Shown here in pieces: positions 1-64,000 of a DNA stretch of 64,000 nucleotides. The notes beneath the pieces were generated by a model. That model made no database searches, was not told where the DNA came from, and saw only the letters and a list, made by a program, of their open reading frames with translations. Made by a program: the position numbers and the translations under genes. This stretch comes from Anaerolineae bacterium (GTDB lineage: Bacteria > Chloroflexota > Anaerolineae > Aggregatilineales > J027), in assembly GCA_021463865.1 (NCBI GenBank), contig JAJTXY010000017.1, forward strand, positions 20,635-84,634, given 5' to 3'. Numbering within the stretch: the first letter of the stretch is position 1; every line of letters starts with the position of its first letter.

Positions 1-2
1 TG

Positions 3-293
3 GTCAATGCAATTGTACTCATCAATGTGGAACGTGGGCAGGTCAACCCCGTTGCCCAGCAAATTATTGACATTGATGGGGTTACGGATGTTTTTTCCAT
101 CGCGGGTCGTTACGATCTCGCCGCCATTTTGCGAACTGAATCTAATGAACACGTTGCAGAAATTGTCACGGTAACGATTCGGGGTATTAAGGGCATCCTT
201 GCCACTGAAACCCTGATTGCTTTCAAAGCCTATTCCAAGTCGGACCTTGATGCGGCCTTTAGTATCGGAAATGAAGAAATCAACAACAAGTAG
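3..293 (+). CDS. Lrp/AsnC-family regulator, C-terminal effector-binding domain only (5' end cut by window edge)
   Basis: The reading frame stays open back to nt 3 (VNAIVLINVERGQ...), so the listed GTG at 27 is probably internal. The pattern GVTDVFSIAGRYDLAAILRTES...ETLIAFKAY is typical of the Lrp/AsnC ligand-binding fold. Confidence 0.6.
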   Translation, partial: VNAIVLINVERGQVNPVAQQIIDIDGVTDVFSIAGRYDLAAILRTESNEHVAEIVTVTIRGIKGILATETLIAFKAYSKSDLDAAFSIGNEEINNK

Positions 294-301
294 GACACCA
301 A

Positions 302-661
302 ATGCGTATTCTGTATCTCGAAGATGACCCCGCCAACCTCGCACTCTTTGATCGTATTGCTCAACTCTATGGGGATGAAATTATCACCGTCGCCCACCCT
401 GAAGATGCCATTGCTGAATTACAATCTGACGCATTCGATCTGATCGTCGCCGATGTGTACTTGGGCACAGGTGTGATGGATGGCATTGAATTTGCCGAAT
501 ATCTACGAAGTGCTGGTCTGCAAACTCCCATTATTTCAATCACCGCCTACGATTTTGAAGAATATGAACGCCGTAGCGAAGAAGCAGGCACGGAATATCA
601 TATTGTCAAACCCATTGCGGTGAATGACCTCATCGCCGTTATTAACCAGTTTCGGGCCTAG
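302..661 (+). CDS. Stand-alone response-regulator receiver (CheY-like) protein
   Basis: 119 aa. All receiver signature residues are present: acidic pair in LEDDP, phospho-acceptor Asp in DLIVADVYL, Thr in ISITAY, Lys in IVKPI. There is no output domain. Confidence 0.85.
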   Translation: MRILYLEDDPANLALFDRIAQLYGDEIITVAHPEDAIAELQSDAFDLIVADVYLGTGVMDGIEFAEYLRSAGLQTPIISITAYDFEEYERRSEEAGTEYHIVKPIAVNDLIAVINQFRA

Positions 662-682
662 TCGCCTTCAGGATGATGACGG

Positions 683-2305
683 GTGTCCGCTGAAAATCCT
701 TCACCAAGTCGTCATCCCATTTTACAGTTTGCCTCTCAATTAACCCGCTCCGACCTCCTGCTCATCCTATTGATTGGGCTGGTGGCTTTTTCGGCGCGGG
801 TGATACCCGAACCCCGAACCGTTGACGATGCCTTTATTACTTTTCGCTACAGTCGCAATCTCGTCGAGGGGGAAGGCTTCGTTTATAACTCCGGCAGCAA
901 GGTATTGGGGACTACTACCCCGCTTTATGCCCTGCTGATGGCGGGTTTTGGTGGCATTATGGGCGATCATTATCAGTGGTACGCCCTATTCATCAATGCC
1001 CTTGCCGATACCCTTTCCGTTGTGCTGCTTTATCTGCTGGCCCGATATTTAACAGGCAGCCGTCTGGCGGGTGGGCTTCTGGGCCTGCTTTGGGCGCTTA
1101 TCTCGTACAGCGTCACCTTTGCGATTGGCGGCATGGAAACTAGTGTCCACAACCTGTTCATGATTGCCGCATGGGTCGCCTATCTGGATAAACGGCGCGG
1201 TTGGGTTGGGGCGTTGGTAGCGTTAGGTCTCCTGACCCGCCCTGATGCCTTACTATGGGCCGCCCCGCTGATGCTCCATCAATTATGGACAGCGTGGCGT
1301 GAGCGCACTCCCCATCAAAAACTATGGACATGGTTGCCCTTGCCGGACTACGTTGCTGGCTTAATCATTGGCCTCCCTTGGGTTATCTTTGCCACCCTCT
1401 ATTTTGGCAGTCCGCTCCCCCATACTATTGGCACAAAATCGGTGGTCTATCAAGTGGATGGCACGCAGGCCTTGATTAAGATGTTGCAACAATTCGCCAA
1501 CCCGATTGACCAATTTGAAATTTTGGGGCCAGTCGTCGGCACAGGTATCGGCTTGATTTTATTTCCCTTTCTGGCATTGGTCGGGATGCGGGCGATGTTA
1601 AAACCGCATCCCCGGACTCTGCCGATTTTTCTCCATGCGTGGCTATATCTCATCGTCTTTAGTACCACCAATCCCTTAATTTTCCGCTGGTATCTGACCC
1701 CGCCCATGCCCGCCTATTTATTGGCTATTGTCTGTGGAGCATATTCATTAGGCCAGTCGCTCACTCCGTCAATCGGAGCACAACGGCTCAAAATCGTCGC
1801 CTATACCCTGAGCGCGTTTGCCATATTGTGTGTGCTGGCAGGTTGGCAGCTAAAGCCCGACCATCGCCCCAATCGCCCCGCTCCCAAAATGGCTTTCCAC
1901 GAAATTGAGCTGAATTATCAAACCGTTGCCGAGCGCCTTGTCCGCGAAGAGAATATCGGGCCAGATACCCTCGTTGCGGCTGGGGATATTGGCGCAGTAG
2001 GCTTTTTCAGCCATGCCCATATTCTGGATACTATCGGCCTTGTCACCAGCGACTTAAATCGCTACTACGAAATAGAAGGCTATGACGACCTTATTCCTGA
2101 AGATGGCAATTATGCTATCCCGCCCCAGATGATTTTTGACCGCCAGCCCGATTACATCATTACAATGTTAGATTTTGTCAAACTTGGTTTACAACAAGAC
2201 CCGCGTTTTGCCGAGCAATATGAACTCCTCTACGAAATCAAAACGGATTATTATGGCGGCGCGATGCTGGTCTATAAGCGCATTAGCCCTGCCGCTGCCG
2301 AGTAG
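683..2305 (+). CDS. Polytopic membrane protein, putative GT-C-fold glycosyltransferase (DD motif type)
   Basis: 540 aa with a GTG start 21 nt after the receiver stop. About a dozen hydrophobic segments. An Asp-Asp motif (TVDDAFITFRY) lies directly after the first TM helix, the position of the catalytic acidic motif in GT-C enzymes. The C-terminal ~130 aa are soluble. The function is an inference. Confidence 0.55.
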   Translation: MSAENPSPSRHPILQFASQLTRSDLLLILLIGLVAFSARVIPEPRTVDDAFITFRYSRNLVEGEGFVYNSGSKVLGTTTPLYALLMAGFGGIMGDHYQWYALFINALADTLSVVLLYLLARYLTGSRLAGGLLGLLWALISYSVTFAIGGMETSVHNLFMIAAWVAYLDKRRGWVGALVALGLLTRPDALLWAAPLMLHQLWTAWRERTPHQKLWTWLPLPDYVAGLIIGLPWVIFATLYFGSPLPHTIGTKSVVYQVDGTQALIKMLQQFANPIDQFEILGPVVGTGIGLILFPFLALVGMRAMLKPHPRTLPIFLHAWLYLIVFSTTNPLIFRWYLTPPMPAYLLAIVCGAYSLGQSLTPSIGAQRLKIVAYTLSAFAILCVLAGWQLKPDHRPNRPAPKMAFHEIELNYQTVAERLVREENIGPDTLVAAGDIGAVGFFSHAHILDTIGLVTSDLNRYYEIEGYDDLIPEDGNYAIPPQMIFDRQPDYIITMLDFVKLGLQQDPRFAEQYELLYEIKTDYYGGAMLVYKRISPAAAE

Positions 2306-2373
2306 TGAGCCTACGTTTCCTCAACCGTGTAATTACATCACGTGGGCCTGCCGTGTAGATTTGTCCACCCCTC

Positions 2374-2382
2374 TGCTATAAT
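2374..2382 (+). promoter_or_regulatory. Candidate extended -10 promoter element (TGcTATAAT) upstream of the flippase-like gene
   Basis: TGCTATAAT lies 29 nt upstream of the TTG start at 2411, in the only >100-nt gap of the first 20 kb. No good -35 element is present. Confidence 0.35.
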
Positions 2383-2410
2383 GGCGCGGCGTTAAACTTT
2401 CTGGAACGAG

Positions 2411-3457
2411 TTGAGTGCGTTGAAAAAGTGGCTGACCTTTGGCCTCGGCGCGGTAGTCAGTATGGGGATTTTTGTCGCGTTGGTTGGCTCGGAACTGGAT
2501 GCAGTACAAAATGAATTGGCACGGGCGCGTTACATTTATCTGCTGCCGTGTGCTTTGCTGCTGTTTGCTGGGCTACTGACGCGGGCCATGCGCTGGCATA
2601 TCCTGTTGGATAAAAAAGTCAGTGTGTGGCACAGTTTTCATATCATGAATGTCGGCTACTTTGTCAGTTCCATTCTGCCTTTCCGCATTGGTGATTTCGC
2701 ACGGGCATGGCTGACTAGCCGCCTCAAATCACCTGTTTCTGGGTTTACCTCGCTTAGTACCATTGTGGTCGAGCGTTTAGTTGACCTGCTATTTGTTGTG
2801 TTGGTGTTGGGGGTCTGCCTTGCCGTTTTGGACGTCCCCCGCGAAGTTACCTCCGTCGGCGTGTTAATGGGCACTGCCGCGCTAGTCGCCCTGATGACCC
2901 TCAGCATTTTTTCTGCCCGACCCGCATTAGCCAAATCCATCTTAAATTGGGTCGAAAGCTGGCTGCCAATTTTGCGCCGCTTAAAATTAGATGAACGGCT
3001 TGACCATATCTTGATAGGCTTTGCACCGATTGGTCGCCCCAAAACTGCTTTGACCGTTTTTTTCTGGACGGCCTTTTCGTGGTTTTTTTCCATTTTGGCG
3101 GGTTACGCTCTTCTATTCATGCTCTTTGACAACCCCAGCATCGAAGCCGCCGCTCTGTTTGTCGTCTTGGGGTCGTTCTCCGTCGCCCTGCCCGCCGTCC
3201 CCGGCAATCTTGGCCCATTTGAAGGTGCTGTCGTGGGTGGATTATGGATTGCAGGGCTAATTGAGAAAGCCACCGCCCCCGAAAACGCTCCAGCGATTGC
3301 TTTTGCCGCGATTTTGCACGCCCTGTTGATTGCCCTGTATATTATTTTTGGGCTGATCGGACTGTATGTCGAACACACCTCGGTACGACAGGTGCGGCGC
3401 GGCGCATCTACTCTGACCGAACATGACATAAAAATATTGGCGGAGGGGGTATCGTGA
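2411..3457 (+). CDS. Flippase-like UPF0104 / lysyl-phosphatidylglycerol-synthase-TM-domain family membrane protein
   Basis: 348 aa with a TTG start and 8 or more TM segments. The RAMRWHILL motif after TM2 and the overall layout are typical of the UPF0104 (LPG_synthase_TM) family often found next to glycosyltransferases. Confidence 0.7.
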   Translation: MSALKKWLTFGLGAVVSMGIFVALVGSELDAVQNELARARYIYLLPCALLLFAGLLTRAMRWHILLDKKVSVWHSFHIMNVGYFVSSILPFRIGDFARAWLTSRLKSPVSGFTSLSTIVVERLVDLLFVVLVLGVCLAVLDVPREVTSVGVLMGTAALVALMTLSIFSARPALAKSILNWVESWLPILRRLKLDERLDHILIGFAPIGRPKTALTVFFWTAFSWFFSILAGYALLFMLFDNPSIEAAALFVVLGSFSVALPAVPGNLGPFEGAVVGGLWIAGLIEKATAPENAPAIAFAAILHALLIALYIIFGLIGLYVEHTSVRQVRRGASTLTEHDIKILAEGVS

Positions 3458-4689
3458 ACCACACTACACCCGCTGAAGAAATTGTGACTTTATTAGACAA
3501 TTATCGAGAGACAGACCGCCCTTTGCGAATTTTGGCGGCCCTGCAATTTTATCTACCTCATCGCACGGGCTATTCTCTGCACGTTCAGCGCGTCGCCGAG
3601 GGATTAGCCGCACGCGGTCATCACGTCACGGTCTTAACGGCCCGCCATCATATTGACCTGCCCCGCGATGAAACCATTAACGGCGTGCGGATTGTACGCC
3701 TTTGGGCACCCATCAAGGTCAGCCGGGGCATGGTGATGCCTGCGTATCCTTGGTCAATGTGGGGCTTTCTGCGCCAAAATGATGTCGTCTGGCTCAATTT
3801 GCCCATGTTGGAAACCGCCCTGACCGCTTTTTTGGCGCAACGGGCACGGCGCGGCCTGATCGCCACCCATCACGGCGATTTATTGTTGGGGCCGGGATTA
3901 AAAAACCAATTTATTCAATGGTTCACCTTCCAAAATTATCGTTATATGGCAAAACAAGCCAACCGCATCATCGCCTACAGCCACGATTACGCCGACCACA
4001 GCTATTATCTGGAAGATTATCGGGACAAGGTTTCAGTGATTTTCCCGCCCATTCAAATCCCCCATCCCGAACCGCAGCGGGCCGCCGAACTACGTGAACG
4101 CTGGCAGCATAATGGTGGCCCCATCATCGGCTATGCAGGTCGCTTTGTTAAAGAAAAACGCCCCGATCTGCTGATTCGCTCCCTTGAAATCATCAACGAA
4201 CATTATCCCAATGCGCGGGTCGTGTTTGCGGGGGAATATGACATTAAATACGAAAATACATGGGAAGAAAACCAACCGCTGGTACGCCGTTTCGAGGAGC
4301 AGTTGATTTTCCTCGGCCTCATTACCAGCGCCCAAGCCCTTGCCAATTTTTATGCCGCCTGTGATGTCATTGTCCTGCCCAGCGACACGGAATGTTTTGC
4401 ACTGGTACAGGTCGAGGCCATGATGTGTGGCACGCCCATCGTCGCCACCGATATTCCCGGCGCGCGGGTGCCGCTGCAAGAAACGGGCATGGGCAAAATT
4501 GTGCCGCGTGGCGATCATCAAGCCATCGGCGAGGCAGTGGTTGAAATTCTGCAAAATCCTGAGCGGTACCGGCACACCCGCGAAGAAATTGAGACCTTTT
4601 TTAATTACGATGAAACCATCAGCCGCTATGAAAAACACATGCGGAATGCTGCCCGCACCTCGATTTACCACAAAGATGAGGTGCGCTAA
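3454..4689 (+). CDS. Glycosyltransferase family 4 (GT-B, Glycos_transf_1)
   Basis: 411 aa. The GTG start overlaps the upstream stop (GTGA). C-terminal pattern GRFVKEKRPDLLI...VVFAGEY...LPSDTECFALVQVEAMMCGTPIVATDIPG. Confidence 0.85.
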   Translation: MNHTTPAEEIVTLLDNYRETDRPLRILAALQFYLPHRTGYSLHVQRVAEGLAARGHHVTVLTARHHIDLPRDETINGVRIVRLWAPIKVSRGMVMPAYPWSMWGFLRQNDVVWLNLPMLETALTAFLAQRARRGLIATHHGDLLLGPGLKNQFIQWFTFQNYRYMAKQANRIIAYSHDYADHSYYLEDYRDKVSVIFPPIQIPHPEPQRAAELRERWQHNGGPIIGYAGRFVKEKRPDLLIRSLEIINEHYPNARVVFAGEYDIKYENTWEENQPLVRRFEEQLIFLGLITSAQALANFYAACDVIVLPSDTECFALVQVEAMMCGTPIVATDIPGARVPLQETGMGKIVPRGDHQAIGEAVVEILQNPERYRHTREEIETFFNYDETISRYEKHMRNAARTSIYHKDEVR

Positions 4690-5541
4690 ATGGCGGTAGA
4701 TAGACAAACCATAACCCGGCTCACCCGTAATGAGGCAGATATGGCTTTCAAAAAGCGGGTCGAAACCATTTTTGAATGGCTTCCCCCCAGCGATGATCAG
4801 GTGATTTTGGATTGTGCCTGTGGGCGTGGTTTCTATTTGAATTACTATCGGCACATCAGCAGTGTGAAGTTGATTGGGTTGGAACTCGAAGGTGACATTA
4901 TCCGCAAGGCTCAAGGCAATATCGGCCACTTGCCCGATATTTTGTTGACCCAAGCCAATATTTATCACCTGCCCTTTGCCGACAGCAGTTTTGATGGCGT
5001 CATCCTCAGCGAAATTTTGGAGCATGTGGATAACGATGTCGCGGGCCTCAAAGAGGTCTACCGGGTACTGAAACCGGGCGGGGTCGCCGCCATTACCGTG
5101 CCCAACGCCAATTATCCGTTCCTGTGGGATCCCATCAATCGCACGCTGGAAAATGTCTTTCACACCAAAATACGGCGCGGGCCACTGGCAGGCATTTGGG
5201 CCAATCATGTCCGACTCTATACAATCGAGCAATTGCGGAAAGCGGTCTCTTCTGCTGGATTCATGATAGAACAGGAACGTGCCTTTACGCACTACAGCTT
5301 TCCCTTTATTCATAATCTGGTGTATGGTCTAGGCAAACCCTTGCTCGAAAGTGGCCTTATGCCTGATAATCTGGCGGCGGCGGCTGACCGGACAACTTTT
5401 GATCAAAATGATGGCAGTTGGCACAATCCGATTAATCTGGGTTTGGCGGTCTTGAATTTTTTTGACCGTCCCAACAAATTGGATGAGCCGCTGCATCGGA
5501 GTACGGTAAACTTGTGCATCAAAGCGCGTAAAAAAGCCTAA
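4690..5541 (+). CDS. Class I SAM-dependent methyltransferase
   Basis: 283 aa. The ATG immediately follows the upstream TAA. Motif I VILDCACGRGFY, then FDGVILSEILEHV and VLKPGGV. Confidence 0.85.
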   Translation: MAVDRQTITRLTRNEADMAFKKRVETIFEWLPPSDDQVILDCACGRGFYLNYYRHISSVKLIGLELEGDIIRKAQGNIGHLPDILLTQANIYHLPFADSSFDGVILSEILEHVDNDVAGLKEVYRVLKPGGVAAITVPNANYPFLWDPINRTLENVFHTKIRRGPLAGIWANHVRLYTIEQLRKAVSSAGFMIEQERAFTHYSFPFIHNLVYGLGKPLLESGLMPDNLAAAADRTTFDQNDGSWHNPINLGLAVLNFFDRPNKLDEPLHRSTVNLCIKARKKA

Positions 5542-5568
5542 TTTATCCTATGTCTTTTAACCGGACGC

Positions 5569-8310
5569 ATGACTGAATTTATTCCGAATTCCACCCCTGA
5601 AACCACGCCGCCAAGTGCCCCCATCTCTGCACCTGCACGGCCCGTTTTTGATTTCGAGTCACTGACGCTGTGGCAAGCCCTCTGGTTGTTTCTCTATCGG
5701 CCCGGACGGGTTGCCAACGAATTTTGGCGTGTCATTACGGAACCCGACCCAAAATCGCGTCGGCCCGATTCGCGGATTTTACAGGATACCCCGCTCGGTA
5801 GTGAATTTGTCTCCTCCGATATGCCCTATACCCCCGTCATTGACGAGGCGGGGACACTTTTGCCAGAGGAGCAGGCCGCCTTACAAGCCGCTGTCGCCCG
5901 TGCCGATGCCCGTTATCGCAGCAGCGACCTCACCTTACCCGAACCGCCGGAATGGGCCAAAAATCTGCGTTTTGGTCAATATCTGGTCATTGAGAAAAAC
6001 AGCGCCTTACAAGCAGGCATTTTGCTCGTTGGATTTTTCTTCTCGCTAATTGGTATGGGCCTGCTGCGTTCATCGGCTGTTGACCCTCTCAAGCGAGCGG
6101 CGGGTGATACCAATGGTGCATTTTTCTGGCTGTTCTTCGGCAGCATCATCGCCCTAGTTGCAGCGGGGTTGGGCTGGCGTGAAAAATCCAAGCCGACTCG
6201 AACCATCATTGTTGAAGATGAAACTAATGATGCCAGCGATGGTGATTTACTGCAATCCGCTCTCCGCTTTTTCAATCGCCATTCCTTGCGACTCGCCTTA
6301 GTACCCGTAGCCAGCCTATTTGCATGGTTCGCCTATGACAAAAATGTCGCCCTCATCCCGACGACAGGCGAAGTCGAAGCCATTTTTACGACCACTGGTG
6401 TCATTGCTTGGTTCATGGCGACCTTCTTATGGTTTCTTATTTTTGCCGTAGACCTCAATAAAATTGCCCTCAAGCTGCTGGTACGTCCCGATAACATCGC
6501 CCCGTCTACCCCTCCGTCCGCGCCGCACCGTCGCCGATTTCAATTCCGTTGGGCCTATGTCGCCTTAATGCTGATTTTCCTGCTGGCCTGCTATTTCCGT
6601 CTGCATAATCTCGATGGCGTACCCCCAGAGATGACCAGCGATCATATTGAAAAATTGCGAGATGCCTATCGCGTGGATCAAGGGTATCGCGGTATCTTTT
6701 TTGAAAATAACGAGGGCCGCGAAGGGTTTCAAATGTACTTTGCGGCGATTATTGGGGACTGGTTCGGCGTTGGTTTTAATTTCCGCACCCTCAAATATGC
6801 CACCATCGTCGAAGGCCTATTGACCATTTTGCTGGCCTATTGGTTTGGCAAAGAGATGATCGGACGCGAAACCCGCGAACGTCAAGAACTGGGAGATTGG
6901 GTTGGCCTAGCAATGGCGGCCCTCCTTGCCATTAGCTCATGGCACACCATGTTATCGCGCCTCGGTCTGCGGATTGCCCTTACCCCGTTGACCACCCTCA
7001 TCGTCGTGATTTTTTTGGTGCGGGCTGTTCGTTATAACCGCCGCATTGATTTTGTCTTGATGGGCGTAATGTTAGGTATCGGCACCTATTTTTATCAAGC
7101 CAACCGAATGCTGCCCCTTTTGGTTGTGCCGATTGTGCTACTAGCCGCGCTCGCCAAAGCCAAAATCAACTGGAAAATCACTGCCCGTTACATGGTCAAT
7201 TTGGCAATGGCTGGGTTGATCGCATGGGTGATTTATCTGCCCATGTATCGCTACTCGGTAGAAAATCCGGATGCCTTTTGGAAGCGCACCTATGGACGAC
7301 TTTTTGGCAATTACACCTTCGATTGCCGTAATGTTGAAGGCGAAACCCCCAGCTACTGCACCCCCTCAACGACTGTCGTATTGGAACACATTGTGGATCA
7401 CCATGACGTATTGTGGGATAACTATGTCCGTGCGTTTAAGATGTACTCATGGCAAGGCGACGGCATGTGGATTTTGAACGGCAGTGGCTATCCCGCGCTG
7501 GATACCATCACCAACGCCTTATTACTCATGGGGTTGGGCATGTGGGTAGTGCTCATCATCAAACGCCGCGACGTTGCCCTGCTGGCTATTCCTTTAGGGG
7601 TAATTGTGATGCTGCTGCCAAGCACATTGGCACTTACCCAAGTTACCGAAAATCCATCTTTCACCCGCACCAGTGGCACCATCCCGTTCATTTTCCTGAT
7701 GGCGGCCTATCCACTGGGTTTGATGGCCCATGAAGCGACCAGAGCAGGTTATTCACGTAAGCCCTTTGTCGCCAGTTCTGCCCTGCTTGTCACCCTTTTG
7801 GTTGGGCTAGCCATCCCGTCCAACTACGATACCTACTTCAACGTCTATCGGGAAGGTTATGAAATTTCATGGAAGCCCTATACGCAGATTGCCACCCCGC
7901 TGCGTGATTTTGCCGAAACACGTGGCAGTTATGGCAATGCGTTTTATGTACATTCTGAACACTGGCTAGATCATCGAATTTTGGGTACTGTAGCTGGCGA
8001 TTTTGCTTGGCCCAATGGTCTGCTCAAGGCCGAGGATGTTTACCAACACATCGCTGGCAATCAGGGTACAGTCCATCAATATGACCCCACCAAGCCGCTG
8101 TTGTTTATGGTAAACAAATCGAACGTTGCGGGCCTAGAGTGGTTGCAAACCTATTTCCCCGGTGGTGAAGTGCGGGAAATTCGAGTCAAATTCAACAACA
8201 ATTATTATGTCTATGAAGTGCCGGCAGGATGGCAATGGCTGATTATTCGGGTTACGGAGCAAACCGCCCGATGGTCATGTATCACTAACTGTCCCCCCGG
8301 CCCCAAGTGA
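5569..8310 (+). CDS. Large polytopic membrane protein, ArnT/PMT-like (GT39/GT83-type) putative GT-C glycosyltransferase
   Basis: 913 aa. A ~330-aa N-terminal extension carries several TM helices. An ArnT/PMT_2-like core then starts at FRWAYVALMLIFLLACYFRLHNLDGVPPEMTSDHIEKL, followed by many TM segments and a soluble C-terminal ~170 aa. The family assignment rests on pattern only. Confidence 0.55.
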   Translation: MTEFIPNSTPETTPPSAPISAPARPVFDFESLTLWQALWLFLYRPGRVANEFWRVITEPDPKSRRPDSRILQDTPLGSEFVSSDMPYTPVIDEAGTLLPEEQAALQAAVARADARYRSSDLTLPEPPEWAKNLRFGQYLVIEKNSALQAGILLVGFFFSLIGMGLLRSSAVDPLKRAAGDTNGAFFWLFFGSIIALVAAGLGWREKSKPTRTIIVEDETNDASDGDLLQSALRFFNRHSLRLALVPVASLFAWFAYDKNVALIPTTGEVEAIFTTTGVIAWFMATFLWFLIFAVDLNKIALKLLVRPDNIAPSTPPSAPHRRRFQFRWAYVALMLIFLLACYFRLHNLDGVPPEMTSDHIEKLRDAYRVDQGYRGIFFENNEGREGFQMYFAAIIGDWFGVGFNFRTLKYATIVEGLLTILLAYWFGKEMIGRETRERQELGDWVGLAMAALLAISSWHTMLSRLGLRIALTPLTTLIVVIFLVRAVRYNRRIDFVLMGVMLGIGTYFYQANRMLPLLVVPIVLLAALAKAKINWKITARYMVNLAMAGLIAWVIYLPMYRYSVENPDAFWKRTYGRLFGNYTFDCRNVEGETPSYCTPSTTVVLEHIVDHHDVLWDNYVRAFKMYSWQGDGMWILNGSGYPALDTITNALLLMGLGMWVVLIIKRRDVALLAIPLGVIVMLLPSTLALTQVTENPSFTRTSGTIPFIFLMAAYPLGLMAHEATRAGYSRKPFVASSALLVTLLVGLAIPSNYDTYFNVYREGYEISWKPYTQIATPLRDFAETRGSYGNAFYVHSEHWLDHRILGTVAGDFAWPNGLLKAEDVYQHIAGNQGTVHQYDPTKPLLFMVNKSNVAGLEWLQTYFPGGEVREIRVKFNNNYYVYEVPAGWQWLIIRVTEQTARWSCITNCPPGPK

Positions 8311-8317
8311 AACACCC

Positions 8318-11300
8318 ATGACTGACGCCGAGAACCGATTCCCAGAACCGATTGAGACATCCACCGGCCTCGAACCGGATTTAGAACCTGACACCCCATC
8401 GCCAGAATCCTTATCTGATGAGGGTGATGGTGCGTCTATAGCGACTCCCCAGTTTGACTACCGAGAAGCCTCTACTTCGGAAAAAGCCGCCCTTGCCCGT
8501 CGCTATGAATGGGGGATCGCAAAAATCCCTTGGGCAGATGTGTTCTGTGCGCTAGTTTTGGTCGCATTGATGGCAGGTGGCTATTGGATGCGTTCGGTTG
8601 GACGTAACTGGGACGACTATACCCACCTCCACCCCGATGAACGCTTCCTAACACAGGTCGCCAGCGAAATCCACTCCGATTCTCCCTTGCGCCTCAGTCA
8701 AGGCGATACGATTGCCGCCAAAGCCGCCTGCGACAAAAAATATCCTCTGCCCCCAGCAGATGTCTTAAATGCCATGTCCCCCGCCGATCAAGCCGAAGCC
8801 TATGCCGAAGCGGGCAAAGGGGGCTATTTCGATACCGCCTGTTCCAACCTCAACCCGCATAACGTCGGTTATGGTTTTTATGTCTATGGCGAATTCCCGA
8901 CCTTCAACACGCGCATTTGGGCCGAAATTTATAATGACCTCACTGGAGAGAGTTGGTGGACGAGTTATAACGCCGTCCAGTTGGTTGGAAGGGCGGCCAG
9001 TTCCGTCGCCGACACCTTAACGATCTTGCTCATCTTCTTGATCGGGACACGCCTATTTAATCGCTGGGTGGGTCTGTTTGCGGCGGGTTTTTATGCCTTT
9101 GCCGCCTTCCCTATTCAGCAAAGCCACTTCTGGACAGCCGATGTTTTCACGTCCTTCTGGGTGGTGCTGACCATCTATTTCGCCGTACTGGTCATGGACA
9201 ACAGCAGTGCCTATCGCCAGCGGTTTGCGGCACTCCCTTGGGTCGTTGGCGGAATTGCAATCTGGGTTTGGGAGATTGTCGCCCAACAAAGCGATTCCAA
9301 ATGGCTGCATAACCTTGCCAGCACCGATACGGAATTTTACGTCCCATTGTTGATCTATGGTGCAGTTCTGCTCACGATGGGATTTGTCACCAGTCTTGCC
9401 GCCGAACAGCGCCGCACGGGTCTTGAAACCGCCACCTTCGCTGTGAGTGTGGCGGGGCTGTTCATCTTAGCCATATCCGGGATAATCGGTTGGTTCGGGG
9501 CGATTGCAACAGCCTTTGTCGCCCTTGTCCTCATGCTGCTCTGGATTAGCGGAGTACAGACCTTAGGCGGCTATACGGGCTTTTGGACTTGGATAGCAGC
9601 AGCTTATGGTCTGTGGGTATTCGATGGCTTGGCCCATTATGACCAACCAACACTCACCCCACTCGCCGTTTATCTGGTCTTCTTCGTGATTCTAGCGTTT
9701 ATTAGCTCAATTATCCGTCAGCTAAAACCCGCCTCAACCCAATACCCCGCCCATCTCGTCATCATCATATTTCTGCTGGTTTTACTGGCGGTATGGAGTG
9801 CTGCCGCGCTGATTGATGGCACGATTTCCGTCGAGGGCTTTTTCGCCTGTCTGGTATTGGGCGCGATTATTGCCGGAGCGAATGTGGCCGGCTTGCAAGA
9901 TTATGCCGGGTTCGGGTTAGCGTTTGGGGCATCCCTAGCCGGACGTGTCAATGTTGCACCCCTGCTTGGTTTGGTATTGCTGGCCGTCATCATTCGGGGC
10001 TTGTTTACGATTGACCGTCGTGCCCTCCATTTTGAACGCCAACAGCAAATCGCCCGTTTGATGGTCGGTCTCATTATCGCCGCCGTATTGACTATTATGG
10101 CCTTCCGCGTCTTGCAACCTCATGCCTTTAACGGGCCACATATTTACAACCTGAGCATCAACAGCTATTGGCAAGATGACCTGTCCGAAGTCAGAGGTCA
10201 GGTATCGGGCAAAAGCGATTCGCCCCCTAATCACCAATGGGCCAATCGTGTGCCCTATCTATTCCCCCTGCAAAACATTGTCCTATATGGTCTAGGGGTA
10301 TTGCTTGGGGTATCCGCCGTTGTTGGGGTGATATGGGCGGTGGTCAATATATTGCGCCGTCAGCCCAATTGGACGCGGGTTGCCATTCCGGTTGCGTGGG
10401 CCGTCGTCTACTTTGCCTATTTTGGCAAAAATTGGGTCACGACCATGCGCTATTTCTTGCCCATTTACGCGGTCTTGACCCTGATGGCAAGCTGGGCACT
10501 GTGGGAAGCCATCACCATTTCCTATCGCCGCCTTAAAATCAAACCGACCACGCTGCGTCGTCTTGCCTTTGGCCTTTCGACCCTTACGCTTGCCATTGTC
10601 ACGGGCTACACTGCCGTCTATGGCTATGCCTTTACCAGCATTTATCGCCATCAACTCACCCGCGTTGCAGCCTCGCAGTATTTCCAAGAATTTGTCCCCG
10701 GCGATTTTGGCCTGTGGGTCAAACGCAGTGATGGCTCGGAGCGCATGATTAATGTGGGGATTTATCCAACCGCCCAATTCCCCCAAATTGCCCATATCGC
10801 CGATGGGGAATCTATGACAGTTGAAATCGCCCCCGAAACCAATTCGGAATTGGTGAGTGTGGTACTGCATCGTTTGGGCGACCCCAACCGTGACCCCGAC
10901 CTCGAATTGGTCTCGTTGCAAATTTGGTCAAAAGATACGGTGCAAGGCCGTGTCTTATTGGGCGAAAAGACCATCAATGCCGACCTGAACGCGGCGGGGG
11001 GTGATTTTGGAACAGAGTACAGCTTGGAATTTAACCCGCCCCTCATCCTAGCCGCCACGTTGGATTCCGTCACTCCCATTACCTATGAGGTGGTGATTAC
11101 GGCGGAACAGGGCGGCCCGATTATGCTTTCGGCCAACATTTCCGATCCCATCCTGCCGATCAATCCATCGCATATTTCGATGTACCTGCGCGATCCTATT
11201 GCGGACAGTCTCAATATCCAAGAACTCGATTTGCCCGTGTTGGATGAGCTTTCCAACATGGCCTATTTCACTGCCGGTTCACGTCAGGAATACAGCTTCA

Positions 11301-14300
11301 TCTCCAATTCGAACGGTGTGATTGACCGTATTGAGATGCCGCATGTCGGCGACCCAATAGCCGACCCCGACCCCGAAACCATGCGCGTGCTGCTGGTGGA
11401 TGATTTGACAGGCCTACAAACGGGTGGGCAGGTCACAGGCGATTTCAACATGGTGCAAGACGGCCTCCGCACCTTTGGCGTCCCCGCCACCATCGAATTT
11501 GCCGAACCCTTCCCGGTAATTAAAGGCAATGTCTATAAACTGGTGGTCATGCCGGATGATTTCTTAGGCATATTCGGTCAGGTCGTCGTAACTGAACTCC
11601 CGTGGGACGACCCCGTGCCCACCAAAGTCTGCCCCCTGCCGTCTGACATAGAGTTCTCAAAAAACAACGCTTCCGGGTTGTGTGACATTACCGACGCGGG
11701 TATTGACCCCTATGGCTCCCATTATCTCGGTGTCGAAACCCATATCGGCGAATGGGACGATGTTGAACAAAAACGGGACTTGCTGCTGCACTACCTCAAC
11801 ATCGGGGATTATTTCACCATTTCCAGCAACCGTTTCTATGACACCCTATCCCGCATCCCGTCCCGCTGGCCCATGACCAACCGCTACTATGAGGCATTGT
11901 TCTCCGGCGAACTGGGCTTGGAACTGGTTGAGTCGTTTACGTCCTATGCCAAAGTTGGCCCGTTTGAATGGCCCGACGAGGTATTGCCCACTGAAAACAC
12001 TTGGCCCCCCAATTGGCGCAATGAATTTGAGGCCGAAGAAGCCTTCCATGTCTATGACCATCCCGCCGTTTTCATTTTCCGCAAGACGCCGGAGTATTCA
12101 CCGGAAAAAGCCGCTGAAATCTTGGATGTCGAACTGCGCCGCGCCGACCAAGCCTATGGTGCATTACTGACTGATGCCGAACCGATCAATATCATCAAAT
12201 GGGACGCCTTCGACGCCACCCAAAGCCCAACTGCCCTGCAAATTCCGCAGTTCCAACAGGAGACCCAGCGCGAGGGCGGCACATGGTCGGAGATGTTTAA
12301 CCATAACTCCATTCTGAACAAATATCAGGTGGTCGGGTTAATCGTCTGGTGGCTGTTGATGGTCGCCGTTGGGTGGATGATTCTGCCTATGCTGGCTCTG
12401 CTGTTCCCCGGCCTGCCAGATCGTGGCTTTGGTGCGGGCAAACTGCTCGGTTGGATTTTGGTGGCGTGGGCCTCATGGTTTACCAGTTCGCTTGGCATCA
12501 GAATGTGGAATCAAAGCGGCCTGCTCGCCCTGTTGCTCATTTTGGCACTCATCAACGCAGGAATTGCCTTTTGGAAACGGCGTGACCTGCTGGAATTCAT
12601 TCGGGAACGCCGCCGCCACCTGCTGATTATTGAAGGCATCTCGCTGGCACTTTTCCTACTGCTGATTGGGGTACGCCTCGGCAACCCTGACCTATGGCAT
12701 CAAAATCTCGGTGGCGAAAAGCCGATGGACTTTGCCTACCTTAATGGCATCCTCCGCAGTACCACCTTCCCCCCGATTGACCCTTGGTTCACGGGTGGCT
12801 ACATCAACTACTACTATTGGGGCTGGGTGCTGGTCGGTGCGCCAATTAAAGCGCTCGGCATCGTCCCCACCATCGGCTATAACTTCGCCGTCCCCACCAT
12901 CTTTGCCATGACGGGTATCGGCGCGTTCAGTGTCGCCTACAATCTTGTGCAGTGGAACAACGAACGCCATCGTCAAGAACCCAAATCACGCGAACCGCAT
13001 GGCCCGTTAGGCAATGCCTACATCGCCGGGGTCGCCGCCTTGACGCTGACGGTGCTGGTGGGCAATCTTGATACGGTGCGTGTGTTTGGCAACGCTGTGG
13101 CCCAGCAAGGCGGTTGGAAAGGCCCGCAAATCCTCAGTACCGTGCGTTATAACAAGGCCGTCAGCGAATTTGAGGAGGAAAATGGCCGTCTCCCCGACCC
13201 CGAAGAAGACAAAGACCTGCGGGAAGCCGCCGAAAATTACAATTTGCTAGATGAGATTAAATTTGAATTTGACAAAGCCTCCGCGTGGCTAGATGGCTTC
13301 CAAGAGGGCCTACCCGATATACTTGATGGCAAGCCGCTCCCAATGGCATCCAACCGCTGGTATTGGGGGCCAACCCGTGTGATAGGTGATCTTCCTGAAC
13401 AGCGCGGCCACAACGCCATCAACGAAATGCCCTATTTCACCTTCCTTTACGCCGACCTGCACGCCCATATGGTCGCCATGCCCATGACATTGTTGGTGTT
13501 GCTGCTGGTCTTAGGTGAGATTTTCGGCGCAGGGCGTGGGTTACGCGGGCCGATCACCTCAGTTTTTGCCATGTTGTTGCTTGGCCTTGTCGTCGGCCTA
13601 CTAAAGCCCACCAACACATGGGACTGGCCCACTTATATGGGGATTACCGTCGCGGGTCTGACCTTTGCGACATGGTTAGGGCAGGGTCGTCTGCGTGGTG
13701 AAGGTGAACCTGTCGCATTCTATTATCGCCTGCGTCGCCTGCTCGATTTACGCAATATTTTATCGCTGTGGCCTCTGCTCTTGGTCATCCCAATGGGCAT
13801 GATGCTCCGCAGCGGCTTATATCTCTATCAAAATCGCAGTTACGAAAATAAACTGCACCAAAACCTCATCCCGACCTATTGTCAGAACCTGCCCGAAGAT
13901 ATTCTCCAATCCCAAATCCCGCCAGCCTGTGACGGCCTCTTGAAGCCAGAGATTACCATCAACAGTATTGCCATGTGGGGAGTTGGGGCGGTAGGTCTTG
14001 TCATCGTGCTCTATATCGCCGCGATGGTCTTGATGGGCAACCGCTTTGATCGGCGGGGCATCCTCGGTTGGATCGGGTCATTGGTGGCTTTTGGCTCATT
14101 CAGCCTGATTGCCATCTACCCCTATGAACGTTTCTTCGCCACCGCCTATGGCAAAATCCTGCCGTGGGAAAGTGATAAAACGCCGCTGTGGGCCTATGTG
14201 GATATTCACGGCGTATTCCTATTTATCATCTTTTCCTTGCTGCTGTGGCAGACCATCCGCTGGCTCAAATCTTATAAAGTCGGCGAACTGCGCCAGTATG

Positions 14301-15430
14301 GGTTGGCAGCACTCGGAGGTTTGTTATTCCTGCCTACCGTTCTATTGGTAACATTGGTCATGGGGGTCTTTGGGGAATATCGTGTCTTGATTGCCGCCCT
14401 GCCCCTCTTTGCGTGGTGCATTTTCCTATTCCTGCTCCCCGGCCAAAGTGCCGTCGAACGTGCCATCTACACCATTGCCGCCCTCGCCCTTGCCTTAACG
14501 ATGGCCGTCGAACTCGTGGTACTCGAAGGCGATATTGGCCGTCAAAACACCGTCTTTAAATTCTATATTCAGGCATGGCTATTATTCAGCATCGCCTGTG
14601 GTGTCGGATTGGCATGGCTCGTCCGGGCCGCCGAACAATGGAGCATTCCGACACGCGGGGTTTGGCAAACCGCTACCGCCATTTTGCTCAGTATCGCCCT
14701 GCTCTATCCCATTATGGCAACCCAAGCCCGTTTCCTTGACCGCATGAACGCAAGGGAAACCCCGCTGACCCTTGACGGCATGGCCTATATGGAAGTCGCC
14801 CCACATGGCGAATATGCCGACCCACAAGATCAAACCACCAGCGTTTGGTTTAATCTCAGCGGTGATTACAAATTGATTCGCTGGATGCAGGACAATGTAC
14901 AGGGCACGCCCACCATTATTGAAGCGCAACTCAGCGAATATCGTTGGGGTAGTCGTGTCAGCATCTACACGGGCCTGCCAACGATTTTGGGCTGGAATTT
15001 CCACCAGCGGCAGCAGCGTAATATCAATCTGCTCAATAATATGGTCTGGAATCGCGCCAACAATGTGCAGGCATTTTATACCACTACCGACATTCAAACC
15101 GCGTGGGATTTAATTCGCTTCTATAAAGCCGAGTATATTGTGGTCGGCACGTTGGAGCGTATTCAATACCGCGACTTCCGCAGCGACCCTGATGGCACCT
15201 TCCAGCAGCATCAAGTGCCGGGGATTGCCAAGTTTGACACAATGGTCGAGATGGGCCTGCTCGAAGTCGTTTATGAAAATCCGGTGTGTGTCATGCCCGA
15301 TATTCGAGACGTTGAAAAATGCCCGCCGGAACGCATCAGCACTGACAAAATCTATCGCGTCATATCCGACGTTCGCACTGTTTTGGATTTACCCGCCAAT
15401 CAACAAATTTTTGGCAAGGTCACACCCTAA
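8318..15430 (+). CDS. Giant (2370 aa) tandem Chlor_Arch_YYY / DUF2298-type integral membrane protein
   Basis: One uninterrupted ORF starting 7 nt after the upstream stop. Module 1 has HLHPDERF (Asp codon at 8636) and a degenerate GFYVYG (8876-8890). Module 2 has GEKPMDFAYLNG and the canonical INYYYWG (YYYWG at 12809-12823). A ~550-aa non-hydrophobic insert lies at roughly nt 10650-12320. The C-terminal soluble domain contains GLPTILGWNFHQRQQR. Confidence 0.75.
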   Translation: MTDAENRFPEPIETSTGLEPDLEPDTPSPESLSDEGDGASIATPQFDYREASTSEKAALARRYEWGIAKIPWADVFCALVLVALMAGGYWMRSVGRNWDDYTHLHPDERFLTQVASEIHSDSPLRLSQGDTIAAKAACDKKYPLPPADVLNAMSPADQAEAYAEAGKGGYFDTACSNLNPHNVGYGFYVYGEFPTFNTRIWAEIYNDLTGESWWTSYNAVQLVGRAASSVADTLTILLIFLIGTRLFNRWVGLFAAGFYAFAAFPIQQSHFWTADVFTSFWVVLTIYFAVLVMDNSSAYRQRFAALPWVVGGIAIWVWEIVAQQSDSKWLHNLASTDTEFYVPLLIYGAVLLTMGFVTSLAAEQRRTGLETATFAVSVAGLFILAISGIIGWFGAIATAFVALVLMLLWISGVQTLGGYTGFWTWIAAAYGLWVFDGLAHYDQPTLTPLAVYLVFFVILAFISSIIRQLKPASTQYPAHLVIIIFLLVLLAVWSAAALIDGTISVEGFFACLVLGAIIAGANVAGLQDYAGFGLAFGASLAGRVNVAPLLGLVLLAVIIRGLFTIDRRALHFERQQQIARLMVGLIIAAVLTIMAFRVLQPHAFNGPHIYNLSINSYWQDDLSEVRGQVSGKSDSPPNHQWANRVPYLFPLQNIVLYGLGVLLGVSAVVGVIWAVVNILRRQPNWTRVAIPVAWAVVYFAYFGKNWVTTMRYFLPIYAVLTLMASWALWEAITISYRRLKIKPTTLRRLAFGLSTLTLAIVTGYTAVYGYAFTSIYRHQLTRVAASQYFQEFVPGDFGLWVKRSDGSERMINVGIYPTAQFPQIAHIADGESMTVEIAPETNSELVSVVLHRLGDPNRDPDLELVSLQIWSKDTVQGRVLLGEKTINADLNAAGGDFGTEYSLEFNPPLILAATLDSVTPITYEVVITAEQGGPIMLSANISDPILPINPSHISMYLRDPIADSLNIQELDLPVLDELSNMAYFTAGSRQEYSFISNSNGVIDRIEMPHVGDPIADPDPETMRVLLVDDLTGLQTGGQVTGDFNMVQDGLRTFGVPATIEFAEPFPVIKGNVYKLVVMPDDFLGIFGQVVVTELPWDDPVPTKVCPLPSDIEFSKNNASGLCDITDAGIDPYGSHYLGVETHIGEWDDVEQKRDLLLHYLNIGDYFTISSNRFYDTLSRIPSRWPMTNRYYEALFSGELGLELVESFTSYAKVGPFEWPDEVLPTENTWPPNWRNEFEAEEAFHVYDHPAVFIFRKTPEYSPEKAAEILDVELRRADQAYGALLTDAEPINIIKWDAFDATQSPTALQIPQFQQETQREGGTWSEMFNHNSILNKYQVVGLIVWWLLMVAVGWMILPMLALLFPGLPDRGFGAGKLLGWILVAWASWFTSSLGIRMWNQSGLLALLLILALINAGIAFWKRRDLLEFIRERRRHLLIIEGISLALFLLLIGVRLGNPDLWHQNLGGEKPMDFAYLNGILRSTTFPPIDPWFTGGYINYYYWGWVLVGAPIKALGIVPTIGYNFAVPTIFAMTGIGAFSVAYNLVQWNNERHRQEPKSREPHGPLGNAYIAGVAALTLTVLVGNLDTVRVFGNAVAQQGGWKGPQILSTVRYNKAVSEFEEENGRLPDPEEDKDLREAAENYNLLDEIKFEFDKASAWLDGFQEGLPDILDGKPLPMASNRWYWGPTRVIGDLPEQRGHNAINEMPYFTFLYADLHAHMVAMPMTLLVLLLVLGEIFGAGRGLRGPITSVFAMLLLGLVVGLLKPTNTWDWPTYMGITVAGLTFATWLGQGRLRGEGEPVAFYYRLRRLLDLRNILSLWPLLLVIPMGMMLRSGLYLYQNRSYENKLHQNLIPTYCQNLPEDILQSQIPPACDGLLKPEITINSIAMWGVGAVGLVIVLYIAAMVLMGNRFDRRGILGWIGSLVAFGSFSLIAIYPYERFFATAYGKILPWESDKTPLWAYVDIHGVFLFIIFSLLLWQTIRWLKSYKVGELRQYGLAALGGLLFLPTVLLVTLVMGVFGEYRVLIAALPLFAWCIFLFLLPGQSAVERAIYTIAALALALTMAVELVVLEGDIGRQNTVFKFYIQAWLLFSIACGVGLAWLVRAAEQWSIPTRGVWQTATAILLSIALLYPIMATQARFLDRMNARETPLTLDGMAYMEVAPHGEYADPQDQTTSVWFNLSGDYKLIRWMQDNVQGTPTIIEAQLSEYRWGSRVSIYTGLPTILGWNFHQRQQRNINLLNNMVWNRANNVQAFYTTTDIQTAWDLIRFYKAEYIVVGTLERIQYRDFRSDPDGTFQQHQVPGIAKFDTMVEMGLLEVVYENPVCVMPDIRDVEKCPPERISTDKIYRVISDVRTVLDLPANQQIFGKVTP

Positions 15431-15432
15431 AA

Positions 15433-18400
15433 ATGGCACAAATTCAGCAATCAACTTCATCGCGCCGCAATTCCAGCGCCTTCAATCCACTTTGGCTGTT
15501 ATGGCTCGTCCCGGCAGCAGCAGTGGTCGTGTCTATCGCCAACTATTTTGGCTGGTTCTATTTCGATGGCGTCATTCCCAAATTTGACAGCCTGCGCTGG
15601 GAATTATTCACCAATTGGACTGGACGTGAATTGGGGGATGTACTGGTCTGGTGGCTACTGGTGACATTAGCTGGCGCGGCGGTGTTCCCCTTGATGTTCC
15701 GCCTCATGTCCGGCCTCTCCGATAGGGGTTACACATTGGCGCGGGCCGCTGGTTTGATGCTGATCGGTTATATTTTCTGGTTTCTTGCCAGTATCGGCGT
15801 CCTGCGTAATGAAGTTGGCGGGATAGTTTTTGCATGGATTGTGGTCATTATCTTAAGTTTGGTTGCATGGTTTCGCGGGTCAGATTGGCCTGCGAGGGCG
15901 GAATTCCGCGCATGGCTACGCGAACATCTGCCCCTAATTGTTTTCACCGAAGTATTGTTCCTCGGCGCGATGATTATTTGGGCCTTTGTCCAAGCCCATA
16001 ACCCCGAAATTACCTCCACCGAAAAACCGATGGAGATGGCTTTTATCAACGGCGTCCGCAACTCTGCCACCTTCCCACCCAAAGACCCTTGGATGGCAGG
16101 CTACGCCATCAGCTATTACTATTTTGGTTATGTCATCACCGCCTCGCTTGCCGATTTAAGTGGTGTGACTACGGGAATCGCCTTCAAATTGGTCAATCCG
16201 TTGCTGTTCGCCATGACCCTCACGGGCATTTTGGGCATTACCTATAATCTCGTTCGGGCGGGTGGACGCACATGGCGCGTGGGCAATCGTCATGCCGCCC
16301 TTGCCACAGGCCTATTAGCCGCGTTTTTCATCACCATTATGGGCAATCTAGGCACGCTGTTGGTCGAAATGCCCTATCGCGGATACACCGCCGAAACTCC
16401 GCTTATCAAAGATGTAGTAAACGCGGATTACTTCGATTTTTGGGATGTGCGGGATCGTACCGGGCCATTTATGGTGCAAAATGTCACCGATCCCCAAACA
16501 GGCCTGCCCGCCGTACATCTGCTGGATACCGATACCTATGTCAGCCCTGAAGACCCAATAACGCAGAATTACGTGTTTGCCCCGGATGAAGACCGCGACG
16601 GCATTCCCAATTGGGATGACACCGACGATACCGAATTAGAAGAAGCAGGCAATCACTGGGATTACTGGTGGTGGTTTAAACAAAGCCGCCTTGTTTATGA
16701 CAAAAAATTCAGCGGTGGCTATGAGGAAGCCATTACCGAATTTCCCCAATTCAGTTTTATCTTGGGTGACAATCACCCCCACGTGTTGGCCCTGCCCTTC
16801 ACCCTCCTAATCATTGGCCTAGCCGCCAGCCTTGCTATGCGACCCACCAAACTCGCTAATTGGGAAATCATCGTGTATGGCGTATTTTTCGGCGGCATCA
16901 TCTTTATGAATGCGTGGGATGCCCTCTATCTAGGTCTGCTAGTTGGGGCGGAGGCCTTGCGCCGCTTGATGCACAATGGCGGTTTGAATGGCTTTGGGGA
17001 ATTAGGCCGCGTCATTACCCTTGAGACCCGCCGCAGACAAAATCTCTATCTACTTGGGCCAGTGTTCATCGTCCTGCTGTTGTTTTTCGCCACCTCCGAT
17101 ACCTTAGGTGATGGCTTATCCATTGGTGAAATCCTTATTGGCCTGATACTGGTCGCCCCCGTCACCCTGATCGTCAATTGGGCCTTAGATGACAACGATT
17201 GGGGATCCGTCGTTCGGCTCGGTGGGTCGCTGGCGATTCTATTTGTCATGCTGTACCTGCCGTGGCTGGTCAGCTTCACCAGCCAATCGCAGGGCATGTC
17301 CGTCAATTTGATTTACCCTACCCGCTCCCAACAGTTATTTTTGCAGTTCGGCATTTTCGGTCTGCTGATTTTGCCCTTCATTTTCCAGCAAATGGGACGA
17401 GCGGGGCGGCGTATTCGGTACGGTGCGGTGATCGGGTTAATCTTGCTCGGTTTGATCTTTGCCATCGGTGTCCCGTTGTTCTCTGCCGCTATTGTGGACA
17501 GTCGAACCTGCCCTCTGCAAAAAGGTCAAGAAGGGTTAATCGGAACACTCGCTGAACCCGCACGTTCCAATTGCCAAGCACGTTTTCGGCTGTTTAGTGA
17601 ACTACGCGACGACAATGAAATCCGCCAAGTCAAACTTTTGGGGCAGGACTTAGGCGAACTCTCCAAGACACGCTTGACCCTCTATACCGTCTATCAACGC
17701 CGCCTCGGAGCCTTGATTGGTCAAATAGTGCTGCTGACCATCGCCACCATTATCATGATGCGCCTGTTTGCCCGCAATCTGAACTCCCATGACACCGATA
17801 AACCTACCCCGATTATTGATTACAGCCCCGGAACTGGGGTCGCCCTCTTGCTCATTGCGATGGGCGTGGTCACGACTTTTGTTCCCGATGTCATCTACCT
17901 GATTGACAACTTCGGCAACCGCATGAACACCATCTTTAAGCTCTATTATCAAAGTTGGACGTTATTCAGCATCGGCGCGGCCTATGCCGTCTTTGCCATT
18001 TTAAACGGTGCTCCCAATCGAGCCGATGAGGAAAATCGCATCGCCCCGGTATCCGTTTTTGTGCTGCGCGGGGTCTATGTGGTGGGCCTGCTCTATCTTT
18101 TGTGGGCCGGCGCATTGTATCCTTATTATGCGGTGCGTTCGCGGGCACTATACGAAACCAATCTAGATAATCAGTTAGCGATGATAGAGGCTTGCCAATC
18201 CACAGGTGCAACCGACTGCCCCGGCATCCCCGAAATTTCACTAGATGCTGGCCCGACCATCATACAGGCGATAGGTACAGACGAATGGAAACTCATCAAC
18301 GAATGTTTTATGAAGCTAGAACCCCGCAAAAATGATGCGATTTTGGTCGAAACCCCCGGTGGCGGTTATACAGCCCATCTAGGCCGAGTCAGCATGTTGA

Positions 18401-18696
18401 CAGGGATTCCCACCCTGCTCGGTTGGGACAATCATGAGCGGCAGTGGCGCGGCGATACCTACAACGATGTGGCAGGAAATCGTGAAGGCGATATTTTTAC
18501 CCTCTACACCACTGAGGATTGGAACACCGCGCAGGATATTATAGATAAATACGGCATTGATTATGTCATGGTCGGCAATTCGGAGTTTAATGCCTATGGC
18601 GGTCAAGACTCCGACGGCCTCAGCAAATTTAGCGAACTTTTAGACCCGGTTTGTCATGAAGGCAGTGTGGCCCTCTATCGGGTCAGTGCGGAATAG
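15433..18696 (+). CDS. Chlor_Arch_YYY / DUF2298 family integral membrane protein (single module)
   Basis: 1087 aa with the ATG 2 nt after the upstream stop. TEKPMEMAFINGVRNSATFPPKDPWMAGYAISYYYFGY (YYYFG at 16114-16128). It is colinear with module 2 of the upstream gene: DNHPHV vs DLHAHM, FKLYYQSW vs FKFYIQAW, GIPTLLGWDNHERQWR vs GLPTILGWNFHQRQQR. Confidence 0.8.
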   Translation: MAQIQQSTSSRRNSSAFNPLWLLWLVPAAAVVVSIANYFGWFYFDGVIPKFDSLRWELFTNWTGRELGDVLVWWLLVTLAGAAVFPLMFRLMSGLSDRGYTLARAAGLMLIGYIFWFLASIGVLRNEVGGIVFAWIVVIILSLVAWFRGSDWPARAEFRAWLREHLPLIVFTEVLFLGAMIIWAFVQAHNPEITSTEKPMEMAFINGVRNSATFPPKDPWMAGYAISYYYFGYVITASLADLSGVTTGIAFKLVNPLLFAMTLTGILGITYNLVRAGGRTWRVGNRHAALATGLLAAFFITIMGNLGTLLVEMPYRGYTAETPLIKDVVNADYFDFWDVRDRTGPFMVQNVTDPQTGLPAVHLLDTDTYVSPEDPITQNYVFAPDEDRDGIPNWDDTDDTELEEAGNHWDYWWWFKQSRLVYDKKFSGGYEEAITEFPQFSFILGDNHPHVLALPFTLLIIGLAASLAMRPTKLANWEIIVYGVFFGGIIFMNAWDALYLGLLVGAEALRRLMHNGGLNGFGELGRVITLETRRRQNLYLLGPVFIVLLLFFATSDTLGDGLSIGEILIGLILVAPVTLIVNWALDDNDWGSVVRLGGSLAILFVMLYLPWLVSFTSQSQGMSVNLIYPTRSQQLFLQFGIFGLLILPFIFQQMGRAGRRIRYGAVIGLILLGLIFAIGVPLFSAAIVDSRTCPLQKGQEGLIGTLAEPARSNCQARFRLFSELRDDNEIRQVKLLGQDLGELSKTRLTLYTVYQRRLGALIGQIVLLTIATIIMMRLFARNLNSHDTDKPTPIIDYSPGTGVALLLIAMGVVTTFVPDVIYLIDNFGNRMNTIFKLYYQSWTLFSIGAAYAVFAILNGAPNRADEENRIAPVSVFVLRGVYVVGLLYLLWAGALYPYYAVRSRALYETNLDNQLAMIEACQSTGATDCPGIPEISLDAGPTIIQAIGTDEWKLINECFMKLEPRKNDAILVETPGGGYTAHLGRVSMLTGIPTLLGWDNHERQWRGDTYNDVAGNREGDIFTLYTTEDWNTAQDIIDKYGIDYVMVGNSEFNAYGGQDSDGLSKFSELLDPVCHEGSVALYRVSAE

Positions 18697-18707
18697 GATT
18701 ATTTTGC

Positions 18708-20996
18708 ATGGAAGTACCCATGAATTTAGAATCCCGTCCTACCGTCAGCGGAATACGGCTCAATATTTCCGGCGAAGTGCTGGCCTATCTTGTCTTGCTG
18801 CTTTTGGCGGGTGCGTTACGCCTGATCTCGCTCGATCACGCCCCCCTAACCAACCGCGAGGCCCATGAAGCCCTTGCCGCCTTGCGTTTGGTCAATACTC
18901 GTGTGCCGGGGGATGCGATGGTCGCCGACAGCCCTATGATGGCCTTTGTCAACATGCTCCTATTTGTTTTCTTGGGCAATGCCGACAGCGTGGCACGCTT
19001 GGGTACAGCGATAGTTGGCACATTATTGGTCTTAGGCCCACTGCTGTGGCGGGGTTTTTTGGGGCGCGTCACGGCCCTAAGTTTCGCCTTACTGCTGACC
19101 TTTTCGCCGGTAGCAATGGCGGCTTCCCGCACAATGGGCGCGGCAACATGGACGATGGCGGTGGTGTTTATCGGTGGCTGGTGTCTCTGGCAGTATATCC
19201 AGACCCGCAGCAAAGCCTATGCCATCAGCACGACAATGGCCGCCGCCGCCATTTTGTTATTGACCGAAACGACGGGCATCATCACCGTCATCGGCCTTGC
19301 CTGTGGTTTGGCGCTGGCCTTGTGGTCATCCCGCAACCTGATTTCTGAAGCTGACGCCAAATCCCCCGCCGATACCCTGCGCGAGATTTCCAAATCATGG
19401 CCTTTAGTCGAAGGCCTGATGGGTGCATTAGGCTTGGTATTGGTGGTTGGCACGGCCCTATTCTTCGCCCCATCTGGTCTCACCGCTGTGGGTAACACCA
19501 TCAGCCAATTTATTGATGGCATCAACGAGCGCACGCCGGGTGTCCCCTACCCTTACGCTTTTGTCGTCAGCCTGCGTTACGATCTCGGCCTTGTGTTGTT
19601 TGGGTTGGTTGGCCTCTACTTTGCCTTGAGTGAGGGCAATTTCCTAACCCGCTTTTTTGCTGGTTGGTTTATCTGGGCCATTCTCGCCGCCATCCTTTAC
19701 CCCGGCGCGACGCCTGATGCCGCCCTATGGATTACCATGCCTGCCGCTGGTTTGGGGGCGTTTATCATCACCCGCATGTGCCACAGCGCCCAAACGGGTT
19801 ATTGGATTGTGCCAAATTGGGGCATCCCGGCTCATGCTATCGGGGTAGCGCTCTTACTAACGGCCCTCTCAGTGAATGGCTTGGTCGTGGGGCGTGCCTT
19901 ACAGCGCGAAGCCTTCCCCGGCAATTACAAGCCCATCAATTTTACTGCCACCGAAAAATCACAGGGGACACTGACTTCTGGCGCACGCATTGGATCATTT
20001 TACGATCCGCAAAACTCTCTCAGCACTTTCCCGCTGTATGTCACCGTTCAGCCAACCGCGCTGGTAGTGCAGATTTGGCGTCTCGATGGCAACATCGCCC
20101 CCCAACTAACCGTTCTCGACGAAAACCAGCAGGTCATCTATGGCCCATTCGCCTACCCCGCCGACAGCGGCAAGGGCATTGTGGAACGCTTAGATTTACC
20201 AACAGGCAATTATTTCCTAAATGTCACGCCTTCCGCTGAGACCTTAAACGAACGTGGGCAATATCTGGTTATGACCTATCCCGCCGATTACAAAGAACGG
20301 GACAGCTTCTACTTGGATATTCCCTATATCCTTGCCACGTTCCGCATTTTGCAGGCTAATCCCCCCTTGCCTGTCACCGCACCACTGGTGTTGTTGTTCT
20401 CTCTCCTCCTACTGATTATTCTATTTTTCTTGGTGGGCAGTCTATGGGGCAGCCGGGCCGCGTGGCGTGGATTGGGTTTTGGTATGTTGGCCTATTTCAG
20501 TTTGTATGGTATTGGATTGGGCTGGCAAGCAAGCGTGACCTTTGCCGATGACCCACGTGAACTTTGGCAGAGCCGCGACACCGCCGAGAATTATGATGCG
20601 CTAGTGGACACCTTGAAATTTATGTCGCGTCAGGACAACGGTGAAGAATATCGTATTGACATCACCGCCCAAGCGCCGGATGATGGTGCATTAGCATGGG
20701 CACTGCGTAATTTTGAGCGCACCCAGTTCGTCGAAGGGATAGGCATCGAAATCAACTCCGCCGTTGTCATCGCGCCCCCCACTCCAACCGGGCAACCGTT
20801 GGACATCGGCGCGGATTATGTGGGTCAAGACGTCATCCTGACCCGTCATTACGAACTCAGTTGGCTCAATTGGGTGGATGCCCTCGGTTGGCTGACCCTG
20901 CGCGAAACTCGTTATCCAACCGTGCCAGATCAACAGATGATGTTATGGGTACGTAAAGATGTGTATGGGGTGGATGAAGTCCCCCTCGGCCAGTGA
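18708..20996 (+). CDS. Polytopic membrane protein, divergent TIGR03663-like paralogue lacking the family's conserved DE/HGP motifs
   Basis: 762 aa. The N-terminal ~170 aa align by eye with the 1754-aa protein (LGNADSVARLGTAIVGTLLVLGPLLWRGFLGR vs FGPSDFSARVYPAVLGVLLVMFPLLFKRWIGR). Where the larger protein has HDESLH, HGP and SRYIRED, this one has NREAHE, DSP and SRTMGAA. A soluble beta-rich insert is present (LPTGNYFLNVTPS, possibly PPC-like). Confidence 0.6.
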   Translation: MEVPMNLESRPTVSGIRLNISGEVLAYLVLLLLAGALRLISLDHAPLTNREAHEALAALRLVNTRVPGDAMVADSPMMAFVNMLLFVFLGNADSVARLGTAIVGTLLVLGPLLWRGFLGRVTALSFALLLTFSPVAMAASRTMGAATWTMAVVFIGGWCLWQYIQTRSKAYAISTTMAAAAILLLTETTGIITVIGLACGLALALWSSRNLISEADAKSPADTLREISKSWPLVEGLMGALGLVLVVGTALFFAPSGLTAVGNTISQFIDGINERTPGVPYPYAFVVSLRYDLGLVLFGLVGLYFALSEGNFLTRFFAGWFIWAILAAILYPGATPDAALWITMPAAGLGAFIITRMCHSAQTGYWIVPNWGIPAHAIGVALLLTALSVNGLVVGRALQREAFPGNYKPINFTATEKSQGTLTSGARIGSFYDPQNSLSTFPLYVTVQPTALVVQIWRLDGNIAPQLTVLDENQQVIYGPFAYPADSGKGIVERLDLPTGNYFLNVTPSAETLNERGQYLVMTYPADYKERDSFYLDIPYILATFRILQANPPLPVTAPLVLLFSLLLLIILFFLVGSLWGSRAAWRGLGFGMLAYFSLYGIGLGWQASVTFADDPRELWQSRDTAENYDALVDTLKFMSRQDNGEEYRIDITAQAPDDGALAWALRNFERTQFVEGIGIEINSAVVIAPPTPTGQPLDIGADYVGQDVILTRHYELSWLNWVDALGWLTLRETRYPTVPDQQMMLWVRKDVYGVDEVPLGQ

Positions 20997-21030
20997 GGGA
21001 TTTCGCCCTCCACTGTGTAGTATAGGATTT

Positions 21031-21630
21031 ATGGACACAAAACACGACGACCCAATGCTCAATCCGTTGATAACCCGCATTCAACGCGGCGATCAAACGG
21101 CCTGCACCGACCTGTATGACCTATATGCGCCGGGTGTCTATCGCTTGGCCTATAGCGTCTTGCTGCATCGTCAGGATGCGGAAGATGTAGTACAAGAAGT
21201 GTTTGTCTATGTCTTTCGCAATCTCAAATTGTATGATCCCAATCGGGGTCAATTCCGCACATGGCTTTATACGATTACCATCAGTCGCTGCCGCAATGCC
21301 CGCCGCCGCAAGATGCTGCCCACCGTCGCCCTAAGCGATTTATTATTACTCGGCCTTGAACCGCACGGGCCAGAAAGTGAAAATCCGGAGGCCGCCAGTC
21401 TGCGTGAGGATGCCAACCGCGTCTTGGCCCAAGCCCTCAAAACGCTTTCATCCCGTCTGCGTGAAGCCGTCGCCTTGCGTTATGGGCAGGGGTTGACCTA
21501 TCGTGAAATGGGGGAGATTTTGAACATCCCACCCAAAACCGCTGAGTCGCGCATTCGGCTGGCCCATGAAGCCCTCCGCAGTGCGATGCAGCCCCATGAT
21601 ATTGCCTTACTAGAGGAATTTTTAGGATAG
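21031..21630 (+). CDS. ECF (sigma-70 family, group 4) RNA polymerase sigma factor
   Basis: I place the start at ATG 21031 (MDTKHDD...), not the listed 20959, which overlaps the upstream gene. Region 2: DAEDVVQEVFVYVFRNLKLYDPNRGQFRTWLYTITISRCRNARRRK. Region 4: LREAVALRYGQGLTYREMGEILNIPPKTAESRIRLAHEALR. Confidence 0.85.
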   Translation: MDTKHDDPMLNPLITRIQRGDQTACTDLYDLYAPGVYRLAYSVLLHRQDAEDVVQEVFVYVFRNLKLYDPNRGQFRTWLYTITISRCRNARRRKMLPTVALSDLLLLGLEPHGPESENPEAASLREDANRVLAQALKTLSSRLREAVALRYGQGLTYREMGEILNIPPKTAESRIRLAHEALRSAMQPHDIALLEEFLG

Positions 21631-21632
21631 CT

Positions 21633-22268
21633 GTGGACATCAAGGAGCAACTTTTAGCCTATCTGGAAGGGACTCTCACCTCGGCTCAACGGCGCGAGGT
21701 CGTGCGGCGTTTGGCTACCTCGCGTCAATGGCAGGCCGAGCTGGAGGCCATCCAATATTCCCAATCCCAACTCAAGCGCGAAATGCCTGCGTTTGGCTGT
21801 CCTACCCACAAGCAGTTAACCGCGTTGCTGCCGGATATATTGGAAAAATCCAAACAGCCTTCCCGCCTCCATGAAAAGATGGATTGGACACAAGGCGGGA
21901 TGCTGTTGTGCATGATCGCCGTAATGTTGATGATGGTTCCCATCTTGATTAAGGCCCAAACAGCAGTTTTGGCTTCGACCAATCTTAAAAATATTCCGGC
22001 GACCACCAATACGCCTGCCGCCATTCGGGTCAACACGCTCGAAGTGCCCCGCGCAGTGGTAGCGTCGTCCAGCGGGGCGAATGTGGTCGAAGCGGTGGCC
22101 TATCGCATCCAAGCGGATTTCCAATATTGTGATCTAAGCACGGGCCTCTTTTTACCCATTTCATCCCGCACCCGCTCGGATGTCCGGGTTGTTGGGTTGA
22201 CCCCTGCTCCTGTACCCGGTTCGACACTTGAACCAAGCCGCGAGGCCGCCCTTGAAACTCGTCAGTAA
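21633..22268 (+). CDS. Putative membrane-spanning anti-sigma factor (non-zinc type)
   Basis: 211 aa with a GTG start 2 nt after the sigma-factor stop. The N-terminal helix LLAYLEGTLTSAQRREVVRRLATSRQWQAELEAI resembles an anti-sigma domain but lacks the HxxxCxxC zinc ligands. One TM segment (GGMLLCMIAVMLMMVPILI) and a ~100-aa extracytoplasmic tail. Confidence 0.5.
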   Translation: MDIKEQLLAYLEGTLTSAQRREVVRRLATSRQWQAELEAIQYSQSQLKREMPAFGCPTHKQLTALLPDILEKSKQPSRLHEKMDWTQGGMLLCMIAVMLMMVPILIKAQTAVLASTNLKNIPATTNTPAAIRVNTLEVPRAVVASSSGANVVEAVAYRIQADFQYCDLSTGLFLPISSRTRSDVRVVGLTPAPVPGSTLEPSREAALETRQ

Positions 22269-22281
22269 TTCGTCTTAAATC

Positions 22282-22290
22282 TGCTATACT
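22282..22290 (+). promoter_or_regulatory. Candidate extended -10 element (TGcTATACT) upstream of the 1754-aa gene
   Basis: CTGCTATACT sits in the 68-nt gap before ATG 22337. It shares the string CTGCTATA with the element at 2373-2382. No convincing -35 element is present. Confidence 0.3.
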
Positions 22291-22336
22291 TGGACGACCA
22301 TCTTATACCAGACCAGAGAAGAACAATTTTCGACTT

Positions 22337-25300
22337 ATGGCAACATTAAACCCAACGGCCCAAAACGACGGGCCACCCGTCTTAGAAAAAGCGCTTCAGC
22401 GACTCTATACGCTCAACTTTGAAACCATTGCCTACCTCATCATCTTTGCGGTGGCGGTCATCAGTCGGTTTTGGGATGTCGGCGCACGTGTCATGAGCCA
22501 CGACGAAAGTCTCCACACCTACTATTCGTGGAAGCTCTATGACGCAGGCGATTTTCAACATACCCCCCTGATGCACGGGCCAGTGATTTTCCATATGGTC
22601 GCGTTTTTCTATTGGCTGTTCGGCCCCAGCGATTTTAGTGCCCGGGTCTACCCGGCGGTGCTGGGGGTGTTGCTGGTCATGTTCCCGCTGTTGTTTAAGC
22701 GTTGGATCGGCAGAACCGGGGCGATCATCGCCAGCATCGGCCTGATTATCTCACCAATGATCTTGTTTCACAGCCGCTATATCCGTGAAGACGTCCCGTC
22801 CGTTTTCTTCACGCTGGTCATGTTCTACGGCATTATGCAATACATAGATGGCGAAAAACCGCGTCGTCCGGTCTGGCTGGCGGTGATTGGCGGCGGTATG
22901 CTGCTTTCGCTTGCCAGTAAAGAAGTCGCCTTTATGTATATTGCCATTATTGGCAGCTTCTTCACCCTCTATTGGATTTTGCGGATCATCCAAGACCTGA
23001 ACTTCAAACGCCAAATTCCGGTTGATGATGTTTATGTACCCAACCCAACCATTGACGATGAACAAGAGGGAGTCAAAGCTACCCCCGTTGAAGCCCCTAC
23101 CCCGCTTTGGCAATTGCTGTTTGGGCATCTTGTCACGCTCGCCTTTGCAGGCATTTTGGGGTATCTGGCAGGTCATCTATTGGGCATCTTTACCGAAGCA
23201 CTGCAACCGGGGAATATGATGCTTGGCCCACTCAGTCTCACTCAAGGCCGATTTTTCACACTGGTTTTTGCTGCCGTCTTTTTTATCTTGGCAGAATTGT
23301 TTGGCCCAACACGCGGGCTATTAGTCTTCTTCCTCGGTCGTGGCGCACGCCTCGTCAAAACCCGCCCCGAACCCAGCGTCGCCCAAATGGTTGTCAATTT
23401 GCTGGCCGATGCTCGTAGCACCATTATTTTGATTACGGCGGGGTTGGTGATTGGTGGGGTTTCGGCGTTGTGGGCCTTCAGCATTTTGGACATCATCAAG
23501 CCCGCAACCGTCTTTGAAGAATTCACCTTTGCCCAACGCATCCAAGAGCAGGCCGCCACTAACCCCAATATTATCAATGAGCTACCCGGCCCCGGCCAAA
23601 AAATGGAGGCCATTGATGTTCGTGTCAATGAAACCGAACTCGGTCACGCGGCAACATGGTTGCTCGTCCCCATCGGCGTGATATGTTTCTTGACAGTTTT
23701 GATTGCTGCCCTCAAAACCCCGACCTCTTTGCGATTTACACCGGGGGATGCGGCTGTTGTGATCGGCGGGGTAGCGCTCAACGTTATCGTGCTATTTTTG
23801 AATGTCGTCGGGCCAGATTTTGGTCTACCCAAAGCCGCCCTATGGATTCTGCTGCCCATTGACCTGATGGTGGTGGCCTTCCTGCTGCGCCCCCCTTGGC
23901 AAGATGTCTTAATTATCTTCCTTGTAGCCACGATCTTTTTTGGGGTGCTCTTGGTAGCTGAACGGCGCAGTTTGAAGACCGAAGAAGGCGAACAGCAGTC
24001 CCAATTTGCCGCCGACCCCAACGCCGCTGAGATTCAGCAGGATGTTCAACACGACAACAAATATATATGGTTCACATGGCTGGCCGGGACAATGATTACC
24101 GCAGCCGTACTATTGACCCGCATGTTCACCAACTGGTGGGATTTCCTGAATCGCCAACCCGTTTTTGATGTCTTGATTGTGATTGGCACATTAGCCTTTC
24201 CGTGGTTGGCGGCCTTCCCGCTGTTTTGGGCCGGCTATACATTGGACGCCGCTCCACTCCCGGATGACACCTTTAAAGCTGCCATATTAGTCGTCATTCC
24301 ATTTTTCTTGGTGAGTGCTTCTGTCGGCTTGGCATGGAATTATCGCCTCTGGCCCATCCCACTAGCAGTATTTGCCTTGTTGTTTGTCGTCTTCTTTACA
24401 ACCTTTTTTACCAATGGCAATGGCGTCGGAACAGGTTTGATCGGCTCACTGGGTTATTGGCTAGAACAACAAGGGGTGCGACGCGGCAGTCAACCGCAGT
24501 ATTATTACACCTTCCTTGAAATCCCGGTCTATGAATTTTTGCCGACCATCATTGCCAGCATCGCGGGGTTTGCGGGTCTATCAGGTCTCTTTGAGTTCCG
24601 CCAAAAAGCCAACCGCTATATTCGTGAGGTCGCCTATCGCCAAAACGCCCAATCTGTCGGGGAAACAAGTAGCGTTGAAGCCGCCCTCACTCCCGAACAA
24701 TCGCGTTCCCTTTATGAAATGATGGGTAGCGAAGGCGAAACACTCACCAGCATCTCAACTGAAATGATTGAGATGGCCGAACGCAGCTATTCTGCTGGCG
24801 AGACACAACTAGGGTCTCCCACCGTCGCAACCAATGTAGCAAGTCCAGCCTCCCCAACCGAAGCAGTAGCTACAGATGAAAATGGAAACAATCCCGCCCT
24901 GCCCGATTTAAGCGATTGGTTGGCCGAGCATGGTGAAAATGGCAATTATAGCCTACCCAATTGGGCACGCCCCTATGACCATGACGAAGAAATGGCTAAA
25001 CGCACTAATGGCGACCCGACCTATTTAGGCGGCTTCCCCTTCCTGCAATTCATGGGCTATTGGAGCGTGATGATTATCGTTGCCCTCACGATGGCAGGCG
25101 AAAAGATGCCTTGGTTGACCACCCATATCAGCGTGCCATTGATCTTTGTGGGCGGCGCTTATCTGGGAACGGTTATTGATAAAATCCGCTGGTCAAGTGT
25201 CAAAGCCAGTGGTTGGGTATTGTTGGCCCTCGTCGTACCCGTATTCCTAATTGCCCTTGAACAACTATTGATGCCAGCCTTCACAGGTGGGACTGACCTG

Positions 25301-27601
25301 CCGTTTCAAGGCCGTTCTCAAATGGAATTGGAAGCTACCGGGCAGTGGATCGCCGCGCTTATTGGCGTCATCATTACAGGCTATTTCATTGTACAGTTGA
25401 CCATCCACACTGGGTTTGCACAGGCCCGTAAACTCATCTTCGTTTCGGCGACCATTTTGCTGGCGGTTCTGACCGCACGGGTGGCGTGGCTCGCAGCCTA
25501 CATCAATTACGACTACCCCACCGAATTTATGGTCTATGCCCACTCCGGCCCAGCGGTCAAGACGGTCATGGAAGATGTCTACTACCTAGCCGAACGCCAC
25601 CCCGACGGCATGAACATGCGCATTGTCTATGATGATGAGTCGTCATGGCCCTTCACATGGTATCTACGCGATTTCCGCAATTACGGCTTTATGGTAGGCG
25701 AGGCCACCACTGTCAGCAGCAACCCTGCCCAGTTAGACGGCGCGGAAGTGGTCATCGTTGGCAACAAGAAAAACGCCGAAGTCGAACGCATCCTCGGCAA
25801 AGATTACTATCGCTTCGACTATATCCGGTTGTGGTGGCCCATGCAGGCCTATTTCAATCTGGATTACAACCGTATCGCCAATCTTTTTGAATCCGACACC
25901 ACCAACCCTGCCGCCAGCTATTATCGGCGGGCCATTTGGGACATCTGGTGGGCACGCGACTACAAAGGCTATGGGCAGGCTGAATGTATTGAGCGGGATA
26001 TGCGCCAATGTCTGATTGAAGGCAGCGAAGACGCCTATGACCCAACCTGTATCCAGCGCGTCACCAGTGAATGTGCTACTGACAGCCGCTATAACGTTGA
26101 AAACTGGCCCGTCTCCGATGCCCTGTATGTCTATGTCCGCAAAGATTTTGTTGCCACCATTTGGGACAGCGGTCTTGATGGACAAAGTGTCACCGAACGT
26201 TTGGTTCCCGATCCCGAAAACGTGGTACAGCGCGAAGTTGTCCCCAGTGTCGCATTTGGTCAAGGCGAAATAACCGAGCCACGTGATATTGAAGTAGACG
26301 CCGAGGGCAACCTGGTCGTGGCGGATAACAAGAACCGCCGTATTGCCATCTACTCCCCCGACGGCACCTTCCTACGAGAAATGGGGGTTGGTCAACTGAA
26401 TGAACTATGGGGTGTCGCGGTCAGTCCGGTGGATGGCAACATCTATGCCGCCGACACGTGGAATCATCGCGTTGTCGTCTTTAACCCCGCAGGCGAATTG
26501 ATTGATACCTATGGCCGTAATGGGGTCATTGTCGATGGCACGGACTCAATCGAAGGTTTCTATGGCCCACGCGATGTCGCGGTTGATAAGAACGGGTTCA
26601 TCTATGTGGCCGACACAGGCAACCATCGTATCCGCGTCTATGACCAAAATTGGAACTATATCCGCGACATTGGGTCACGGGGCACAGGCGCAGGGCAGCT
26701 TCAAGAACCTGTGGGCATCGCCATCCACCCGATTTCTGGCGAACTCTACATCGCCGAAACGTGGAATCAGCGTGTTTCTGTCTTCAAGCGCGACGGCATC
26801 TATGTCCGTAGTTGGGATGTCAATATGTGGGAAGGAACCCAGTTCTCGCCCAATCGTCCCTATCTAACCATTTCACCAGATGGCACCCTCATTTTTGTCG
26901 GCGATATGGACAGCAGCGGCGGCAACAGTGGGCCGCGCATCGTCGGTTATGATCTCAGTGGTCAAGCGATGATTGCCTTCAATGGGGGTCTCGCCGTAGA
27001 CGCGAATAATCTCGACCAAAACGGCAATATCGCAGGCGTTTTGATTGTAGGAGGTCTGGCCTTCGGTCAAAACGGGCAACTATATGTGGCCGACGCAGGC
27101 ACATCGCGCATTGTCGTCTTTCCGCCGACGGGTATCACTGGCAACCTCGCCCCCATCCAAGACCCCAGTTATGGCACGGGCGAGAACACCTCCACAGGCA
27201 GTGATACCACGCAGGGTGAAACCTTCCTGACCACCGCCGACATGGAATTTTTGGATGCGTTTGGCCTATCCTATTGGCGTATCCTCAGCACAGGTGATTA
27301 CGAAGGTTACAAAACCCTCTTCTGCCCGGAAGTGCTCAGTTATATTCCAAATCGAGATACCTTCCTCAACACCATCGCCAAGAATTATTTAGGTGTGAAC
27401 GTAGATCAGACCGTCTCGGTGCCTGAAATCGTGGATGGCAAAGTCGTCATCCGGTGGAGCGGCTACATCGTGCGGGGTGTTGGTTCCGGCAATGAACAGG
27501 TCGAAACCATCAACACCGTCGCGCCCCTTGAGATGCAGCGCAGTGGTGCGGGTTGGTATATCTGTCCCGAACGACCCGTTTTCCGTCCCGGTGGCGGTTA
27601 A
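22337..27601 (+). CDS. Giant (1754 aa) TIGR03663-like GT-C-type membrane protein fused to a six-blade NHL beta-propeller
   Basis: N-terminal region: RFWDVGARVMSHDESLHTYY (DE at 22502-22507) and PLMHGPVIFH (HGP at 22574-22582), the invariant dipeptide and tripeptide I recall for TIGR03663. Many TM segments. An S/T/E-rich linker lies at about nt 24660-24920, followed by a second TM block, a soluble region (IVYDDESSWPFTWYLRDF), six NHL repeats and a ~130-aa C-terminal domain. Confidence 0.7.
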   Translation: MATLNPTAQNDGPPVLEKALQRLYTLNFETIAYLIIFAVAVISRFWDVGARVMSHDESLHTYYSWKLYDAGDFQHTPLMHGPVIFHMVAFFYWLFGPSDFSARVYPAVLGVLLVMFPLLFKRWIGRTGAIIASIGLIISPMILFHSRYIREDVPSVFFTLVMFYGIMQYIDGEKPRRPVWLAVIGGGMLLSLASKEVAFMYIAIIGSFFTLYWILRIIQDLNFKRQIPVDDVYVPNPTIDDEQEGVKATPVEAPTPLWQLLFGHLVTLAFAGILGYLAGHLLGIFTEALQPGNMMLGPLSLTQGRFFTLVFAAVFFILAELFGPTRGLLVFFLGRGARLVKTRPEPSVAQMVVNLLADARSTIILITAGLVIGGVSALWAFSILDIIKPATVFEEFTFAQRIQEQAATNPNIINELPGPGQKMEAIDVRVNETELGHAATWLLVPIGVICFLTVLIAALKTPTSLRFTPGDAAVVIGGVALNVIVLFLNVVGPDFGLPKAALWILLPIDLMVVAFLLRPPWQDVLIIFLVATIFFGVLLVAERRSLKTEEGEQQSQFAADPNAAEIQQDVQHDNKYIWFTWLAGTMITAAVLLTRMFTNWWDFLNRQPVFDVLIVIGTLAFPWLAAFPLFWAGYTLDAAPLPDDTFKAAILVVIPFFLVSASVGLAWNYRLWPIPLAVFALLFVVFFTTFFTNGNGVGTGLIGSLGYWLEQQGVRRGSQPQYYYTFLEIPVYEFLPTIIASIAGFAGLSGLFEFRQKANRYIREVAYRQNAQSVGETSSVEAALTPEQSRSLYEMMGSEGETLTSISTEMIEMAERSYSAGETQLGSPTVATNVASPASPTEAVATDENGNNPALPDLSDWLAEHGENGNYSLPNWARPYDHDEEMAKRTNGDPTYLGGFPFLQFMGYWSVMIIVALTMAGEKMPWLTTHISVPLIFVGGAYLGTVIDKIRWSSVKASGWVLLALVVPVFLIALEQLLMPAFTGGTDLPFQGRSQMELEATGQWIAALIGVIITGYFIVQLTIHTGFAQARKLIFVSATILLAVLTARVAWLAAYINYDYPTEFMVYAHSGPAVKTVMEDVYYLAERHPDGMNMRIVYDDESSWPFTWYLRDFRNYGFMVGEATTVSSNPAQLDGAEVVIVGNKKNAEVERILGKDYYRFDYIRLWWPMQAYFNLDYNRIANLFESDTTNPAASYYRRAIWDIWWARDYKGYGQAECIERDMRQCLIEGSEDAYDPTCIQRVTSECATDSRYNVENWPVSDALYVYVRKDFVATIWDSGLDGQSVTERLVPDPENVVQREVVPSVAFGQGEITEPRDIEVDAEGNLVVADNKNRRIAIYSPDGTFLREMGVGQLNELWGVAVSPVDGNIYAADTWNHRVVVFNPAGELIDTYGRNGVIVDGTDSIEGFYGPRDVAVDKNGFIYVADTGNHRIRVYDQNWNYIRDIGSRGTGAGQLQEPVGIAIHPISGELYIAETWNQRVSVFKRDGIYVRSWDVNMWEGTQFSPNRPYLTISPDGTLIFVGDMDSSGGNSGPRIVGYDLSGQAMIAFNGGLAVDANNLDQNGNIAGVLIVGGLAFGQNGQLYVADAGTSRIVVFPPTGITGNLAPIQDPSYGTGENTSTGSDTTQGETFLTTADMEFLDAFGLSYWRILSTGDYEGYKTLFCPEVLSYIPNRDTFLNTIAKNYLGVNVDQTVSVPEIVDGKVVIRWSGYIVRGVGSGNEQVETINTVAPLEMQRSGAGWYICPERPVFRPGGG
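26279..27127 (+). repeat. Six tandem NHL repeats (predicted six-blade beta-propeller) inside the 1754-aa ORF
   Basis: The blades are recognisable by eye: NLVVADNKNRRIAIYSPDG, NIYAADTWNHRVVVFNPAG, FIYVADTGNHRIRVYDQNW, ELYIAETWNQRVSVFKRDG, LIFVGDMDSSGGNSGPRIVGYDLSG, QLYVADAGTSRIVVFPP. Confidence 0.8.
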
Positions 27602-27608
27602 ATTTGGT

Positions 27609-27639
27609 AAGGACGAGGCTTCCAACCGCGTCCTTTTTT
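27609..27639 (+). terminator. Rho-independent terminator closing the 27-kb gene train
   Basis: Stem AAGGACG (27609-27615) pairs with CGTCCTT (27629-27635). The loop is 13 nt and a run of six T follows. It starts 8 nt after the stop codon. Confidence 0.75.
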
Positions 27640-27679
27640 ATGCAAACATAAAATTTGCACAAAAATTTCCGCCACCTGC

Positions 27680-27708
27680 TTGATTACATCTCAATAGAAT
27701 TGTAGAAT
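27680..27708 (+). promoter_or_regulatory. Sigma-70-type promoter candidate for the FmdB-like gene
   Basis: TTGATT (27680-27685), a 17-nt spacer, then TAGAAT (27703-27708), 64 nt upstream of ATG 27772. Confidence 0.45.
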
Positions 27709-27771
27709 TTTATGGTGTATCATGTGCATGTGATCTCTCGTCAGGTTATTTAGAGTGATGGTGAAACGCCT

Positions 27772-28071
27772 ATGCCCCTATATGCCTATCAGTGTCGCAC
27801 TTGCGGCCATGAATTTGAAACCCGCCAAAGTTTTCATGATGCTCCGTTGACGGATTGCCCCAACTGCCAGACCGAAAACACCGTCTTCCGCGTCATTCAA
27901 GCCGCTGGAGTGGTCTTCAAAGGTTCTGGTTGGTATGTCACGGATAGCAAAGGCAAAAAAGACAGCGTGTTGGGCAGCGCGAAGTCTTCTAATAACAATG
28001 CTTCGACGACAACTGAGACCAGCACCCCCCCCGAGACCAAAGCCAAGCCCGCCGAGGCTGCCGCCGACTAA
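27772..28071 (+). CDS. FmdB-family zinc-ribbon protein
   Basis: 99 aa. MPLYAYQCRTCGHEFETRQSFHDAPLTDCPNCQ carries two CxxC pairs and matches the FmdB/CxxC_CxxC_SSSS pattern. The C-terminal tail is low-complexity. Confidence 0.8.
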   Translation: MPLYAYQCRTCGHEFETRQSFHDAPLTDCPNCQTENTVFRVIQAAGVVFKGSGWYVTDSKGKKDSVLGSAKSSNNNASTTTETSTPPETKAKPAEAAAD

Positions 28072-28130
28072 CCCGATTCATTATCGTGTCGAATTTTCCT
28101 GCCTGAGGACTGTTTCTCAGGCGTTTTCGT

Positions 28131-29303
28131 TTATGCTCGAAATTGCAGTACCACTGACTTCCCCAAGCGAATCATATCGCCATTCTCAATTGGCACAACT
28201 TCACCTTGCAGCAACGGCTTATCATAAAACACTGTGCGTTCGCGCACATCTAAATTTTCCAGATAATAGCGCCCTGTCTCGTCATCTAAAAACACCATAC
28301 ACTGACGTCTAGCAATCGCCCTGTCCCGCAGCGGCACATCCACCTTTACCCCCCGTCCAACCGTCAGCGCAAAATCATCCATCGGCCAAATCTGCCCCAC
28401 ATCACGTTTAGCCTTGCTTTGAATGACCTCCAAATAAACTTCCGGTGTTTGGGCGGCCTCCTCAGCCTCAATTTTGGCACGGGTCTGAGCCATCTGACGC
28501 CGCTGTTCAAGTCTCCATTGTCGGCGCTGTCGTTGAGTCACAATTCGCCCAATCAATGCAACGGCCACTACGACAATCAACAAGCTGACCAGCCACGCTT
28601 CGGCAGAAATTCCACCAGTCGTGGAGTCGCCCGATTCCGAGGCGGCAAAAAGCAGCAATACCACCAGCATCAACCCAATCAATACCCCAATCGTATTAAG
28701 AATCATTCGCAAAAACGTGGGTTTTGGGCGAGGGGGTAAAGGCTCTTCTGCTGGCTTCGGCTTAGAGGGGGTTGGAGGTCGCCGGGGGGGTGCAGCGATC
28801 GGGCGTGGTGTTGGTTCGGGACGTGCTGCCCGACTTGCCGCATCTGCCCGCGAGAACATTGGCTCAGAAATTGGCTGGCCCTCATTAGCAGCACTCGGCG
28901 CAGGCCCAATCCATTTCTGCAATTGTGCCATACCATCCGGCTCTCGAAAATCGGCCCGTCGCTGACGGAGTAAATCAAATGGCATCCAATGTTCTGCGCC
29001 GGGGGGTGCATCAGGGGCTATGCAAGCAATAACCGGACGCCCTGTCCGTAAAAAAGGTCGCCACCACGCCTCAAATGCAGCGGCGGATTCCCCCAATGCG
29101 CTTTCTTTGGAGACCACTGCCAGCAAATGGGTAGCTTTTTGTAACGCGGCGGTGGTTTTGCGCTGCAATATGGCATCCTCAGGGTCGCTCTCCGGCGGCT
29201 CCATATACAGCGTATATCCCGCCTCACGCAGTTGTTGATAAAACCCTTGCGCCCATTCCGCGTCAATCGGCGCGTAAAGGAGAAATAATTTTGGACTGGT
29301 CAT
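28131..29303 (-). CDS. TIR-like domain / proline-rich linker / 2 TM / FHA-like domain protein
   Basis: 390 aa. The N-terminus KLFLLYAPIDAEWAQGFYQQLREAGYTLYM...ATHLLAVVSKES fits a TIR_2-like pattern. The linker is P/K/R-rich and is followed by two TM helices. The C-terminus FALTVGRGVKVDVPLRDRAIARRQCMVFLDD...LENLDVRERTVFYDKPL...GDMIRLGKSVVLQF fits an FHA pattern with substituted pThr-binding positions. Confidence 0.6.
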   Translation of the reverse strand: MTSPKLFLLYAPIDAEWAQGFYQQLREAGYTLYMEPPESDPEDAILQRKTTAALQKATHLLAVVSKESALGESAAAFEAWWRPFLRTGRPVIACIAPDAPPGAEHWMPFDLLRQRRADFREPDGMAQLQKWIGPAPSAANEGQPISEPMFSRADAASRAARPEPTPRPIAAPPRRPPTPSKPKPAEEPLPPRPKPTFLRMILNTIGVLIGLMLVVLLLFAASESGDSTTGGISAEAWLVSLLIVVVAVALIGRIVTQRQRRQWRLEQRRQMAQTRAKIEAEEAAQTPEVYLEVIQSKAKRDVGQIWPMDDFALTVGRGVKVDVPLRDRAIARRQCMVFLDDETGRYYLENLDVRERTVFYDKPLLQGEVVPIENGDMIRLGKSVVLQFRA

Positions 29304-30220
29304 GTAATCAAACGTCCCACGACCAATGCAGGGGTATCAGCGCGGCGCAAGGTTTGGGCAATTTTGTTGACCGGATTCCCCATCGGCGTCACTCGTCGGC
29401 GCTCCACCTCAAGACCCACCTCGCGCAGCACCTTCTCCGCTAGGCTAACCAAATCTGGCTTGCCATTCAACTCGTCATCTAACAGATCTAGCATAACCAC
29501 CAGATGTCCCCCCGGTTGCAGCAGTTCAGCCGCCTCCCGTAATGTCCGTTCAGGTTGAGCATACTTCTCTAGGCTAAAACTGAACACCACCAGATCAAAT
29601 ACCCCCGTTTTAAATGGCAGGCTTTCCCACGCCGTCTGCACACGCAGATACCGTGCATACGGATAGGCCGTCAACCCATATGGCCCAATGTGCTGACTCA
29701 TCCCAATGGTATTAAAACCCGACACATCAAGACAGTAGGCGAACCAGCCCGTACTATCCGAAATATCCAGCGCATAGCCCATTGAACCAATCGGCAGCAT
29801 TTCAGCATCCCGCCGCGCTGCTTCCAAAATACGCCAAAATTCCGCCGTGACATTCGCCCGCCGCTGCCAATAGAGTACAGGCCACCCCGCCAATCCTGTT
29901 TGGGGTAACTGCCGAAACGTATCCACATCGGGTGGCAACCATCCCTTCGACTGAAACTGCTGCGCCATCGCCGAAGATTGCTGATTAAAAACGACGGTCT
30001 GCTCGGGTGTCACCAAACGATACACCCCCTCTTGGAGTGGATAGACATGCCCCGCATCTTGTTCGCATACTAGGCCACTAACCGTCTGAGTTAATGCACT
30101 TCCATCCACCGGGCAGCGTAAAAAGGAGAGATGAATACCCCCGCGCTTTTTGAGTCGTTCTTGGGTCAACTGGTGTGGGGTTGACCCATTACCATTCCCA
30201 TATGAATATGAATCACCCAT
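29300..30220 (-). CDS. Methyltransferase-fold protein with N-terminal Trm112-like segment and atypical motif I
   Basis: 306 aa. LRCPVDGSALTQTVSGLVCEQDAGHVYPLQEGVYRLV is Trm112-like. At the motif I position the sequence is YALDISDSTGW instead of the usual G-rich loop. Later motifs are FDLVVFSFSLEKY and LLQPGGHLVVMLD. The stop overlaps the next gene's start by 4 nt. Confidence 0.6.
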   Translation of the reverse strand: MGDSYSYGNGNGSTPHQLTQERLKKRGGIHLSFLRCPVDGSALTQTVSGLVCEQDAGHVYPLQEGVYRLVTPEQTVVFNQQSSAMAQQFQSKGWLPPDVDTFRQLPQTGLAGWPVLYWQRRANVTAEFWRILEAARRDAEMLPIGSMGYALDISDSTGWFAYCLDVSGFNTIGMSQHIGPYGLTAYPYARYLRVQTAWESLPFKTGVFDLVVFSFSLEKYAQPERTLREAAELLQPGGHLVVMLDLLDDELNGKPDLVSLAEKVLREVGLEVERRRVTPMGNPVNKIAQTLRRADTPALVVGRLIT

Positions 30221-30509
30221 GCGCTGACTTGCCTCGCTGTATCAATACCCACGCCCCAAAGGCCGCCAAACCCAACAGCGGCCCCACACACATGGCCGAG
30301 ATAATCCGGATAGAATCATTATCCCAGCCCACCGCCCCTGTCAGCAAATAAACCAAGACGGCCCCAATCACAAACAACACCAGCAGCACCCCACCCAACA
30401 TGCTGCCTTTAATCACGGCCTGCTGCACAATGACCTGTGGTGGTGGATTGGTCTCAGCTACTTGGCCTTGAGTTACATCTTGAGTTTGGCCCTGATCAAT
30501 TTCACTCAC
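30213..30509 (-). CDS. Small two-TM membrane protein (hypothetical)
   Basis: 98 aa with two clear hydrophobic helices. It overlaps both operon neighbours (4 nt and 8 nt). Confidence 0.5.
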   Translation of the reverse strand: MSEIDQGQTQDVTQGQVAETNPPPQVIVQQAVIKGSMLGGVLLVLFVIGAVLVYLLTGAVGWDNDSIRIISAMCVGPLLGLAAFGAWVLIQRGKSAHG

Positions 30510-31204
30510 CCTGACTTCTCCTCATGCGGAATATCTGGAAATAAAAGAACCCCACAGTTAACACAGCGCCGCGCTTTAGGGTCATTTGGCGACAAGCAAT
30601 TAGGACAGGCCCGATAGTACCCGCTCAAGATTCGCTCCGGGTGATTCGGCGGCAACCGCGACAATCGCTGAAGTATCGGGTCTTCTTTGGGGATAATCCG
30701 CTCCAAAATAAGCACCACCACCAGCATCAGCAGCGACGAAGCCGTAAGCCAATAGCCCACACGTAAATGACTGACCTGCGTCCACGCCATGTCGTCGTCT
30801 ACACCAAACGCCGCATAAAACCACGCCATCGAAATAATGGCAAATAAGCCCAATCGCCATGCCAATTTGTACCACAACACCTCATCATAAAACATCATCC
30901 CCATCACCCCGCGTACCATGCTGACAATCGCGGTGATCGGCAGTATCGCCAACAAAGCCCAAGGCGAAACCAAGCTGTAGGGGAAGTAAAAATTGTCAAA
31001 TATTCGCTCAATTAAATCAATAGCCGTTCCACCACGCACATGCCATGGCAAAAATAGCGCCACCAACAAACTCAGCGCCGCCACAAATTGCATCGCATAG
31101 GTCGCCCGAAAATACTTACGCATGGCCGGAATGCCTCCATATCTCAAGTATACCGCAGGCGGGTTTAACCAAATTGCCCATATTGCAAGGTTGCCTTTTT
31201 TCAT
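30506..31204 (-). CDS. Five-TM membrane protein with C-terminal zinc ribbon (hypothetical)
   Basis: 232 aa with about five hydrophobic segments. The C-terminus is CPNCLSPNDPKARRCVNCG (CxxC...CxxC). It is the first gene of the minus-strand operon. Confidence 0.55.
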   Translation of the reverse strand: MKKGNLAIWAIWLNPPAVYLRYGGIPAMRKYFRATYAMQFVAALSLLVALFLPWHVRGGTAIDLIERIFDNFYFPYSLVSPWALLAILPITAIVSMVRGVMGMMFYDEVLWYKLAWRLGLFAIISMAWFYAAFGVDDDMAWTQVSHLRVGYWLTASSLLMLVVVLILERIIPKEDPILQRLSRLPPNHPERILSGYYRACPNCLSPNDPKARRCVNCGVLLFPDIPHEEKSG

Positions 31205-31274
31205 GGCGCGGCTTATGCTGGTGAGTGACGCCTATTTTCTCTGCGTCTTTTGTGTCTCTAGCATCTTGGTAGCT

Positions 31275-31303
31275 TTGCAGCTTTATTGAACAGGTTCTAT
31301 TAT
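31275..31303 (+). promoter_or_regulatory. Sigma-70-type promoter candidate for glgP
   Basis: TTGCAG (31275-31280), a 17-nt spacer, then TATTAT (31298-31303). AGGAG at 31317-31321 and ATG 31334 follow. This argues against the listed TTG start at 31286. Confidence 0.5.
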
Positions 31304-31333
31304 GCAAATAAAACACAGGAGTTCCTCACGACG

Positions 31334-33907
31334 ATGATTCGCCCTGTTACAACAGTAGAAGTCTCTCCTAAACTCCCGCCCGAACTGAAACCCCTCCTTG
31401 ATTTAGCATACAATTTACGTTGGTCTTGGGATCATGAATCTGTAGAACTTTTCCGTCGCCTTGATGGTGAACTATGGATTCGTTCTAACTACAACCCGGT
31501 CTGGATGTTGGGCCTGATTCCCCAACAAACCCTTGATGCGGTTGCCCGCGACACCTCATTCCTGAATCAACTCAAGCGGGTCGTTGAGGGTTTTAATGAG
31601 TACATGACAAGCGCCGATACATGGTACGAGCGCACGCATGGCAAACCCGAAAAACCCCATATCGCCTATTTCAGTATGGAATTTGGTCTAACCACCGCCC
31701 TCCAAACCTATTCTGGCGGTCTCGGTGTCTTGGCAGGCGACCACCTCAAGAGTGCCTCAGACTTAGGGTTGCCATTGGTCGGCATTGGAATGCTCTATCA
31801 AGAGGGCTATTTCCAACAGTATCTCAATCAAGATGGTTATCAGCAAGAATCCTATCCCATCAATGACTACGCCAATTTGCCCATTCGACCCGTGATGGGG
31901 GCCGATGGTAAACGCCTTGAAATTTCCGTACCGTTGGGCAAAGTCAACGTCTACGCCTACGTCTGGAAAGTAGCGGTAGGTCGCGTCAATCTCTACCTGC
32001 TCGACGCCAACCATCCCTTAAATTCAGGCGACCTCTATAACCTGACTGACCGCCTCTATGGGGGAGATCGCCGCACCCGTATCCAGCAGGAAATCCTGTT
32101 TGGCATCGGCGGCATCCGTATGTTAGAAGCCCTCAATCTACGGCCCCAAGTCATCCACATGAACGAAGGCCACAGTGCCTTTAGCGCCCTCGAACGCATC
32201 CGCATTTTCATGAAAGAAAATCCCGGCATCACATTTGATGAAGCCCGCAATATTTTGGCAACCGCCAGCGTCTACACCATCCATACCCCTGTGTCGGCGG
32301 GTCTGGAACGCTTCGGTTACGACCTGATTGACGAATATCTGACATGGCTGTGGCAGGAATTAGGCCTCACCCGTGACCAATTCCACGATCTAGGCCGCGA
32401 ACGCATGGGGACTTATACCCTGTTCTCGATGCCCGTCATGGCCCTCAAGATGTCTGCCGCCACCAACGCCGTCAGTAAATTGCATGGAGATGTCTCCCAA
32501 CAAATGTGGCAGTGGCTTTTCCCCGAAGTGCCCCAGTCCGAAGTCCCGATTCAACACGTCACCAATGGGGTACACGTCAAGACATGGGTCAGCCGCGACA
32601 TGGCGAGCCTCTTTGACCGCTACCTTGACCCCTCATGGCGCACTAACGCCGCCGAAGAAAGCGTCTGGAATGAGGTTGATCGTATCCCCGACACCGAAAT
32701 CTGGCGTGTCCATGAGCGTCGTCGTGCTCGTCTGGTCGCCTTTGCCCGCACCCGTCTAAAAGAACAACTGGTGCGGCGTGGTATGTCACAGGCCGAGGTG
32801 GAATCCGCCGAAGAAGTGCTGAACCCCGAAGCCTTGACCATCGGCTTTGCCCGCCGTTTTGCCACCTACAAACGGGCCACTCTCTTGTTCCGTGACCCGG
32901 TGCGTTTGGAACGGATGCTCAACAATTTTGACCGTCCGGTGCAGTTCATCTTCGCTGGCAAAGCCCACCCGCATGACCAACCCGGCAAAGAATTTATCCG
33001 TCAGGTCGTCAAGTTCGCCAGCGCCCCCGAATTCCGCCATTCCGTCATTTTCCTTGAAAATTATGACATGAACGTCGCGCACTATCTGGTTCAAGGCGTG
33101 GACGTGTGGCTGAATAACCCCCGTCGCCCCCAAGAAGCCAGCGGCACCAGTGGCATGAAGGTGATTTATAACGCGGGTCTGAACTGTAGTATTTTGGATG
33201 GCTGGTGGGCCGAAGCCTACAGCCCTGAAGTTGGCTGGGCCATCGGCAATGGGGAGGAGTACAACACCGAACAAGAGGAGCTTCAAGACTACATCGAAAG
33301 CCAAGCCCTCTACAATATGTTGGAGAAAGACCTGATTCCGCTGTTTTATGATCGAGGGCGCGATAATCTCCCGCGTGAGTGGATGCGTAAGGTCAAAGCC
33401 AGCATGAAAACCCTCTCCCCCTTCTTTAACACGGATCGCATGGTTGAAGAATACACTACCAAATTCTATCTCCCCTCTCGTGACCGCATCCAAGCCCTGA
33501 CCAAAGACAGCCTCAAAGATGGTAAGCAGTACGCTGACTGGCTGATTGATGTCCGCCGCGCTTGGCCCAATATCAGCATTCAAAAAGTGCAGACCTCAGC
33601 CGAGCATGTGACCGTTGGCGAAGCGCTTAAGGTCGAAGCATGGGTGAATCTAGGGGCACTCAAACCCAATGACGTGGTAGTGCAACTCTATTCCGGCTCA
33701 CTCGACAGCAAGGGCATGTTGCAAAGTGGTAGCGCCGTTGATATGGAAGCCAATGGCAAACCTCAAGGCTCACTCTATCATTTCGAGGCTACCCTCAACT
33801 ACACCCAAACGGGCGAGCAGGGGATTTCTGTCCGTGTGCTGCCCAAGCACACCTATCTCGCTGACCCCATTCTGACCGGCCTGATCCACTGGGCTGACAG
33901 CGAATAA
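31334..33907 (+). CDS. glgP: Alpha-glucan (glycogen/maltodextrin) phosphorylase, GT35
   Basis: About 857 aa from ATG 31334. Matches the alpha-glucan-phosphorylase family pattern (LAYNLRWSWD, GGLGVLAGDHLKSASDLGLP) and the pyridoxal-phosphate Lys motif EASGTSGMKV. Confidence 0.9.
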   Translation: MIRPVTTVEVSPKLPPELKPLLDLAYNLRWSWDHESVELFRRLDGELWIRSNYNPVWMLGLIPQQTLDAVARDTSFLNQLKRVVEGFNEYMTSADTWYERTHGKPEKPHIAYFSMEFGLTTALQTYSGGLGVLAGDHLKSASDLGLPLVGIGMLYQEGYFQQYLNQDGYQQESYPINDYANLPIRPVMGADGKRLEISVPLGKVNVYAYVWKVAVGRVNLYLLDANHPLNSGDLYNLTDRLYGGDRRTRIQQEILFGIGGIRMLEALNLRPQVIHMNEGHSAFSALERIRIFMKENPGITFDEARNILATASVYTIHTPVSAGLERFGYDLIDEYLTWLWQELGLTRDQFHDLGRERMGTYTLFSMPVMALKMSAATNAVSKLHGDVSQQMWQWLFPEVPQSEVPIQHVTNGVHVKTWVSRDMASLFDRYLDPSWRTNAAEESVWNEVDRIPDTEIWRVHERRRARLVAFARTRLKEQLVRRGMSQAEVESAEEVLNPEALTIGFARRFATYKRATLLFRDPVRLERMLNNFDRPVQFIFAGKAHPHDQPGKEFIRQVVKFASAPEFRHSVIFLENYDMNVAHYLVQGVDVWLNNPRRPQEASGTSGMKVIYNAGLNCSILDGWWAEAYSPEVGWAIGNGEEYNTEQEELQDYIESQALYNMLEKDLIPLFYDRGRDNLPREWMRKVKASMKTLSPFFNTDRMVEEYTTKFYLPSRDRIQALTKDSLKDGKQYADWLIDVRRAWPNISIQKVQTSAEHVTVGEALKVEAWVNLGALKPNDVVVQLYSGSLDSKGMLQSGSAVDMEANGKPQGSLYHFEATLNYTQTGEQGISVRVLPKHTYLADPILTGLIHWADSE

Positions 33908-33915
33908 AAATCAAA

Positions 33916-33938
33916 AAGGAGGGTTGATGGCCCTCCTT
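33916..33938. terminator. Hairpin between convergent glgP and yceI-like genes (T-run on the minus strand)
   Basis: AAGGAGGG (33916-33923) pairs with CCCTCCTT (33931-33938), with a 7-nt loop. On the minus strand the hairpin is followed by TTTTTGATTTTTATT. Confidence 0.6.
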
Positions 33939-33981
33939 CTGATCTACCCATTTTTACCAATACATCTCAACGAGGATAACA

Positions 33982-34530
33982 CTACATATTAGCCGCTACG
34001 GGTTCAACCACTAAGGCCGCTTCGACATCCAATTCAATCTTGATTTCCTTGCCGACCAGCACGCCACCCGTTTCCAGTGCGACGTTCCAAGTCAGGCCGA
34101 AATCTTCACGGTTAATCTTGGTGGTGGCATTAAACCCAATGACCTTCGCCCCCCAAGGATTCGTGTTCTCGCCCAAAAATTCCGTCTCCAAAACAACCTG
34201 CCGGGTCACACCATGAATGGTCAAATCGCCGTAGATTTTGCCCACATTGTCACCCTTGACTTCAACTTTGCTGCTCTTAAAGGTGATATTGGGATGATTA
34301 GCCACATCAAAGAAATCGGCACTCCGCAGGTGGTTATCGCGGTCATTCGCCCCAGTGTTGATGCTGTTGGTATCAATCGTGACTTCTACCGACCCCGCCG
34401 CCGGATTGGCCGGATCAAAATCAATCGTGCCGCTGAAATTTTGGAATGAGCCGCGCACGGTAGTTACCATCATGTGGCGGACAGAAAAATTGACGCCGCT
34501 GTGTGAATTATCAATGTTCCATTTAGCCAT
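33982..34530 (-). CDS. YceI-family periplasmic/lipid-binding protein
   Basis: I place the start at MAKWNIDNSHSGVNFSVRHMMVTTVRGSFQNFSGTIDFDP (ATG at 34530). This is the typical YceI N-terminal signature. The listed 5' extension to 34608 is unlikely. Confidence 0.8.
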   Translation of the reverse strand: MAKWNIDNSHSGVNFSVRHMMVTTVRGSFQNFSGTIDFDPANPAAGSVEVTIDTNSINTGANDRDNHLRSADFFDVANHPNITFKSSKVEVKGDNVGKIYGDLTIHGVTRQVVLETEFLGENTNPWGAKVIGFNATTKINREDFGLTWNVALETGGVLVGKEIKIELDVEAALVVEPVAANM

Positions 34531-34660
34531 CGGAAAGGTCTCCCCAGTTGTTCTCTCGATATTGTCATCATCAAACGGACTATAGTCCGAATAAATAAAG
34601 AGTAACACACGACTGGGGAGTTGTAAATTAGAATCGCATTAGAAAGGGACTGGTGTCCGT

Positions 34661-35245
34661 TTATGCCAAGAGTCGCATCACGGTACTGAGGAGACCATTG
34701 AGAATCTGGGTCGAGCCGTACCCCATGACCTTACGTTGAAAATAAGCCACATGGACATCCAGCATGACATACAGCATGTCCGCCACATAATCCACATCCA
34801 CCGGACGGCCTGTTTGAACGAGGAGTGCGCGGATAGTCTGCCGCCACCACAGATGGGCCGGGTGTCCCAAGCCCATCGCTTCCATTTGGCCCATTCCCTC
34901 ACACAATAGCGAACCGTTGTCCTCGACAAATTGCGCTACCTCGACCAGAAACCAGCACAACGCCTCAACCGGATCGCCACCCTCACTCAATCGAATCAGG
35001 GTACGTTCTTGCAATTCACGCTGTTCATGATCCAGCAGCGCATGACACAAATCTGCCTTATCGGTAAAATGGCGATAGAGCGTGCCCTTGCCTACCCCGG
35101 CAGCATCCGCGATAGCTGACATCGAAACATGTTCAACGCCTTGTTCCGCAAATAACTGACGGGCGGTTTTAAGCAGTAGTTCTCGATTTTTTACTGCGTC
35201 GGCACGGGTCGGACGTACTTCTTCCTGAAGCAGTAGGTTATTCAT
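34661..35245 (-). CDS. TetR/AcrR-family transcriptional regulator
   Basis: 194 aa. HTH region: RELLLKTARQLFAEQGVEHVSMSAIADAAGVGKGTLYRHFTDKADL. Confidence 0.9.
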   Translation of the reverse strand: MNNLLLQEEVRPTRADAVKNRELLLKTARQLFAEQGVEHVSMSAIADAAGVGKGTLYRHFTDKADLCHALLDHEQRELQERTLIRLSEGGDPVEALCWFLVEVAQFVEDNGSLLCEGMGQMEAMGLGHPAHLWWRQTIRALLVQTGRPVDVDYVADMLYVMLDVHVAYFQRKVMGYGSTQILNGLLSTVMRLLA

Positions 35246-35322
35246 AGGGGTGTTTCACGTTGTTATTGCTAGTCTGCCGTTATGGAATCATTCTATCATT
35301 ATAAGTCAACGTCATAAGAGTC

Positions 35323-37734
35323 TTATTTGTTCCGTTCTATTTTTTCGACCTTATCCGCTTTTTCAGCCATACTCCATTTTTTAAGCAATTCGATCTCACG
35401 AGTTTCCAATTTGATCTTACCAGTTTCTTCTGCCACATCCGGCATTTCAAGGGTCACAGGTGAGGTCAGCGGCAGCGACATTTCCACAATCGTGCCCTGC
35501 CCTGCAATGCTTTCGAGCGTCATTTCACCGCCATGTGTCCGCACAATTTTGCGCGAAAGATAAAGTCCTTGTCCCGTCCCCGGCGTTTCAATCACTTTGC
35601 CATCCGGCAGGGTCGGGGTTCCACGATAAAACCGTTGGAAGATATTCGGCAGGTCTTGTGCCAAAATACCGACCCCTTGATCTTCCACTCGAATCAGCGC
35701 GGTGCTTTTTTCAGCCTGTTCAATCGCCGTGATCTGAATGGTGCTGTTGGGTGGGGAATACTTAATCGCATTATCCACCACATTTCCGATGGCCCAACGC
35801 AGTCGGCGCTCATCCCCCAAGACATAACATGCCTCAGTCGGTAGTTTAACTTCTAGCAATACCTCGGCTGCGGCTGCGGACTTCTTCCATTGTGCCGCCA
35901 CCCGCCAGATCAAATCACTCAACAAAATAGCCTTTTGCCCACGCTCCAAATCCTGCCGATTAATCGTATTCAACTCACGTAGTTCGGCAATAATTCGCTG
36001 CATAGCCCGAGCGTTCCGTGCAATTTCACGCGCAAACAACATCAGGGAATCACTGGTCGGGGTTCCGCGCAAATCCACCGCTCGCAAAGCCGCATCTTGG
36101 GCCACATGGGATACGGGCAGATGAATTTCATCGGATAATTTCTCAACCAATTCTTCATGCCGCTGTTCACGCCGTACCGTCTCGGTAATATCCCGTAGCG
36201 TAACCAATTTTCCAAGCCGCCCCCCGGTCACCGTCACAATCGCCGCGACTTGAGCCTCCAAAATGCGGTCTTGATGCAGCACAGGGACGGGCTGCCCCAT
36301 CGCATATAATCCCGGTGCAAGGGCAGGCCCCAGCGTTTCGGTGGTTGCCGCCGTCAATTGCTGAAACGATGCCGAGCGTAACGTTCGGATGCCGCCAATC
36401 AGATTACGTGCCTGCGTATTCATCATCAACACCCGACCATCACTATCTAAGACGATCAGGCCATCCGGCAAACTTTCCAAAATCGCGGCCAGTCGATAAT
36501 TTTCACGTCGTTCGCGCCGCAGACTCTTGACCATCAAATCGTTCTGCTGCCCCATCACATCCGCAAAATGGTCGAGCGCCCCACCCAACACCCCGATTTC
36601 ATCATTGGCACGCAAACGGCTTCGGGCATCCAATTGACCTGCCGCCAACGCCTCTGCTGTCCGCCGAACGCGATTGACACGGCTCAACAGACGCACGGTA
36701 AATAGATAGAAAATAATCAAAATCGCTGCCGTCAAGGTTGCAAAGGTTAGGCTGGTCAATTGACGGGCCATATCACCGTTGTATGCCACATAGGTCGGTT
36801 GATAAATCCCCAGTACCCCAATCGGTTGTGTATCTACGGTAAAGGGGATATACGCCACCTGATAACGCTCGCCATCAAGCGTGATATTTTCTGTTGGCAC
36901 TTGCCCCACCAAGCCCAATGTCTGGTTCACCGTTTCCAGTGGCAAATGAAGCGCATTCAAAACCGCCTCATTATCTGGCAAGGTAGTACGCAGCAAACGA
37001 CCATCCCCTGCGAACACCGTCAAGTTCTCGGTTGAGGGGTTATCCAGCAAAGCCAACACATGGTCAAGCCGTCGCCCCACCGTCACAATCCCCATCATCT
37101 GGTCAGTCGGGCTAAAAATCGGCCCACTCGTCACCAGCATCACGCCTTGCCCGGTCTGTACAAAACCACTGCGCGGCTGCTGGCTCATGGCTTGAAAAAT
37201 GGGTTCAAGGCTGGAAACATCGCTCTTTTCCGCAACAGTATAATCCACCAGCCCGTCCATTTCGACGCGCTGTAGGCTGAGGATTTCTTGGGAATCTGCT
37301 CCGGTCACGATCACGAGGTCTAAAGCTGCCAGTTCGGCAAGGGGTTCAATCAAGGTTTGTAATATTGGGCCATTCTGTGCGGCGACATTTTCCCGTACCC
37401 CGCTGGTAAACGTGATACGGCGGATTTCTTCTCGCATCTCCACCCCAATTTGGGCGGTTTGGGCGGAGAGGGTCTGGCTTCGCACCAGCACATCCCGCAC
37501 CTCGTCGTCCTCCTGTGTGCGCATGAGATTTTGTGATACCAGATAAGCTCCGGTGGTCACAATGACCAGCATCACGGCAAACAGGGGGACGAGCAAACGG
37601 GTGCGTAAACTCACATAATCGGCAGATGGCTGGATCGGCTTGGCGCGAAAAGGAATAATGGGCGTGGTCGTTTCATTCTCAAAATCACGCGCGACCACGA
37701 TTGATTTATTTTTTCGCCCCATAGATTGCCCCAC
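35323..37734 (-). CDS. Membrane sensor histidine-kinase-like protein (extracytoplasmic sensor, HAMP, PAS, HATPase_c) with atypical H-box
   Basis: 803 aa. Two TM helices flank a ~280-aa sensor domain. HAMP-like region RVRRTAEALAAGQLDARS. The N box VVDNAIKYS, G1 box EDQGVGI and G2 box GTGQGLYLSRKIV are intact. The H-box position reads KLSDEIHLPVSHV. Confidence 0.8.
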   Translation of the reverse strand: MGQSMGRKNKSIVVARDFENETTTPIIPFRAKPIQPSADYVSLRTRLLVPLFAVMLVIVTTGAYLVSQNLMRTQEDDEVRDVLVRSQTLSAQTAQIGVEMREEIRRITFTSGVRENVAAQNGPILQTLIEPLAELAALDLVIVTGADSQEILSLQRVEMDGLVDYTVAEKSDVSSLEPIFQAMSQQPRSGFVQTGQGVMLVTSGPIFSPTDQMMGIVTVGRRLDHVLALLDNPSTENLTVFAGDGRLLRTTLPDNEAVLNALHLPLETVNQTLGLVGQVPTENITLDGERYQVAYIPFTVDTQPIGVLGIYQPTYVAYNGDMARQLTSLTFATLTAAILIIFYLFTVRLLSRVNRVRRTAEALAAGQLDARSRLRANDEIGVLGGALDHFADVMGQQNDLMVKSLRRERRENYRLAAILESLPDGLIVLDSDGRVLMMNTQARNLIGGIRTLRSASFQQLTAATTETLGPALAPGLYAMGQPVPVLHQDRILEAQVAAIVTVTGGRLGKLVTLRDITETVRREQRHEELVEKLSDEIHLPVSHVAQDAALRAVDLRGTPTSDSLMLFAREIARNARAMQRIIAELRELNTINRQDLERGQKAILLSDLIWRVAAQWKKSAAAAEVLLEVKLPTEACYVLGDERRLRWAIGNVVDNAIKYSPPNSTIQITAIEQAEKSTALIRVEDQGVGILAQDLPNIFQRFYRGTPTLPDGKVIETPGTGQGLYLSRKIVRTHGGEMTLESIAGQGTIVEMSLPLTSPVTLEMPDVAEETGKIKLETREIELLKKWSMAEKADKVEKIERNK

Positions 37735-37803
37735 AGAACAATTGTGCTTACCTTAAAGAATGCCCCAAGAGGCATCGGATTGCAAGTCACCCAACAACAT
37801 TCT

Positions 37804-37837
37804 AACCAATAGGTTTCCCATATGAAACTAATTGGTT
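37804..37837. promoter_or_regulatory. 34-bp imperfect palindrome in the divergent kinase/peptidase intergenic region
   Basis: AACCAATAGGTTTCCCATATGAAACTAATTGGTT. The outer arms AACCAAT/ATTGGTT and inner arms GTTTC/GAAAC pair. It could be an operator or an RNA hairpin. Confidence 0.3.
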
Positions 37838-37897
37838 ACTCTCTACGTCCTTTATAGTGAGAAATGCAATGGATAGAGTTTTCAAACAAGGATCATT

Positions 37898-39241
37898 ATG
37901 CGCTCAAATCAACTCCCTACACGTTTCGGTCTTATCGCCATTACCCTGAGTGTGGTATTGGTGACAATTATGCTCAGTACCGTCGGTCTACAAGCGACGG
38001 CTCAATCTGGCCCAACTTCTACTCCTACCCCCAGCGGCGCTGGAACAACCGCCCTCATCGCGGATGATGCCAATCCGTATGATGAACCCGCCGAATATAC
38101 TGGCGACGCGGAATGGACACTCACCGATCTGACCTTCCAAAGCAATTATCCCAATGGCTTTGAATTCCACGCCAAACCCACCAGCACCAAAGGTACAGTC
38201 GTATCCGCCTCCGTCCAGTGGTCACACAATCCCCATGCAGATCGGGCACGCGCCATCGGTGAGGTAGACGCCAATGGCATCGCCACCGCCATCTGGGACG
38301 CCACCAGCAACCGCGTTCCCCCATGGGTCGCCGTCAATTATCGCTGGTCATTTACCGATAGCGCAGGCAATAGCTATCAAACCGAGTGGATTTTGGGCGC
38401 GGAATATGAAGACACCACCCGCCAATGGACACGCGCCGAGTCTGAGGACATTATCGTGTTTATTGAAGACGGCCTCACTCAAGAAGTGATTGATATGACC
38501 TTCGACGCAATGGAGCAGCGCCGTCCCGATTTTATCGCCCTATTTGGTCGTCAACTCGCCTACAAACCGCGTGCTATCCTCTTCTTCGATTACGACACAT
38601 TCCTAGAATGGCGCGGCGTCACGGTCAACACCAACAACACCATCCTCGCAGGTCAGACCACCGATTATTGGGGCGCGACGGTGCAAGCCTTCCTGTTTGG
38701 GGATTTGGAAGAAACGACCTATGGCACTGTCCCGCACGAAATCGCCCATCTCTATCAGGCCGACCTCTATGATTTCCGTGCGCCGGGGTGGTGGATTGAA
38801 GGCAACGCGACCTACTTTGAAATCTCCAAAGGCTACGATTATGAGCAGCGGGTGCGTGACCTTGCCTTCTTCTATGACATCCCCCCACTGCTGCAAGGAC
38901 TTGGCCCCGTCCCCAACGACCTCGGCCCGGATGAACGTGGACGCTTGGGCTATGACATGGGTTACACCTTCAACGAGTGGCTGATTGATAACTATGGCCC
39001 GGAAGCCCATTTGAAAATCGTGCAATTGCTCGAAGAAGGCGTCTATCGCAATGAATCCGACGAATTTAATGTGATCTTGGAGCAGGTAACGGGTCTGTCC
39101 ATTGCCGAAATTGAACGACGTTGGCGCACATGGCTCGGTGCATCTCCCGAAGCCCCCACTCTGATTCCAACACCCACCATCGAGATGCGCTTCCCACCCA
39201 CTGTGACACCCTTTATCTTCCCCACCGCTGCAAGCCAGTAA
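37898..39241 (+). CDS. Secreted or membrane-anchored gluzincin-type (peptidase MA-like) metalloprotease candidate
   Basis: 447 aa with an N-terminal TM/signal segment (LIAITLSVVLVTIMLSTVGL). HEIAHLYQADLYDFRAPGWWIEGNATYFE is an HExxH motif with a downstream Glu in a WxxEG context, as in MA-clan enzymes. Confidence 0.55.
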   Translation: MRSNQLPTRFGLIAITLSVVLVTIMLSTVGLQATAQSGPTSTPTPSGAGTTALIADDANPYDEPAEYTGDAEWTLTDLTFQSNYPNGFEFHAKPTSTKGTVVSASVQWSHNPHADRARAIGEVDANGIATAIWDATSNRVPPWVAVNYRWSFTDSAGNSYQTEWILGAEYEDTTRQWTRAESEDIIVFIEDGLTQEVIDMTFDAMEQRRPDFIALFGRQLAYKPRAILFFDYDTFLEWRGVTVNTNNTILAGQTTDYWGATVQAFLFGDLEETTYGTVPHEIAHLYQADLYDFRAPGWWIEGNATYFEISKGYDYEQRVRDLAFFYDIPPLLQGLGPVPNDLGPDERGRLGYDMGYTFNEWLIDNYGPEAHLKIVQLLEEGVYRNESDEFNVILEQVTGLSIAEIERRWRTWLGASPEAPTLIPTPTIEMRFPPTVTPFIFPTAASQ

Positions 39242-39277
39242 TTTCCACTAGGGGTGTAGCATCGCGGTGATATACCC

Positions 39278-39817
39278 CTATCCCAATTCATTCTCATCGT
39301 CATATTCGTCAGACTCTTCATCAAATTCCTCGAGCGGGGACTTCTGTAAATTGTAAGTTCCCAGTAATGCCGCCAGCAACATGACAAACGCACCACCAAA
39401 CAACAAATACCATCCCCAGCTGGGAACCACTCGAAAGCCAACGTTGTCATCTTTATAGTTAAATTGATAAAGATAAAAATATACGTTTGCCACCAACCCG
39501 ATGTTTGTGAGTGCAACAATCCAAAGGCTCATTGCTTCCTTTGGCCTCGCAATCAGAACAATGAGGGTAACTATTCCACCAACTAATATATTCACCCCCA
39601 TGAAATTCAGCGCGATCCCCTCCGCAAAACTATGCCGTGTATCTTTCTCATATACCCAAAAATCAAACAAGGCACCCTCGTTTATGTCACCTTTACAGGT
39701 ATCTACTTCCCTATAACCAGACTGAGGTTCAAATTCATAACAGCTTGAAGAAATAAAAACCCCTGTCACCATAATCACGAGTCCGATAAACAAAATGATG
39801 AAAGGCCATTTGCCCAT
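39278..39817 (-). CDS. Hypothetical multi-TM membrane protein with acidic C-terminal tail
   Basis: Start taken at MGKWPFIILFIGLVIM (ATG at 39817). Four to five TM segments. The tail is EEFDEESDEYDDENELG. The gene is visibly more AT-rich than its neighbours. Confidence 0.5.
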   Translation of the reverse strand: MGKWPFIILFIGLVIMVTGVFISSSCYEFEPQSGYREVDTCKGDINEGALFDFWVYEKDTRHSFAEGIALNFMGVNILVGGIVTLIVLIARPKEAMSLWIVALTNIGLVANVYFYLYQFNYKDDNVGFRVVPSWGWYLLFGGAFVMLLAALLGTYNLQKSPLEEFDEESDEYDDENELG

Positions 39818-39979
39818 TGCAATCCCTCCAAAAGTTTTACTTGAGACGAGTATATTACGATTCTGCGAATCCCACTTGGAATTTGCATTCCGCGCCAATC
39901 TGATGCACTATATCCCCTGCCGTAGAGCATTACTATCAAAAAATTACCCGCTAGGATTTTTAGGAGCTTTTGACGCGCC

Positions 39980-41881
39980 ATGAGCGACTTTAACATCAAC
40001 ACCCATGAGTGGTATCATCCTGCCCCTTCTATCGTTGAAAACGCCCATATTCGTGATTACGAAGAAGTCTATAAACGTGCTGCCGCCGACCCTGAAGCGT
40101 TTTGGGCCGAACGCGCCAGTGAACTCCATTGGTTCGCCCCATGGGAAAAAGTCCTCGACACCACCAATGCTCCCTTTTTTAAATGGTTCGTGGGTGGCAA
40201 AACCAATATTGCCTATAACGCGCTTGATCGCCACGTCAAAACATGGCGCAAAAATAAACTGGCCCTCATTTGGGAAGGCGAACCCGGCGACCAGCATACC
40301 TACAGCTATTGGCGCTTGTGGCAAGAAACCAATAAATTCGCCAATGTCCTCCGCAGCATGGGCGTTCGCAAAGGGGATCGGGTCACCATTTACATGGGGC
40401 GTGTGCCCGAATTGGTCATAGCGATGCTTGCCTGTGCCAAAATCGGCGCGATTCACTCGGTCGTCTATGGCGGTTTCAGCGAACATGCCCTTGCGGATCG
40501 TATCGAAGACGCCCAAAGCCGCGTGGTCGTGACCCAAGATGGCTCATGGCTGCGCGGTCAAATTGTCGAACTGAAAAAAGTGGTGGATGAAGCGGTTCAT
40601 CGTCAGCCCATTGTCGAAACGGTGATTGTCTTTAAGCGCACCGGACACGGCGTCAAAATGGAGCAGGGCCGCGATTATTGGTGGCATGACCTGATGGGCC
40701 TGCCCATCGCCAGCCCTCAATGTGAAACCGAAGTCATGGACGCCGAAGACCCCCTGTTTATCCTCTACACCAGTGGTACAACGGGCAAACCTAAAGGCGT
40801 CTTACACACACATGGCGGCTATCAGGTCTATACCAGCACGACGCTTAAATGGGTTTTTGACGTGAATGATGATGATCGTTATTGGTGCGCCGCCGACCCC
40901 GGTTGGATTACCGGACACAGTTATATCGTCTATGCCCCACTGATTTTAGGCGCGACAGGTTTCCTGTACGAAGGCGCTCCCAATCATCCCTATCCCAATC
41001 GTTGGTGGAAGATGATTGAATATTACGGCATCAGCATCCTCTACACCGCCCCCACCGCCATTCGGGGGTTGATGCGTTTTGGTGAAGCATGGCCCAATCG
41101 CCATAACCTCAGTAGTTTGCGTTTGCTTGGCTCGGTGGGTGAACCCATCAACCCCGAAGCGTGGAAATGGTATCATCGTGTCATCGGCAAGGAACGCTGC
41201 CCCATTATGGATACATGGTGGCAGACCGAAACAGGTGGTTTTATGATTACCCCCTTACCATCGGTTGGTCTCAAACCCGGTAGCGCCACCCGCCCCTTCC
41301 CCGGTATCGAAATTGATATTGTGGATGATAACGGTAATCCTTGTCCGCCCGGTGTGGACGGTAAGCTGGTTATCAAGAAACCGTGGCCCAGCATGTTGCG
41401 TACCGTTTATGGCGATGACCAGCGTTACGTGGATCAATATTGGAAAGCCTATGCCAAACAGGGTTGGTATCTGGCAGGTGATTCGGCCCGTTTTGACGAA
41501 GATGGCTATGTCTGGATTATTGGCCGCATTGACGACGTGATCAAAGTCAGTGGTTATCGTCTAGGCACTGCCGAAATTGAATCAGGCTTGGTCAGTCACG
41601 CCGCCGTATCCGAAGCCGCTGTTATTGGTGTACCCGATGAAATTAAAGGCAGCGTCATTTATGCCTATTGCATTCTGCGGCAGGGCTGGGAAGCCAACGC
41701 CGAATTGGTGGATAAACTAAAAGAACATATCCGTCACGAAGTTGGCCCGATTGCTGTCCCAAGCAAAATCGAATTTGTGGATAAACTTCCCAAGACCCGC
41801 AGCGGTAAAATTATGCGGCGTGTGTTAAAAGCACAGGCACAAGGTTTGCCGTTAGGCGATTTGAGTACACTTGAGGAATAA
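39980..41881 (+). CDS. acs: Acetyl-CoA synthetase (acetate--CoA ligase)
   Basis: 633 aa. Motifs [56 protein letters not shown] and [12 protein letters not shown]. Confidence 0.92.
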
Positions 41882-41887
41882 ACCAAC

Positions 41888-42448
41888 ATGCAAGACCCAA
41901 ATCGGGGACGGCGAACAACCCGTTCCCCCAAATCTTCTCCACCAGCCAAACAGTCGTATCGTGACCCACGCCGCGACGAAGCACCAGACGAATATGACGA
42001 TCCGCGCTATGAACGTTATAGCGACAGTGAGCCAAGCCCAGCTCGTAAGAGAGGTGGTTTCAGCATCAATTGGCAGGATATTCTGTTTGTTGGGCTACTC
42101 GTTTTGGCAGCGGCACGCGGGGCAAGAAACAAGGACGGCGATGGTTGCCTCCCCGGTAAGGGCTGCCAACGGGTAACACTTTTGCTCGTCACCAGTGCCG
42201 CACTTATCGGCGGTGCGATCTACCTTTCCAGCATTGACCAAAACACCTTTAGCAATCAGTTCATCGGCGGGATGGCCTGCGTTGGCACGTTGTTATGTTT
42301 TGCAAGTGCGGGCGCCATGTTACTTGTCCTATTTGGCATCGTGCGTCTCGTCAATCTTGACCTCACACCAGACAATGCCATGAATGAAGCGGGTGGACTC
42401 TTGGGCAATATCTTTGGCGGCATTTTGGGTGATGGCAGAAAACGTTAA
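41888..42448 (+). CDS. Hypothetical membrane protein with disordered basic/acidic N-terminus
   Basis: 186 aa starting 6 nt after the acs stop. Three hydrophobic helices follow a ~60-aa R/D/P-rich region. I recognise no family. Confidence 0.4.
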   Translation: MQDPNRGRRTTRSPKSSPPAKQSYRDPRRDEAPDEYDDPRYERYSDSEPSPARKRGGFSINWQDILFVGLLVLAAARGARNKDGDGCLPGKGCQRVTLLLVTSAALIGGAIYLSSIDQNTFSNQFIGGMACVGTLLCFASAGAMLLVLFGIVRLVNLDLTPDNAMNEAGGLLGNIFGGILGDGRKR

Positions 42449-42548
42449 TCTGTGATTTTGGAACACAATACCAAAAGAAGCGACGGATTTCCTTGCATCA
42501 GTTTCTTGCAGGTGAATTGCCTCTTGCGTGCGTTTTTCCACTCCTTAA

Positions 42549-43874
42549 GTGGAAAAATACGAGATGCCTCGCCAACTTGAGGAGTCACAGCTAGTGGAAG
42601 ATAATCCAGCTACTGCCCTGTTTCTCGTACTCGGTATCATGATTATCGCCTCCCGTATTGGGGGTACACTGACTCGCCGATTCCGTCAACCCCGTGTCTT
42701 GGGCGAGTTGATTGTCGGCATTTTGCTTGGCCCGACCCTGCTCGACCTCCTCCATCTAAATCTATTCGGTCTAAAACAGGCCGAACTCAGCGAGACTATT
42801 CATCAACTCGCTGAGTTGGGTGTACTACTGCTAATGTTCAAAGTGGGCTTAGATGTCCATTTAAAGGAACTTGCCATAGTTGGTAATGTGGCAACTGTGG
42901 CGGGTTTGGTTGGCGCAATTCTCCCTGTTTTGATGACTCTACCATTAGCAATGGCATTTGGTGAAAAATGGCAAGTTGCCCTACTTGCGGGGGTTGTGTT
43001 ATCCGCCACTTCGGTGAGCATTTCAGCACAGGTACTGCTCGAAATCGGCATCCTACGTACCAAAGAAGGTAATGCCCTGCTTGCGGCAGCATTGGTAGAT
43101 GATATAGTCGCTATTCTGCTGGTATCATTGGCAATCCCCATCACCAGTGGCGGGCAAATCCATGCGGTAGAATTGGCCGAAATCATACTACGCATGGTGC
43201 TTTATCTAGTGAGTGCTTTGGTCGTAGCATGGTTCAGTATCGCCCGTCTCATCAACTGGCTCAATCAATGGCCGGACATCAAAGCGTCGTATGGGATACC
43301 AGCTATCGCATTGGTTTTGGCACTCTTTTTTGGCTGGTCAGCGGCCTATTGGGGGGGAGTCGCAAGCATCACCGGGGCATTTATCGCTGGTTTAGGCCTT
43401 AGTCGCGCCCATGAAAGCATCAAGCATCAGATAGATGTCGCTATCACCAACATCGCCTATGCCTTTTTAGTACCCGTCTTTTTTATCAGCGTTGGCCTTC
43501 AAACCGATCTCAGCGCCTTTCCATTGAGCGCCCTCCCCTTTGCCATCCTACTTTTAATCGTAGCTGTTGCCTCCAAAGTCTTGGGTTGCGGCGTCGGGGC
43601 GAACCGGACAGGGTTCACACGCAAAGAATCTCTGCGATTAGGGGTATGCATGGTTTCACGTGGCGAGGTCGGCCTGATTATCGCTTCACTAGGTCTAAGC
43701 AGTGGGGTTTTTATCGCTGATGATCCACTGTTTGCATCGCTATTTTTGGTAATTATACTGACAACTATCATGACGCCCCCGCTGGTGCGTCGCTCTTTTC
43801 ACGAATCCGCACCCGTTCGAGAGGTCAATCGAAAATATGTCCAAACTGGTAGTTCTGATTACCGCCCGGATTGA
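42549..43874 (+). CDS. Cation:proton antiporter (CPA2-type Na+/H+ or K+/H+ exchanger), no fused KTN/TrkA domain
   Basis: 441 aa with a GTG start (an alternative ATG lies at 42564). It has the typical Na_H_Exchanger layout (RQPRVLGELIVGILLGPTLL...) and about 12 TM segments. It ends shortly after the last TM. Confidence 0.8.
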   Translation: MEKYEMPRQLEESQLVEDNPATALFLVLGIMIIASRIGGTLTRRFRQPRVLGELIVGILLGPTLLDLLHLNLFGLKQAELSETIHQLAELGVLLLMFKVGLDVHLKELAIVGNVATVAGLVGAILPVLMTLPLAMAFGEKWQVALLAGVVLSATSVSISAQVLLEIGILRTKEGNALLAAALVDDIVAILLVSLAIPITSGGQIHAVELAEIILRMVLYLVSALVVAWFSIARLINWLNQWPDIKASYGIPAIALVLALFFGWSAAYWGGVASITGAFIAGLGLSRAHESIKHQIDVAITNIAYAFLVPVFFISVGLQTDLSAFPLSALPFAILLLIVAVASKVLGCGVGANRTGFTRKESLRLGVCMVSRGEVGLIIASLGLSSGVFIADDPLFASLFLVIILTTIMTPPLVRRSFHESAPVREVNRKYVQTGSSDYRPD

Positions 43875-44190
43875 AGCAGGTCACACGGTTGGGGAGGCAT
43901 GGCAACAAGCAGGTGCGCCGGGCGTGACACTCATCGAGGGTCACGGTTTGCGCCGACTCCAAGAAGCCACCCAGCACACCGAAATTCTATCTGGTACATT
44001 TGCACTCCTAGAGGTCTTTAAACAGGTAGACATCAGCAGCCTGATTATTTTTACAGTGCTGGATGAGGATGAGTTTGTAGATCGTATCCTTGACGCCACC
44101 GAAAAAATTCTTGGTGATCTGCGTCAGGCCAATAATGGTATCGCCTTCGTTATCAATTTGGAACGCACTGTCGGGATCAATCGCTACTGA
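43837..44190 (+). CDS. PII-like (GlnB-fold) small signalling protein candidate
   Basis: 117 aa. The ATG lies 38 nt inside the antiporter's 3' end. The pattern KLVVLITA-(helix)-GAPGVTLIEGHGL...SLIIFTVLDEDEFVDRILDATEKIL...GIAFVINLE fits the beta-alpha-beta x2 PII architecture. Confidence 0.5.
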   Translation: MSKLVVLITARIEAGHTVGEAWQQAGAPGVTLIEGHGLRRLQEATQHTEILSGTFALLEVFKQVDISSLIIFTVLDEDEFVDRILDATEKILGDLRQANNGIAFVINLERTVGINRY

Positions 44191-44242
44191 AAATGGGAAT
44201 CGTAAATTAGTTATATAACCCACCCTTATGATCCGATCACAG

Positions 44243-44270
44243 ACAACCTCTCACTAGGTTGTTTTTATTT
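44243..44270 (+). terminator. Rho-independent terminator after the antiporter/PII-like pair
   Basis: ACAACCT (44243-44249) pairs with AGGTTGT (44256-44262), followed by TTTTTATTT. Confidence 0.7.
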
Positions 44271-44414
44271 CCCCTGCCCATTGATATGCATCACAAATAG
44301 CAAAATCCTTTAATTCCACACCCAAAGAGCCTATTGTCTTAAAAATTGAATCTGAAACCTCCCATATCTTTACAAATAAAAGTACACTGTTACCTTTTCA
44401 ATCGCATGATCTTC

Positions 44415-44430
44415 AATGTTGATCAACATT
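44415..44430. promoter_or_regulatory. Perfect 16-bp palindrome (candidate operator) in the AT-rich leader of the ArsB/NhaD-type permease gene
   Basis: AATGTTGATCAACATT equals its own reverse complement and is centred on GATC. A TTGACA hexamer lies at 44442-44447. Confidence 0.4.
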
Positions 44431-44660
44431 ATTTGTGTATATTGACAAATCAAGTATAGGCCATTTGTGCATCTTGCCAAACAATGATTTTTTAAATTTC
44501 TTTACCATGTTTCTATCAAAAAAAATTAACACCTTGAGCCATCAGCGCCAAACAAAGTTATTTGGTTGAAAGATCATTTTAGGCGCTCACCCAAAGCTAT
44601 ACTGTCGTACCCATTCCTCTGTGAAATTGCTGACCGATCAACATAGTAAGGTGGAGCCAT

Positions 44661-46220
44661 ATGTCAAACTATTTAGAACCTGAAAAAGTACCATCCGCCA
44701 ATCTCTTGATGGGTTATATCCAATCCATCCCAACTGAAACCCTTACCAAGTGGCTCCCCGACAACCCCTACGCTAGAAAATTAACCATCTGGGCAACCAG
44801 CGTGATTATCACGGGGCTGTTCGCGGCGATGATGCTCCCTAGTGGGGAAATGACCGTTGCCTTTACCGCTTTGATTACTGCCGTCGTCGGTACCATTCTG
44901 TTTGGCGAAGAGCGGATGCCGTTGGTTGTTGTAGGTCTAATGATGCTCCCATTAGGTGGCCTCGGCGATTTTCACGGTATTGTCGAAAACATGGAGTGGG
45001 TGCTGTTCATTAAACTGGTTGCCCTGCTGACTTGGGTAGATTTTTTGAACCACACGAAATATTTTGAACATCTAATTGAACGCTATTTGCCGCGTCAATT
45101 GCATGGCTTCCCCCTGATTGCCCTTTTATGTGTACTAGCCGCCTTCTCCGCCGCTTTGATTGATGAAGTCAACTCCATTGTGCTGTGGTACTTTGTAACC
45201 AAAGCGATTATTGGCTTCACCCCGAAAGGAAAGCTAAGATTAAAGGCCGCTTCGTGGACAGCAATTGTGATTTTGTTGGTGAGCGCGACCAACATCGGTT
45301 CGCAATTTTTACCATTGGGGAATCCCGTAGGTATTGCCATTTCGGTCATTTCCGGCTTATCGGCAGTAGATTTTATTACCTACGCTTGGCTACCGGGAAT
45401 CGTAACTCTCATCTATTTCAACTTGCGAGTTCGCTATAAATTCCGAAGCCTCATCTGGGAATTTAAATCCGTCACCGTTGAAGACTCCGATTTTGAAGTA
45501 TTAGAAGAACACATGGATCAGTACGAAGTCATCGAATATGAGGAAACGCCGACGAGCAATGCAACCCATCCTGTCGAACACAAAGCCGTACCGATTCCAA
45601 TTCTGCACAGTTTATTCGGCATCGGGGTCATCGGTTTGGTGCTGGCAACTCCAGTCTCTAATCTACTCAACTACAGCCCAGAGACTGGCTTAGGTATTTT
45701 TGTTCTAGCCCTCTTCGCTGGCACGCTGTCTGTTGGCAGTAGCTTCGGGCGGCATACCGAGCTTGTTCTGCGCGAACTCCCGTGGAATACCTTGTTCTTC
45801 ATTGTCTTTCTATTCGGAATCGCACACGGCTTAGAAACCAGCGGTCTAACCGAATCAGCCGCCGAGCAAATTTATTCCACTTTTGGGACCAATGAGATCG
45901 CCGTCAGAATTGTCATCGTGTTGGTCGCCGCATTGGTGACAGCCTTTATGGACAACGTAATCGCCGTCGCTGTCATTGCACCAATCATTATTGCACTCGG
46001 AGATCGGGGTTTTGAAACGCACGGCTTGTGGTTCTCGTTGCTCTCAGCAGCAGTCGTGGCGGGCAATCTGACCCCCATCGGCAGCACCGCCAACATTATC
46101 GCCAATGCCAAAGTGAAATCAAGCTGGGGTAGCTGGTGGAAAACCGGTGGCATATTGGCGGTGGAGTGTCTAATCGTCAATCAAGTGCTGCTTTATCTAT
46201 GGGAACAGGTCATCCGCTGA
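44661..46220 (+). CDS. ArsB/NhaD-superfamily (SLC13/CitMHS-like) ion/anion permease
   Basis: 519 aa and highly hydrophobic, with a central ~60-aa acidic loop. The C-terminal motif VVAGNLTPIGSTANIIANA resembles the conserved GN(L)TxIGSxAN motif of this superfamily. RBS: AAGGTGGAG. Confidence 0.6.
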   Translation: MSNYLEPEKVPSANLLMGYIQSIPTETLTKWLPDNPYARKLTIWATSVIITGLFAAMMLPSGEMTVAFTALITAVVGTILFGEERMPLVVVGLMMLPLGGLGDFHGIVENMEWVLFIKLVALLTWVDFLNHTKYFEHLIERYLPRQLHGFPLIALLCVLAAFSAALIDEVNSIVLWYFVTKAIIGFTPKGKLRLKAASWTAIVILLVSATNIGSQFLPLGNPVGIAISVISGLSAVDFITYAWLPGIVTLIYFNLRVRYKFRSLIWEFKSVTVEDSDFEVLEEHMDQYEVIEYEETPTSNATHPVEHKAVPIPILHSLFGIGVIGLVLATPVSNLLNYSPETGLGIFVLALFAGTLSVGSSFGRHTELVLRELPWNTLFFIVFLFGIAHGLETSGLTESAAEQIYSTFGTNEIAVRIVIVLVAALVTAFMDNVIAVAVIAPIIIALGDRGFETHGLWFSLLSAAVVAGNLTPIGSTANIIANAKVKSSWGSWWKTGGILAVECLIVNQVLLYLWEQVIR

Positions 46221-46239
46221 TTAATCCGCCTGAAACAAG

Positions 46240-46272
46240 CCCATCTTAGCAAAGGTGGGTTTCATTCATTTC
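46240..46272 (+). terminator. Weak terminator-like hairpin after the permease gene
   Basis: CCCATC (46240-46245) pairs with GGTGGG (46254-46259, one G-U pair), followed by the T-rich TTTCATTCATTTC. Confidence 0.3.
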
Positions 46273-46410
46273 TCCTGCCAACTTCCATACGAATGCGAAT
46301 TCACACGATAATTGATGGGTTAGCAAATCCAATACGCTTAAAGATTATCGCTGGGTCAAAGTTGCTGAAAAATTGGGGGTTTCTGGATTTTGGGGAGGGG
46401 ATTATGGGTA

Positions 46411-46440
46411 GAGCAGATAAATGCTCTGCTCCTTTTGTTT
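46411..46440 (+). terminator. Plus-strand terminator-like hairpin abutting the tRNA 3' end
   Basis: GAGCAG (46411-46416) pairs with CTGCTC (46426-46431), followed by CTTTTGTTT. No annotated plus-strand gene ends here. Confidence 0.3.
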
Positions 46441-46442
46441 AG

Positions 46443-46514
46443 CTGTGGGACCTGGACTCGAACCAGGACTAATGGATCCAGAGTCCACTGTTCTGCCGAT
46501 TAAACTATCCCACA
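46443..46514 (-). tRNA. tRNA-Gln (anticodon CUG)
   Basis: Folded by hand as a 72-nt cloverleaf. Acceptor UGUGGGA/UCCCACA with a U1-A72 pair, discriminator G. D stem GUUU/GAAC. Anticodon stem GUGGA/UCCAU with loop CU-CUG-GA. T arm CCUGG-UUCGAGU-CCAGG. CCA is not encoded. Confidence 0.85.
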
Positions 46515-46577
46515 CTATTTGGTTGTAAACCGCATTGTAGCATGGTCAGACCCCACTGACAAGGGTGTTCACGCTGG

Positions 46578-47360
46578 CTATTCAGGCCGATACACGAAAC
46601 CGGGACTACCCAAATACATCCCCCCATCCATATTGATGCACAACCCTTCCGCATAAATATACGGGGTAGAGATCACCTCCGATGGTTGGCCCGACATCTT
46701 GGTAATGGGAGTGTGCCCATGAATAATTTGTCGGGTGCGGCTGTCTCCATACCGCTGCATGAACTCGGCGGCTCGGCTGAAATCCCGAAAGGTGAAACGC
46801 TCGGCAAAATCTTCTAACAGCCGATCTAGGCCTTCGGTAGCTTTGTCTTCAAACAACTGGTGAAAAACAAAATTAACTTCATCAATCGTTCGACCATAGC
46901 GGGTATAAAACCACGCGTCGGCGTGAACTACCAGCAGCTTGCCCAGCGTCAGCATGGCGGGCAACTGCATCAACCAATCAATATGTGAAACCTTTAGCCG
47001 TTCCAGATCAGAGGTCTTGCCGCCGTTACGCCGCCAATTCGCCAAAAACGTTGAGCCATCATACGCCAGCACCGCTTGTGGAAAAAAATGAACGGCTACC
47101 ATAATGAGGTCATGGTTGCCTAATACAGCCAATACTTGGCCGCCTGCATCAGACGCCTCATGCTGCAAGCGCATGACAAAATCAATTGCCCCAATGCCAT
47201 CCGGCCCGCGATCTACAAAATCCCCCATAAAACATAGGGTCGCCTCTTGGCCTATCCAATGCAACTTTTCATCCACCAATTTCGCATTGCGCAGCAGTGT
47301 TGTAAGTTTGTCCAAATGTCCATGCACATCCCCGACAAAATAAGTATTCCCCATATCCAC
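46578..47360 (-). CDS. Metallophosphoesterase (PPP-family Ser/Thr phosphatase / ApaH-like)
   Basis: 260 aa. Motifs YFVGDVHGHLDKL, GDFVDRGPDG, GNHD and a later GHTP. Confidence 0.8.
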   Translation of the reverse strand: MDMGNTYFVGDVHGHLDKLTTLLRNAKLVDEKLHWIGQEATLCFMGDFVDRGPDGIGAIDFVMRLQHEASDAGGQVLAVLGNHDLIMVAVHFFPQAVLAYDGSTFLANWRRNGGKTSDLERLKVSHIDWLMQLPAMLTLGKLLVVHADAWFYTRYGRTIDEVNFVFHQLFEDKATEGLDRLLEDFAERFTFRDFSRAAEFMQRYGDSRTRQIIHGHTPITKMSGQPSEVISTPYIYAEGLCINMDGGMYLGSPGFVYRPE

Positions 47361-47369
47361 CTCAACATA

Positions 47370-48467
47370 TTATGCCAATACTGGTGACTGTCCCTCTTTG
47401 TGTCGTTCATAGGCTTGAATTTCGGCCTCCAAACTCGGCGGAAACAGGCGCTTCCGAAAAATCAACGCCAGAACCATCCCAACCATCACCCCAAACCACA
47501 CTTGGAAAATGCCAATCATCAAGACGGCGGCACCTGTTGCGCTTTTTTCCATCGCCACAATGCCTGACAGCATCGCACCAACCGTCAGTTCGCGTCCACC
47601 TGCCCCACCCGGCAACGCGCTCAACGCCGAAACGACCACTGAAAAGCCGAGAATAAACACCGCTTGTACAAACAACACTGTCGAAGCTGTTTCACCCAGC
47701 CCCAGCAACATCAAGTAAAATCCCACGCAGTCGCAAAAATAAGCTCCGATGCCAAACCCAACCGTCCGGGCGATATGGCGTAGACGGGCCATTTCATAGC
47801 TGCTCTCATAAATAACATGTAACGGCTGCTGGAACCGGCCTATGAAGGGCAAATAGGCTATCCATTTGATAAGGGTCAACGCTAAAGGGCGCACCTGCAC
47901 CACTGCAATCACCAACGTCATAAACACGATCGCAAATACGATGAGGCCCTGCACGTAACCCTGACTGATGGCATCCGACTCGAATAATTCACTGCCACCA
48001 ATCAAGCCCGAAACCATTACCAACAGCACTACCGCGAGTCCATCTACCAGCCGTTCCGCGATGATAATGGGGACTGTCCGGGTGGCGGGTACTCCCGTCA
48101 TATTTTTAAACACCAGTGCCTTGATGACCTCGGCGGCCTTACCCGGACTCAATGCGAGGGGCAGACTTGCCAGCCACAAAATGAAACTGTCCTGTACCTT
48201 TACCGTCGCAGGTTGGGTTTCGGTTGCGGGTCGTGTTTCCCCGCGCAACGTCGCCTTAACACCAATCACGCGCAAAAAATACTGCCATTCACAATAGCGC
48301 AGCACCCAATTGACAAATTTGAGGCCAATAACGGGCAGGAATATCCACAATGGAAATTCACCCAATTTTTTTGCTAGGTCACGGGCATTGAAGAAAACAA
48401 TCACTCCAACCACCACTGCCAGCATAAAAATGAGGCTGCCAATGATTTGATTTCGATATTTTCGCAT
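47370..48467 (-). CDS. Second flippase-like UPF0104 / LPG_synthase_TM family membrane protein
   Basis: Start taken at MRKYRNQIIGS (48467). Eight or more TM segments. FVNWVLRYCEWQYFLRVIG occupies the position of the RxxRWxxLL motif. The layout matches the gene at 2411-3457. Confidence 0.6.
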   Translation of the reverse strand: MRKYRNQIIGSLIFMLAVVVGVIVFFNARDLAKKLGEFPLWIFLPVIGLKFVNWVLRYCEWQYFLRVIGVKATLRGETRPATETQPATVKVQDSFILWLASLPLALSPGKAAEVIKALVFKNMTGVPATRTVPIIIAERLVDGLAVVLLVMVSGLIGGSELFESDAISQGYVQGLIVFAIVFMTLVIAVVQVRPLALTLIKWIAYLPFIGRFQQPLHVIYESSYEMARLRHIARTVGFGIGAYFCDCVGFYLMLLGLGETASTVLFVQAVFILGFSVVVSALSALPGGAGGRELTVGAMLSGIVAMEKSATGAAVLMIGIFQVWFGVMVGMVLALIFRKRLFPPSLEAEIQAYERHKEGQSPVLA

Positions 48468-48656
48468 TTTTGCATACTCGCATATTTGCCTATAGATGCC
48501 TTTATCAGCATAGACGACCTTGCACATAAGCGTCAATGTCTAAACTTCTCAGGCGGGTAGATAGAAAGTTGCGAAAAGGCCCATTTCTCGCCATACTAGA
48601 CATCCAATGAGTGTTATCCTTATATTATTTTTCTTTGGTAAGGAGTCAGGTCATTC

Positions 48657-49538
48657 ATGGCAAGTCGCCCTATTACAGTCGGCACGTATAACGTCAATAA
48701 CCTGTTTGACCGTTTTGACGATCCCTATAGTTATAGTGATGACACATGGAGTCCACGTGCCACCAAAGCCAAAGACCTTGACCAGCTATTCCAATTAGGT
48801 CAGCGCCTACGTGAAGATGCGCCAGACGTATTGGCGATGCAAGAAGTAGAAGACAAAGGCGTCCTGTATGAATTTAACGTCTCCCAGTTAGGACGGCACT
48901 TTAAGGATTTGGCACTGATTCCGGGCAACGACCCGCGCGGCATTGACGTGGCCCTTGCCAGCACCCTGCCCCTCGGCCAAGTGGTGTCCTATCAATTTAT
49001 CCGTGACAAAGACACTGGACGCAAGCTGTTTTCACGGGACCTGCTCGAAGTCGAAGTGATGCACCCGGATAACCCTTATCAGCGGTTATTCACCATTTTT
49101 GTCAACCATTTCAAAAGCAAATTTATTGACCCCAAGGTCAAAGCGGCAGATCGTCCGGCAGAACAGGCCGAAAATGACCGCTTGCGTTGGAAACAAGCCA
49201 CCGCCGTCGCCCAAATTGTCAAAGCACGTTTCCCCAACCCCAACGACTTTTTTATCATCGCAGGTGATCTAAACGACACTCCCGATGCGGCGACCCTTGC
49301 GCCCCTGCTGCGCGACCCCCAACTGCGTTTATTTAACGTGCTGGATTTGGTTCAAGATACTTCCAAACGCTGGACACATTATTGGAAAGCCCAAAAGGAA
49401 TATAGCCAGCTAGACTATTTGCTGCTTTCGCCTGCCCTTGCCCAATACATTGTGCCGGGGTCAGTACAGGTCGTTCAAAAAGGATCTATCGGGGGATCAG
49501 ATCACCGCCCAGTGTATGTCAAACTACAACTCTTTTGA
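48657..49538 (+). CDS. Endonuclease/exonuclease/phosphatase (EEP) family protein
   Basis: 293 aa. Motifs TYNVNNLF, LAMQEVED, IIAGDLNDTPD and GSDHRPVYVKL. Confidence 0.8.
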   Translation: MASRPITVGTYNVNNLFDRFDDPYSYSDDTWSPRATKAKDLDQLFQLGQRLREDAPDVLAMQEVEDKGVLYEFNVSQLGRHFKDLALIPGNDPRGIDVALASTLPLGQVVSYQFIRDKDTGRKLFSRDLLEVEVMHPDNPYQRLFTIFVNHFKSKFIDPKVKAADRPAEQAENDRLRWKQATAVAQIVKARFPNPNDFFIIAGDLNDTPDAATLAPLLRDPQLRLFNVLDLVQDTSKRWTHYWKAQKEYSQLDYLLLSPALAQYIVPGSVQVVQKGSIGGSDHRPVYVKLQLF

Positions 49539-49583
49539 TTGCTTCTTTTTTATGTCGTCTTCGAGCTTGGGAGATTCTGAAAC

Positions 49584-50861
49584 ATGAGAACTCGCGCTGT
49601 ATTGTTGGCTGGTGGTGAAGGCACACGTTTGGGGGTATTGACAGCAAAACGCGCCAAACCTGCCGTACCTTTTGCCGGAAAATATCGTATTTTAGACTTT
49701 GTGCTCTCCAACTGCGTTAATTCCAATATTTTTGACGTTTTGGTGCTGACCCAATATCGCCCCCACTCTCTCAACGAACACATCGCACGCGGCGAGCCGT
49801 GGGACTTAGACCGATCTTTCTCCGGTGGGGTGCAGTTACTTCAACCCTACAAAGGGCGCAAATCCACCGACTGGTACAAAGGCACAGCCGACGCGGTAAC
49901 ACAAAACCTGAATTTTGTACGTCGTGGCGCACCCGATAACATCTTGATTTTGTCGGGCGACCACATCTACAAAATGGATTATTTCGAACTGATTGACTAT
50001 CACGAATCCAACGACGCCGATTTGACCATCTGTGTCATCGAAGTACCCATGCACGAAGCCAGCCGCTACGGGATTATATTTACCGACGACAAAATGAATG
50101 TGCTAGAATTTTATGAAAAACCCAAGAATCCCCCCGGCAATCTCGCCAATATGGGTGTGTATGTCTTTAAAACCCCAGTGCTAGATTATTATTTGCAGCA
50201 GGACGACGCCGATGAAAATTCCGATCACGACTTTGGCAAAAACATTATCCCCAAGATGATTAGCGACAAACTCCGGGTCATCGCCTACCCCTTTAAAGAT
50301 TATTGGGTAGACGTAGGGACGTTGGGTGCTTACTGGGAAGCCCATATGGACTTACTGCGTAATCCCCCGCTGCTCGACTTGAATGACCGCAGTTGGGTCA
50401 TCCACACCCGGTCTGAAGAACGCCCCCCCGTCAAGGTCGAACGCGGCGTCGAACTCATTGACAGTATGGTCACGAGTGGTTCAATAATTTCCAGCCGCGC
50501 CTATGTTGAACGCAGCGTACTTTCGCCGGGAGTGGTGGTTGGGCCGGGAGCAATTATCCGCGAAAGCATCATTTTGACCGATGCCTATATTGAAGCGGGT
50601 GCGGTGGTCGAACGCTGCATTATTGATAAGCAGGCCGTCATCGGCGAAAATACCCGGATTGGTCGCCGCAGCGAAGAAACCAACCCGGAAAAATTGCAGC
50701 TCACCAGCGTGGGCAAAAGTGCCCGTGTGCCCGCCAATTTCACCATTGGCGCAAATGTCATTATCGGCAGTGAGGTGGACATTGAAGATTTCGATAAATT
50801 CCCTGACCGAATTGTGCCAGACGGCGCACGAGTAGGCTATCTGGGGCCAGATAAATCGTAA
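49584..50861 (+). CDS. glgC: Glucose-1-phosphate adenylyltransferase
   Basis: 425 aa. [45 protein letters not shown], with a left-handed beta-helix C-terminus. Confidence 0.9.
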
Positions 50862-52675
50862 TGATGAGACAGATTTCGAAATACCTGCTGATGGGTGTCG
50901 TTTTGCTGGCGCTCGTCAGCAGTCCCTTTACCAATCTTTCCAACCACCCCACTCCGCACACGGCCCACGCCGATGATCCCATTGAACAGCGGGTAGACAA
51001 CCTGATCCGCAAGATGACGCTGGAGCAAAAGGTTGGGCAGATGTTCATGGTCAGCATCTATGGCACCCGCATGTCTGACCCCAACGAGCGTTTTCTGCGC
51101 CAATATCAACCCGGCGCGATTGCATTGTTTGGCTCGAACCTCGACTATCAATCCACCACCGAAACCACCGACTACATCAATGTCTTGCAGCAAATCGCCA
51201 TCGAAACCAGCGGAATCCCGATGTTGGTCGCGGTAGATCAAGAAGGTGGACGGGTATGGCGGCTGGTCAATGGTTTTACCCATTTCCCCGAACCGCTTTA
51301 TCTTGGCGCGGCGGCTGATCCCAATATCGCCTATGCCGTTGGACAAGCGTTGGGCCGCGAAATTAAAGGCGTTGGTGTCAATATGAATCTTGCCCCGGTG
51401 GTAGATTTGACTACCCGCTTTGATAACCTCACCCCCACCAGCGTGCTGTTTCAGCGCACGATGGGCGAAGACCCGGTTGTAGTGGGTGAACTTTCCGGGA
51501 TGCTGGCACGTGGCATGGCCGATGCTGGCGTGATTGGCGTCGTCAAACATTTCCCCGGTCACAGCCCCACCCGCACCGACAGCCATACCGATTTAGCGGT
51601 GGTAGATATTGACCGCCAAACCTTTGAGGAGCGAAATCTATGGGCGTTTCGGCTGGCAATTGAATACGGCGCGGAAGTCGTGATGGTCGGGCATCTGTAT
51701 TATCCAGCGATTGAACCCGTCGAAAATCTACCTGCCTCGCTGTCTCCTACCATGATGAGCATTCTCCGCCACGATTTAGGCTTTGATGGCGTCATCATGA
51801 CCGACGCCCTCGGCATGGGTGCGATTCTCAATCATCATAATGCTGAGGATGCGGCACTTTTGGCAATTGACGCTGGGGCAGATATGCTAGCAATGGGGCC
51901 AAACATGGCTTTTGCTAAACAAAAATCCTCAATGGAGGCAGTCGTTGCGGCTGTCAACAATGGGGAATTATCCGAACGGCGCATTGATGAATCAGTAAGG
52001 CGCATTTTATTGCTAAAGGCCCGCCACAATTTATTGGACTGGGAACCCCTCGATTCCTCCGACCCTGCCACCCGTATCCAGCAAGAATTAACCTCCCCAG
52101 TCATGACACAGGCGTTTGAGTCAGCGGTGACGGTGTTGCAAGATAAAAACGGTCTGCTGCCCCTCCGTCCCGCCGATAACGTTGCGCTGATCTTCCCCGC
52201 TATCTACAGTGACATCGGCAAAACGTGTAGCCAATATCTGCCCGATGCCGAAATTTTAGGCTATACCTATTTTGTTGCCGATTGGGAATATGTCAGCACC
52301 CGTAAATTGGGCGAGTCGGCGGATAAAATCATCATTTTTGTGGAGACGCTCTATGTCAACACCGAGCAAGCGGCCTTGATTGAGCGCCTGCCGCCTGAAA
52401 AAACAGTGGTGGTTTCACTAGCGACTCCCTATGATTGGGAATTTATCACACCGGAGTTCAGGCCAAGTGGCTATGTAGCAGCCTATGCCAACATCCCCGA
52501 AGCCCAACAAGCGGCCTGCCGGGTATTGGTGGGTGTCGTGCCGACACGCGGAATGCTGCCCTTGACCATGACCGATTTTAATATCGGCTCAGGCTTGGTC
52601 TATGATGCCCAATCTGTCAGCACGGCCTCCAATCCGACACCGCAAAGTGATATGATTGTGACCCCTACACCATAA
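50861..52675 (+). CDS. Glycoside hydrolase family 3 protein (NagZ/BglX-like), probably exported
   Basis: 604 aa. The start overlaps the glgC stop (TAATG). N-terminal hydrophobic signal YLLMGVVLLALVSS. Motifs KHFPGHS and GVIMTDALGMGA. Confidence 0.8.
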   Translation: MMRQISKYLLMGVVLLALVSSPFTNLSNHPTPHTAHADDPIEQRVDNLIRKMTLEQKVGQMFMVSIYGTRMSDPNERFLRQYQPGAIALFGSNLDYQSTTETTDYINVLQQIAIETSGIPMLVAVDQEGGRVWRLVNGFTHFPEPLYLGAAADPNIAYAVGQALGREIKGVGVNMNLAPVVDLTTRFDNLTPTSVLFQRTMGEDPVVVGELSGMLARGMADAGVIGVVKHFPGHSPTRTDSHTDLAVVDIDRQTFEERNLWAFRLAIEYGAEVVMVGHLYYPAIEPVENLPASLSPTMMSILRHDLGFDGVIMTDALGMGAILNHHNAEDAALLAIDAGADMLAMGPNMAFAKQKSSMEAVVAAVNNGELSERRIDESVRRILLLKARHNLLDWEPLDSSDPATRIQQELTSPVMTQAFESAVTVLQDKNGLLPLRPADNVALIFPAIYSDIGKTCSQYLPDAEILGYTYFVADWEYVSTRKLGESADKIIIFVETLYVNTEQAALIERLPPEKTVVVSLATPYDWEFITPEFRPSGYVAAYANIPEAQQAACRVLVGVVPTRGMLPLTMTDFNIGSGLVYDAQSVSTASNPTPQSDMIVTPTP

Positions 52676-52680
52676 TTCAA

Positions 52681-52706
52681 AGGGGCGATTTTTCACTATC
52701 GCCCCT
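52681..52706. terminator. 9-bp-stem hairpin between convergent GH3 and thiolase genes
   Basis: AGGGGCGAT (52681-52689) pairs with ATCGCCCCT (52698-52706), with an 8-nt loop. There is no strong T-run on either side. Confidence 0.45.
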
Positions 52707-52718
52707 CCTAAATATTCA

Positions 52719-53882
52719 TCAACTTAATCTTTCAATAATCGTCCCCGTGCCCAAACCGCCGCCACAACACATGGTTTGCAGGCCATAGCGTTTATCATGG
52801 GTCTCCAATGCGTGCAGCAGTGTCGTCATCAATCGCGCCCCGGACGCCCCCAACGGATGCCCCAATGCAATCGCCCCGCCATGTGCATTCACCCTGCTCA
52901 TATTGGGGTGATATTCCTTCTCCCACGCCAGCACGACGGTTGCAAACGCCTCGTTAATTTCAATCAAGTCAATATCATTCAGCGTCAATCCGGCCCGATC
53001 CAATACCTTGCGTGTCGCGGGTATAGGCCCACTCAGCATCAACACCGGGTCAACCCCCACCAGCGTTTGGGCCACGATTCGGGCGCGGGGTTTAAGGCCG
53101 AATTTTTTAGCCGACTCCGCATCCATCACCAGTAATGCCGCCGCGCCATCTGAAATCTGGCTGGAATTTCCAGCGGTCACAATGCCATTTTCCTTAAAGG
53201 CGGGTTTCAGGGTTGCCATTTTTTCGAGTGAGGCATTAGCGCGGAAGCCCTCATCATTACAGATGGTCACACGGTTGCCATTTTCATCTACGGTTTCGAC
53301 GGGCACAATCTCGTGTGAAAACCATCCCTGTTGTGTGGCATTTGCGGCACGTTGATGACTTTGTAGGCTGAATTGATCAGCCTCAGCGCGGCTGATGTGC
53401 CATTTTTCCGCCATCATCTCGGCTGAATCCCCTTGATGGGTAATCGGGTAGACATTCAAAATTTCGGGCGTATAGGGAAATCCCGGCCCATTTTTGATGG
53501 TCGAGAGCATCGGCACACGCGACATGCTTTCCACCCCGCCGACCACCATCACATCGGCCTGTCCGCTGGCAATCATGCCATGCGCCAAATGGAGCGCCTC
53601 TTGGCTCGATCCGCATTGGGTATCAAGCGTCGTAGCGGGAACATCTATTGGTAATCCGGCGTGCAGCCACACCTGTCGGCCCACATTGACGGCCTGTTCG
53701 CCTGCCTGTGAGACACACCCCCATAGCACCAACTCAATTTTTAATGGGTCAAGCCCCGTGCGGTCAAAGATTGCCTTAACCGGAATCGCCCCCAACGCCA
53801 CCGCGTGGAGCCGACTTAGCCCACCGTCCCGCTTGCCTGTCGGGGTACGAGCTGCCTCAACAATCACCACTTCCCGTGCCAT
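52719..53882 (-). CDS. Acetyl-CoA C-acetyl/acyltransferase (thiolase II-like)
   Basis: Start at MAREVVIVEAARTPTGKR (ATG at 53882). Active-site contexts LDTQCGSSQEAL, NAHGGAIALGHPLGASGAR and CCGGGLGTG. The listed 5' extension to 54002 is unlikely. Confidence 0.9.
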   Translation of the reverse strand: MAREVVIVEAARTPTGKRDGGLSRLHAVALGAIPVKAIFDRTGLDPLKIELVLWGCVSQAGEQAVNVGRQVWLHAGLPIDVPATTLDTQCGSSQEALHLAHGMIASGQADVMVVGGVESMSRVPMLSTIKNGPGFPYTPEILNVYPITHQGDSAEMMAEKWHISRAEADQFSLQSHQRAANATQQGWFSHEIVPVETVDENGNRVTICNDEGFRANASLEKMATLKPAFKENGIVTAGNSSQISDGAAALLVMDAESAKKFGLKPRARIVAQTLVGVDPVLMLSGPIPATRKVLDRAGLTLNDIDLIEINEAFATVVLAWEKEYHPNMSRVNAHGGAIALGHPLGASGARLMTTLLHALETHDKRYGLQTMCCGGGLGTGTIIERLS

Positions 53883-53986
53883 AAAATTCACTTCCTTTGC
53901 TTGCTCTACCTTGTCAGGGATAATAACCGATGTACTATAGTGGTCGCCAAAAATAGTGGATTTTCCGAGAGGTTTCTCTCCCACCG

Positions 53987-54655
53987 ATGAAAAACAAAAC
54001 ACCTATGCCCACTCTAGACGAAGAACGTGCCCTCTATGCCGAAGGATACCAACGAATTGCCGGAGTAGATGAAGCCGGACGTGGCAGCATCTTTGGCCCG
54101 GTCTGTGTCGGAATAGTCGTCCTGCCCTCGCAGAATTTGGATGAATTAGTGCAAGAACTAAACGAGGTACGCGATTCCAAAAAAATCTCGCGGCGCAAGG
54201 TCTATCGGCTGTCGGATAAAATCAAAGAGGTCGCGGTCAGTTGGGGTGTAGGAGCGGCTTCGGCCCAAGAGGTAGACAAAATCCGTATCACAGCGGCAGT
54301 TTCGGAGGCAGGGTATCGTGCCCATGAGGACTTACAGAACCGCGCGTCGCTAAAAATTGATTATTTGTTGACCGACAGTCGCATGAATTTATCGAAACTC
54401 GCACTCCCCACTAAAGCGATTGTCAAAGGCGATATGCTGTGCCTCTCGATTGCCTGTGCTGCTATTCTTGCCAAGACTCAACATGATATTTTGGTGCGGC
54501 AGCTTGCCGAGCAATATGACGAGGTGTATCAGCTACAAAACAATGTTGGCTATGGCACAGCCGCCCATATTTATGCGGTTCGGAAATATGGTCACACCAA
54601 CGACCACCGCAAAACGTTTATTCTAAAGGCCCGTCAACTACCACTGCCTGAATAG
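53987..54655 (+). CDS. rnhB: Ribonuclease HII
   Basis: 222 aa. Contains the GVDEAGRGSIFGPVCVG motif. The start could instead be ATG 54005. Confidence 0.85.
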   Translation: MKNKTPMPTLDEERALYAEGYQRIAGVDEAGRGSIFGPVCVGIVVLPSQNLDELVQELNEVRDSKKISRRKVYRLSDKIKEVAVSWGVGAASAQEVDKIRITAAVSEAGYRAHEDLQNRASLKIDYLLTDSRMNLSKLALPTKAIVKGDMLCLSIACAAILAKTQHDILVRQLAEQYDEVYQLQNNVGYGTAAHIYAVRKYGHTNDHRKTFILKARQLPLPE

Positions 54656-55452
54656 GGTTTATTTAAGTCCAGCGCCAATTCAATCCCCACCGGGCAGTGA
54701 TCCGATCCCATCACATCCGCCAAAATGACGGCATCTTTGAGGGCGGGTTTCAGTTCAGGCGACATGATGAAATAATCCAACCGCCAGCCGATGTTCTTTT
54801 CGCGTGCGCCAGATCGCACCGTCCACCATGAATAACGTCCGGTCATGTCGGGATAGAGATGGCGGAAGGTGTCTATATAGCCCATTGTGCCAATCACTTT
54901 GTCCAGCCACGCCCGTTCTTCTGGCAAAAACCCTGAATTCTTCTCATTCTGCTTGGCATTAGTTAGATCAATGGCTTGATGGGCGATATTGACATCTCCG
55001 CAAAAAATCACGGGCTTCCCTTTGCTGCGGCAGTTTTCGCAATAACCAATAAATGCCTCGCTGAACGCCAACTTAAAGGCCACACGCTCCGGGCCAGTCG
55101 TACCACTAGGGAAATAAGCATTGATGAACGTAAAGGCCGGATATTCAACCGTCAGTACCCGCCCCTCAATATCGAACTCAGACAGACCCATTCCATATGA
55201 CACTTCCAACGGCTCGACCCTGCTATAGACCGCTAGGCCACTATAACCTTTTTTCTCCGCTGCGACCCAATAGGATTTATAGCCTGTGACCTCGCGCAGA
55301 GCAGCCTCTAATTGGTCAGGATGGGCTTTGGTTTCTTGCAGTGCCAAAATATCCGGGGATACCGAGGTGAACCAATCTAAAAAGCCTTTTTTGTAGACGG
55401 CGCGAATGCCATTTACATTCCACGAAAGCAGTTTCGTCGTTGGGCTAGTCAT
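54634..55452 (-). CDS. xth: Exodeoxyribonuclease III (AP endonuclease)
   Basis: Start at MTSPTTKLLSWNVNGIRA (ATG at 55452). Motifs LALQETK, GDVNIAHQAIDL and SDHCPVGIEL. Confidence 0.88.
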   Translation of the reverse strand: MTSPTTKLLSWNVNGIRAVYKKGFLDWFTSVSPDILALQETKAHPDQLEAALREVTGYKSYWVAAEKKGYSGLAVYSRVEPLEVSYGMGLSEFDIEGRVLTVEYPAFTFINAYFPSGTTGPERVAFKLAFSEAFIGYCENCRSKGKPVIFCGDVNIAHQAIDLTNAKQNEKNSGFLPEERAWLDKVIGTMGYIDTFRHLYPDMTGRYSWWTVRSGAREKNIGWRLDYFIMSPELKPALKDAVILADVMGSDHCPVGIELALDLNKPYSGSGS

Positions 55453-55588
55453 TGAATTTTCTCCTTCAAATAGGGACTGTCGCATTTTAGCACAAATTTG
55501 CGGAAAATCGAACACCTGTTTGCTTGCATATTGCTTAGGGTGGGATGGGTTCGCTACAATGTGGCACGCATCAGAAATGGAAGAATCA

Positions 55589-56500
55589 ATGACGAACACA
55601 ACTTGGCAAAAGCATTTGACAACTTGGTATCAAGCCGCCCGTCCGCGCAGTCTGACGGCGACCTATATCCCGGTAGCACTCGGCGGCGTGATGGCATGGG
55701 AACACGATCAATTTAATCTATTTCGCTTTTTATTGGCGTTAATCGGGGTGCTGTTTCTGCAAATCAGCGCCAACCTGCTCAATGAATATTTTGACCACAA
55801 AAAAGGGGCGGATGAAGGCAAAACACACGGCCTCGGTATGATTATCGCACGCGGCGTCCTCACCCCCCGCCAAGTTTTAATCGGCGGTGTGGTCACACTG
55901 GCGCTTGGCTGCTTGATCGGCCTCTATTTTGTCGCCATCACCGGGCCGTTGGTGTTATGGATTGGCGTTGCCGGAGCAGTCGTCGTGATTTTATATACGG
56001 CTGGCCCACTGCCATTGGCCTATATTGGATTAGGCGAACTGGCCGTCTTTATTTTCATGGGGCCACTCATTGTATTGGGCACGTACTATGTGCTGGCGGA
56101 GGAGGTCAATAATGACACCATTTGGGCCTCCCTACCCATCGCGTTTTTAGTCGCTAACATTCTGCACGCCAATAATCTGCGTGATTTGGACGCCGACCAA
56201 GCTAGAAACAAACGCACGCTGGCGGTTATTTTTGGACGGCGTTTCGCGGTCTTGGAATATCAATTCCTGATGGCGGGGGCGTTTATTTCAACACTGATTC
56301 TGGTCATTTTAAATATCGCGCCTGTGACAACACTGATTGTTATTTTTCTGCTGGCAGAAACATGGGTACTCGGCGTGATGGCCCAACACAAAGATAATCC
56401 CGCCGAACTGCATCAAGTATTTGTGCGTACCGCTCGGTTACACCGCTGGTTTGGCATCGCGTATGTCATCGGGTGGCTGATTGGTGTTGTTTTAGATTAA
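55589..56500 (+). CDS. menA: 1,4-dihydroxy-2-naphthoate polyprenyltransferase (UbiA superfamily)
   Basis: Start taken at MTNTTWQKHL (ATG 55589; 55559 and 55577 are also possible). Asp-rich motifs NLLNEYFDHKKGAD and NNLRDLDADQARNKRTLAV. Confidence 0.8.
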   Translation: MTNTTWQKHLTTWYQAARPRSLTATYIPVALGGVMAWEHDQFNLFRFLLALIGVLFLQISANLLNEYFDHKKGADEGKTHGLGMIIARGVLTPRQVLIGGVVTLALGCLIGLYFVAITGPLVLWIGVAGAVVVILYTAGPLPLAYIGLGELAVFIFMGPLIVLGTYYVLAEEVNNDTIWASLPIAFLVANILHANNLRDLDADQARNKRTLAVIFGRRFAVLEYQFLMAGAFISTLILVILNIAPVTTLIVIFLLAETWVLGVMAQHKDNPAELHQVFVRTARLHRWFGIAYVIGWLIGVVLD

Positions 56501-56513
56501 GGGCAGTATCAAA

Positions 56514-57587
56514 ATGCAAAATCCCACCTCCCGCCAGCCCTCGCTTTTCCCGGAATATACTACCAAATTCCCCTCGACTCGGTATCAAGGAAGCAAAGCA
56601 AAGTTGGCAGATTGGATTTGGCAGCAAATCGAGCATTTGCCATTTACCACCTGTTTAGATGCCTTCGGCGGGACAGGAGCAGTTGCCTATCGCTTGAAGC
56701 AGGCCAATAAACAAGTGACTTATAATGATCTTTTGCGCTTCAATTATTACTTTGGCCTTGCCCTCGTCGAAAACAGCCATACTTTCCTAGAACCATCTGA
56801 TATCGAATGGATACTCACCCCCCATACCAATATCGAATATCCAAGTTTCATCAGCCAAAACTTTTCGGGCATCTACTTCACCGACGATGAAAACGTTTGG
56901 CTTGACCAGACAATCAGCAACATTCGACAACTGCAAAACCCATATAAATTCGCGTTGGCCTTTTTTGCCCTATGCCAAGCCTGTATTGTAAAACGGCCCT
57001 ATAAGCTGTTCCATCGCAAAAATTTGTATGTCCGGTTGGCAGAAGTTGAGCGCACCTTTGGCAACAAAACCAGTTGGGATAAGCCGTTTGAAGAATGGTT
57101 TAGGATATTTGCCGCAGAAGCCAACCAAGCCATCTTCGACAATTCCCGGCAGAATTCTGCGATTAATTACGACGCTAGTCAGATTCCGGGTGATTTTGAC
57201 CTTGTTTACATTGACCCGCCTTATACTCACCCCAACGGAACAGGGACAGATTATCTAGGGTTCTACCATTTTTTGGAGGGCCTAACCCTATATAATGAAT
57301 GGGAGCAGTATATTAACCGTAAATCCAAACACCTGCGCCTCAAAACACGGCCTAATAAGTGGGTCAACAAAAACACGGTGACAGCAGCGTTTGAGGAGGT
57401 ATTTAAACGTTTTCAAAACAGCATTCTTGTGGTCTCCTATCGCAGCGATGGCATTCCATCCGAGTCTGTTTTGGTGGATTTATTGAAACAGTATAAGTCC
57501 GATGTGTCGGTGAGACGCTTCGGGCAATATCAATATGCGCTCTCTAACAACCCCTTATCTGAGGAAATCCTCTTGATTGGAATTTGA
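56514..57587 (+). CDS. Dam-like (D12 class) N6-adenine DNA methyltransferase, no adjacent restriction gene
   Basis: 357 aa. RYQGSKAKLADWI, the FGGTGAV SAM loop, and the DLVYIDPPY catalytic motif. The motif order (FxGxG before DPPY) matches alpha-class Dam. Confidence 0.75.
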   Translation: MQNPTSRQPSLFPEYTTKFPSTRYQGSKAKLADWIWQQIEHLPFTTCLDAFGGTGAVAYRLKQANKQVTYNDLLRFNYYFGLALVENSHTFLEPSDIEWILTPHTNIEYPSFISQNFSGIYFTDDENVWLDQTISNIRQLQNPYKFALAFFALCQACIVKRPYKLFHRKNLYVRLAEVERTFGNKTSWDKPFEEWFRIFAAEANQAIFDNSRQNSAINYDASQIPGDFDLVYIDPPYTHPNGTGTDYLGFYHFLEGLTLYNEWEQYINRKSKHLRLKTRPNKWVNKNTVTAAFEEVFKRFQNSILVVSYRSDGIPSESVLVDLLKQYKSDVSVRRFGQYQYALSNNPLSEEILLIGI

Positions 57588-57594
57588 TGACATA

Positions 57595-59568
57595 ATGGCA
57601 CCTCTTGCATACTCAGAGCAACCATTTGAAGGGACAAAGACAATTTCAACTCATTCCAAGATTTGGAGTATTTTCAAAAATATTCTGCTCGTTTTACTGG
57701 TGCTGATTTTTGCCGGACATCTCTTCATCTATCTTGCCTTTGGCATCAACCTCATCCAATTCCCGTTTGACTATGACCAAGCGGAGGGCATGGAACTCAA
57801 CAATGCCATATTGATCGCGGACGGCCAATGCCCTTACTGCGATAACGATCCCTTCCCCTTTTATGCCAGCGGCTACCCACCCTTTTATCATGTGGTAATG
57901 GTACCCTTCGTGTGGATTTTTGGGGCAGAATACTGGTACGGGCGGCTGATTGTGTTTGTGGGAACATTGGTCACGGCGGGGGCAATCGGATGGGCCGTAC
58001 ACCACCAAACGCGCCATAAAACCGTTGGTCTCATCGCAGGGTTAGTATTCTTAGCCTCCAACTACGTCTACCACATTGCTCCCTTGCTCCGCCAGCATTT
58101 ATTTATGGTCATGCTAGAAACCATAGCCGTTGTGCTGATAACAGTAGCGCACGAATACGCCGATGCAGAAAAACATAAACGGCGGCGATTGCTCATTCTC
58201 GGATGTGGGCTTCTCCTCGCAGCGGGTTATACCAAACAACTGGCCTATGCAACCGTCGTGGCGGCCTTTTTATGGATGTTCCTGCGTAATCCCCGCCGAG
58301 CCATTGTCTATGGGATGGGGGTGATTGCGGCAGCAGGGGCGATTTTTGCTGTTCTCTATCTCATCACGGATGGTTACTGGTACACCAACATCATCGCATC
58401 GAACGTCAATCCCTTTGTGCCGGGGCAGTTTTCTGGCTTGATGAAACAATATCTCCGGCTACACTGGCCTATATTGACTTTAGCGGGGTTGATGGTCGTC
58501 TACGAACTCTATTTCACGCGCCTATCGCTGTACAGCCTATGGTTTTTGGCGGCGACGGCGAATACGGCTCTTGCTGGCAAATGGGGAGCAGGCGACAGTT
58601 ATTTTGTAACCAGTTTGGCGTCGGCCTGCATCCTTGCGGGGATTTTTGTCGCTAAGACGTTGCACAGCGATTGGCAATTCCCCGAAAATTATCTGACCCG
58701 TCTGTTGGGGTTCTTGAAAAAACCGCTCACCAATAATCGCGCCCGTGTGACCTCGGCAGCCGGGTTTTTGTCGCTTGGTTTGGTGTTGATTTACAGCCTG
58801 ACCGTGCTTAAGCTGCCGACCAGTGGCCCAATTTTCGGAAAGTTGAGCGATATACTTGGCATCGAACCGAAATTTGGACACCGCTATCCCCTCTATGATT
58901 CGGCGGGCTGGACAGTTGGGTATGCCGTAACAGGTCATTTCACAAGTGACGAAGATGAGGCGAATGGCTGGAAAATCGTAGATCGTATCCGGCAGACCGA
59001 GGGGCTTGTCATTTCGGAGGATGCCGGGTTTACCATTCAGGCCGGTCGGGAAGTCATCACCAATGGCGTGCAGCTAAAAAATCTGTATGAACAGGGCAAG
59101 TATGATCCCACTGAACTGATTACTATGCTGGAAAATCACGAATTTGGCTTAATCGTGCTACGGGCGGGTTTCTATCCTCCCCCCATCCTCGAAACGATCT
59201 ATGATGCCTATACCGTCACCGAGGCCATCCCTATGAACGGCTTTAATTATGAACTTTGGACACCCAGTCCGATATGGAACGAACGCCGCGCCCTCCGCGA
59301 TTATCTTAAATCTGCCAATCCCGATGCCGAGCCATTTGCGGTGCAATTCAATATCCCCGAAAATGAAAGGGTCTCAACGTGGCTGCAAAAACAAATGAAT
59401 CGGTGGGGGTGGCAGCCAGAAAATTTGCCCGAAACTGCCGAGAATCCTTGTGCGGACTATCCCTTTATCCGTCAAAATCGCCGCGCCATTTTACATATCT
59501 GCCAAAATTCAACAGGCGACGGAATGCAGCAGCTAGAGCTTGAGGTTTCGCCACCCAGCCCTTATTGA
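57595..59568 (+). CDS. Polytopic membrane protein, putative GT-C-type glycosyltransferase (fourth type in the window)
   Basis: About 657 aa from ATG 57595 (the listed TTG at 57577 overlaps the methyltransferase stop). The acidic motif FDYDQAEGMELNN follows TM1. About 11 TM segments and a ~230-aa soluble C-terminus. Confidence 0.5.
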   Translation: MAPLAYSEQPFEGTKTISTHSKIWSIFKNILLVLLVLIFAGHLFIYLAFGINLIQFPFDYDQAEGMELNNAILIADGQCPYCDNDPFPFYASGYPPFYHVVMVPFVWIFGAEYWYGRLIVFVGTLVTAGAIGWAVHHQTRHKTVGLIAGLVFLASNYVYHIAPLLRQHLFMVMLETIAVVLITVAHEYADAEKHKRRRLLILGCGLLLAAGYTKQLAYATVVAAFLWMFLRNPRRAIVYGMGVIAAAGAIFAVLYLITDGYWYTNIIASNVNPFVPGQFSGLMKQYLRLHWPILTLAGLMVVYELYFTRLSLYSLWFLAATANTALAGKWGAGDSYFVTSLASACILAGIFVAKTLHSDWQFPENYLTRLLGFLKKPLTNNRARVTSAAGFLSLGLVLIYSLTVLKLPTSGPIFGKLSDILGIEPKFGHRYPLYDSAGWTVGYAVTGHFTSDEDEANGWKIVDRIRQTEGLVISEDAGFTIQAGREVITNGVQLKNLYEQGKYDPTELITMLENHEFGLIVLRAGFYPPPILETIYDAYTVTEAIPMNGFNYELWTPSPIWNERRALRDYLKSANPDAEPFAVQFNIPENERVSTWLQKQMNRWGWQPENLPETAENPCADYPFIRQNRRAILHICQNSTGDGMQQLELEVSPPSPY

Positions 59569-59581
59569 TTGGAGCAAAAAG

Positions 59582-61060
59582 ATGAATGTTCTTTTTATCG
59601 CCGCCGAAGCCGACCCCTTTGCTAAAACAGGTGGTCTAGGCGATGTGGTGGGCAGTCTACCCAGCGCACTCCGCAAATTAGGCATTGATGCGCGGGTGCT
59701 GATTCCGCATTATGGCACCATTGATGGCGAAAAATACGGTCTCACCTACAATTTTCAATTCCGCCATACCCGCACAGTGGGGACAGCCGACGTGCTGGTC
59801 AGCAAAACCGACTATAACGGTGTGCCGATTTATTTCCTGCGGAGTTGGCCCTTCTTTGGCGAGCGTTATGTCTACACCGATACCAATTGGGACAATCAGC
59901 GGTTTATCTTTTTCTCACAGGCGGCAATGGGAGTAGTGTGGGAATTGGCGAATGGGGCGGATGGCGACAATTGGTGGCCGGATGTTATCCATGTGCATGA
60001 TTGGCACACAGGACTCATCCCCTTTTTGCTGCATACCACCCGTTTCGTGGATGGCTGGAACAAGGTTGCCTCGGTCATTTCGATTCACAATATGGCCTAT
60101 CAGGGCAAAATGGCAGGTGTCTGGCTGGATACCGTTGGAGTGCCGCCACGCGACCATTGGGCCTTAGAAATGACCAATCACGGCGGGGATTTGCTGGCAA
60201 TTGGCTTGGCCTATGCTGAAAAATTGAATACGGTCAGCCCGAATCATGCCACCGAACTACATTATCCACGCTTTGGCGAAGGGCTTGAGACCTTAATCTG
60301 GGTACGTGACCGCGATTTCTCCGGCATTTTGAACGGGTTGGACATGGAACTTTATAATCCCGCCACTGACCCGCGTATCTTCCGAAAATTTGACGCCGCT
60401 AATTTCCGCACGGAGCGCATTCATAATAAGCGCAGTTTGCAAGAATTGGTTGGCCTGCCTGTCAGTGATGATATTCCAGTGATCGGCTTGGTATCGCGGT
60501 TGGTAGATCAAAAAGGCATAGACTTGGCGGTTGATGCCCTGCGCTGGCTATGTGTGGATTCGGATGTGCAGGTCATCGCGTTGGGGTCGGGGGAGGACAA
60601 GTTACAATTTGCGCTATGGAAGCTGAGTAATGATTTTCATTGGAAAGTGCGGGCCTACACAACTTATGACCCGATTCTGGCGCAGCGCATCTATGCAGGG
60701 AGCGACTTTTTGTTGATGCCAAGCCGCTATGAGCCGTGTGGTACGTCACAGATGATTGCCCTGCGCTATGGCTGTCTGCCGATTGTGCGAGAAACGGGTG
60801 GGCTAAAAGATACGGTGACGAATTATGACAATGGGTCTGGCAGCGTGGGGACAGGGTTTTCATTTTTGTGGGAGACACCGGAAGCTGTCTTGGGGACGAT
60901 GCGTTGGGCGATTGACACTTATCGGCATAAACGCAAGGCTTTTGAACGGATGCAGGAGCGCGGAATGCGGATAGATTGGGCGTGGGACAAGAGTGCCCAA
61001 CAGTACATTGACTTGTATGAGAGCGCCATCCGCGTCAAACGCAGTTGGCTGAAGGGCTAG
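59582..61060 (+). CDS. glgA: Glycogen (starch) synthase, GT5
   Basis: Start at MNVLFIAAEADPFAKTGGLGDVVGSLP (ATG 59582, KTGGL motif). C-terminus: LMPSRYEPCGTSQMIALRYGCLPIVRETGGLKDTV. Confidence 0.9.
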   Translation: MNVLFIAAEADPFAKTGGLGDVVGSLPSALRKLGIDARVLIPHYGTIDGEKYGLTYNFQFRHTRTVGTADVLVSKTDYNGVPIYFLRSWPFFGERYVYTDTNWDNQRFIFFSQAAMGVVWELANGADGDNWWPDVIHVHDWHTGLIPFLLHTTRFVDGWNKVASVISIHNMAYQGKMAGVWLDTVGVPPRDHWALEMTNHGGDLLAIGLAYAEKLNTVSPNHATELHYPRFGEGLETLIWVRDRDFSGILNGLDMELYNPATDPRIFRKFDAANFRTERIHNKRSLQELVGLPVSDDIPVIGLVSRLVDQKGIDLAVDALRWLCVDSDVQVIALGSGEDKLQFALWKLSNDFHWKVRAYTTYDPILAQRIYAGSDFLLMPSRYEPCGTSQMIALRYGCLPIVRETGGLKDTVTNYDNGSGSVGTGFSFLWETPEAVLGTMRWAIDTYRHKRKAFERMQERGMRIDWAWDKSAQQYIDLYESAIRVKRSWLKG

Positions 61061-61588
61061 GCATCTATCCGGGACATCTTGGCTTAAAATCAGGAGTTCC
61101 AGAAAATATATTTAAAAACAGAATACGTACTCTATGATTGTGAATTATATAAGCCAAAGGTGAAATTCGTAATGGCATAGTCTGTTGAAAAAGTCCGGGT
61201 CCAACAATTTTGATACGGATTTTCGCCCCTAAACTAGGCAATTTACTCTTGAAATGGAGTAGAGAGGCTTGATTTTGGCCCCCTTGTAGCTCTCTTGTCG
61301 ACTTTTTCAACACGCTGGGCAGTTACGCTTTCGGTGAGTTTTGGGCATGAAAGAAGGTAAAAGGGGTTAGGTGGTTTCATAGCGGTTAATAAACGGAGGC
61401 GGGAGTAGGCGTTGTGAAACGGTATGAACTTGTCAAGTGGTGACACTTGATATGGACGCAGGTTATATTTGGCCGTAAACCTCAAGAAAATGTGCTAAGG
61501 TCGCTCACCCTAATTTCTAGGATTATTCTAACGTCCATCGAACAGTATTATGTTAGGATACTTAGAAGAATGTTGAAATGGATGAACG

Positions 61589-62176
61589 ATGCTCTCTACT
61601 AATAAATCAAATCCCCCAACAAATGCCATTGACTTCTTTGTAGTTGGCCCATTTGCGTCTGGTAGAACACAGTTTATAAACACATTATGTGGACGAATAG
61701 AAAACTATTATCTAGATACAATGCCCGACGGCAAATCCCTTATGTTGCCCTTCAACCCGACTTTCAGCATAACCGATGACAAATTTTTCTACTTTTTTGA
61801 TAATCCTAGTGCAAAGCGACTCTCAAGTGAATGGCTAACAGAGCAAACACAGAATATCCCACCATCTATACCCTGTATAATTGTTCTGTTTGATCCCTCT
61901 TTCCCTCCAGCCTTTCGAGACGCTAAATCTCAAATTGATGTAGTGGCAAACACCCAAATCCCATTCTTAGTGGTCGCTAAGGTAAGAGAAAACGAAGATA
62001 TTGCTTTTCAATATGAGTCTATCGAGGCTATACAGAAACGTTGGGGGATAGACAAAATAAATGTATGCAACGCATTGGACAAAGAAAGCGTAAAAAAGGT
62101 AGTGGTAGAATTGTTGCAGATGCTTCCAGCCGAGCCATTGACTGAACAGGCCATTTTGCGCGTGCAGTCGTTATAG
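61589..62176 (+). CDS. Small P-loop NTPase-fold protein with degenerate GTPase motifs (pseudo-GTPase candidate)
   Basis: 195 aa in a low-GC stretch. The G1-like motif is GPFASGRT (Arg where the P-loop Lys is expected). The G3 position reads FDNPS, the G4 position AKVR, and the G5 position CNAL. Confidence 0.45.
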   Translation: MLSTNKSNPPTNAIDFFVVGPFASGRTQFINTLCGRIENYYLDTMPDGKSLMLPFNPTFSITDDKFFYFFDNPSAKRLSSEWLTEQTQNIPPSIPCIIVLFDPSFPPAFRDAKSQIDVVANTQIPFLVVAKVRENEDIAFQYESIEAIQKRWGIDKINVCNALDKESVKKVVVELLQMLPAEPLTEQAILRVQSL

Positions 62177-62192
62177 AGGGATAAAACAATCA

Positions 62193-62396
62193 TTGGATAG
62201 CTTCCCCATTGGCATATTTCTTTTTTTCACCCTCGTGGTAGTCGGGCTGTGTATTGGTGTCAGTTTGCTGATTATGGCCCGTATTTCGGATGATAAAGAA
62301 ACCAGTGTACTTAAACAAGTTTGGCAGACTTTTTTTGGCAAGCCCACTCCCCCACATGAAATACCGGATGATTTAGGGAAACACGATCACGAATAG
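62193..62396 (+). CDS. Small single-TM hypothetical protein
   Basis: 67 aa with a TTG start and one hydrophobic helix (IGIFLFFTLVVVGLCIGVSLLIM). Coding status is uncertain. Confidence 0.3.
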   Translation: MDSFPIGIFLFFTLVVVGLCIGVSLLIMARISDDKETSVLKQVWQTFFGKPTPPHEIPDDLGKHDHE

Positions 62397-62426
62397 GGTA
62401 AGGGTTCTAACAAAGGTGGTATTGGG

Positions 62427-63545
62427 ATGACATCTTCTTCGATACGGTTAGGGAAATTTCTGGGGATTGAAGTTGGCTTAAACTACAGCCTCTTGCTGAT
62501 TGCTGCATTGGTCACATTCCAAATTTCGAGTCTGGTCTTGCCCAATGAAGCCCCCGGCTACAGCGAAGTGTTCTATTGGACAATCGGGATGGCGACGGCG
62601 GTGGTCTTTTTCCTTTCCATCCTCTGGCATGAATTCGCCCACGCGCTGATGGCTCGATTCTTCAAAGTGCGTGTCCGTCGAATTGTGCTGTTTTTTATGG
62701 GTGGGGTCGCAGAAATTGAGGACGAACCGCGCACACCGGCACAGGAATTTTGGATTGCGCTAGTTGGGCCATTGAGTAGCCTATTTTTAGGTGGTATTTT
62801 TATTGCGCTCTTTTTGCCATTGGGGCACCATGATATTTATGGTGAGGTGTTTTTCTGGCTGGGTGAGATCAATATCGTGTTGGCAGTTTTCAACATGATT
62901 CCGGCTTTTCCATTGGATGGAGGGCGAGTATTCCGGGCCATTTTCTGGTTCTTCAGCAAGAACTATCTACGCGCCACCCGCTTGGCAAGCTATCTGAGTC
63001 AGGGAATCGCTTATCTTGCCATTCTCAGCGGCCTGCTTTCGATGTTTACGGGGCGAGTGTTGATGGGCAGCGGCTTGTGGGGCATCCTGTTAGGCTGGTT
63101 TTTGTTAGGGGCAGCCAAGAGCCATTTGCAGACCGCTCAGGTGCGTGAGAGCCTGCGGGGAATTCCATTGGGGCGTTTGGTGCGACAAGGGCAACCGCTC
63201 AATCCTGATTGGCCGCTGGCGTATGCGATTGACCGGATGGCAATCGGTGGCTCGGCCACTTCCTCCCCGGTGATCCGGGATGGGCATACGATTGGCTATC
63301 TGTCGTTGGATGTCCTACGGCGTATTCCCCGGATTGGTTGGGGCGGGGTGCGGGTTGAAAACGTGATGACGCCGATTAACACGGTACGGTCAGTGGATGC
63401 CTATCAAGATTTATATGATACCCTGCGGAATGAGGATTTGCAGCGTGAACCTTATTTGCTCATCACCGCCAATCAACAGCCGATTGGGTTACTGTCACAG
63501 CGAGAATTGATCGCATTCGCCGAACAGCAAGCACGCGGGATTTAA
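62427..63545 (+). CDS. Site-2 protease (peptidase M50) with C-terminal CBS pair
   Basis: 372 aa. Zinc site HEFAH ([10 protein letters not shown]), the second motif [14 protein letters not shown], and C-terminal CBS-like repeats. Confidence 0.85.
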
Positions 63546-63654
63546 CATTTAAAGATGCGCTTTAACAATATAAGGCGGGTCGCCGTGCTGCCTGTTTTTA
63601 GGATGGCACAGGGCCATCTCCTACACACCCGATCTTTGCCTGCATATTAAAACG

Positions 63655-63691
63655 CAGACCGGACACAGGTTGTTTTCCCGGTCTGTTTTTT
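63655..63691 (+). terminator. Rho-independent terminator
   Basis: CAGACCGG (63655-63662) pairs with CCGGTCTG (63678-63685), followed by TTTTTT. Confidence 0.7.
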
Positions 63692-63750
63692 GTATAGTTC
63701 AAGTCGCTTGGAATTAATTGAAAATTGAAAGAATAGTGGGCAAGTCCCTT

Positions 63751-64000
63751 ATGCGATTTTCACGGAAAGTCAGAGTCCTTTTGGCGATTCTGGCAGTGAT
63801 TGTTCTAGTATCAGGCGCGTTGGCGGGGTATGCCACTTACTCCTTTTACTTTAGCCCCATCCCCAAAACCGACGGCTCACTTGGGGTTGCCGGATTACAA
63901 AGTGAAGTCGTTATCTACCGCGATAATTGGGCAGTGCCGCATATTTATGCGGATAACACCCATGACCTGTTTTTTGCACAGGGGTATGTTCATGCCCAAG
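63751..64000 (+). CDS. Penicillin acylase (peptidase S45) family protein, N-terminal fragment (runs off window)
   Basis: My own translation from ATG 63751: MRFSRKVRVLLAILAVIVLVSG... (signal anchor) ...VVIYRDNWAVPHIYADNTHDLFFAQGYVHAQ. This is the characteristic start of the S45 alpha-subunit. It is absent from the supplied ORF track because it has no stop in the window. Confidence 0.75.
   Translation, partial: MRFSRKVRVLLAILAVIVLVSGALAGYATYSFYFSPIPKTDGSLGVAGLQSEVVIYRDNWAVPHIYADNTHDLFFAQGYVHAQ

Follow-up and report, generated by a model that had tools for sequence, protein, structure and literature searches.

The stretch of DNA analysed here (the window; 64,000 nt of an Anaerolineae bacterium, GCA_021463865.1 JAJTXY010000017.1:20635-84634, with positions counted over the whole stretch) opens with thirteen consecutive plus-strand genes that run from the window edge to 27601. 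Their open reading frames lie exactly where an initial annotation had placed them. Six encode the giant proteins of 540, 913, 2370, 1087, 762 and 1754 aa described there, called P540, P913 and so on below, with a sum of 7426 codons (about 7400 had been claimed). The features of this gene train are:

3..293, plus strand: AsnC_trans_reg-type protein, ligand-binding domain only (translation; NCBIfam LysM-regulator C-terminal match)
302..661, plus strand: single-domain response regulator, receiver only (Pfam Response_reg, 68.4 bits)
683..2305, plus strand: P540, small PMT_2-type GT-C protein, VDDAF at residue 47 (PMT_2, 28.9 bits against a cutoff of 26.1)
2374..2382, plus strand: extended -10-like element TGCTATAAT, 29 nt upstream of the UPF0104 gene (pattern scan)
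2411..3457, plus strand: UPF0104/PplT protein of the MprF flippase-domain family, 348 aa, about 7-8 TM helices (LPG_synthase_TM, PF03706, 139.5 bits against 33.4)
3454..4689, plus strand: cytoplasmic GT4 (GT-B) glycosyltransferase (Glycos_transf_1, Glyco_trans_4_4)
4690..5541, plus strand: class I SAM-dependent methyltransferase (Methyltransf_11/25/31)
5569..8310, plus strand: P913, predicted divergent GT-C glycosyltransferase (AF2 model and Foldseek)
8318..10624, plus strand: P2370 N-module, PMT/PMT_2-type GT-C (hhalign to P913; Pfam matches of orthologues)
10625..12337, plus strand: P2370 middle region, about 570 aa, mostly non-membrane, no recognisable family (searches negative)
12338..15430, plus strand: P2370 C-module, DUF2298/TIGR03662 (Chlor_Arch_YYY), E-K-P-M-D at residue 1467 (profiles)
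15433..18696, plus strand: P1087, stand-alone DUF2298/TIGR03662 protein (profiles, AF2 model)
18708..20996, plus strand: P762, Agl23-like membrane protein related to TIGR03663, acidic motif degenerate (TIGR03663, 85.6 bits)
21031..21630, plus strand: ECF sigma factor, 199 aa from 21031 (Sigma70_r2, r4_2; TIGR02937, 99.8 against 42.9 bits)
21633..22268, plus strand: single-pass membrane anti-sigma candidate, TM 88-106 (weak NCBIfam anti-sigma matches, 22 bits)
22282..22290, plus strand: extended -10-like element TGCTATACT, 47 nt upstream of the P1754 gene (pattern scan, a lead only)
22337..27601, plus strand: P1754, TIGR03663/Agl23-family protein with a C-terminal NHL beta-propeller (TIGR03663, PMT, PMT_2, NHL)
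27609..27641, plus strand: terminator-like hairpin (7+2 bp) with a tail of six T, closing the train (sequence, fold)

The first gene of the train, for the AsnC_trans_reg-type protein, retains 96 of its 97 codons at the window edge. In another assembly of the same organism (L085) it encodes 97 aa and has a minus-strand gene upstream, indicating that the train truly begins at this gene. The pair of AsnC-like and response regulator genes also precedes the cluster in L083, a relative at 48% identity. Junctions calculated from the ORF coordinates reproduced the earlier values (21, 105, -4, 0, 27, 7, 2, 11, 2 and 68 nt); the 34-nt junction between P762 and the ECF gene requires that the latter start at 21031 (the alternative being 20959), and 21031 is the start chosen by an independent gene call. 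At the other end, the hairpin previously described as a strong intrinsic terminator at 27609 is real but modest in strength (27609-27635; -11.8 kcal/mol, z = -1.66), and a consensus scan did not pick it up.

The expectation that gene order would be conserved held for a core of seven genes. UPF0104-GT4-methyltransferase-P913-P2370-P1087-P762 is colinear across Anaerolineae at identities from 95% down to 22-35%, with the same order and strand and junctions of 0-27 nt in many genera, and dozens of species-level genomes share the gene order. A P2370-type gene lies upstream of P1087 in 47 of the 48 assessable loci, and P762 lies downstream in 58 of 67. The picture of one invariant 13-gene machine had to be abandoned: P540 is absent from L083, where a minus-strand peptidase takes its place; the ECF gene (16 of 61 assessable loci) and full-length P1754 (18 of 48) are patchy; and the methyltransferase-P913 pair also occurs without the rest of the cluster (L084). 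The cultured Aggregatilinea lenta has the cluster, beside genes for a sugar-1-phosphate nucleotidyltransferase and a phosphomannomutase-family protein. P540 is not orthologous to the PMT_2 gene of A. lenta and is a lineage-specific accessory outside the conserved core. The cluster and its conserved neighbours lack genes for a polyprenyl-phosphate sugar synthase (GT2), a priming phosphoglycosyltransferase, a Wzx/ABC exporter and a ligase. Since the GT2 enzyme and the priming phosphoglycosyltransferase are missing from the cluster, the 'build, modify, flip, transfer' logic originally read into it is incomplete as encoded here.

Transcription of the train as a single operon is doubtful, as extended -10-like elements precede the UPF0104, ECF and P1754 genes; these internal promoter-like elements suggest more than one transcript. 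The count of such patterns in the window is not above chance, so the elements serve as leads only, among them TGCTATAAT as a candidate promoter of the conserved core. The element TGTGTAGTATAGG lies immediately upstream of the ECF gene, which suggests that this gene has its own promoter and a leader that is very short or absent. In relatives at about 47% identity this upstream element is conserved as GTGTGTAnAnA. The ECF protein consists of sigma-70 regions 2 and 4 only, and the next gene encodes a membrane protein; the candidate anti-sigma assignment of the latter follows from its position directly after the ECF gene, its profile matches reaching only 22 bits.

Profile searches upheld the UPF0104, GT4, methyltransferase and ECF/anti-sigma assignments, the ECF one by score and the anti-sigma one by position. 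The UPF0104 protein belongs to PF03706 by score and by its approximately seven predicted TM helices, also passes the TIGR00374 flippase-like domain model (49.8 bits; cutoff 43.2), and is a candidate flippase. Its gene overlaps that of the GT4 enzyme by 4 nt (GTGA), and the latter is translationally coupled to it. A second UPF0104 gene lies elsewhere in the window, at 47370-48536, indicating that the family has other roles too. The GT4 enzyme passes no NCBIfam equivalog model, its best, weak matches being BshA, MshA and GlcNAc-PG synthase. We also considered a GpgSDF-type GlcN-PG operon and rejected it, given that the GT4 enzyme scores 58.2 bits with the GlcNAc-PG synthase model (NF053787; cutoff 480) and that a deacetylase gene is lacking.

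P913 has no Pfam, NCBIfam or PDB sequence match, whereas some of its homologues carry PMT_2 (PF13231) or bear the name GT39. The GT-C fold proposed for this orphan was borne out by an AF2 model (pLDDT 87.5, pTM 0.85), in which an N-terminal extension of about 320 aa and five helices precedes a GT-C core. In a Foldseek search of the PDB, ranks 1-28 were exclusively GT-C enzymes (probability 0.99-1.00), including AglB, ArnT, STT3, AftA, PglB, ALG9, ALG3, Pmt4 and Emb proteins (EmbB, EmbC), with a TM-score normalised to ArnT of 0.49-0.50. The motif T356-S-D358-H-x-E361 is invariant in 107 sequences. It follows helix 328-345, and the loop before that helix has 7 K/R. A full-length methyltransferase (69% identity) is fused to a P913 homologue in P0038; judged from this fusion and from the pair that occurs on its own, the methyltransferase is functionally tied to P913. 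Because the methyltransferase is cytoplasmic and fused N-terminally, the N-terminus of P913 should lie inside, and this, together with the five model helices, would place the motif outside. The acidic motif of P913 would thus lie in the first extracytoplasmic loop of its core module, and its donor may be a polyprenyl-phosphate-linked sugar.

The N-module of P2370 has no direct Pfam PMT or PMT_2 match of its own but aligns to P913 by hhalign (probability 97.8%, E = 8e-13), and nine of ten orthologous N-modules contain PMT or PMT_2 above the Pfam cutoff. Its motif, H-L-H-P-D107-E108-R-F, is invariant in 49 of 49 sequences. The middle region gave no Pfam match at E <= 1 and no hhalign match to the other modules. 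Membership of TIGR03662/DUF2298 was confirmed by profile scores for both the P2370 C-module (DUF2298, 322 bits; TIGR03662, 463 bits against a cutoff of 300) and P1087 (306 and 400 bits), which align to each other with an hhalign probability of 100%. One polypeptide, P2370, therefore joins a PMT-type GT-C module and a DUF2298 module. The YYYxG signature of TIGR03662 is present as a nearly invariant I-S-Y-Y-Y-F-G-Y. Invariant residues of P1087 comprise E197, M200, P215-P-x-D218-P-W, I-S-Y228-Y229 and D446-x-H-P-H450, as well as W998/H1001/Q1004-W-R-G in a C-terminal soluble domain.

The P1087 model (pLDDT 89.4, pTM 0.92) matched AglB (E = 3.7e-4, the best value; probability 1.0) and DPY19 and AftA (probability 0.84-0.99) in the PDB; these matches are weak (TM-scores 0.2-0.47), with pyrophosphatases and ABC transporters interleaved among them. 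DUF2298 gave no HMM or HH signal to the PMT-like modules or to PDB sequences. High probabilities with low TM-scores suggest that DUF2298 is GT-C-like, a GT-C fold not being proven. The loops before the motif-bearing helix contain 4 K/R in P1087 and 7 in the P2370 C-module, but the motif loops of P913, P1087 and the P2370 C-module only 1, and in P1087 the loop with the invariant E197, E201 and D218 comes after a K/R-rich loop.

P1754 is a member of TIGR03663 (204.9 bits; cutoff 126.25), as had been proposed, and PMT_2 was found, again as proposed, both here (32.5 bits, with PMT at 30.9) and in P540. In contrast, P762 falls below the TIGR03663 cutoff and its acidic motif is degenerate. The two proteins are nevertheless paralogues by profile comparison (hhalign, 99.5% over the N-terminal part, 97.1% over the remainder). 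The motif R51...M-S-H-D56-E57-S-L-H60 of P1754 is invariant in 19 of 19 sequences. P762 is without a conserved catalytic acid, and the degeneracy of its NREAHE extends to the whole family, with D at position 49 in 22 of 44 sequences, N in 7 and A in 6. P1754 also has about 400 inserted aa, which include extra TM helices, and an NHL propeller (residues 1309-1490, nt 26261-26806; matching TRIM71 and similar proteins) that is probably extracellular. The TIGRFAM descriptions of TIGR03662 and TIGR03663 note that the two families are found together in Chloroflexi and Archaea. The label 'function-unknown' given to TIGR03663 is outdated, the NCBI name now being 'flippase activity-associated protein Agl23'. 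Purified Agl23 from Haloarcula hispanica translocates Man5GlcNAc2-PP-dolichol in liposomes; Agl23 can also replace Rft1 in yeast, and it acts in archaeal N- and O-glycosylation (PMC11182771). P1754 and P762 may likewise translocate lipid-linked sugars, by analogy with this one protein.

In GT-C enzymes (ArnT, PMT, PglB/AglB, Emb/Aft), the catalytic acidic motif is placed in the first extracytoplasmic loop. All seven motifs pointed out in the giant proteins exist. Conservation was compared for the six that lie in proteins with collected orthologues (all but P540): TSDHIEK, HPDERF, EKPMDFAY, EKPMEMAF and SHDESLH are invariant or nearly so among orthologues, and NREAHE is variable. Their reported location just after the first helix does not hold for P913, P1087 and the DUF2298 half of P2370, in which modelled helices put them after about the fifth. 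Similarly, the 'six GT-C-like proteins' resolve into seven modules in three families: PMT/PMT_2-type GT-C (P540, P913 and the P2370 N-half), TIGR03663/Agl23-like (P762 and P1754) and DUF2298/TIGR03662 (the P2370 C-half and P1087). The fold of P913 supports the description; for DUF2298 there are weak Foldseek matches and no profile signal.

These results suggest a model, to which we would give an even chance, whereby a modular Anaerolineae-wide cluster serves to build a glycoconjugate of the cell envelope at the outer face of the cytoplasmic membrane. The GT4 enzyme would glycosylate a membrane lipid or lipid-linked primer in the inner leaflet, and UPF0104/PplT, by analogy with MprF, GpgSDF and HexSDF, would move the glycolipid to the outer leaflet. 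The methyltransferase would act on the cytoplasmic side with P913, its fusion partner in some genomes. P913, the P2370 N-module and the accessory P540 would then add sugars outside, with the acidic motif in the first outside loop; here fold and motif are seen, and polyprenyl-phosphate-sugars as donors, like the acceptor, are what we infer. The DUF2298 modules of P2370 and P1087 might be further GT-C-like enzymes on the same glycan, P762 and P1754 would either be extra transferases or provide flipped lipid-linked sugars, the role proposed for archaeal Agl23, and the ECF/anti-sigma pair with P1754 would make up an optional regulatory module apart from the rest. Enzymes for priming and for donor-sugar synthesis would be encoded elsewhere. 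There are precedents: glycolipids are made, and probably flipped, by the products of operons that pair GT4 with UPF0104 (PMC12713373), Chloroflexi have fusions between PplT and GT-B domains (10.1101/2022.03.11.483950), and archaeal UPF0104 genes adjoin those for PMT/STT3-like proteins and glycosyltransferases (PMC5898192). Several observations count against the model: GT2, priming, export and ligase enzymes are missing from the cluster and its conserved neighbours, DUF2298 shows no HMM or HH relation beside its weak Foldseek matches, P762 is without a conserved catalytic acid, the modules do not always travel together, and the sole characterised relative of P762 and P1754 is reported as a translocator, not a transferase.

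A protein-glycosylation system, the bacterial counterpart of archaeal Agl pathways, is a less likely reading. Lipid-linked (oligo)saccharides made in the cytoplasm would be flipped by the Agl23-like and UPF0104 proteins and transferred to secreted or S-layer proteins by the PMT-type and (AglB-like) DUF2298 modules, with the NHL domain of P1754 binding the protein substrate. PMT/PMT_2 families are protein O-mannosyltransferases, TIGR03663 is the Agl23 family of archaeal N-/O-glycosylation (PMC11182771), UPF0104 occurs within archaeal glycosylation neighbourhoods (PMC5898192), and both the soluble C-terminal domain of DUF2298, with its invariant W/H/Q-W-R-G patch, and NHL propellers, which are interaction domains, fit such a role. 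The oligosaccharyltransferase AglB is the best PDB match of the P913 and P1087 models, although it may top the lists merely through its large size, and sequence-level similarity to STT3, AglB or PglB is absent, as is a WWDYG motif. Moreover, the conserved core encodes no candidate acceptor protein, and five to seven GT-C-type modules suit stepwise polymer building better than single-step protein modification.

We consider it somewhat improbable that the genes are independent envelope modules lying side by side without a single product: GT4 and UPF0104 making and flipping a membrane-tuning glycolipid (cf. GpgSDF, HexSDF), the methyltransferase with P913, P2370 with P1087 and P762, and an ECF-controlled stress module with P1754. 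The lone methyltransferase-P913 pair of L084, the restriction of ECF and full-length P1754 to roughly a quarter to a third of the assessable loci, the unconserved P540, the promoter-like elements ahead of UPF0104, ECF and P1754, and the second UPF0104 gene in the window would all be expected. However, the seven core genes hold their order, strand and 0-27 nt junctions from 95% to about 25% identity, colinearity over such a distance being rare for unrelated functions, and PMT-type and DUF2298 modules share one polypeptide. That the giants are mainly translocators or scaffolds, with Agl23-like and DUF2298 proteins flipping or exporting lipid-linked glycans or a polymer made elsewhere and acidic motifs binding lipid-phosphate head groups without catalysis, would accord with the activity of purified Agl23 and the NCBI name of its family (PMC11182771), with the loss of the conserved Asp in P762 and with the lack of a detectable sequence relation between DUF2298 and proven transferases, but is improbable given the strictly invariant D/E motifs at the GT-C catalytic position of P913, the P2370 N-module and P1754, the full GT-C fold modelled for P913, and a dedicated flippase-like UPF0104 protein already in the cluster.

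Returning to the glycoconjugate-building model, our literature search found no paper describing the cluster or DUF2298, and a bolder version can be put forward only tentatively. DUF2298/TIGR03662 could be an unrecognised GT-C-type branch, possibly a polymerase or an en-bloc (AglB-like) transferase, obligate with PMT-type and Agl23-like partners in a Chloroflexota/Archaea pathway; the Anaerolineae seven-gene core could then be the machinery for the principal glycopolymer in the envelope of these filamentous bacteria, with a GT4-made glycolipid, flipped by PplT, as its primer.

Among known systems, the eukaryotic ER N-glycan pathway (ALG2/ALG11 GT4, Rft1, ALG3/9/12/6/8/10 GT-C, STT3) likewise has GT4 enzymes inside, a flip, several GT-C enzymes outside and a possible final transferase, and ALG9, ALG3 and STT3 are among the structural matches of P913; this is an analogy of logic only, orthology and a sequon-recognising OST signature both being absent here. 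In GtrA/GtrB/GtrV, CsbB/GtcA/YfhO and ArnC/ArnE-F/ArnT, a sugar is similarly loaded on lipid inside and flipped, and a GT-C enzyme whose acidic motif lies in the first outside loop then transfers it outside; P913 has ArnT among its best structural matches. Unlike these systems, the cluster has no GT2 loader and no GtrA or small multidrug-resistance-type flippase, and it has several GT-C-type modules instead of one. With GpgSDF (Pseudomonas aeruginosa GlcN-phosphatidylglycerol) and HexSDF (Clostridioides difficile) it shares a GT4 synthase gene adjoining a UPF0104 gene (PMC12713373), here with the 4-nt overlap, but the pair is set within a GT-C-type gene train and has no deacetylase gene.

The archaeal systems resemble the cluster in their components. 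P1754 passes the model of the Haloarcula hispanica Agl23 family (Agl22/Agl23) and P762 is its paralogue, and UPF0104, cytoplasmic glycosyltransferase and PMT-like proteins cluster in archaeal UPF0104 - PMT/STT3-like - AglD-like neighbourhoods (PMC5898192; PMC11182771). In contrast to those systems, the cluster has a GT4 (GT-B) enzyme in place of a GT2 dolichol-phosphate-hexose synthase (Agl22, AglD), far larger proteins (the 2370-aa PMT+DUF2298 fusion; an Agl23-like protein with an NHL propeller), a bacterial host with polyprenol in place of dolichol carriers, and no AglB. The mycobacterial PIM/LM/LAM and arabinogalactan pathway (PimA/PimB' GT4; PimE, MptA/B/C, EmbA/B/C, AftA-D GT-C) differs in that DUF2298 and Agl23-like families are missing there, UPF0104 is the flippase-like partner here, and no cluster protein belongs by sequence to the Emb, Aft, Mpt or PimE families. 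It is alike in its GT4 lipid priming inside, flip and serial GT-C elongation outside from polyprenyl-phosphate sugars, and in the structural matches of the models, to AftA for both P913 and P1087 and to EmbB and EmbC for P913. The cluster would most likely be a variant of a known glycan-assembly logic, with priming inside, flipping, and GT-C elongation outside.

The ORF listing of the window gave 12 complete plus-strand ORFs spanning 302-27601, the same set that the initial annotation had read as a gene train, and an edge ORF ending at 293 that translation and NCBIfam identify as a small AsnC_trans_reg-type protein. An independent assembly of the same organism shows this edge ORF as a 97-aa gene preceded by one on the minus strand, so the train begins right at the window edge. 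Every proposed junction length was recovered, the 34-nt junction requiring that the ECF sigma gene start at 21031, a start also chosen by an independent gene call (199 aa). The six large membrane proteins, named here by length, indeed have 540, 913, 2370, 1087, 762 and 1754 residues and numerous hydrophobic segments each. Pfam and NCBIfam assigned the genes as follows.

302-661, plus strand: receiver-only response regulator
683-2305, plus strand: P540; PMT_2, barely over the cutoff (Pfam)
2411-3457, plus strand: UPF0104/LPG_synthase_TM protein (PplT)
3454-4689, plus strand: GT4 enzyme; no equivalog passed, weak best matches BshA, MshA and GlcNAc-PG synthase
4690-5541, plus strand: MT, a class I SAM methyltransferase
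5569-8310, plus strand: P913; no Pfam or NCBIfam match
8318-15430, plus strand: P2370; DUF2298/TIGR03662, far over cutoffs; no Pfam or NCBIfam match in residues 1-1340
15433-18696, plus strand: P1087; DUF2298/TIGR03662, far over cutoffs
18708-20996, plus strand: P762; TIGR03663, under the cutoff (NCBIfam)
from 21031, plus strand: ECF sigma factor, followed by a single-pass anti-sigma candidate with a weak match
22337-27601, plus strand: P1754; TIGR03663 over the cutoff, PMT/PMT_2 and a C-terminal NHL propeller

At the head of the train (3-661), an AsnC-type protein consisting of the ligand-binding domain only (97 aa, without DNA-binding domain) is paired with the receiver-only response regulator. 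This is a small regulatory pair of unusual kind, and it is kept 5' of the cluster in a 48%-identity relative (L083 4980-5636).

The train had been described as encoding six giant GT-C-like proteins. The large modules are real, but they number seven and belong to three families, of which one, DUF2298, is GT-C-like but unproven. The first family, PMT-type GT-C, comprises P540, P913 and the N-module of P2370. Some of the P913 homologues (n = 118; those named are all Chloroflexota, from Anaerolineae and relatives) contain PMT_2 or carry a GT39 label. The AlphaFold model of P913 is confident (pLDDT 87.5, pTM 0.85), and when it was compared with the PDB using Foldseek, ranks 1-28 were all GT-C proteins (AglB, ArnT, STT3, AftA, PglB, ALG9, Pmt4 and Emb). 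The P2370 N-module is a homologue of P913 (hhalign 97.8%, E = 8e-13), and Pfam PMT or PMT_2 exceeded the cutoff in 9 of 10 of its orthologues. The second, Agl23-like family consists of P762 and P1754, which are paralogues across nearly all of P762 (99.5% and 97.1%); beyond this, P1754 has the propeller and an insertion of ~400 residues that contributes extra helices. DUF2298, the third family, is represented by the P2370 C-module and P1087. The suggested match to TIGR03662 and TIGR03663 thus held for P2370 and P1087 (TIGR03662) and for P1754 (TIGR03663), but not for P762, which fell below the TIGR03663 cutoff. Sequence searches of the PDB returned no match for P913 or P2370 and matched P1754 solely via its NHL domain, and Pfam scans of sub-regions found none in the P2370 middle, the inserted membrane region of P1754, the P762 C-half or the P913 N-extension. 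At one related locus (L045) the P2370 orthologue appears to be split into two ORFs, one of 479 aa for the PMT-type half and one of 1460 aa for the DUF2298 half.

The fold of DUF2298 was approached through P1087, whose model is confident (pLDDT 89.4, pTM 0.92). Foldseek gave credible PDB matches to AglB, DPY19 and AftA (probability 0.84-1.0), with a best E of 3.7e-4, TM-scores of 0.2-0.47 and unrelated transporters mixed into the match list. Profile comparison of DUF2298 with the PMT-like modules and PDB sequences gave no signal, only noise. In the model, a K/R-rich loop leads into a long helix and then into a loop with two short helices, which holds the invariant E197-K-P-M-E201, P-P-x-D218-P-W and I-S-Y-Y-Y-F-G-Y; this predicted local anatomy fits a GT-C enzyme. 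At E <= 0.001 the profile of the family had 8,606 matches among 1.84 billion representatives, each match being one representative of a 50%-identity cluster.

All seven of the quoted motifs were found in the sequences, and the degeneracy of the P762 motif holds family-wide. Their placement just after the first helix does not apply to P913, P1087 and the second half of P2370, in which the motif follows approximately the fifth helix. Whole-protein topology from hydropathy and K/R counts proved unreliable, the helix counts being uncertain, and topology was therefore judged from the loops adjoining the motifs. The loop preceding the motif-bearing helix contains 7 K/R residues in P913, 4 in P1087 and 7 in the P2370 C-module, compared with 1 in the motif loops. 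A metagenomic protein of 1363 aa (P0038) joins MT and a P913 homologue in a single polypeptide (compare window 4690-8310), a fusion present in some genomes. Since the cytoplasmic MT (69% identity, full length) is here fused onto the N-terminus of the P913 homologue, the P913 N-terminus should lie inside, and the five helices of the model would then place the TSDHxE motif outside. For P540, P762, P1754 and the P2370 N-module, orientation was predicted from their homology to PMT-type enzymes.

The window is 95% identical to Chloroflexota MAG CFX5, and its source is an uncultured Anaerolineae bacterium. To survey conservation, all window proteins were compared by tblastn with 78 loci of species-representative genomes. 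As had been predicted, gene order is kept in relatives: UPF0104-GT4-(MT)-P913-P2370-P1087-P762 is colinear on a single strand over identities ranging from 95% to ~22-35%. Among the carriers are MAGs labelled Anaerolinea, Bellilinea, Levilinea, Longilinea, Leptolinea and Aggregatilineales, the cultured Aggregatilinea lenta and, partly, Caldilineaceae. Of 48 loci that could be assessed, 47 have a P2370-type gene 5' of the P1087 orthologue, and P762 lies 3' of that orthologue in 58 of 67. Other members are variable: ECF was found in 16 of the 61 loci that could be assessed and P1754 at full length in 18 of 48, a 48%-identity relative has an unrelated minus-strand gene in place of P540, and the MT-P913 pair is found alone elsewhere. 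(A 623-aa PMT_2 gene of A. lenta was ruled out as a P540 orthologue; BLASTP E = 2.5.) The cluster is modular. The proposal that all its genes form one machine is supported by the core order but not by P540, ECF and full-length P1754, and a main rival is that independent modules are merely co-located.

The window sequence has no strong terminator within the train. Promoter-like leads precede UPF0104, ECF and P1754. Extended -10-like elements lie 29 nt 5' of UPF0104 (TGCTATAAT) and 47 nt 5' of P1754 (TGCTATACT). A third, GTGTGTA(n)A(n)A, lies only ~7-10 nt 5' of the ECF start codon (20996-21031) and is kept in the equivalent stretch of ~47%-identity relatives (L009, L010, L012 and L013); its placement suggests that the sigma gene mRNA is leaderless or has a very short leader. 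Since TGNTAKAMT is present 5 times where 4.6 occurrences are expected, and so has no statistical support, these elements are leads, retained for their positions. They agree with the modular conservation and speak against a single obligatory transcript. A TGAAAC-type ECF promoter motif 5' of P1754 was dropped, its spacing being wrong and its position inside coding sequence. The terminator reported at 27609 is a real hairpin (27609-27635) with a six-T run, although only a modest one (-11.8 kcal/mol, z = -1.66).

Directly 3' of the cluster, on the opposite strand, a 390-aa protein combines N-terminal TIR_2 with C-terminal FHA (28131-29303, minus), followed by a methyltransferase gene (29300-30220, minus); bacterial TIR domains are often those of defence or signalling proteins. 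A second UPF0104/LPG_synthase_TM gene (47370-48536, minus) adjoins a calcineurin-like phosphoesterase (46578-47360, minus), so the genome holds this flippase-like family in two or more separate settings. A sugar-1-phosphate nucleotidyltransferase with an LbH/GMPPB-like C-terminus (49584-50861, plus) is followed by a GH3 glycosidase (region 49584-52675). In A. lenta, a similar nucleotidyltransferase (GMPPB-like) and a PGM/PMM (phosphomannomutase-family) gene lie directly 5' of the cluster (L082 1-2635) and hint at the donor sugar. A UbiA-family prenyltransferase (55406-56500, plus) lies 28 kb from the cluster; in mycobacteria, a UbiA homologue initiates the decaprenyl-phosphate-arabinose donor pathway serving GT-C enzymes. 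The glycogen/maltodextrin phosphorylase-like gene (DUF3417 and Phosphorylase; 31286-33907, plus) and the GlgA-type starch synthase gene (59540-61060, plus) represent ordinary metabolism of storage glucans and have no relation to the cluster. A D12-class N6-adenine DNA methyltransferase and a slightly overlapping 663-aa protein without Pfam match (56514-59568, plus) form a possible restriction-modification or defence pair.

Families, fusions, motifs and conserved order are established for the cluster. GT4/UPF0104 glycolipid operons are represented by GpgSDF and HexSDF (PMC12713373), and GT-B-PplT fusions occur in Chloroflexi (10.1101/2022.03.11.483950); the cluster's overlapping GT4/UPF0104 pair resembles both. 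By this analogy, the pair probably produces a glycolipid or lipid-linked primer and flips it, after which the PMT-type modules would attach sugars outside. Fusion of one DUF2298 module to a PMT-type module suggests that the DUF2298 modules may work on the same substrate. MT would work together with P913, and ECF, the anti-sigma candidate and P1754 would form an optional regulated add-on. The Agl23-like proteins could deliver flipped donors (cf. PMC11182771) or transfer sugar themselves; that they and others are translocators rather than transferases is another main rival. The cluster touches this wider question for the Agl23 family since it combines invariant motifs of catalytic type with a dedicated flippase-like protein. 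The proposed build, modify, flip and transfer route of a lipid-linked glycan is incomplete at the locus, which lacks a carrier-loading GT2 and a priming enzyme and gives no clue to the identity of sugar or acceptor. The remaining main rival is a protein-glycosylation system.

Anaerolineae are abundant filamentous bacteria of sludge, sediments and mats, and little is known of their envelope chemistry; a glycan cluster conserved class-wide is an obvious starting point. Co-occurrence of TIGR03662 and TIGR03663 has already been remarked in the family descriptions. TIGR03663 can no longer be called function-unknown, as it includes a characterised member (Agl23, PMC11182771). Our literature search found no papers on DUF2298 or describing the cluster, in line with the view that no pathway with this protein set has been described, and nothing usable on Anaerolineae and GT-C or on O-methyl sugars in Chloroflexus wall polysaccharide. 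DUF2298 now gains a fixed context with testable partners: a fused PMT-type GT-C, an Agl23-like paralogue pair and a GT4/PplT glycolipid module. The cluster is a good entry to this unstudied family and to Anaerolineae envelope chemistry, while conceptually it is no surprise. It shares its logic, but not its protein set, with mycobacterial LM/LAM and arabinogalactan assembly, three-component glycosylation systems, the ER ALG pathway and archaeal Agl neighbourhoods (PMC5898192).

Follow-up and report, generated by a model that had tools for sequence, protein, structure and literature searches.

A PMT_2-like unit fused to one of two paralogous YYY (DUF2298) modules in a conserved Anaerolineae gene cluster with a probable role in envelope glycosylation

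The cell envelope of the Chloroflexota is poorly understood. Membrane proteins of the DUF2298 family (PF10060; TIGR03662, Chlor_Arch_YYY; YYY hereafter) are conserved throughout the Anaerolineae and comprise 8,522 representatives after clustering at 50% identity, and our search of the literature found no functional, biochemical or genetic study of any of them. As TIGR03662 is defined, its members fall into two classes, one with a single module and one with an N-terminal region, two copies of the module and TPR repeats. The described systems closest to the locus reported here are membrane glycosyltransferases of the GT-C type, namely the PMT_2 (PF13231) and PMT (PF02366) enzymes, which include the protein O-mannosyltransferases of GT39 and the ArnT-type GT83 proteins, and STT3/AglB/PglB, the catalytic subunit of oligosaccharyltransferase (OST; CAZy family GT66). 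Paralogous GT-C proteins can act as heterodimers, as do EmbA-EmbB in mycobacteria and Pmt1-Pmt2 in yeast. A further family, Agl23 (TIGR03663), has the same distribution over Chloroflexi and Archaea as TIGR03662 and is associated with flippase activity in haloarchaea; Agl23 of Haloarcula hispanica is a putative hexose-P-dolichol flippase and was shown in vitro to translocate a lipid-linked oligosaccharide (PMC11182771).

We analyzed a window of 64,000 nt of DNA from an Anaerolineae bacterium, in which two genes separated by 2 nt encode membrane proteins of 2370 and 1087 aa (Table 1). An earlier note on this DNA had described the first protein as a tandem YYY protein and the second as a single-module paralogue, and the peptides that it quoted were all found at the positions it gave. 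The architecture of the first gene was mapped on 120 homologues and 80 genome loci. In what follows, module 1 is the N-terminal membrane module of the 2370-aa protein and module 2 is its C-terminal YYY module.

Table 1. Positions of the genes and domains discussed in the text, numbered from the first nucleotide of the window.
Feature	Position (nt)	Strand	Basis
913-aa polytopic membrane protein, PMT_2-like GT-C; conserved upstream partner	5569..8310	+	PMT_2 matches of orthologues; synteny
2370-aa fusion gene: PMT_2-like GT-C module, periplasmic domains and one YYY (DUF2298) module	8318..15430	+	ORF; architecture of homologues
N-terminal acidic, probably disordered cytoplasmic tail, residues 1-65	8318..8512	+	Poor conservation, dN/dS 0.29; pLDDT <50 at first model residues
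Module 1, PMT_2/GT39-like GT-C transmembrane module, residues 66-795	8513..10702	+	Pfam matches of relatives; Foldseek
HPDERF first-loop motif, H105-F110, candidate catalytic Asp-Glu	8630..8647	+	Invariance among homologues; just after TM1
Lineage-specific extra transmembrane bundle within module 1, residues 297-525	9206..9892	+	Predicted helical; missing from most homologues
Beta-sandwich periplasmic domains, residues ~796-1092, first half of 'insert'	10703..11593	+	AF2 model; Foldseek
Conserved alpha/beta periplasmic domain, residues ~1093-1325, second half of 'insert'	11594..12292	+	Invariant residues; also in P0112
Module 2 transmembrane part, YYY/DUF2298/TIGR03662, residues ~1331-2140	12308..14737	+	PF10060 337 bits; TIGR03662 488 bits
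Module 2 C-terminal globular domain, residues ~2141-2370, with GLPTILGWNFHQRQQR and ...KF	14738..15427	+	Foldseek; hhalign
1087-aa stand-alone YYY protein with extra N-terminal TM helix (residues ~17-35)	15433..18696	+	TIGR03662 400 bits; clade; synteny
762-aa Agl23-like (TIGR03663-like) GT-C-type membrane protein; conserved downstream partner	18708..20996	+	TIGR03663 85.6 bits, below cutoff of 126
1754-aa protein, Agl23/PMT_2-like membrane module and NHL beta-propeller	22337..27601	+	TIGR03663 204.9 bits (above cutoff); PMT_2; PMT; NHL

The long reading frame was found intact elsewhere. Module 1 and a YYY module shared a single ORF at 77 of the 80 species-level loci, and matching stretches with the fusion numbered at least 589 in the species genomes of Chloroflexota. 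A separate assembly of the same organism (L003) has an identical 2370-aa gene, and the orthologue in a close relative from a different sample (L006, 95.6% identity) has the same length. A few database records (L019, L048 and L088) show the cassette broken into several ORFs, as might be expected if two separate genes had been fused in the window by an error of assembly or gene calling. These records, however, resemble frameshift-ridden assemblies, and in L088 both YYY genes are shattered too. An assembly artefact, which the earlier note had raised as an objection, is ruled out by the intact genes of equal length in independent assemblies, and the idea of two separate genes joined by error is practically out of the question.

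Over their full length, module 2 and the 1087-aa protein belong to TIGR03662 (488 and 400 bits, respectively; cutoff 300.25) and to PF10060 (337 and 306 bits; cutoff 27.8) and keep the family motifs. BLASTP aligned the two at 28% identity in colinear segments (E values of 2e-38 and 3e-19) and hhalign gave a probability of 100% (E = 9e-65); together with the TIGR03662 matches, these comparisons confirm the motif-by-motif colinearity, starting near residue 1330 (nt ~12308), to which the earlier note had drawn attention. In the tree, sequences of the module 2 type and of the 1087-aa type formed two clades (30/30 bootstrap) with no more than 35% identity between types. Judged by these comparisons, module 2 and the 1087-aa gene are paralogues of ancient origin. 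The duplication and divergence proposed in the earlier note did take place, but the pair concerned is module 2 and the 1087-aa gene rather than modules 1 and 2.

Conservation was examined in 134 YYY modules from different genomes, 72 of the module 2 type and 62 stand-alone. The motifs singled out in the earlier note are conserved throughout this set: the E of EKPM, YYY, the G that follows it, ExPxF, DxHxH, FK.Y and GW..H were invariant or nearly so. Within YYYxG, Y1498, Y1499 and G1502 were found in 134/134 modules and Y1500 in 131/134. The invariant residues of module 2 are E1467, M1470, W1490, Y1498, Y1499, G1502, E1703, D1713, H1715, H1717, N1766, D1769, R2075, N2077, F2080 and K2081, and the 1087-aa type keeps all of them. 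The D/E, HxH and YYY residues are, as had been proposed, the best candidates for an active site. Membrane topology was read from the sequence: the strongly basic loop KRRDLLEFIRERRRH (residues 1417-1431) is expected to be cytoplasmic, which would place the EKPM/YYY loop, as well as the 'insert' between the two modules, outside the membrane.

Module 1 did not prove to be a second YYY module. The earlier note regarded it as a degenerate copy in which YYYxG was reduced to FYVYG and which was followed by a soluble insert. Some features are in keeping with this, since each of the two is polytopic and has an acidic motif in its first outer loop, with an aromatic-rich motif immediately ahead of the following helix, and the GT-C fold common to both leaves room for a very remote origin in common at the superfamily level. 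The pairwise and profile comparisons that the earlier note itself had suggested nevertheless find no similarity between module 1 and module 2. BLASTP against module 2 or the 1087-aa protein gave E values of ~2-9, the DUF2298 and TIGR03662 profiles had no match in residues 1-800 even at E<=10, and the hhalign probability against YYY was 1.5-1.9% compared to 100% for the positive control. No method used aligned FYVYG with YYYxG, and FYVYG is itself conserved, with Y190 and G191 invariant. The first-loop motif HPDERF is present as described, and H105, P106, D107, E108 and R109 are invariant among 93-97 aligned sequences. Values of dN/dS were 0.034-0.046 for module 1 and 0.037-0.048 for module 2, showing equally strong purifying selection on both, so degeneration of module 1 is not supported. 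Constraint is relaxed in the extra transmembrane bundle (dN/dS 0.17); most homologues lack this bundle, and their module 1 comprises only ~450-500 aa. Genuine tandem-YYY proteins do occur elsewhere, but they carry module 1 ahead of both YYY copies, which makes module 1 a third, different unit. With PMT_2 proteins as the relatives of module 1, a tandem YYY protein with a degenerate first copy is rejected at the family level and is highly improbable.

The relatives in question match PF13231 and PF02366 where they align to residues ~215-310 of the window protein; PF13231 scores of homologues over the aligned region were 27.7-54.5 bits (cutoff 26.1), and most of the 120 homologues carry a precomputed PF13231 annotation. 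The module 1 of the window is too divergent to pass these models and had no PF13231 match above the Pfam threshold. Its AlphaFold model (pLDDT 91) was compared with known structures by Foldseek, and 9 of the 11 matches at E<=0.001 were GT-C enzymes, the other two being phage baseplate proteins aligned to the beta-rich domains. AglB was the top match (E = 7.7e-6), and EmbA/B, STT3B, ALG12, ArnT and PglB were also matched, as was Pmt4 with a TM-score of 0.55. Like the PMT enzymes, module 1 has an Asp-Glu pair after TM1, and from its position HPDER is a putative counterpart of the 'DE' motif of PMT. By the matches of its relatives and by its predicted structure, module 1 belongs to a GT-C family other than YYY, probably PMT_2-like and with a predicted fold of the PMT/AglB/Emb/ArnT type. 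It differs from the PMT_2 and PMT enzymes in having no MIR domains, in the additional helical bundle of ~230 aa, in its large periplasmic part made of beta-sandwich and alpha/beta domains, and in its fusion to a second GT-C module.

The non-hydrophobic 'insert' of ~550 aa noted earlier is present as a stretch of ~530 aa after module 1 (residues ~796-1325), but it is not an insertion. The homologue P0112 consists of module 1 and the alpha/beta domain followed by a stop codon, with no fused YYY module, and the stretch is therefore the native C-terminal periplasmic domain of the module 1 unit. Structure prediction and a Foldseek search, both proposed in the earlier note, divided it into beta-sandwiches and a subsequent alpha/beta domain. 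The first half (residues ~796-1092) is all-beta in the AF2 model with high pLDDT, differs in length between homologues and gave side matches to beta-sandwich and jelly-roll modules of GH2, GH92, Cry toxins and phage baseplates. The second half has eleven invariant residues (W1096, R1172, R1179, P1185, Y1191, G1200, E1241, V1245, Y1246, H1248 and P1249); it had no match in Pfam and NCBIfam searches and was unrelated to the YYY C-terminal domain by hhalign.

Proteins with two YYY copies and TPR repeats, a class that the earlier note had cited, do exist. Three of them (P0335, P0349 and P0359, from Herpetosiphon and other Chloroflexota) consist of the module 1 unit, two YYY modules and TPR repeats, and the 'additional N-terminal region' of the TIGR03662 two-copy class is the module 1 unit; another protein, P0264, is a fusion of two YYY modules. 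The window protein is not of this class. It has one YYY copy, the second being the neighboring gene, and a domain search found no TPR domain in the 2370 residues, as the earlier note had remarked. A PMT_2-like unit with one YYY module, no TPR and a separate second copy fits neither of the TIGR03662 classes, and module 1 and the 'insert' fall outside the TIGR03662/PF10060 family. The triple-module proteins have in common with the window the module 1 unit with its alpha/beta domain and the presence of one PMT_2-like module for every two YYY modules, but they carry all modules on a single chain with C-terminal TPR repeats. In addition, their second YYY module lies outside the clade of the 1087-aa type, so neither form, fused or split, derives from the other by simple fusion or fission.

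The window genes are nothing out of the ordinary, with orthologues in hundreds of database entries, and it is the link to STT3 that is of interest. With the AlphaFold model of the YYY module (pLDDT 87), Foldseek returned STT3A, Stt3 and AglB at probabilities of 0.99-1.0 (E values of 9e-4 to 2e-3), although with low global TM-scores (0.23-0.29); the next unrelated match had a probability of 0.16. The C-terminal globular domain of AfAglB-S2 (3vu0) was matched at a probability of 0.93-0.97 and a TM-score of 0.50-0.54, but with an E value of 0.33. Alignment of YYY with the C-terminal core of STT3 by hhalign gave probabilities of 57-75% (P of 2.5-3.9e-5 at 71-75%), whereas five controls were below 1%, and at 71-75% it paired 'DYIVVG...KF' of YYY with the DK-motif region of STT3, 'DYVLV...DDINKF'. 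In the predicted structures both modules adopt a GT-C fold and only STT3/AglB match YYY confidently, and profiles and models suggest homology of the YYY C-terminal domain with that of STT3/AglB. The transmembrane part had no sequence-level tie to STT3 or PMT, and module 2 matched no PDB sequence. The YYY modules differ from STT3/AglB/PglB in having three additional N-terminal helices ahead of the acidic-motif loop and in the absence of the WWDYG signature. Their conserved counterpart is GW[ND]xH[QE]xQ[QW]R, which comes to lie opposite WWDYG only where the alignment is extended at low confidence.

If the YYY modules were true OSTs, envelope proteins would receive from them (N- or O-linked) a lipid-linked glycan that is assembled beforehand and passed on en bloc, and module 1 would add or prime a separate O-linked sugar. 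The structural matches, which include the OST-specific C-terminal globular domain, the alignment with the DK-motif region and the Agl23-like proteins encoded nearby all fit such an activity. So do the acidic residues and the DxH in the outer loops, the latter (in 'DLHAH') resembling the Asp/His metal ligands of AglB. Against it, GW[ND]xH stands where WWDYG is expected, and the STT3 models of Pfam and NCBIfam had no match at E<=10 either in module 2 or in 52 stand-alone family members. Moreover, AglB is also the top Foldseek match of module 1, so that the AglB match of YYY is partly a generic GT-C signal. We consider true OST activity unlikely. A broader proposal is doubtful too, though not far-fetched: that YYY is an unrecognized STT3-related GT-C branch sharing ancestry with archaeal AglB, whose two diverged paralogues in Chloroflexota pair obligately and are tethered to a PMT-like transferase, as a bacterial OST-like machine for glycosylation of proteins (or envelope glycans). 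Were an OST-like reading true, STT3-type enzymes would be extended to a major bacterial phylum. Placement of YYY among GT-C proteins beside STT3/AglB yields testable hypotheses about residues to mutate, the membrane face of the active site and partners for co-expression.

The flanking genes encode further GT-C-type proteins. An ORF like that of the 913-aa protein lies upstream at 56 of 66 loci; its own sequence in the window had no family match, and seven of nine orthologues scored above the PMT_2 cutoff. An ORF like that of the 762-aa protein lies downstream at 49 of 54 loci, and orthologues of the 1754-aa protein follow in many loci, often as the next gene of the cluster. The 762-aa and 1754-aa proteins match the Agl23 model, the former below its cutoff; this likeness concerns the neighbors only, as Agl23 is a family separate from both modules of the 2370-aa protein. 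YYY is regularly accompanied by a PMT_2-like unit and a second YYY paralogue, and together these define a conserved operon of ~4-5 genes, which probably builds or attaches an envelope glycan. No gene for a polyprenyl-phosphate sugar synthase (GT2) was found within the window.

The same neighborhood would accommodate non-enzymatic YYY modules that carry, flip or scaffold lipid-linked sugars for the adjacent PMT_2-type transferases. The YYY family is without a characterized member, four other GT-C-type modules are already present in the cluster, and Agl23, to which flanking genes are related, has been tied to flippase activity rather than to transfer. Yet invariant acidic and His residues at the outer face, combined with a conserved globular outer domain, typify GT-C active sites and not transporters, and both paralogues retain all of these residues across the 134 modules. 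A carrier role is distinctly unlikely.

We lean instead, with more confidence than doubt, toward an envelope sugar-transfer complex composed of the PMT_2-like module with its own periplasmic domains, the fused YYY module, the 1087-aa paralogue and the flanking GT-C proteins. Most likely several modules work here as one glycosylation machine, drawing on polyprenyl-phosphate sugars at the outer face of the membrane. Module 1 would be a PMT_2/GT39-like glycosyltransferase with the invariant HPDER in its first loop and beta-sandwich and alpha/beta domains of its own. The YYY modules would be GT-C proteins of the STT3/AglB type, with the invariant acidic and His residues E1467, D1488, E1703, D1713, H1715 and H1717 at the outer face and, at the C terminus, a globular domain like that of AglB but with GW[ND]xH in place of WWDYG. 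In a membrane complex that also takes in the PMT_2-like and Agl23-like products of the flanking genes, they would transfer sugar from a polyprenyl-phosphate carrier to an acceptor in the envelope, either protein or glycan, outside the cytoplasmic membrane. The analysis establishes the architecture, the paralogy, the conservation, the gene order and the class of fold, and we infer the catalytic activity, the type of donor, the pairing and the acceptor.

By analogy with EmbA-EmbB and Pmt1-Pmt2, module 2 and the 1087-aa protein probably function together in a pair. The likeness is that diverged GT-C paralogues lie side by side and are retained together across a lineage; the stand-alone YYY gene is directly downstream of the fusion gene at 61 of 65 loci. 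The two types differ by type-specific substitutions at residues 1494 (G/Y), 1497 (N/S) and 2072 (D/N-Q).

The fusion gene, which encodes a protein of 2370 aa, and the gene for the stand-alone 1087-aa YYY (DUF2298, PF10060, TIGR03662) paralogue are separated by only 2 nt, counted from the stop codon of the first to the ATG of the second. All of the peptides quoted in the earlier note were found in the window. The possibility that so long an ORF is an assembly artefact, which would have undone the observation, is ruled out by two loci. L003, from an independent assembly, carries a nucleotide-identical copy, and L006, from a relative in another sample, carries an orthologue of exactly 2370 aa (95.6% amino-acid identity) that is again followed by a YYY gene, here of 1090 aa. 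In three further loci, L088 (on a 4.2-Mb contig), L019 and L048, frameshift errors have probably split the fusion and stand-alone genes into several ORFs, so that some database entries for a "stand-alone PMT_2" are fragments. One of these, P0059 (the module-1 segment of L088, 36% identical to the query), was rejected as a stand-alone module 1 since it is a piece of a frameshift-ridden cassette; the protein P0112 is a usable module-1-only example.

Positions of the features discussed (nt of the window; blank cells, not given)
Feature	Position	Strand	Remark
Glycosyltransferase gene cluster	683-27601	+	~27 kb
LPG_synthase_TM-family gene	2411-3457	+	inside the glycosyltransferase cluster
Fusion gene, 2370 aa	8318-15430	+	ORF
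Extra helix bundle of module 1	9206-9892		residues 297-525, ~230 aa
Stand-alone YYY gene, 1087 aa	15433-18696	+	ORF
ECF sigma factor and anti-sigma-like protein	20959-22268		between the 762-aa and 1754-aa genes
390-aa protein	28131-29303	-	N-terminal TIR, membrane-like middle, C-terminal FHA
Methyltransferase-like gene	29300-30220	-	adjoins the TIR/FHA gene
Glycogen-type genes	31286-33907, 49584-50861, 59540-61060		alpha-glucan phosphorylase with DUF3417, GlgC-like nucleotidyltransferase, GlgA-like starch synthase
Second LPG_synthase_TM-family gene	47370-48536	-	separate from the first
D12-class N6-adenine DNA methyltransferase and 663-aa ORF	56514-59568	+	overlap at the methyltransferase stop

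The 2370-aa protein had been read as a tandem YYY protein with a degenerate first copy, and this reading did not survive comparison of its two modules. BLASTP detected no similarity between module 1 (residues 1-800) and either module 2 or the 1087-aa protein (E about 2-9), no DUF2298 or TIGR03662 match was obtained for residues 1-800 at E<=10, and the profile-profile probability of module 1 against YYY was 1.5-1.9% (hhalign). PF13231 (PMT_2) lies N-terminal to PF10060 in most of the best 120 homologues of residues 1-1340, and the PMT_2 and PMT matches of relatives, up to 54.5 bits, fall where residues ~215-310 of the window protein align. Residues H105, P106, D107, E108 and R109 (HPDER) are invariant in 93-97 sequences and lie immediately beyond the first transmembrane helix, which we take to correspond to the position of the catalytic Asp-Glu of GT-C enzymes such as PMTs. 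Relative to the 95.6% orthologue, dN/dS was 0.034-0.046 in the module 1 core and 0.037-0.048 in module 2, indicating that module 1 is conserved rather than decaying. The sole more relaxed part is an extra bundle of transmembrane helices (dN/dS 0.17 vs ~0.04), which is confined to the closest relatives (~2300-aa forms), most homologues lacking it.

Foldseek was used to search the PDB with AlphaFold2 models of residues 60-1259 (pLDDT 91, pTM 0.89) and 1171-2370 (pLDDT 87, pTM 0.86). Module 1 with its domain matched the GT-C enzymes AglB (E 7.7e-6), EmbA/EmbB, STT3B, ALG12, ArnT and PglB, and superposed best on Pmt4 (TM 0.55); the remaining matches of similar level were only beta-sandwich proteins, aligned to the periplasmic domains. 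These domains, beta-sandwiches followed by an alpha/beta domain, were modelled with high confidence for residues ~796-1325. The region had been described as a soluble insertion; it is instead module 1's own domain, since P0112 consists of module 1 plus the alpha/beta domain and ends there at a stop codon. Invariant residues of the alpha/beta part, which matched no Pfam or NCBIfam model, include W1096, R1172, R1179, Y1191, E1241, Y1246, H1248 and P1249. Homology of this part to the YYY C-terminal domain was considered and rejected (hhalign <1%). As for topology, residues 1417-1431 form a strongly basic loop (KRRDLLEFIRERRRH) that is expected to be cytoplasmic, which would put both the beginning of module 2 and its EKPM/YYY loop outside the membrane and make the preceding domains periplasmic, as read from the sequence.

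The paralogy of module 2 and the 1087-aa protein proposed in the earlier note was upheld. Both exceed the TIGR03662 cutoff of 300 bits (488 and 400 bits, respectively) and pass that of PF10060; they are 28% identical by BLASTP (E 2e-38 and 3e-19), and the family profiles of the two types align with 100% probability (hhalign E 9e-65 for the membrane part and 8e-39 for the C-terminal domain). The family-wide conservation expected of the motif residues was likewise found. Across 134 YYY modules from species-genome loci and the window, E1467 and M1470 (EKPM), W1490, Y1498, Y1499, G1502, E1703, D1713, H1715, H1717, N1766, D1769, R2075, N2077, F2080 and K2081 are invariant in both types, and the C-terminal motif TG.P....GW..H..Q..R is conserved too. 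In the same set, fused and stand-alone modules differ by type at 1494 (G/Y), 1497 (N/S) and 2072 (D/N-Q), a pattern that would fit subfunctionalisation. The two types form separate clades with 30/30 bootstrap support, a result obtained once L019 is relabelled as a split fusion, and identity between them averages 27% with a maximum of 35%, which makes the YYY duplication older than the radiation of these lineages. An additional N-terminal helix in the 1087-aa protein would orient its YYY module like module 2. Taken together, the observation of the earlier note was confirmed in part, and its interpretation is supported in part: the paralogous relationship stands, as do the candidate active-site residues, but not the tandem YYY with a degenerate first copy.

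For the YYY module, the only three confident full-length Foldseek matches were human STT3A, yeast Stt3 and archaeal AglB (probability 0.99-1.0), the next unrelated match having a probability of 0.16. Global TM-scores were low (0.23-0.29) and AglB was also the top match of module 1, so the transmembrane match mainly says "GT-C". The predicted C-terminal domain, which matched the isolated C-terminal globular domain of AglB-S2 (probability 0.93-0.97, TM 0.50-0.54), would be the more specific STT3/AglB signal. At the sequence level, the 83-residue C-terminal core of STT3, verified on the STT3A, STT3B and yeast Stt3 chains in the PDB, aligned at the same place with two independent YYY C-terminal profiles, pairing A..II.RYGIDYIVVG.AER..Y....GL.KF with a 30-letter STT3 stretch. 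The probability was 44-57% with three STT3 sequences and 71-75% (P 2.5-3.9e-5) with 120 STT3 fragments, and below 1% for five controls (the insert, its alpha/beta part, module 1 and both YYY membrane parts). WWDYG is not conserved in YYY, and GW[ND]xH of YYY meets it only where the alignment extends at low confidence. Sequence searches of the family profiles against all PDB chains returned nothing relevant for either module, and a comparison of 52 stand-alone YYY proteins with Pfam and NCBIfam (E<=10) gave no sign of STT3, PMT or any other GT-C family. Recurrent weak matches in these 52 were only to TPR_21 (PF09976; 17/52, best E 1.4e-4) and Dpy19 (2/52). We read YYY as a divergent STT3/AglB-like GT-C family that does not qualify for membership of GT66.

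Scanning one genome per species gave at least 589 matching stretches, all titled Chloroflexota, mostly Anaerolineae, except one bin labelled Pleurocapsa. Carriers include the cultured Bellilinea caldifistulae, and the closest match was an Anaerolineae MAG (96% identity). Among the best 80 of these loci, module 1 and YYY share a single ORF in 77, the stand-alone YYY gene begins within 700 nt downstream in 61 of the 65 that extend far enough, the 913-aa protein has a homologue immediately upstream in 56/66 and the 762-aa protein has one immediately downstream in 49/54. In L006, the 1090-aa and 766-aa genes are separated by a small ORF and the gene for a DsbA-like thioredoxin. L069, L073 and L075 (Brevefilum and Anaerolineaceae MAGs) have a 762-aa-like gene directly after the fusion and no stand-alone YYY there, and are natural variants with one YYY only.

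The two-copy class with TPR repeats that the earlier note mentioned does exist: proteins of 2,400-2,700 aa in Herpetosiphon and other Chloroflexota combine module 1, its domain, two YYY modules and TPR, and the "additional N-terminal region" of that class is the module-1 unit. One YYY+YYY protein was found among the family representatives. The window pair was rejected as a split version of the triple-module architecture because the second YYY copy of the latter falls outside the clade of the 1087-aa type, so no simple fusion or fission relationship is claimed. Both arrangements nonetheless contain one PMT_2-like module for every two YYY modules. We found no functional or experimental study of DUF2298, TIGR03662, PF10060 or the YYY domain in the literature; the genes of the window are typical members of a large family (8,522 cluster representatives) that is named but uncharacterised. 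New here are a revised assignment of module 1, a definition of the conserved cassette and our STT3/AglB-like reading of the YYY module.

The surrounding cluster consists, in order, of genes for a PMT_2 protein, an LPG_synthase_TM-like protein, a GT4 glycosyltransferase and a SAM methyltransferase, followed by the four-gene core, the sigma/anti-sigma pair and a 1754-aa Agl23/PMT_2 + NHL protein. It encodes at least six GT-C-type modules, those listed being in the 540-aa PMT_2 protein, the 913-aa PMT_2-like protein (7/9 of whose orthologues pass the PMT_2 cutoff), both modules of the fusion, the 1087-aa protein, and the 762-aa and 1754-aa proteins, which match the Agl23 model TIGR03663. We propose that the GT-C modules form a membrane complex which, at the outer face, would draw on polyprenyl-phosphate-linked sugars to assemble an envelope glycan or attach it. 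The two YYY paralogues would pair, on the analogy of EmbA-EmbB and Pmt1-Pmt2. In this scheme catalysis, donor, acceptor and pairing are putative; demonstrated are the architecture, paralogy, conservation, synteny and fold class. No polyprenyl-phosphate sugar synthase gene was found within the 64-kb window. L088 shares the gene order LPG_synthase_TM, GT4, methyltransferase, 913 aa upstream of the fusion. From its position, the sigma/anti-sigma pair is a hint of possible envelope-stress control over the 1754-aa gene at least.

Outside the cluster, the architecture of the 390-aa TIR/FHA protein is reminiscent of defence or signalling proteins. The D12-class methyltransferase and the adjacent 663-aa ORF, for which no family match was obtained, may constitute a restriction-modification pair. 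The glycogen-type genes are scattered and appear unrelated to the GT-C cluster.

Follow-up and report, generated by a model that had tools for sequence, protein, structure and literature searches.

Key glycoconjugates of the cell envelope are products of GT-C enzymes, among them mycobacterial arabinan, modifications of lipid A and glycoproteins of the N- and O-linked types, and the choice of the acceptor is usually set by domains appended on the outside. GT-C enzymes with acceptor-binding domains outside the membrane include the PMTs (MIR), the TMTCs (TPR), AftD and EmbC (carbohydrate-binding modules) as well as PglB and AglB. The bacterial GT-C enzyme ArnT combines 13 transmembrane (TM) helices with a C-terminal periplasmic alpha/beta domain, uses an undecaprenyl-phosphate-sugar donor and has lipid A as acceptor. 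Bacterial NHL propellers can be extracellular, as in PknD of Mycobacterium tuberculosis (PDB 1rwl). The only experimentally studied member of the family TIGR03663 is Agl23 of Haloarcula hispanica (HhAgl23), which was described as a candidate hexose-phosphate-dolichol flippase, flippase-associated and not a transferase, and which in purified form translocated M5GN2-PP-Dol in liposomes (PMC11182771).

The window analyzed here, a stretch of 64,000 nucleotides from an Anaerolineae (Chloroflexota) bacterium, contains on the plus strand an open reading frame of 1754 amino acids (22337-27601) that starts with ATG, as a preliminary description of this DNA had stated. The predicted product begins with a GT-C-fold membrane part, continues with an alpha/beta domain and an NHL propeller and closes with an NTF2-like tail. 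As homologs found at E = 0 share the whole architecture, these features cannot be due to chance. A scan for promoter and terminator sequences around the gene yielded nothing better than shuffled sequence.

To place the protein, we start with its family. The whole protein matches the NCBIfam model TIGR03663 (“Agl23”) with 204.9 bits (E 2.3e-60) and thus exceeds the curated cutoff of 126.25 bits, with the N-terminus being part of the match. In detail, aa 32-216 correspond to profile positions 3-184 and aa ~901-1115 to positions 294-432, so that 320 of the 435 positions are covered and positions 185-293 are unaligned, which is not a contiguous match to the whole profile. The two stretches lie about 680 residues apart and the family module is therefore split. 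Pfam PMT_2 (32.5 bits, gathering score 26.1) and PMT (30.9 bits, gathering score 22.7) are also matched. A Pfam search of the whole protein and its segments found no MIR (beta-trefoil) domain, therefore the protein is not filed as a PMT, and neither Pfam nor NCBIfam models matched the variable TM region, the linker, the alpha/beta domain or the protein's own tail.

The structure was modelled in two parts using alignment subsets of 44 and 46 sequences as input, which resulted in a pTM of 0.82 for the AF2 model of aa 1-1200 and of 0.54 for the C-terminal part. All of the best 14 Foldseek matches of the membrane model in the PDB are GT-C enzymes (probability 0.97-1.00), among them ArnT, Pmt4, AglB, Pmt1/2, STT3, AftD, EmbB and ALG9, with E-values of only about 1e-4 and a good superposition that is limited to ~220 residues. 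At the level of sequence profiles, a PDB search with the N-terminal part only returned a marginal match to Pmt1 (E 0.018), and NHL matches dominate the search with the full-length alignment. Taken from profile scores and the modelled fold, the assignment as a GT-C-like TIGR03663 membrane protein, already proposed in the preliminary description, is supported.

The resemblance to the PMTs (GT39; yeast Pmt1/2 and Pmt4; 6p25, 9e61, 9i5k) extends over 213-240 columns, mostly at 3-4 Å rmsd, and for the N-terminal module against Pmt4 over 213-226 columns at 3-4 Å (Foldseek). In common with the PMTs, the protein has an acidic DE pair in its first outside loop and an appended, predicted outside domain that may help with the acceptor, and in the profile alignment R103 pairs with R138 of yeast Pmt1 and SRYIRED with the SRYILLD of Pmt1. 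In contrast to the PMTs, which have 11 TM helices compared to the 23 counted here, the appended domain is not a MIR domain inserted into a loop but a C-terminal NHL propeller, and the sequence similarity to Pmt1 is marginal, as mentioned. Foldseek ranks ArnT (GT83; 5ezm, 5f15) first (E 1.3e-4), but its global superposition is poor (rmsd 29 Å over 554 columns) and it does not share the propeller.

The conserved GT-C N-terminal module (aa 28-220, TM1-6; 22418-22996, plus strand, like all features named here) is delimited by TIGR03663 positions 3-184, the PMT_2 and PMT matches, invariant columns and Foldseek. In the first outside loop the residues S54-H55-D56-E57-S58-L59-H60, H75, P77 and M79-H80-G81-P82 are invariant, and R103, R147, Y148, R150, D152 and K195 are further invariant residues of the module. 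D56-E57 (22502-22507), an acidic and putatively catalytic pair located where the helix of the first outside loop begins (aa 55-70, after TM1), and the HGP motif H80-G81-P82 (22574-22582) had both been pointed out before; like other residues of the outside loops they are invariant in the alignment of 120 homologs with identities down to 34%. The following variable TM region (aa 221-577, TM7-13; 22997-24067), defined by alignment occupancy and helix count, contains a small outside beta-hairpin loop at aa 387-431; TM7 and TM8 are jointly absent in 25 of the 120 homologs, and TM11 and TM12 are restricted to four or five of them, the closest relatives. Conservation returns with the TM14-18 block (aa 578-752; 24068-24592; occupancy 0.99-1.0), which harbors the most conserved outside loop of the protein at aa 693-733 (24413-24535). 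This loop has a mean identity of 82% over aa 691-720, invariant residues N693, G696, G700, L705-G706-Y707-W708, Q711, R716, Q719-P720-Q721 and Y723-Y724, and two amphipathic helices in the model (696-715 and 722-732). An equation of its QPQYYY (aa 719-724) with the ‘YYYxG’ of the neighboring DUF2298/TIGR03662 proteins was rejected, as sequence context and position in the protein differ.

An S/T/E-rich linker (aa 753-900; 24593-25036), opened by the basic stretch EFRQKANRYIREVAYRQ, separates this block from a second TM block (aa 901-1056, TM19-23; 25037-25504), with which the TIGR03663 positions 294-432 start and whose outside loop G921-E922-K923-M924-P925-W926-L927 is invariant. The linker is predicted to be disordered and cytoplasmic on the basis of pLDDT, low occupancy in the family and K+R count; its pLDDT is below 50 over most of aa 778-871, including nt 24660-24920. 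Two TM blocks separated by an S/T/E-rich linker had already been noticed, and they were counted here as 18 and 5 helices. The “soluble region” of the preliminary description is indeed present between membrane part and propeller, but it is actually a conserved alpha/beta domain (aa 1057-1300; 25505-26236), whose start still lies inside the TIGR03663 profile. Invariant columns and the model define this domain, predicted to lie outside, in which D1059, E1063, Y1067, H1069, W1104, P1105, W1108, Y1109, R1164, W1166, W1167, P1168, M1169 and Q1170 are invariant and which carries an insert with four cysteines (C1217, C1225, C1238, C1246).

A heuristic count on the model gives 23 TM helices (18 + 5) with the N-terminus inside and the C-terminus outside, so that propeller and tail are inferred to share the outer side with the DE loop. 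In this heuristic topology K and R account for 31 of 181 residues in the inside loops and for 12 of 213 in the outside loops, and both the count and the charge bias put the propeller on the side of the DE loop, which is the outcome in favor of the preliminary description, where topology had been named as a check. TM helices are gained or lost almost only in pairs, and 118 of 120 homologs have 19, 21 or 23 helices. Furthermore, six of the seven cysteines are located in the C-terminal soluble part, in co-occurring sets of four and two.

With moderate confidence we propose that the protein is an integral-membrane GT-C (ArnT/PMT-like) glycosyltransferase of the envelope that depends on a polyprenyl-phosphate sugar and whose propeller holds the acceptor. 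A polyprenyl-phosphate-linked sugar would be bound at the outer leaflet in a pocket made of the first outside loop (SHDESLH, HGP), R103, R147/Y148/R150/D152, K195, loop 693-733 and loop GEKMPWL. D56/E57 may then act as the catalytic acidic pair in the transfer of the sugar to an extracytoplasmic acceptor, which would be recruited or positioned by a C-terminal outside assembly over the active site. This assembly would be made up of the six-bladed NHL propeller, the alpha/beta domain and, in the closest clade, the NTF2-like domain. A probable acceptor is a wall or sheath polysaccharide or a surface protein made by the same conserved GT-C-like cluster.

The strongest competitor of this proposal is suggested by the family itself. 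Like HhAgl23, the protein scores above the TIGR03663 cutoff with matched N-terminal (3-184) and C-terminal (294-432) modules and is a polytopic membrane protein predicted to handle polyprenyl- or dolichyl-phosphate-linked sugars at the outer face. It could accordingly serve the translocation of polyprenyl-phosphate-linked sugars, either as a flippase or in association with one, with loops that bind the head group, a propeller that docks partners or the acceptor and no transferase activity. This is in line with the suppression of yeast rft1-delta by HhAgl23 and with its support of M5GN2-PP-Dol translocation in liposomes (PMC11182771), and the transferase steps could be contributed by the four or five other GT-C-like genes of the cluster. 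However, the protein is folded like the GT-C transferases, neither R103 nor the PMT-type acidic pair varies among the homologs, and there is no obvious need of a flippase for ~700 residues of outside domains. The match is also restricted to 320 of 435 profile positions: compared to Agl23, ~680 residues with extra TM helices and the cytoplasmic linker replace the middle of the profile, and ~640 outside residues (alpha/beta extension, NHL propeller, NTF2-like tail) are added. The activity reported for Agl23 is translocation, whereas transfer is proposed here, and we regard an Agl23-like function as rather unlikely.

The six NHL repeats recognized in the preliminary description form a six-bladed beta-propeller at aa ~1305-1597 (26249-27127), which is evident from Pfam NHL (E 3.1e-35, five stretches), a PDB phmmer search (TRIM71, 1.4e-37), the 24 strands of the model, corresponding to six four-stranded blades, and Foldseek, in which the NHL domains of Thin, TRIM71, TRIM2, Brat and PknD superpose with TM-scores of 0.78-0.86. 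As in M. tuberculosis PknD (1rwi/1rwl), a six-bladed NHL propeller is anchored to a bacterial membrane, here predicted to be on its outside as well; the propeller of PknD sits on a single-pass Ser/Thr kinase and not on a glycosyltransferase fold. A large extracytoplasmic module on a GT-C core is shared with TMTC1-4 (TPR), AftD and EmbC (carbohydrate-binding modules), but the type of module is different. A role of the propeller in acceptor binding, as suggested in the preliminary description, would be in line with these parallels. A catalytic propeller of the lactonase, lyase or strictosidine-synthase type, which would modify or trim the glycan or peptide of the GT-C part in a bifunctional enzyme, seems very unlikely to us: the best matches by far are the non-enzymatic NHL binding domains of TRIM71, Thin and Brat (E 1e-37; TM-score 0.85), no set of metal-binding or catalytic residues was identified, and the match to SGL (SMP-30/gluconolactonase), which would speak for it with an E-value of 1.2e-8 above the gathering score, spans only about 80 residues. 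A weak match to peptidyl-alpha-hydroxyglycine lyase (PDB 3fvz) and the non-canonical, highly conserved fifth blade (VNMW...NRPY...DMD), which suggests a specific site, also point in the direction of an enzyme.

Behind a low-complexity linker (aa 1598-1632; 27128-27232; pLDDT <50 at aa ~1617-1627) the protein ends with a tail domain (aa 1633-1749; 27233-27598), which is found in the closest clade only. It is modelled as four helices and a five-stranded sheet with block-mean pLDDT values of 82-97, contains a conserved cysteine pair (C1663, C1743) and is followed by FRPGGG, the likewise conserved C-terminus of the protein. The early guess that the tail is NTF2-like is supported at the level of the family: nine of 16 aligned tail homologs match SnoaL_4 (best E 7.2e-6) and four match DUF4440. 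The protein's own tail has no Pfam match. A profile search of the tail against the PDB gave weak matches only, e.g. ketosteroid isomerase (E 1.2). We call the domain NTF2/SnoaL-like at family level.

A conserved cluster that encodes giant membrane proteins of the GT-C-like type together with an ECF sigma/anti-sigma pair ends with this gene. The ECF sigma factor (20959-21630), syntenic in most related loci, and a single-pass anti-sigma factor (21633-22268) are located directly upstream, preceded by three giant polytopic GT-C-like genes (8318-20996) that have the same order in relatives: a double DUF2298 protein (2370 aa), a DUF2298/TIGR03662 protein (1087 aa) and a TIGR03663-like paralog (762 aa; 18708-20996), which is clearly degenerate and has no DE pair. 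Of 83 loci, about 55 retain the upstream GT-C-like cluster. The Pfam scan of the ORFs at 683-43874 of the window detected no polyprenyl-phosphate-sugar synthase (GT2), which counts against the transferase proposal. The adjacent and syntenic sigma factor, together with the NHL sensor domain of PknD as a structural match, would fit a protein that feeds into the sigma/anti-sigma pair or organizes the other giant membrane proteins, with a propeller that senses an envelope ligand, as has been proposed for PknD, and a catalytically silent GT-C part. The candidate catalytic residues are invariant across the family, which argues for a working active site, whereas the degenerate paralog has lost the DE pair, and there is no known signalling domain in the protein; we consider such a sensor or scaffold highly improbable.

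More tentatively than the transferase proposal itself, it seems possible that the protein is the terminal acceptor-specific enzyme of a so far undescribed extracytoplasmic glycan-assembly machine of Anaerolineae, and that its propeller catches a protein or polymer of the surface or sheath to be glycosylated. This machine would comprise five or six giants (PMT_2, a 913-aa unknown, double DUF2298, DUF2298, the TIGR03663-like paralog and the TIGR03663-NHL protein), encoded in one cluster with the ECF sigma/anti-sigma pair. If true, this would be a solution to acceptor recognition that is not seen in any characterized GT-C enzyme.

An artificial fusion of two genes by mis-assembly is ruled out by the recurrence of the same architecture in hundreds of independent assemblies, including 119 of the 120 homologs listed and 77 of 83 related loci. 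Both Pfam domains are present in these 119 homologs (identity of the 120, 34-96%), the NHL repeats follow the GT-C part in the 77 loci, and four of the six exceptions end before the NHL position. The GTDB species genomes contain at least 572 matching stretches, and nearly all of the 80 listed matches belong to Anaerolineae; a large family of this class fills all match lists, and Aggregatilinea lenta is a cultured carrier. That no GT-C plus NHL protein had been described is correct for the literature searched, in which we found no paper on this design, but the architecture is common: a large family of Anaerolineae has it as its standard form and is already present in databases under the labels ‘TIGR03663 family protein’, ‘Agl23’ or ‘mannosyltransferase/beta-propeller’.

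On present evidence, a GT-C protein with an NHL propeller does not overturn an established idea. It bears on the question whether the TIGR03663/Agl23 proteins are flippases, as the archaeal exemplar indicates, or transferases, as the fold and the invariant acidic pair suggest. The size of the family, its cultured carrier and its conserved gene cluster make this question testable. Anaerolineae are abundant in sludge, sediments and mats. If the NHL propeller is an acceptor module, it would represent a new type of recognition module for GT-C enzymes and would open a first way into the envelope of these bacteria, which is poorly understood.

The ORF at 22337-27601 (+) encodes 1754 residues, and the features named in the preliminary description were all found where it had placed them: D56-E57 (nt 22502-22507), H80-G81-P82 (nt 22574-22582), a disordered linker rich in S/T/E near nt 24660-24920, NHL repeats over nt ~26249-27127 and, after them, a tail of ~120 structured residues. 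The protein scores 204.9 bits against NCBIfam TIGR03663 ('flippase activity-associated protein Agl23'; curated cutoff 126.25 bits), Pfam PMT_2 and PMT both lie above their gathering scores and Pfam NHL matches with an E-value of 3e-35. The TIGR03663 match is split into aa 32-216 (profile positions 3-184) and aa ~901-1115 (positions 294-432). By its curated score the protein is a member of TIGR03663, but an atypical one: ~680 residues replace the middle of the profile and ~640 more are added at the C-terminus.

The fusion of a GT-C part with an NHL propeller is real and common. Among the 120 homologs listed (34-96% identity) PMT_2 is present in all and NHL in all but one, a short protein from a 5-kb contig; the assemblies of origin are numerous and independent, and the cultured Aggregatilinea lenta is among the sources. 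In 77 of 83 related loci the GT-C part is immediately followed by an NHL region, and four of the other six stop before that point; this recurrence in independent assemblies speaks against a mis-assembly of two genes. Searching the GTDB species genomes for the invariant peptides MSHDESLH and GEKMPWL gave at least 572 confirmed stretches; nearly all of the 80 matches listed carry the label of Anaerolineae or of an order or family within this class. One locus (L025, DATGQJ010000082.1, a 5.7-kb contig) belongs to a MAG labelled Oceanobacillus sp., likely a mis-binned short contig; all other loci are from Chloroflexota. The architecture had been thought undescribed, and in the literature searched we indeed found no paper on a GT-C enzyme combined with an NHL propeller. 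However, it is widespread and homologs are already annotated automatically as 'TIGR03663 family protein', 'Agl23' or 'mannosyltransferase/beta-propeller', and is therefore less surprising than first supposed.

TM helices were counted from model helices and hydropathy, which gave 23 for this protein, and oriented from the canonical GT-C start with the N-terminus inside and the first loop outside. The DE loop, loop 693-733, the GEKMPWL loop and everything beyond residue 1056 would accordingly lie outside and the S/T/E linker inside. This N-in/C-out assignment is supported by three features. Positive charge is biased towards the inside, with Lys or Arg at 31 of 181 flanking positions in the inside loops and at 12 of 213 in the outside ones (family averages 24.9 and 11.5). 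TM variation in the family is almost only pairwise, with totals of 19, 21 or 23, always odd, for nearly all of the 120 homologs listed: the hairpin TM7+8 (aa 258-325, nt ~23108-23311, +) is jointly absent in 25 homologs, and TM11+12 (aa 470-516, nt ~23744-23884, +), modelled with low confidence (pLDDT 53-59), occurs only in the closest 4-5 relatives. Finally, the soluble C-terminal part holds six of the seven cysteines, four of which co-occur as one set and two as another, a pattern expected of disulfides outside the cell. Propeller and DE loop, whose relative sides the preliminary description had proposed to check, are thus both predicted outside.

An AlphaFold2 model of aa 1-1200 (44 input sequences, mean pLDDT 77, pTM 0.82) was compared with the PDB using Foldseek, and the best 14 matches are GT-C glycosyltransferases throughout, including ArnT (E 1.3e-4), Pmt4 (213-226 columns, 3-4 A rmsd, 18-22% identity), AglB, Pmt1/2 and STT3, with AftD, ALG9 and EmbB lower in the list. 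In a marginal alignment of the N-terminal 210-residue profile with yeast Pmt1 (E 0.018), R103 pairs with Pmt1 R138, 'SRYIRED' with 'SRYILLD' and K195 with a lysine. We propose that the protein may work like PMT or ArnT-type enzymes. Modules appended to other GT-C enzymes include MIR, TPR and CBM; Pfam scans of the whole protein and of segments gave no MIR match, and because it lacks this domain the protein is not a PMT. Modelling of aa 1050-1754 (mean pLDDT 83) yielded an alpha/beta domain, a propeller of six blades and 24 strands, which resembles the NHL domains of Thin, TRIM71, TRIM2, Brat and PknD (TM-scores 0.78-0.86), and a confidently modelled tail of five strands and four helices.

Residues invariant in all 120 homologs are S54-H60, H75, P77, M79-P82, R103, R147, Y148, R150, D152 and K195 in the N-terminal module; N693, G696, G700, L705-W708, Q711, R716, Q719-Q721 and Y723-Y724 in the very highly conserved loop 693-733; G921-L927; and D1059, E1063, Y1067, H1069, W1104, P1105, W1108, Y1109, R1164 and W1166-Q1170. 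Almost every one sits in a predicted outside loop or in the alpha/beta domain, which is what a working active site on the outer face would look like. YYY motifs, invariant or nearly so, occur in predicted outside loops both here (QPQYYY, aa 719-724, nt 24491-24508) and in neighbouring DUF2298 proteins (SYYYFG, NYYYWG); homology with the YYY loop of the DUF2298 protein at 15433-18696 (aa ~226-232) is unsupported, as surrounding sequence and position differ. In the 762-aa TIGR03663-like paralog (18708-20996, +; 85.6 bits, under the family cutoff), by contrast, the arginine corresponding to R103 is retained, but 'NREAHE' replaces 'SHDESLH', with loss of the DE pair, and the RYIRED motif is missing; the paralog may therefore be inactive or differ in catalysis.

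The tail had been tentatively called NTF2-like. A Pfam search with the tail of this protein gave no match, but among 16 tails aligned for the closest clade nine match SnoaL_4 (best E 7.2e-6) and four match DUF4440, so that an NTF2-like fold is most likely. In this alignment a cysteine pair is invariant and the C-terminus FRPGGG conserved; the latter is nearly invariant at the extreme end of the clade (tails of homologs P0001-P0020; here the last six codons, 27581-27598). Among the 120 homologs such tails are confined to the nearest relatives, and the remaining members carry acidic low-complexity tails or an FGE-sulfatase domain. Many of these other members have acidic Thr/Glu/Pro-rich tails whose last residue is G (…AG, …VG) or F (…DVF, …DDF); an end rule common to the C-termini could point to a signal for processing or sorting. 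In one sub-clade (P0040, P0042, P0046, P0050, P0053, P0061-P0064, P0066, P0070, P0071, P0074, P0076-P0078) an FGE-sulfatase domain (PF03781, ~300-640 residues) replaces the NTF2-like tail, and the position after the propeller is therefore a swap slot for outside domains.

The gene is the last of a long same-strand run. Near the head of this run lie genes for an LPG_synthase_TM protein (MprF flippase-like membrane protein, 2411-3457), a GT4 glycosyltransferase (3454-4689) and a methyltransferase (4690-5541), possible suppliers of a lipid-linked sugar; a GT2 polyprenyl-phosphate-sugar synthase was not seen among the ORFs scanned in the window. Also encoded on the + strand are a 540-aa PMT_2 protein (683-2305), a 913-aa polytopic protein (5569-8310), a double DUF2298 protein of 2370 aa (8318-15430), the 1087-aa DUF2298/TIGR03662 protein (15433-18696), the paralog, and an ECF sigma factor (20959-21630) with its anti-sigma factor (21633-22268). 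The 913-aa protein matches neither Pfam nor NCBIfam families; it shows ~10 hydrophobic segments, its 'LDGVPPEMTSDHIEK' stretch recalls GT-C first-loop motifs, and a homolog precedes the double DUF2298 gene in three other loci (L058, L066, L077). The order double DUF2298, DUF2298, paralog, sigma factor, GT-C-NHL is kept in A. lenta (L001), an Anaerolineales MAG (L002) and ~55 of the 83 loci, and the giant polytopic GT-C-like cluster (683-22268) is conserved in order across Anaerolineae genera at 32-60% identity. Convergently downstream lies a gene for a TIR- and FHA-domain protein (28131-29303, -); the MAG keeps it at the equivalent position (L002 16122-17153), where genes for a DUF3417 glucan phosphorylase and a methyltransferase accompany it.

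The main rival to a transferase function, a flippase-type role, is in line with the only studied TIGR03663 member, Agl23 of H. hispanica, which is regarded as a candidate hexose-P-dolichol flippase and in purified form moved M5GN2-PP-Dol across liposomes (PMC11182771); we consider this role unlikely here. A catalytic propeller, or a sensor or scaffold tied to the sigma/anti-sigma pair, is in either case improbable. The best-supported reading, to which we give about an even chance, is a polyprenyl-phosphate-sugar-dependent GT-C transferase: the GT-C part would transfer the sugar at the outer face while the propeller positions the acceptor; the natural guess for that acceptor would be a surface protein, or a polymer of the wall or sheath, produced by the gene cluster.
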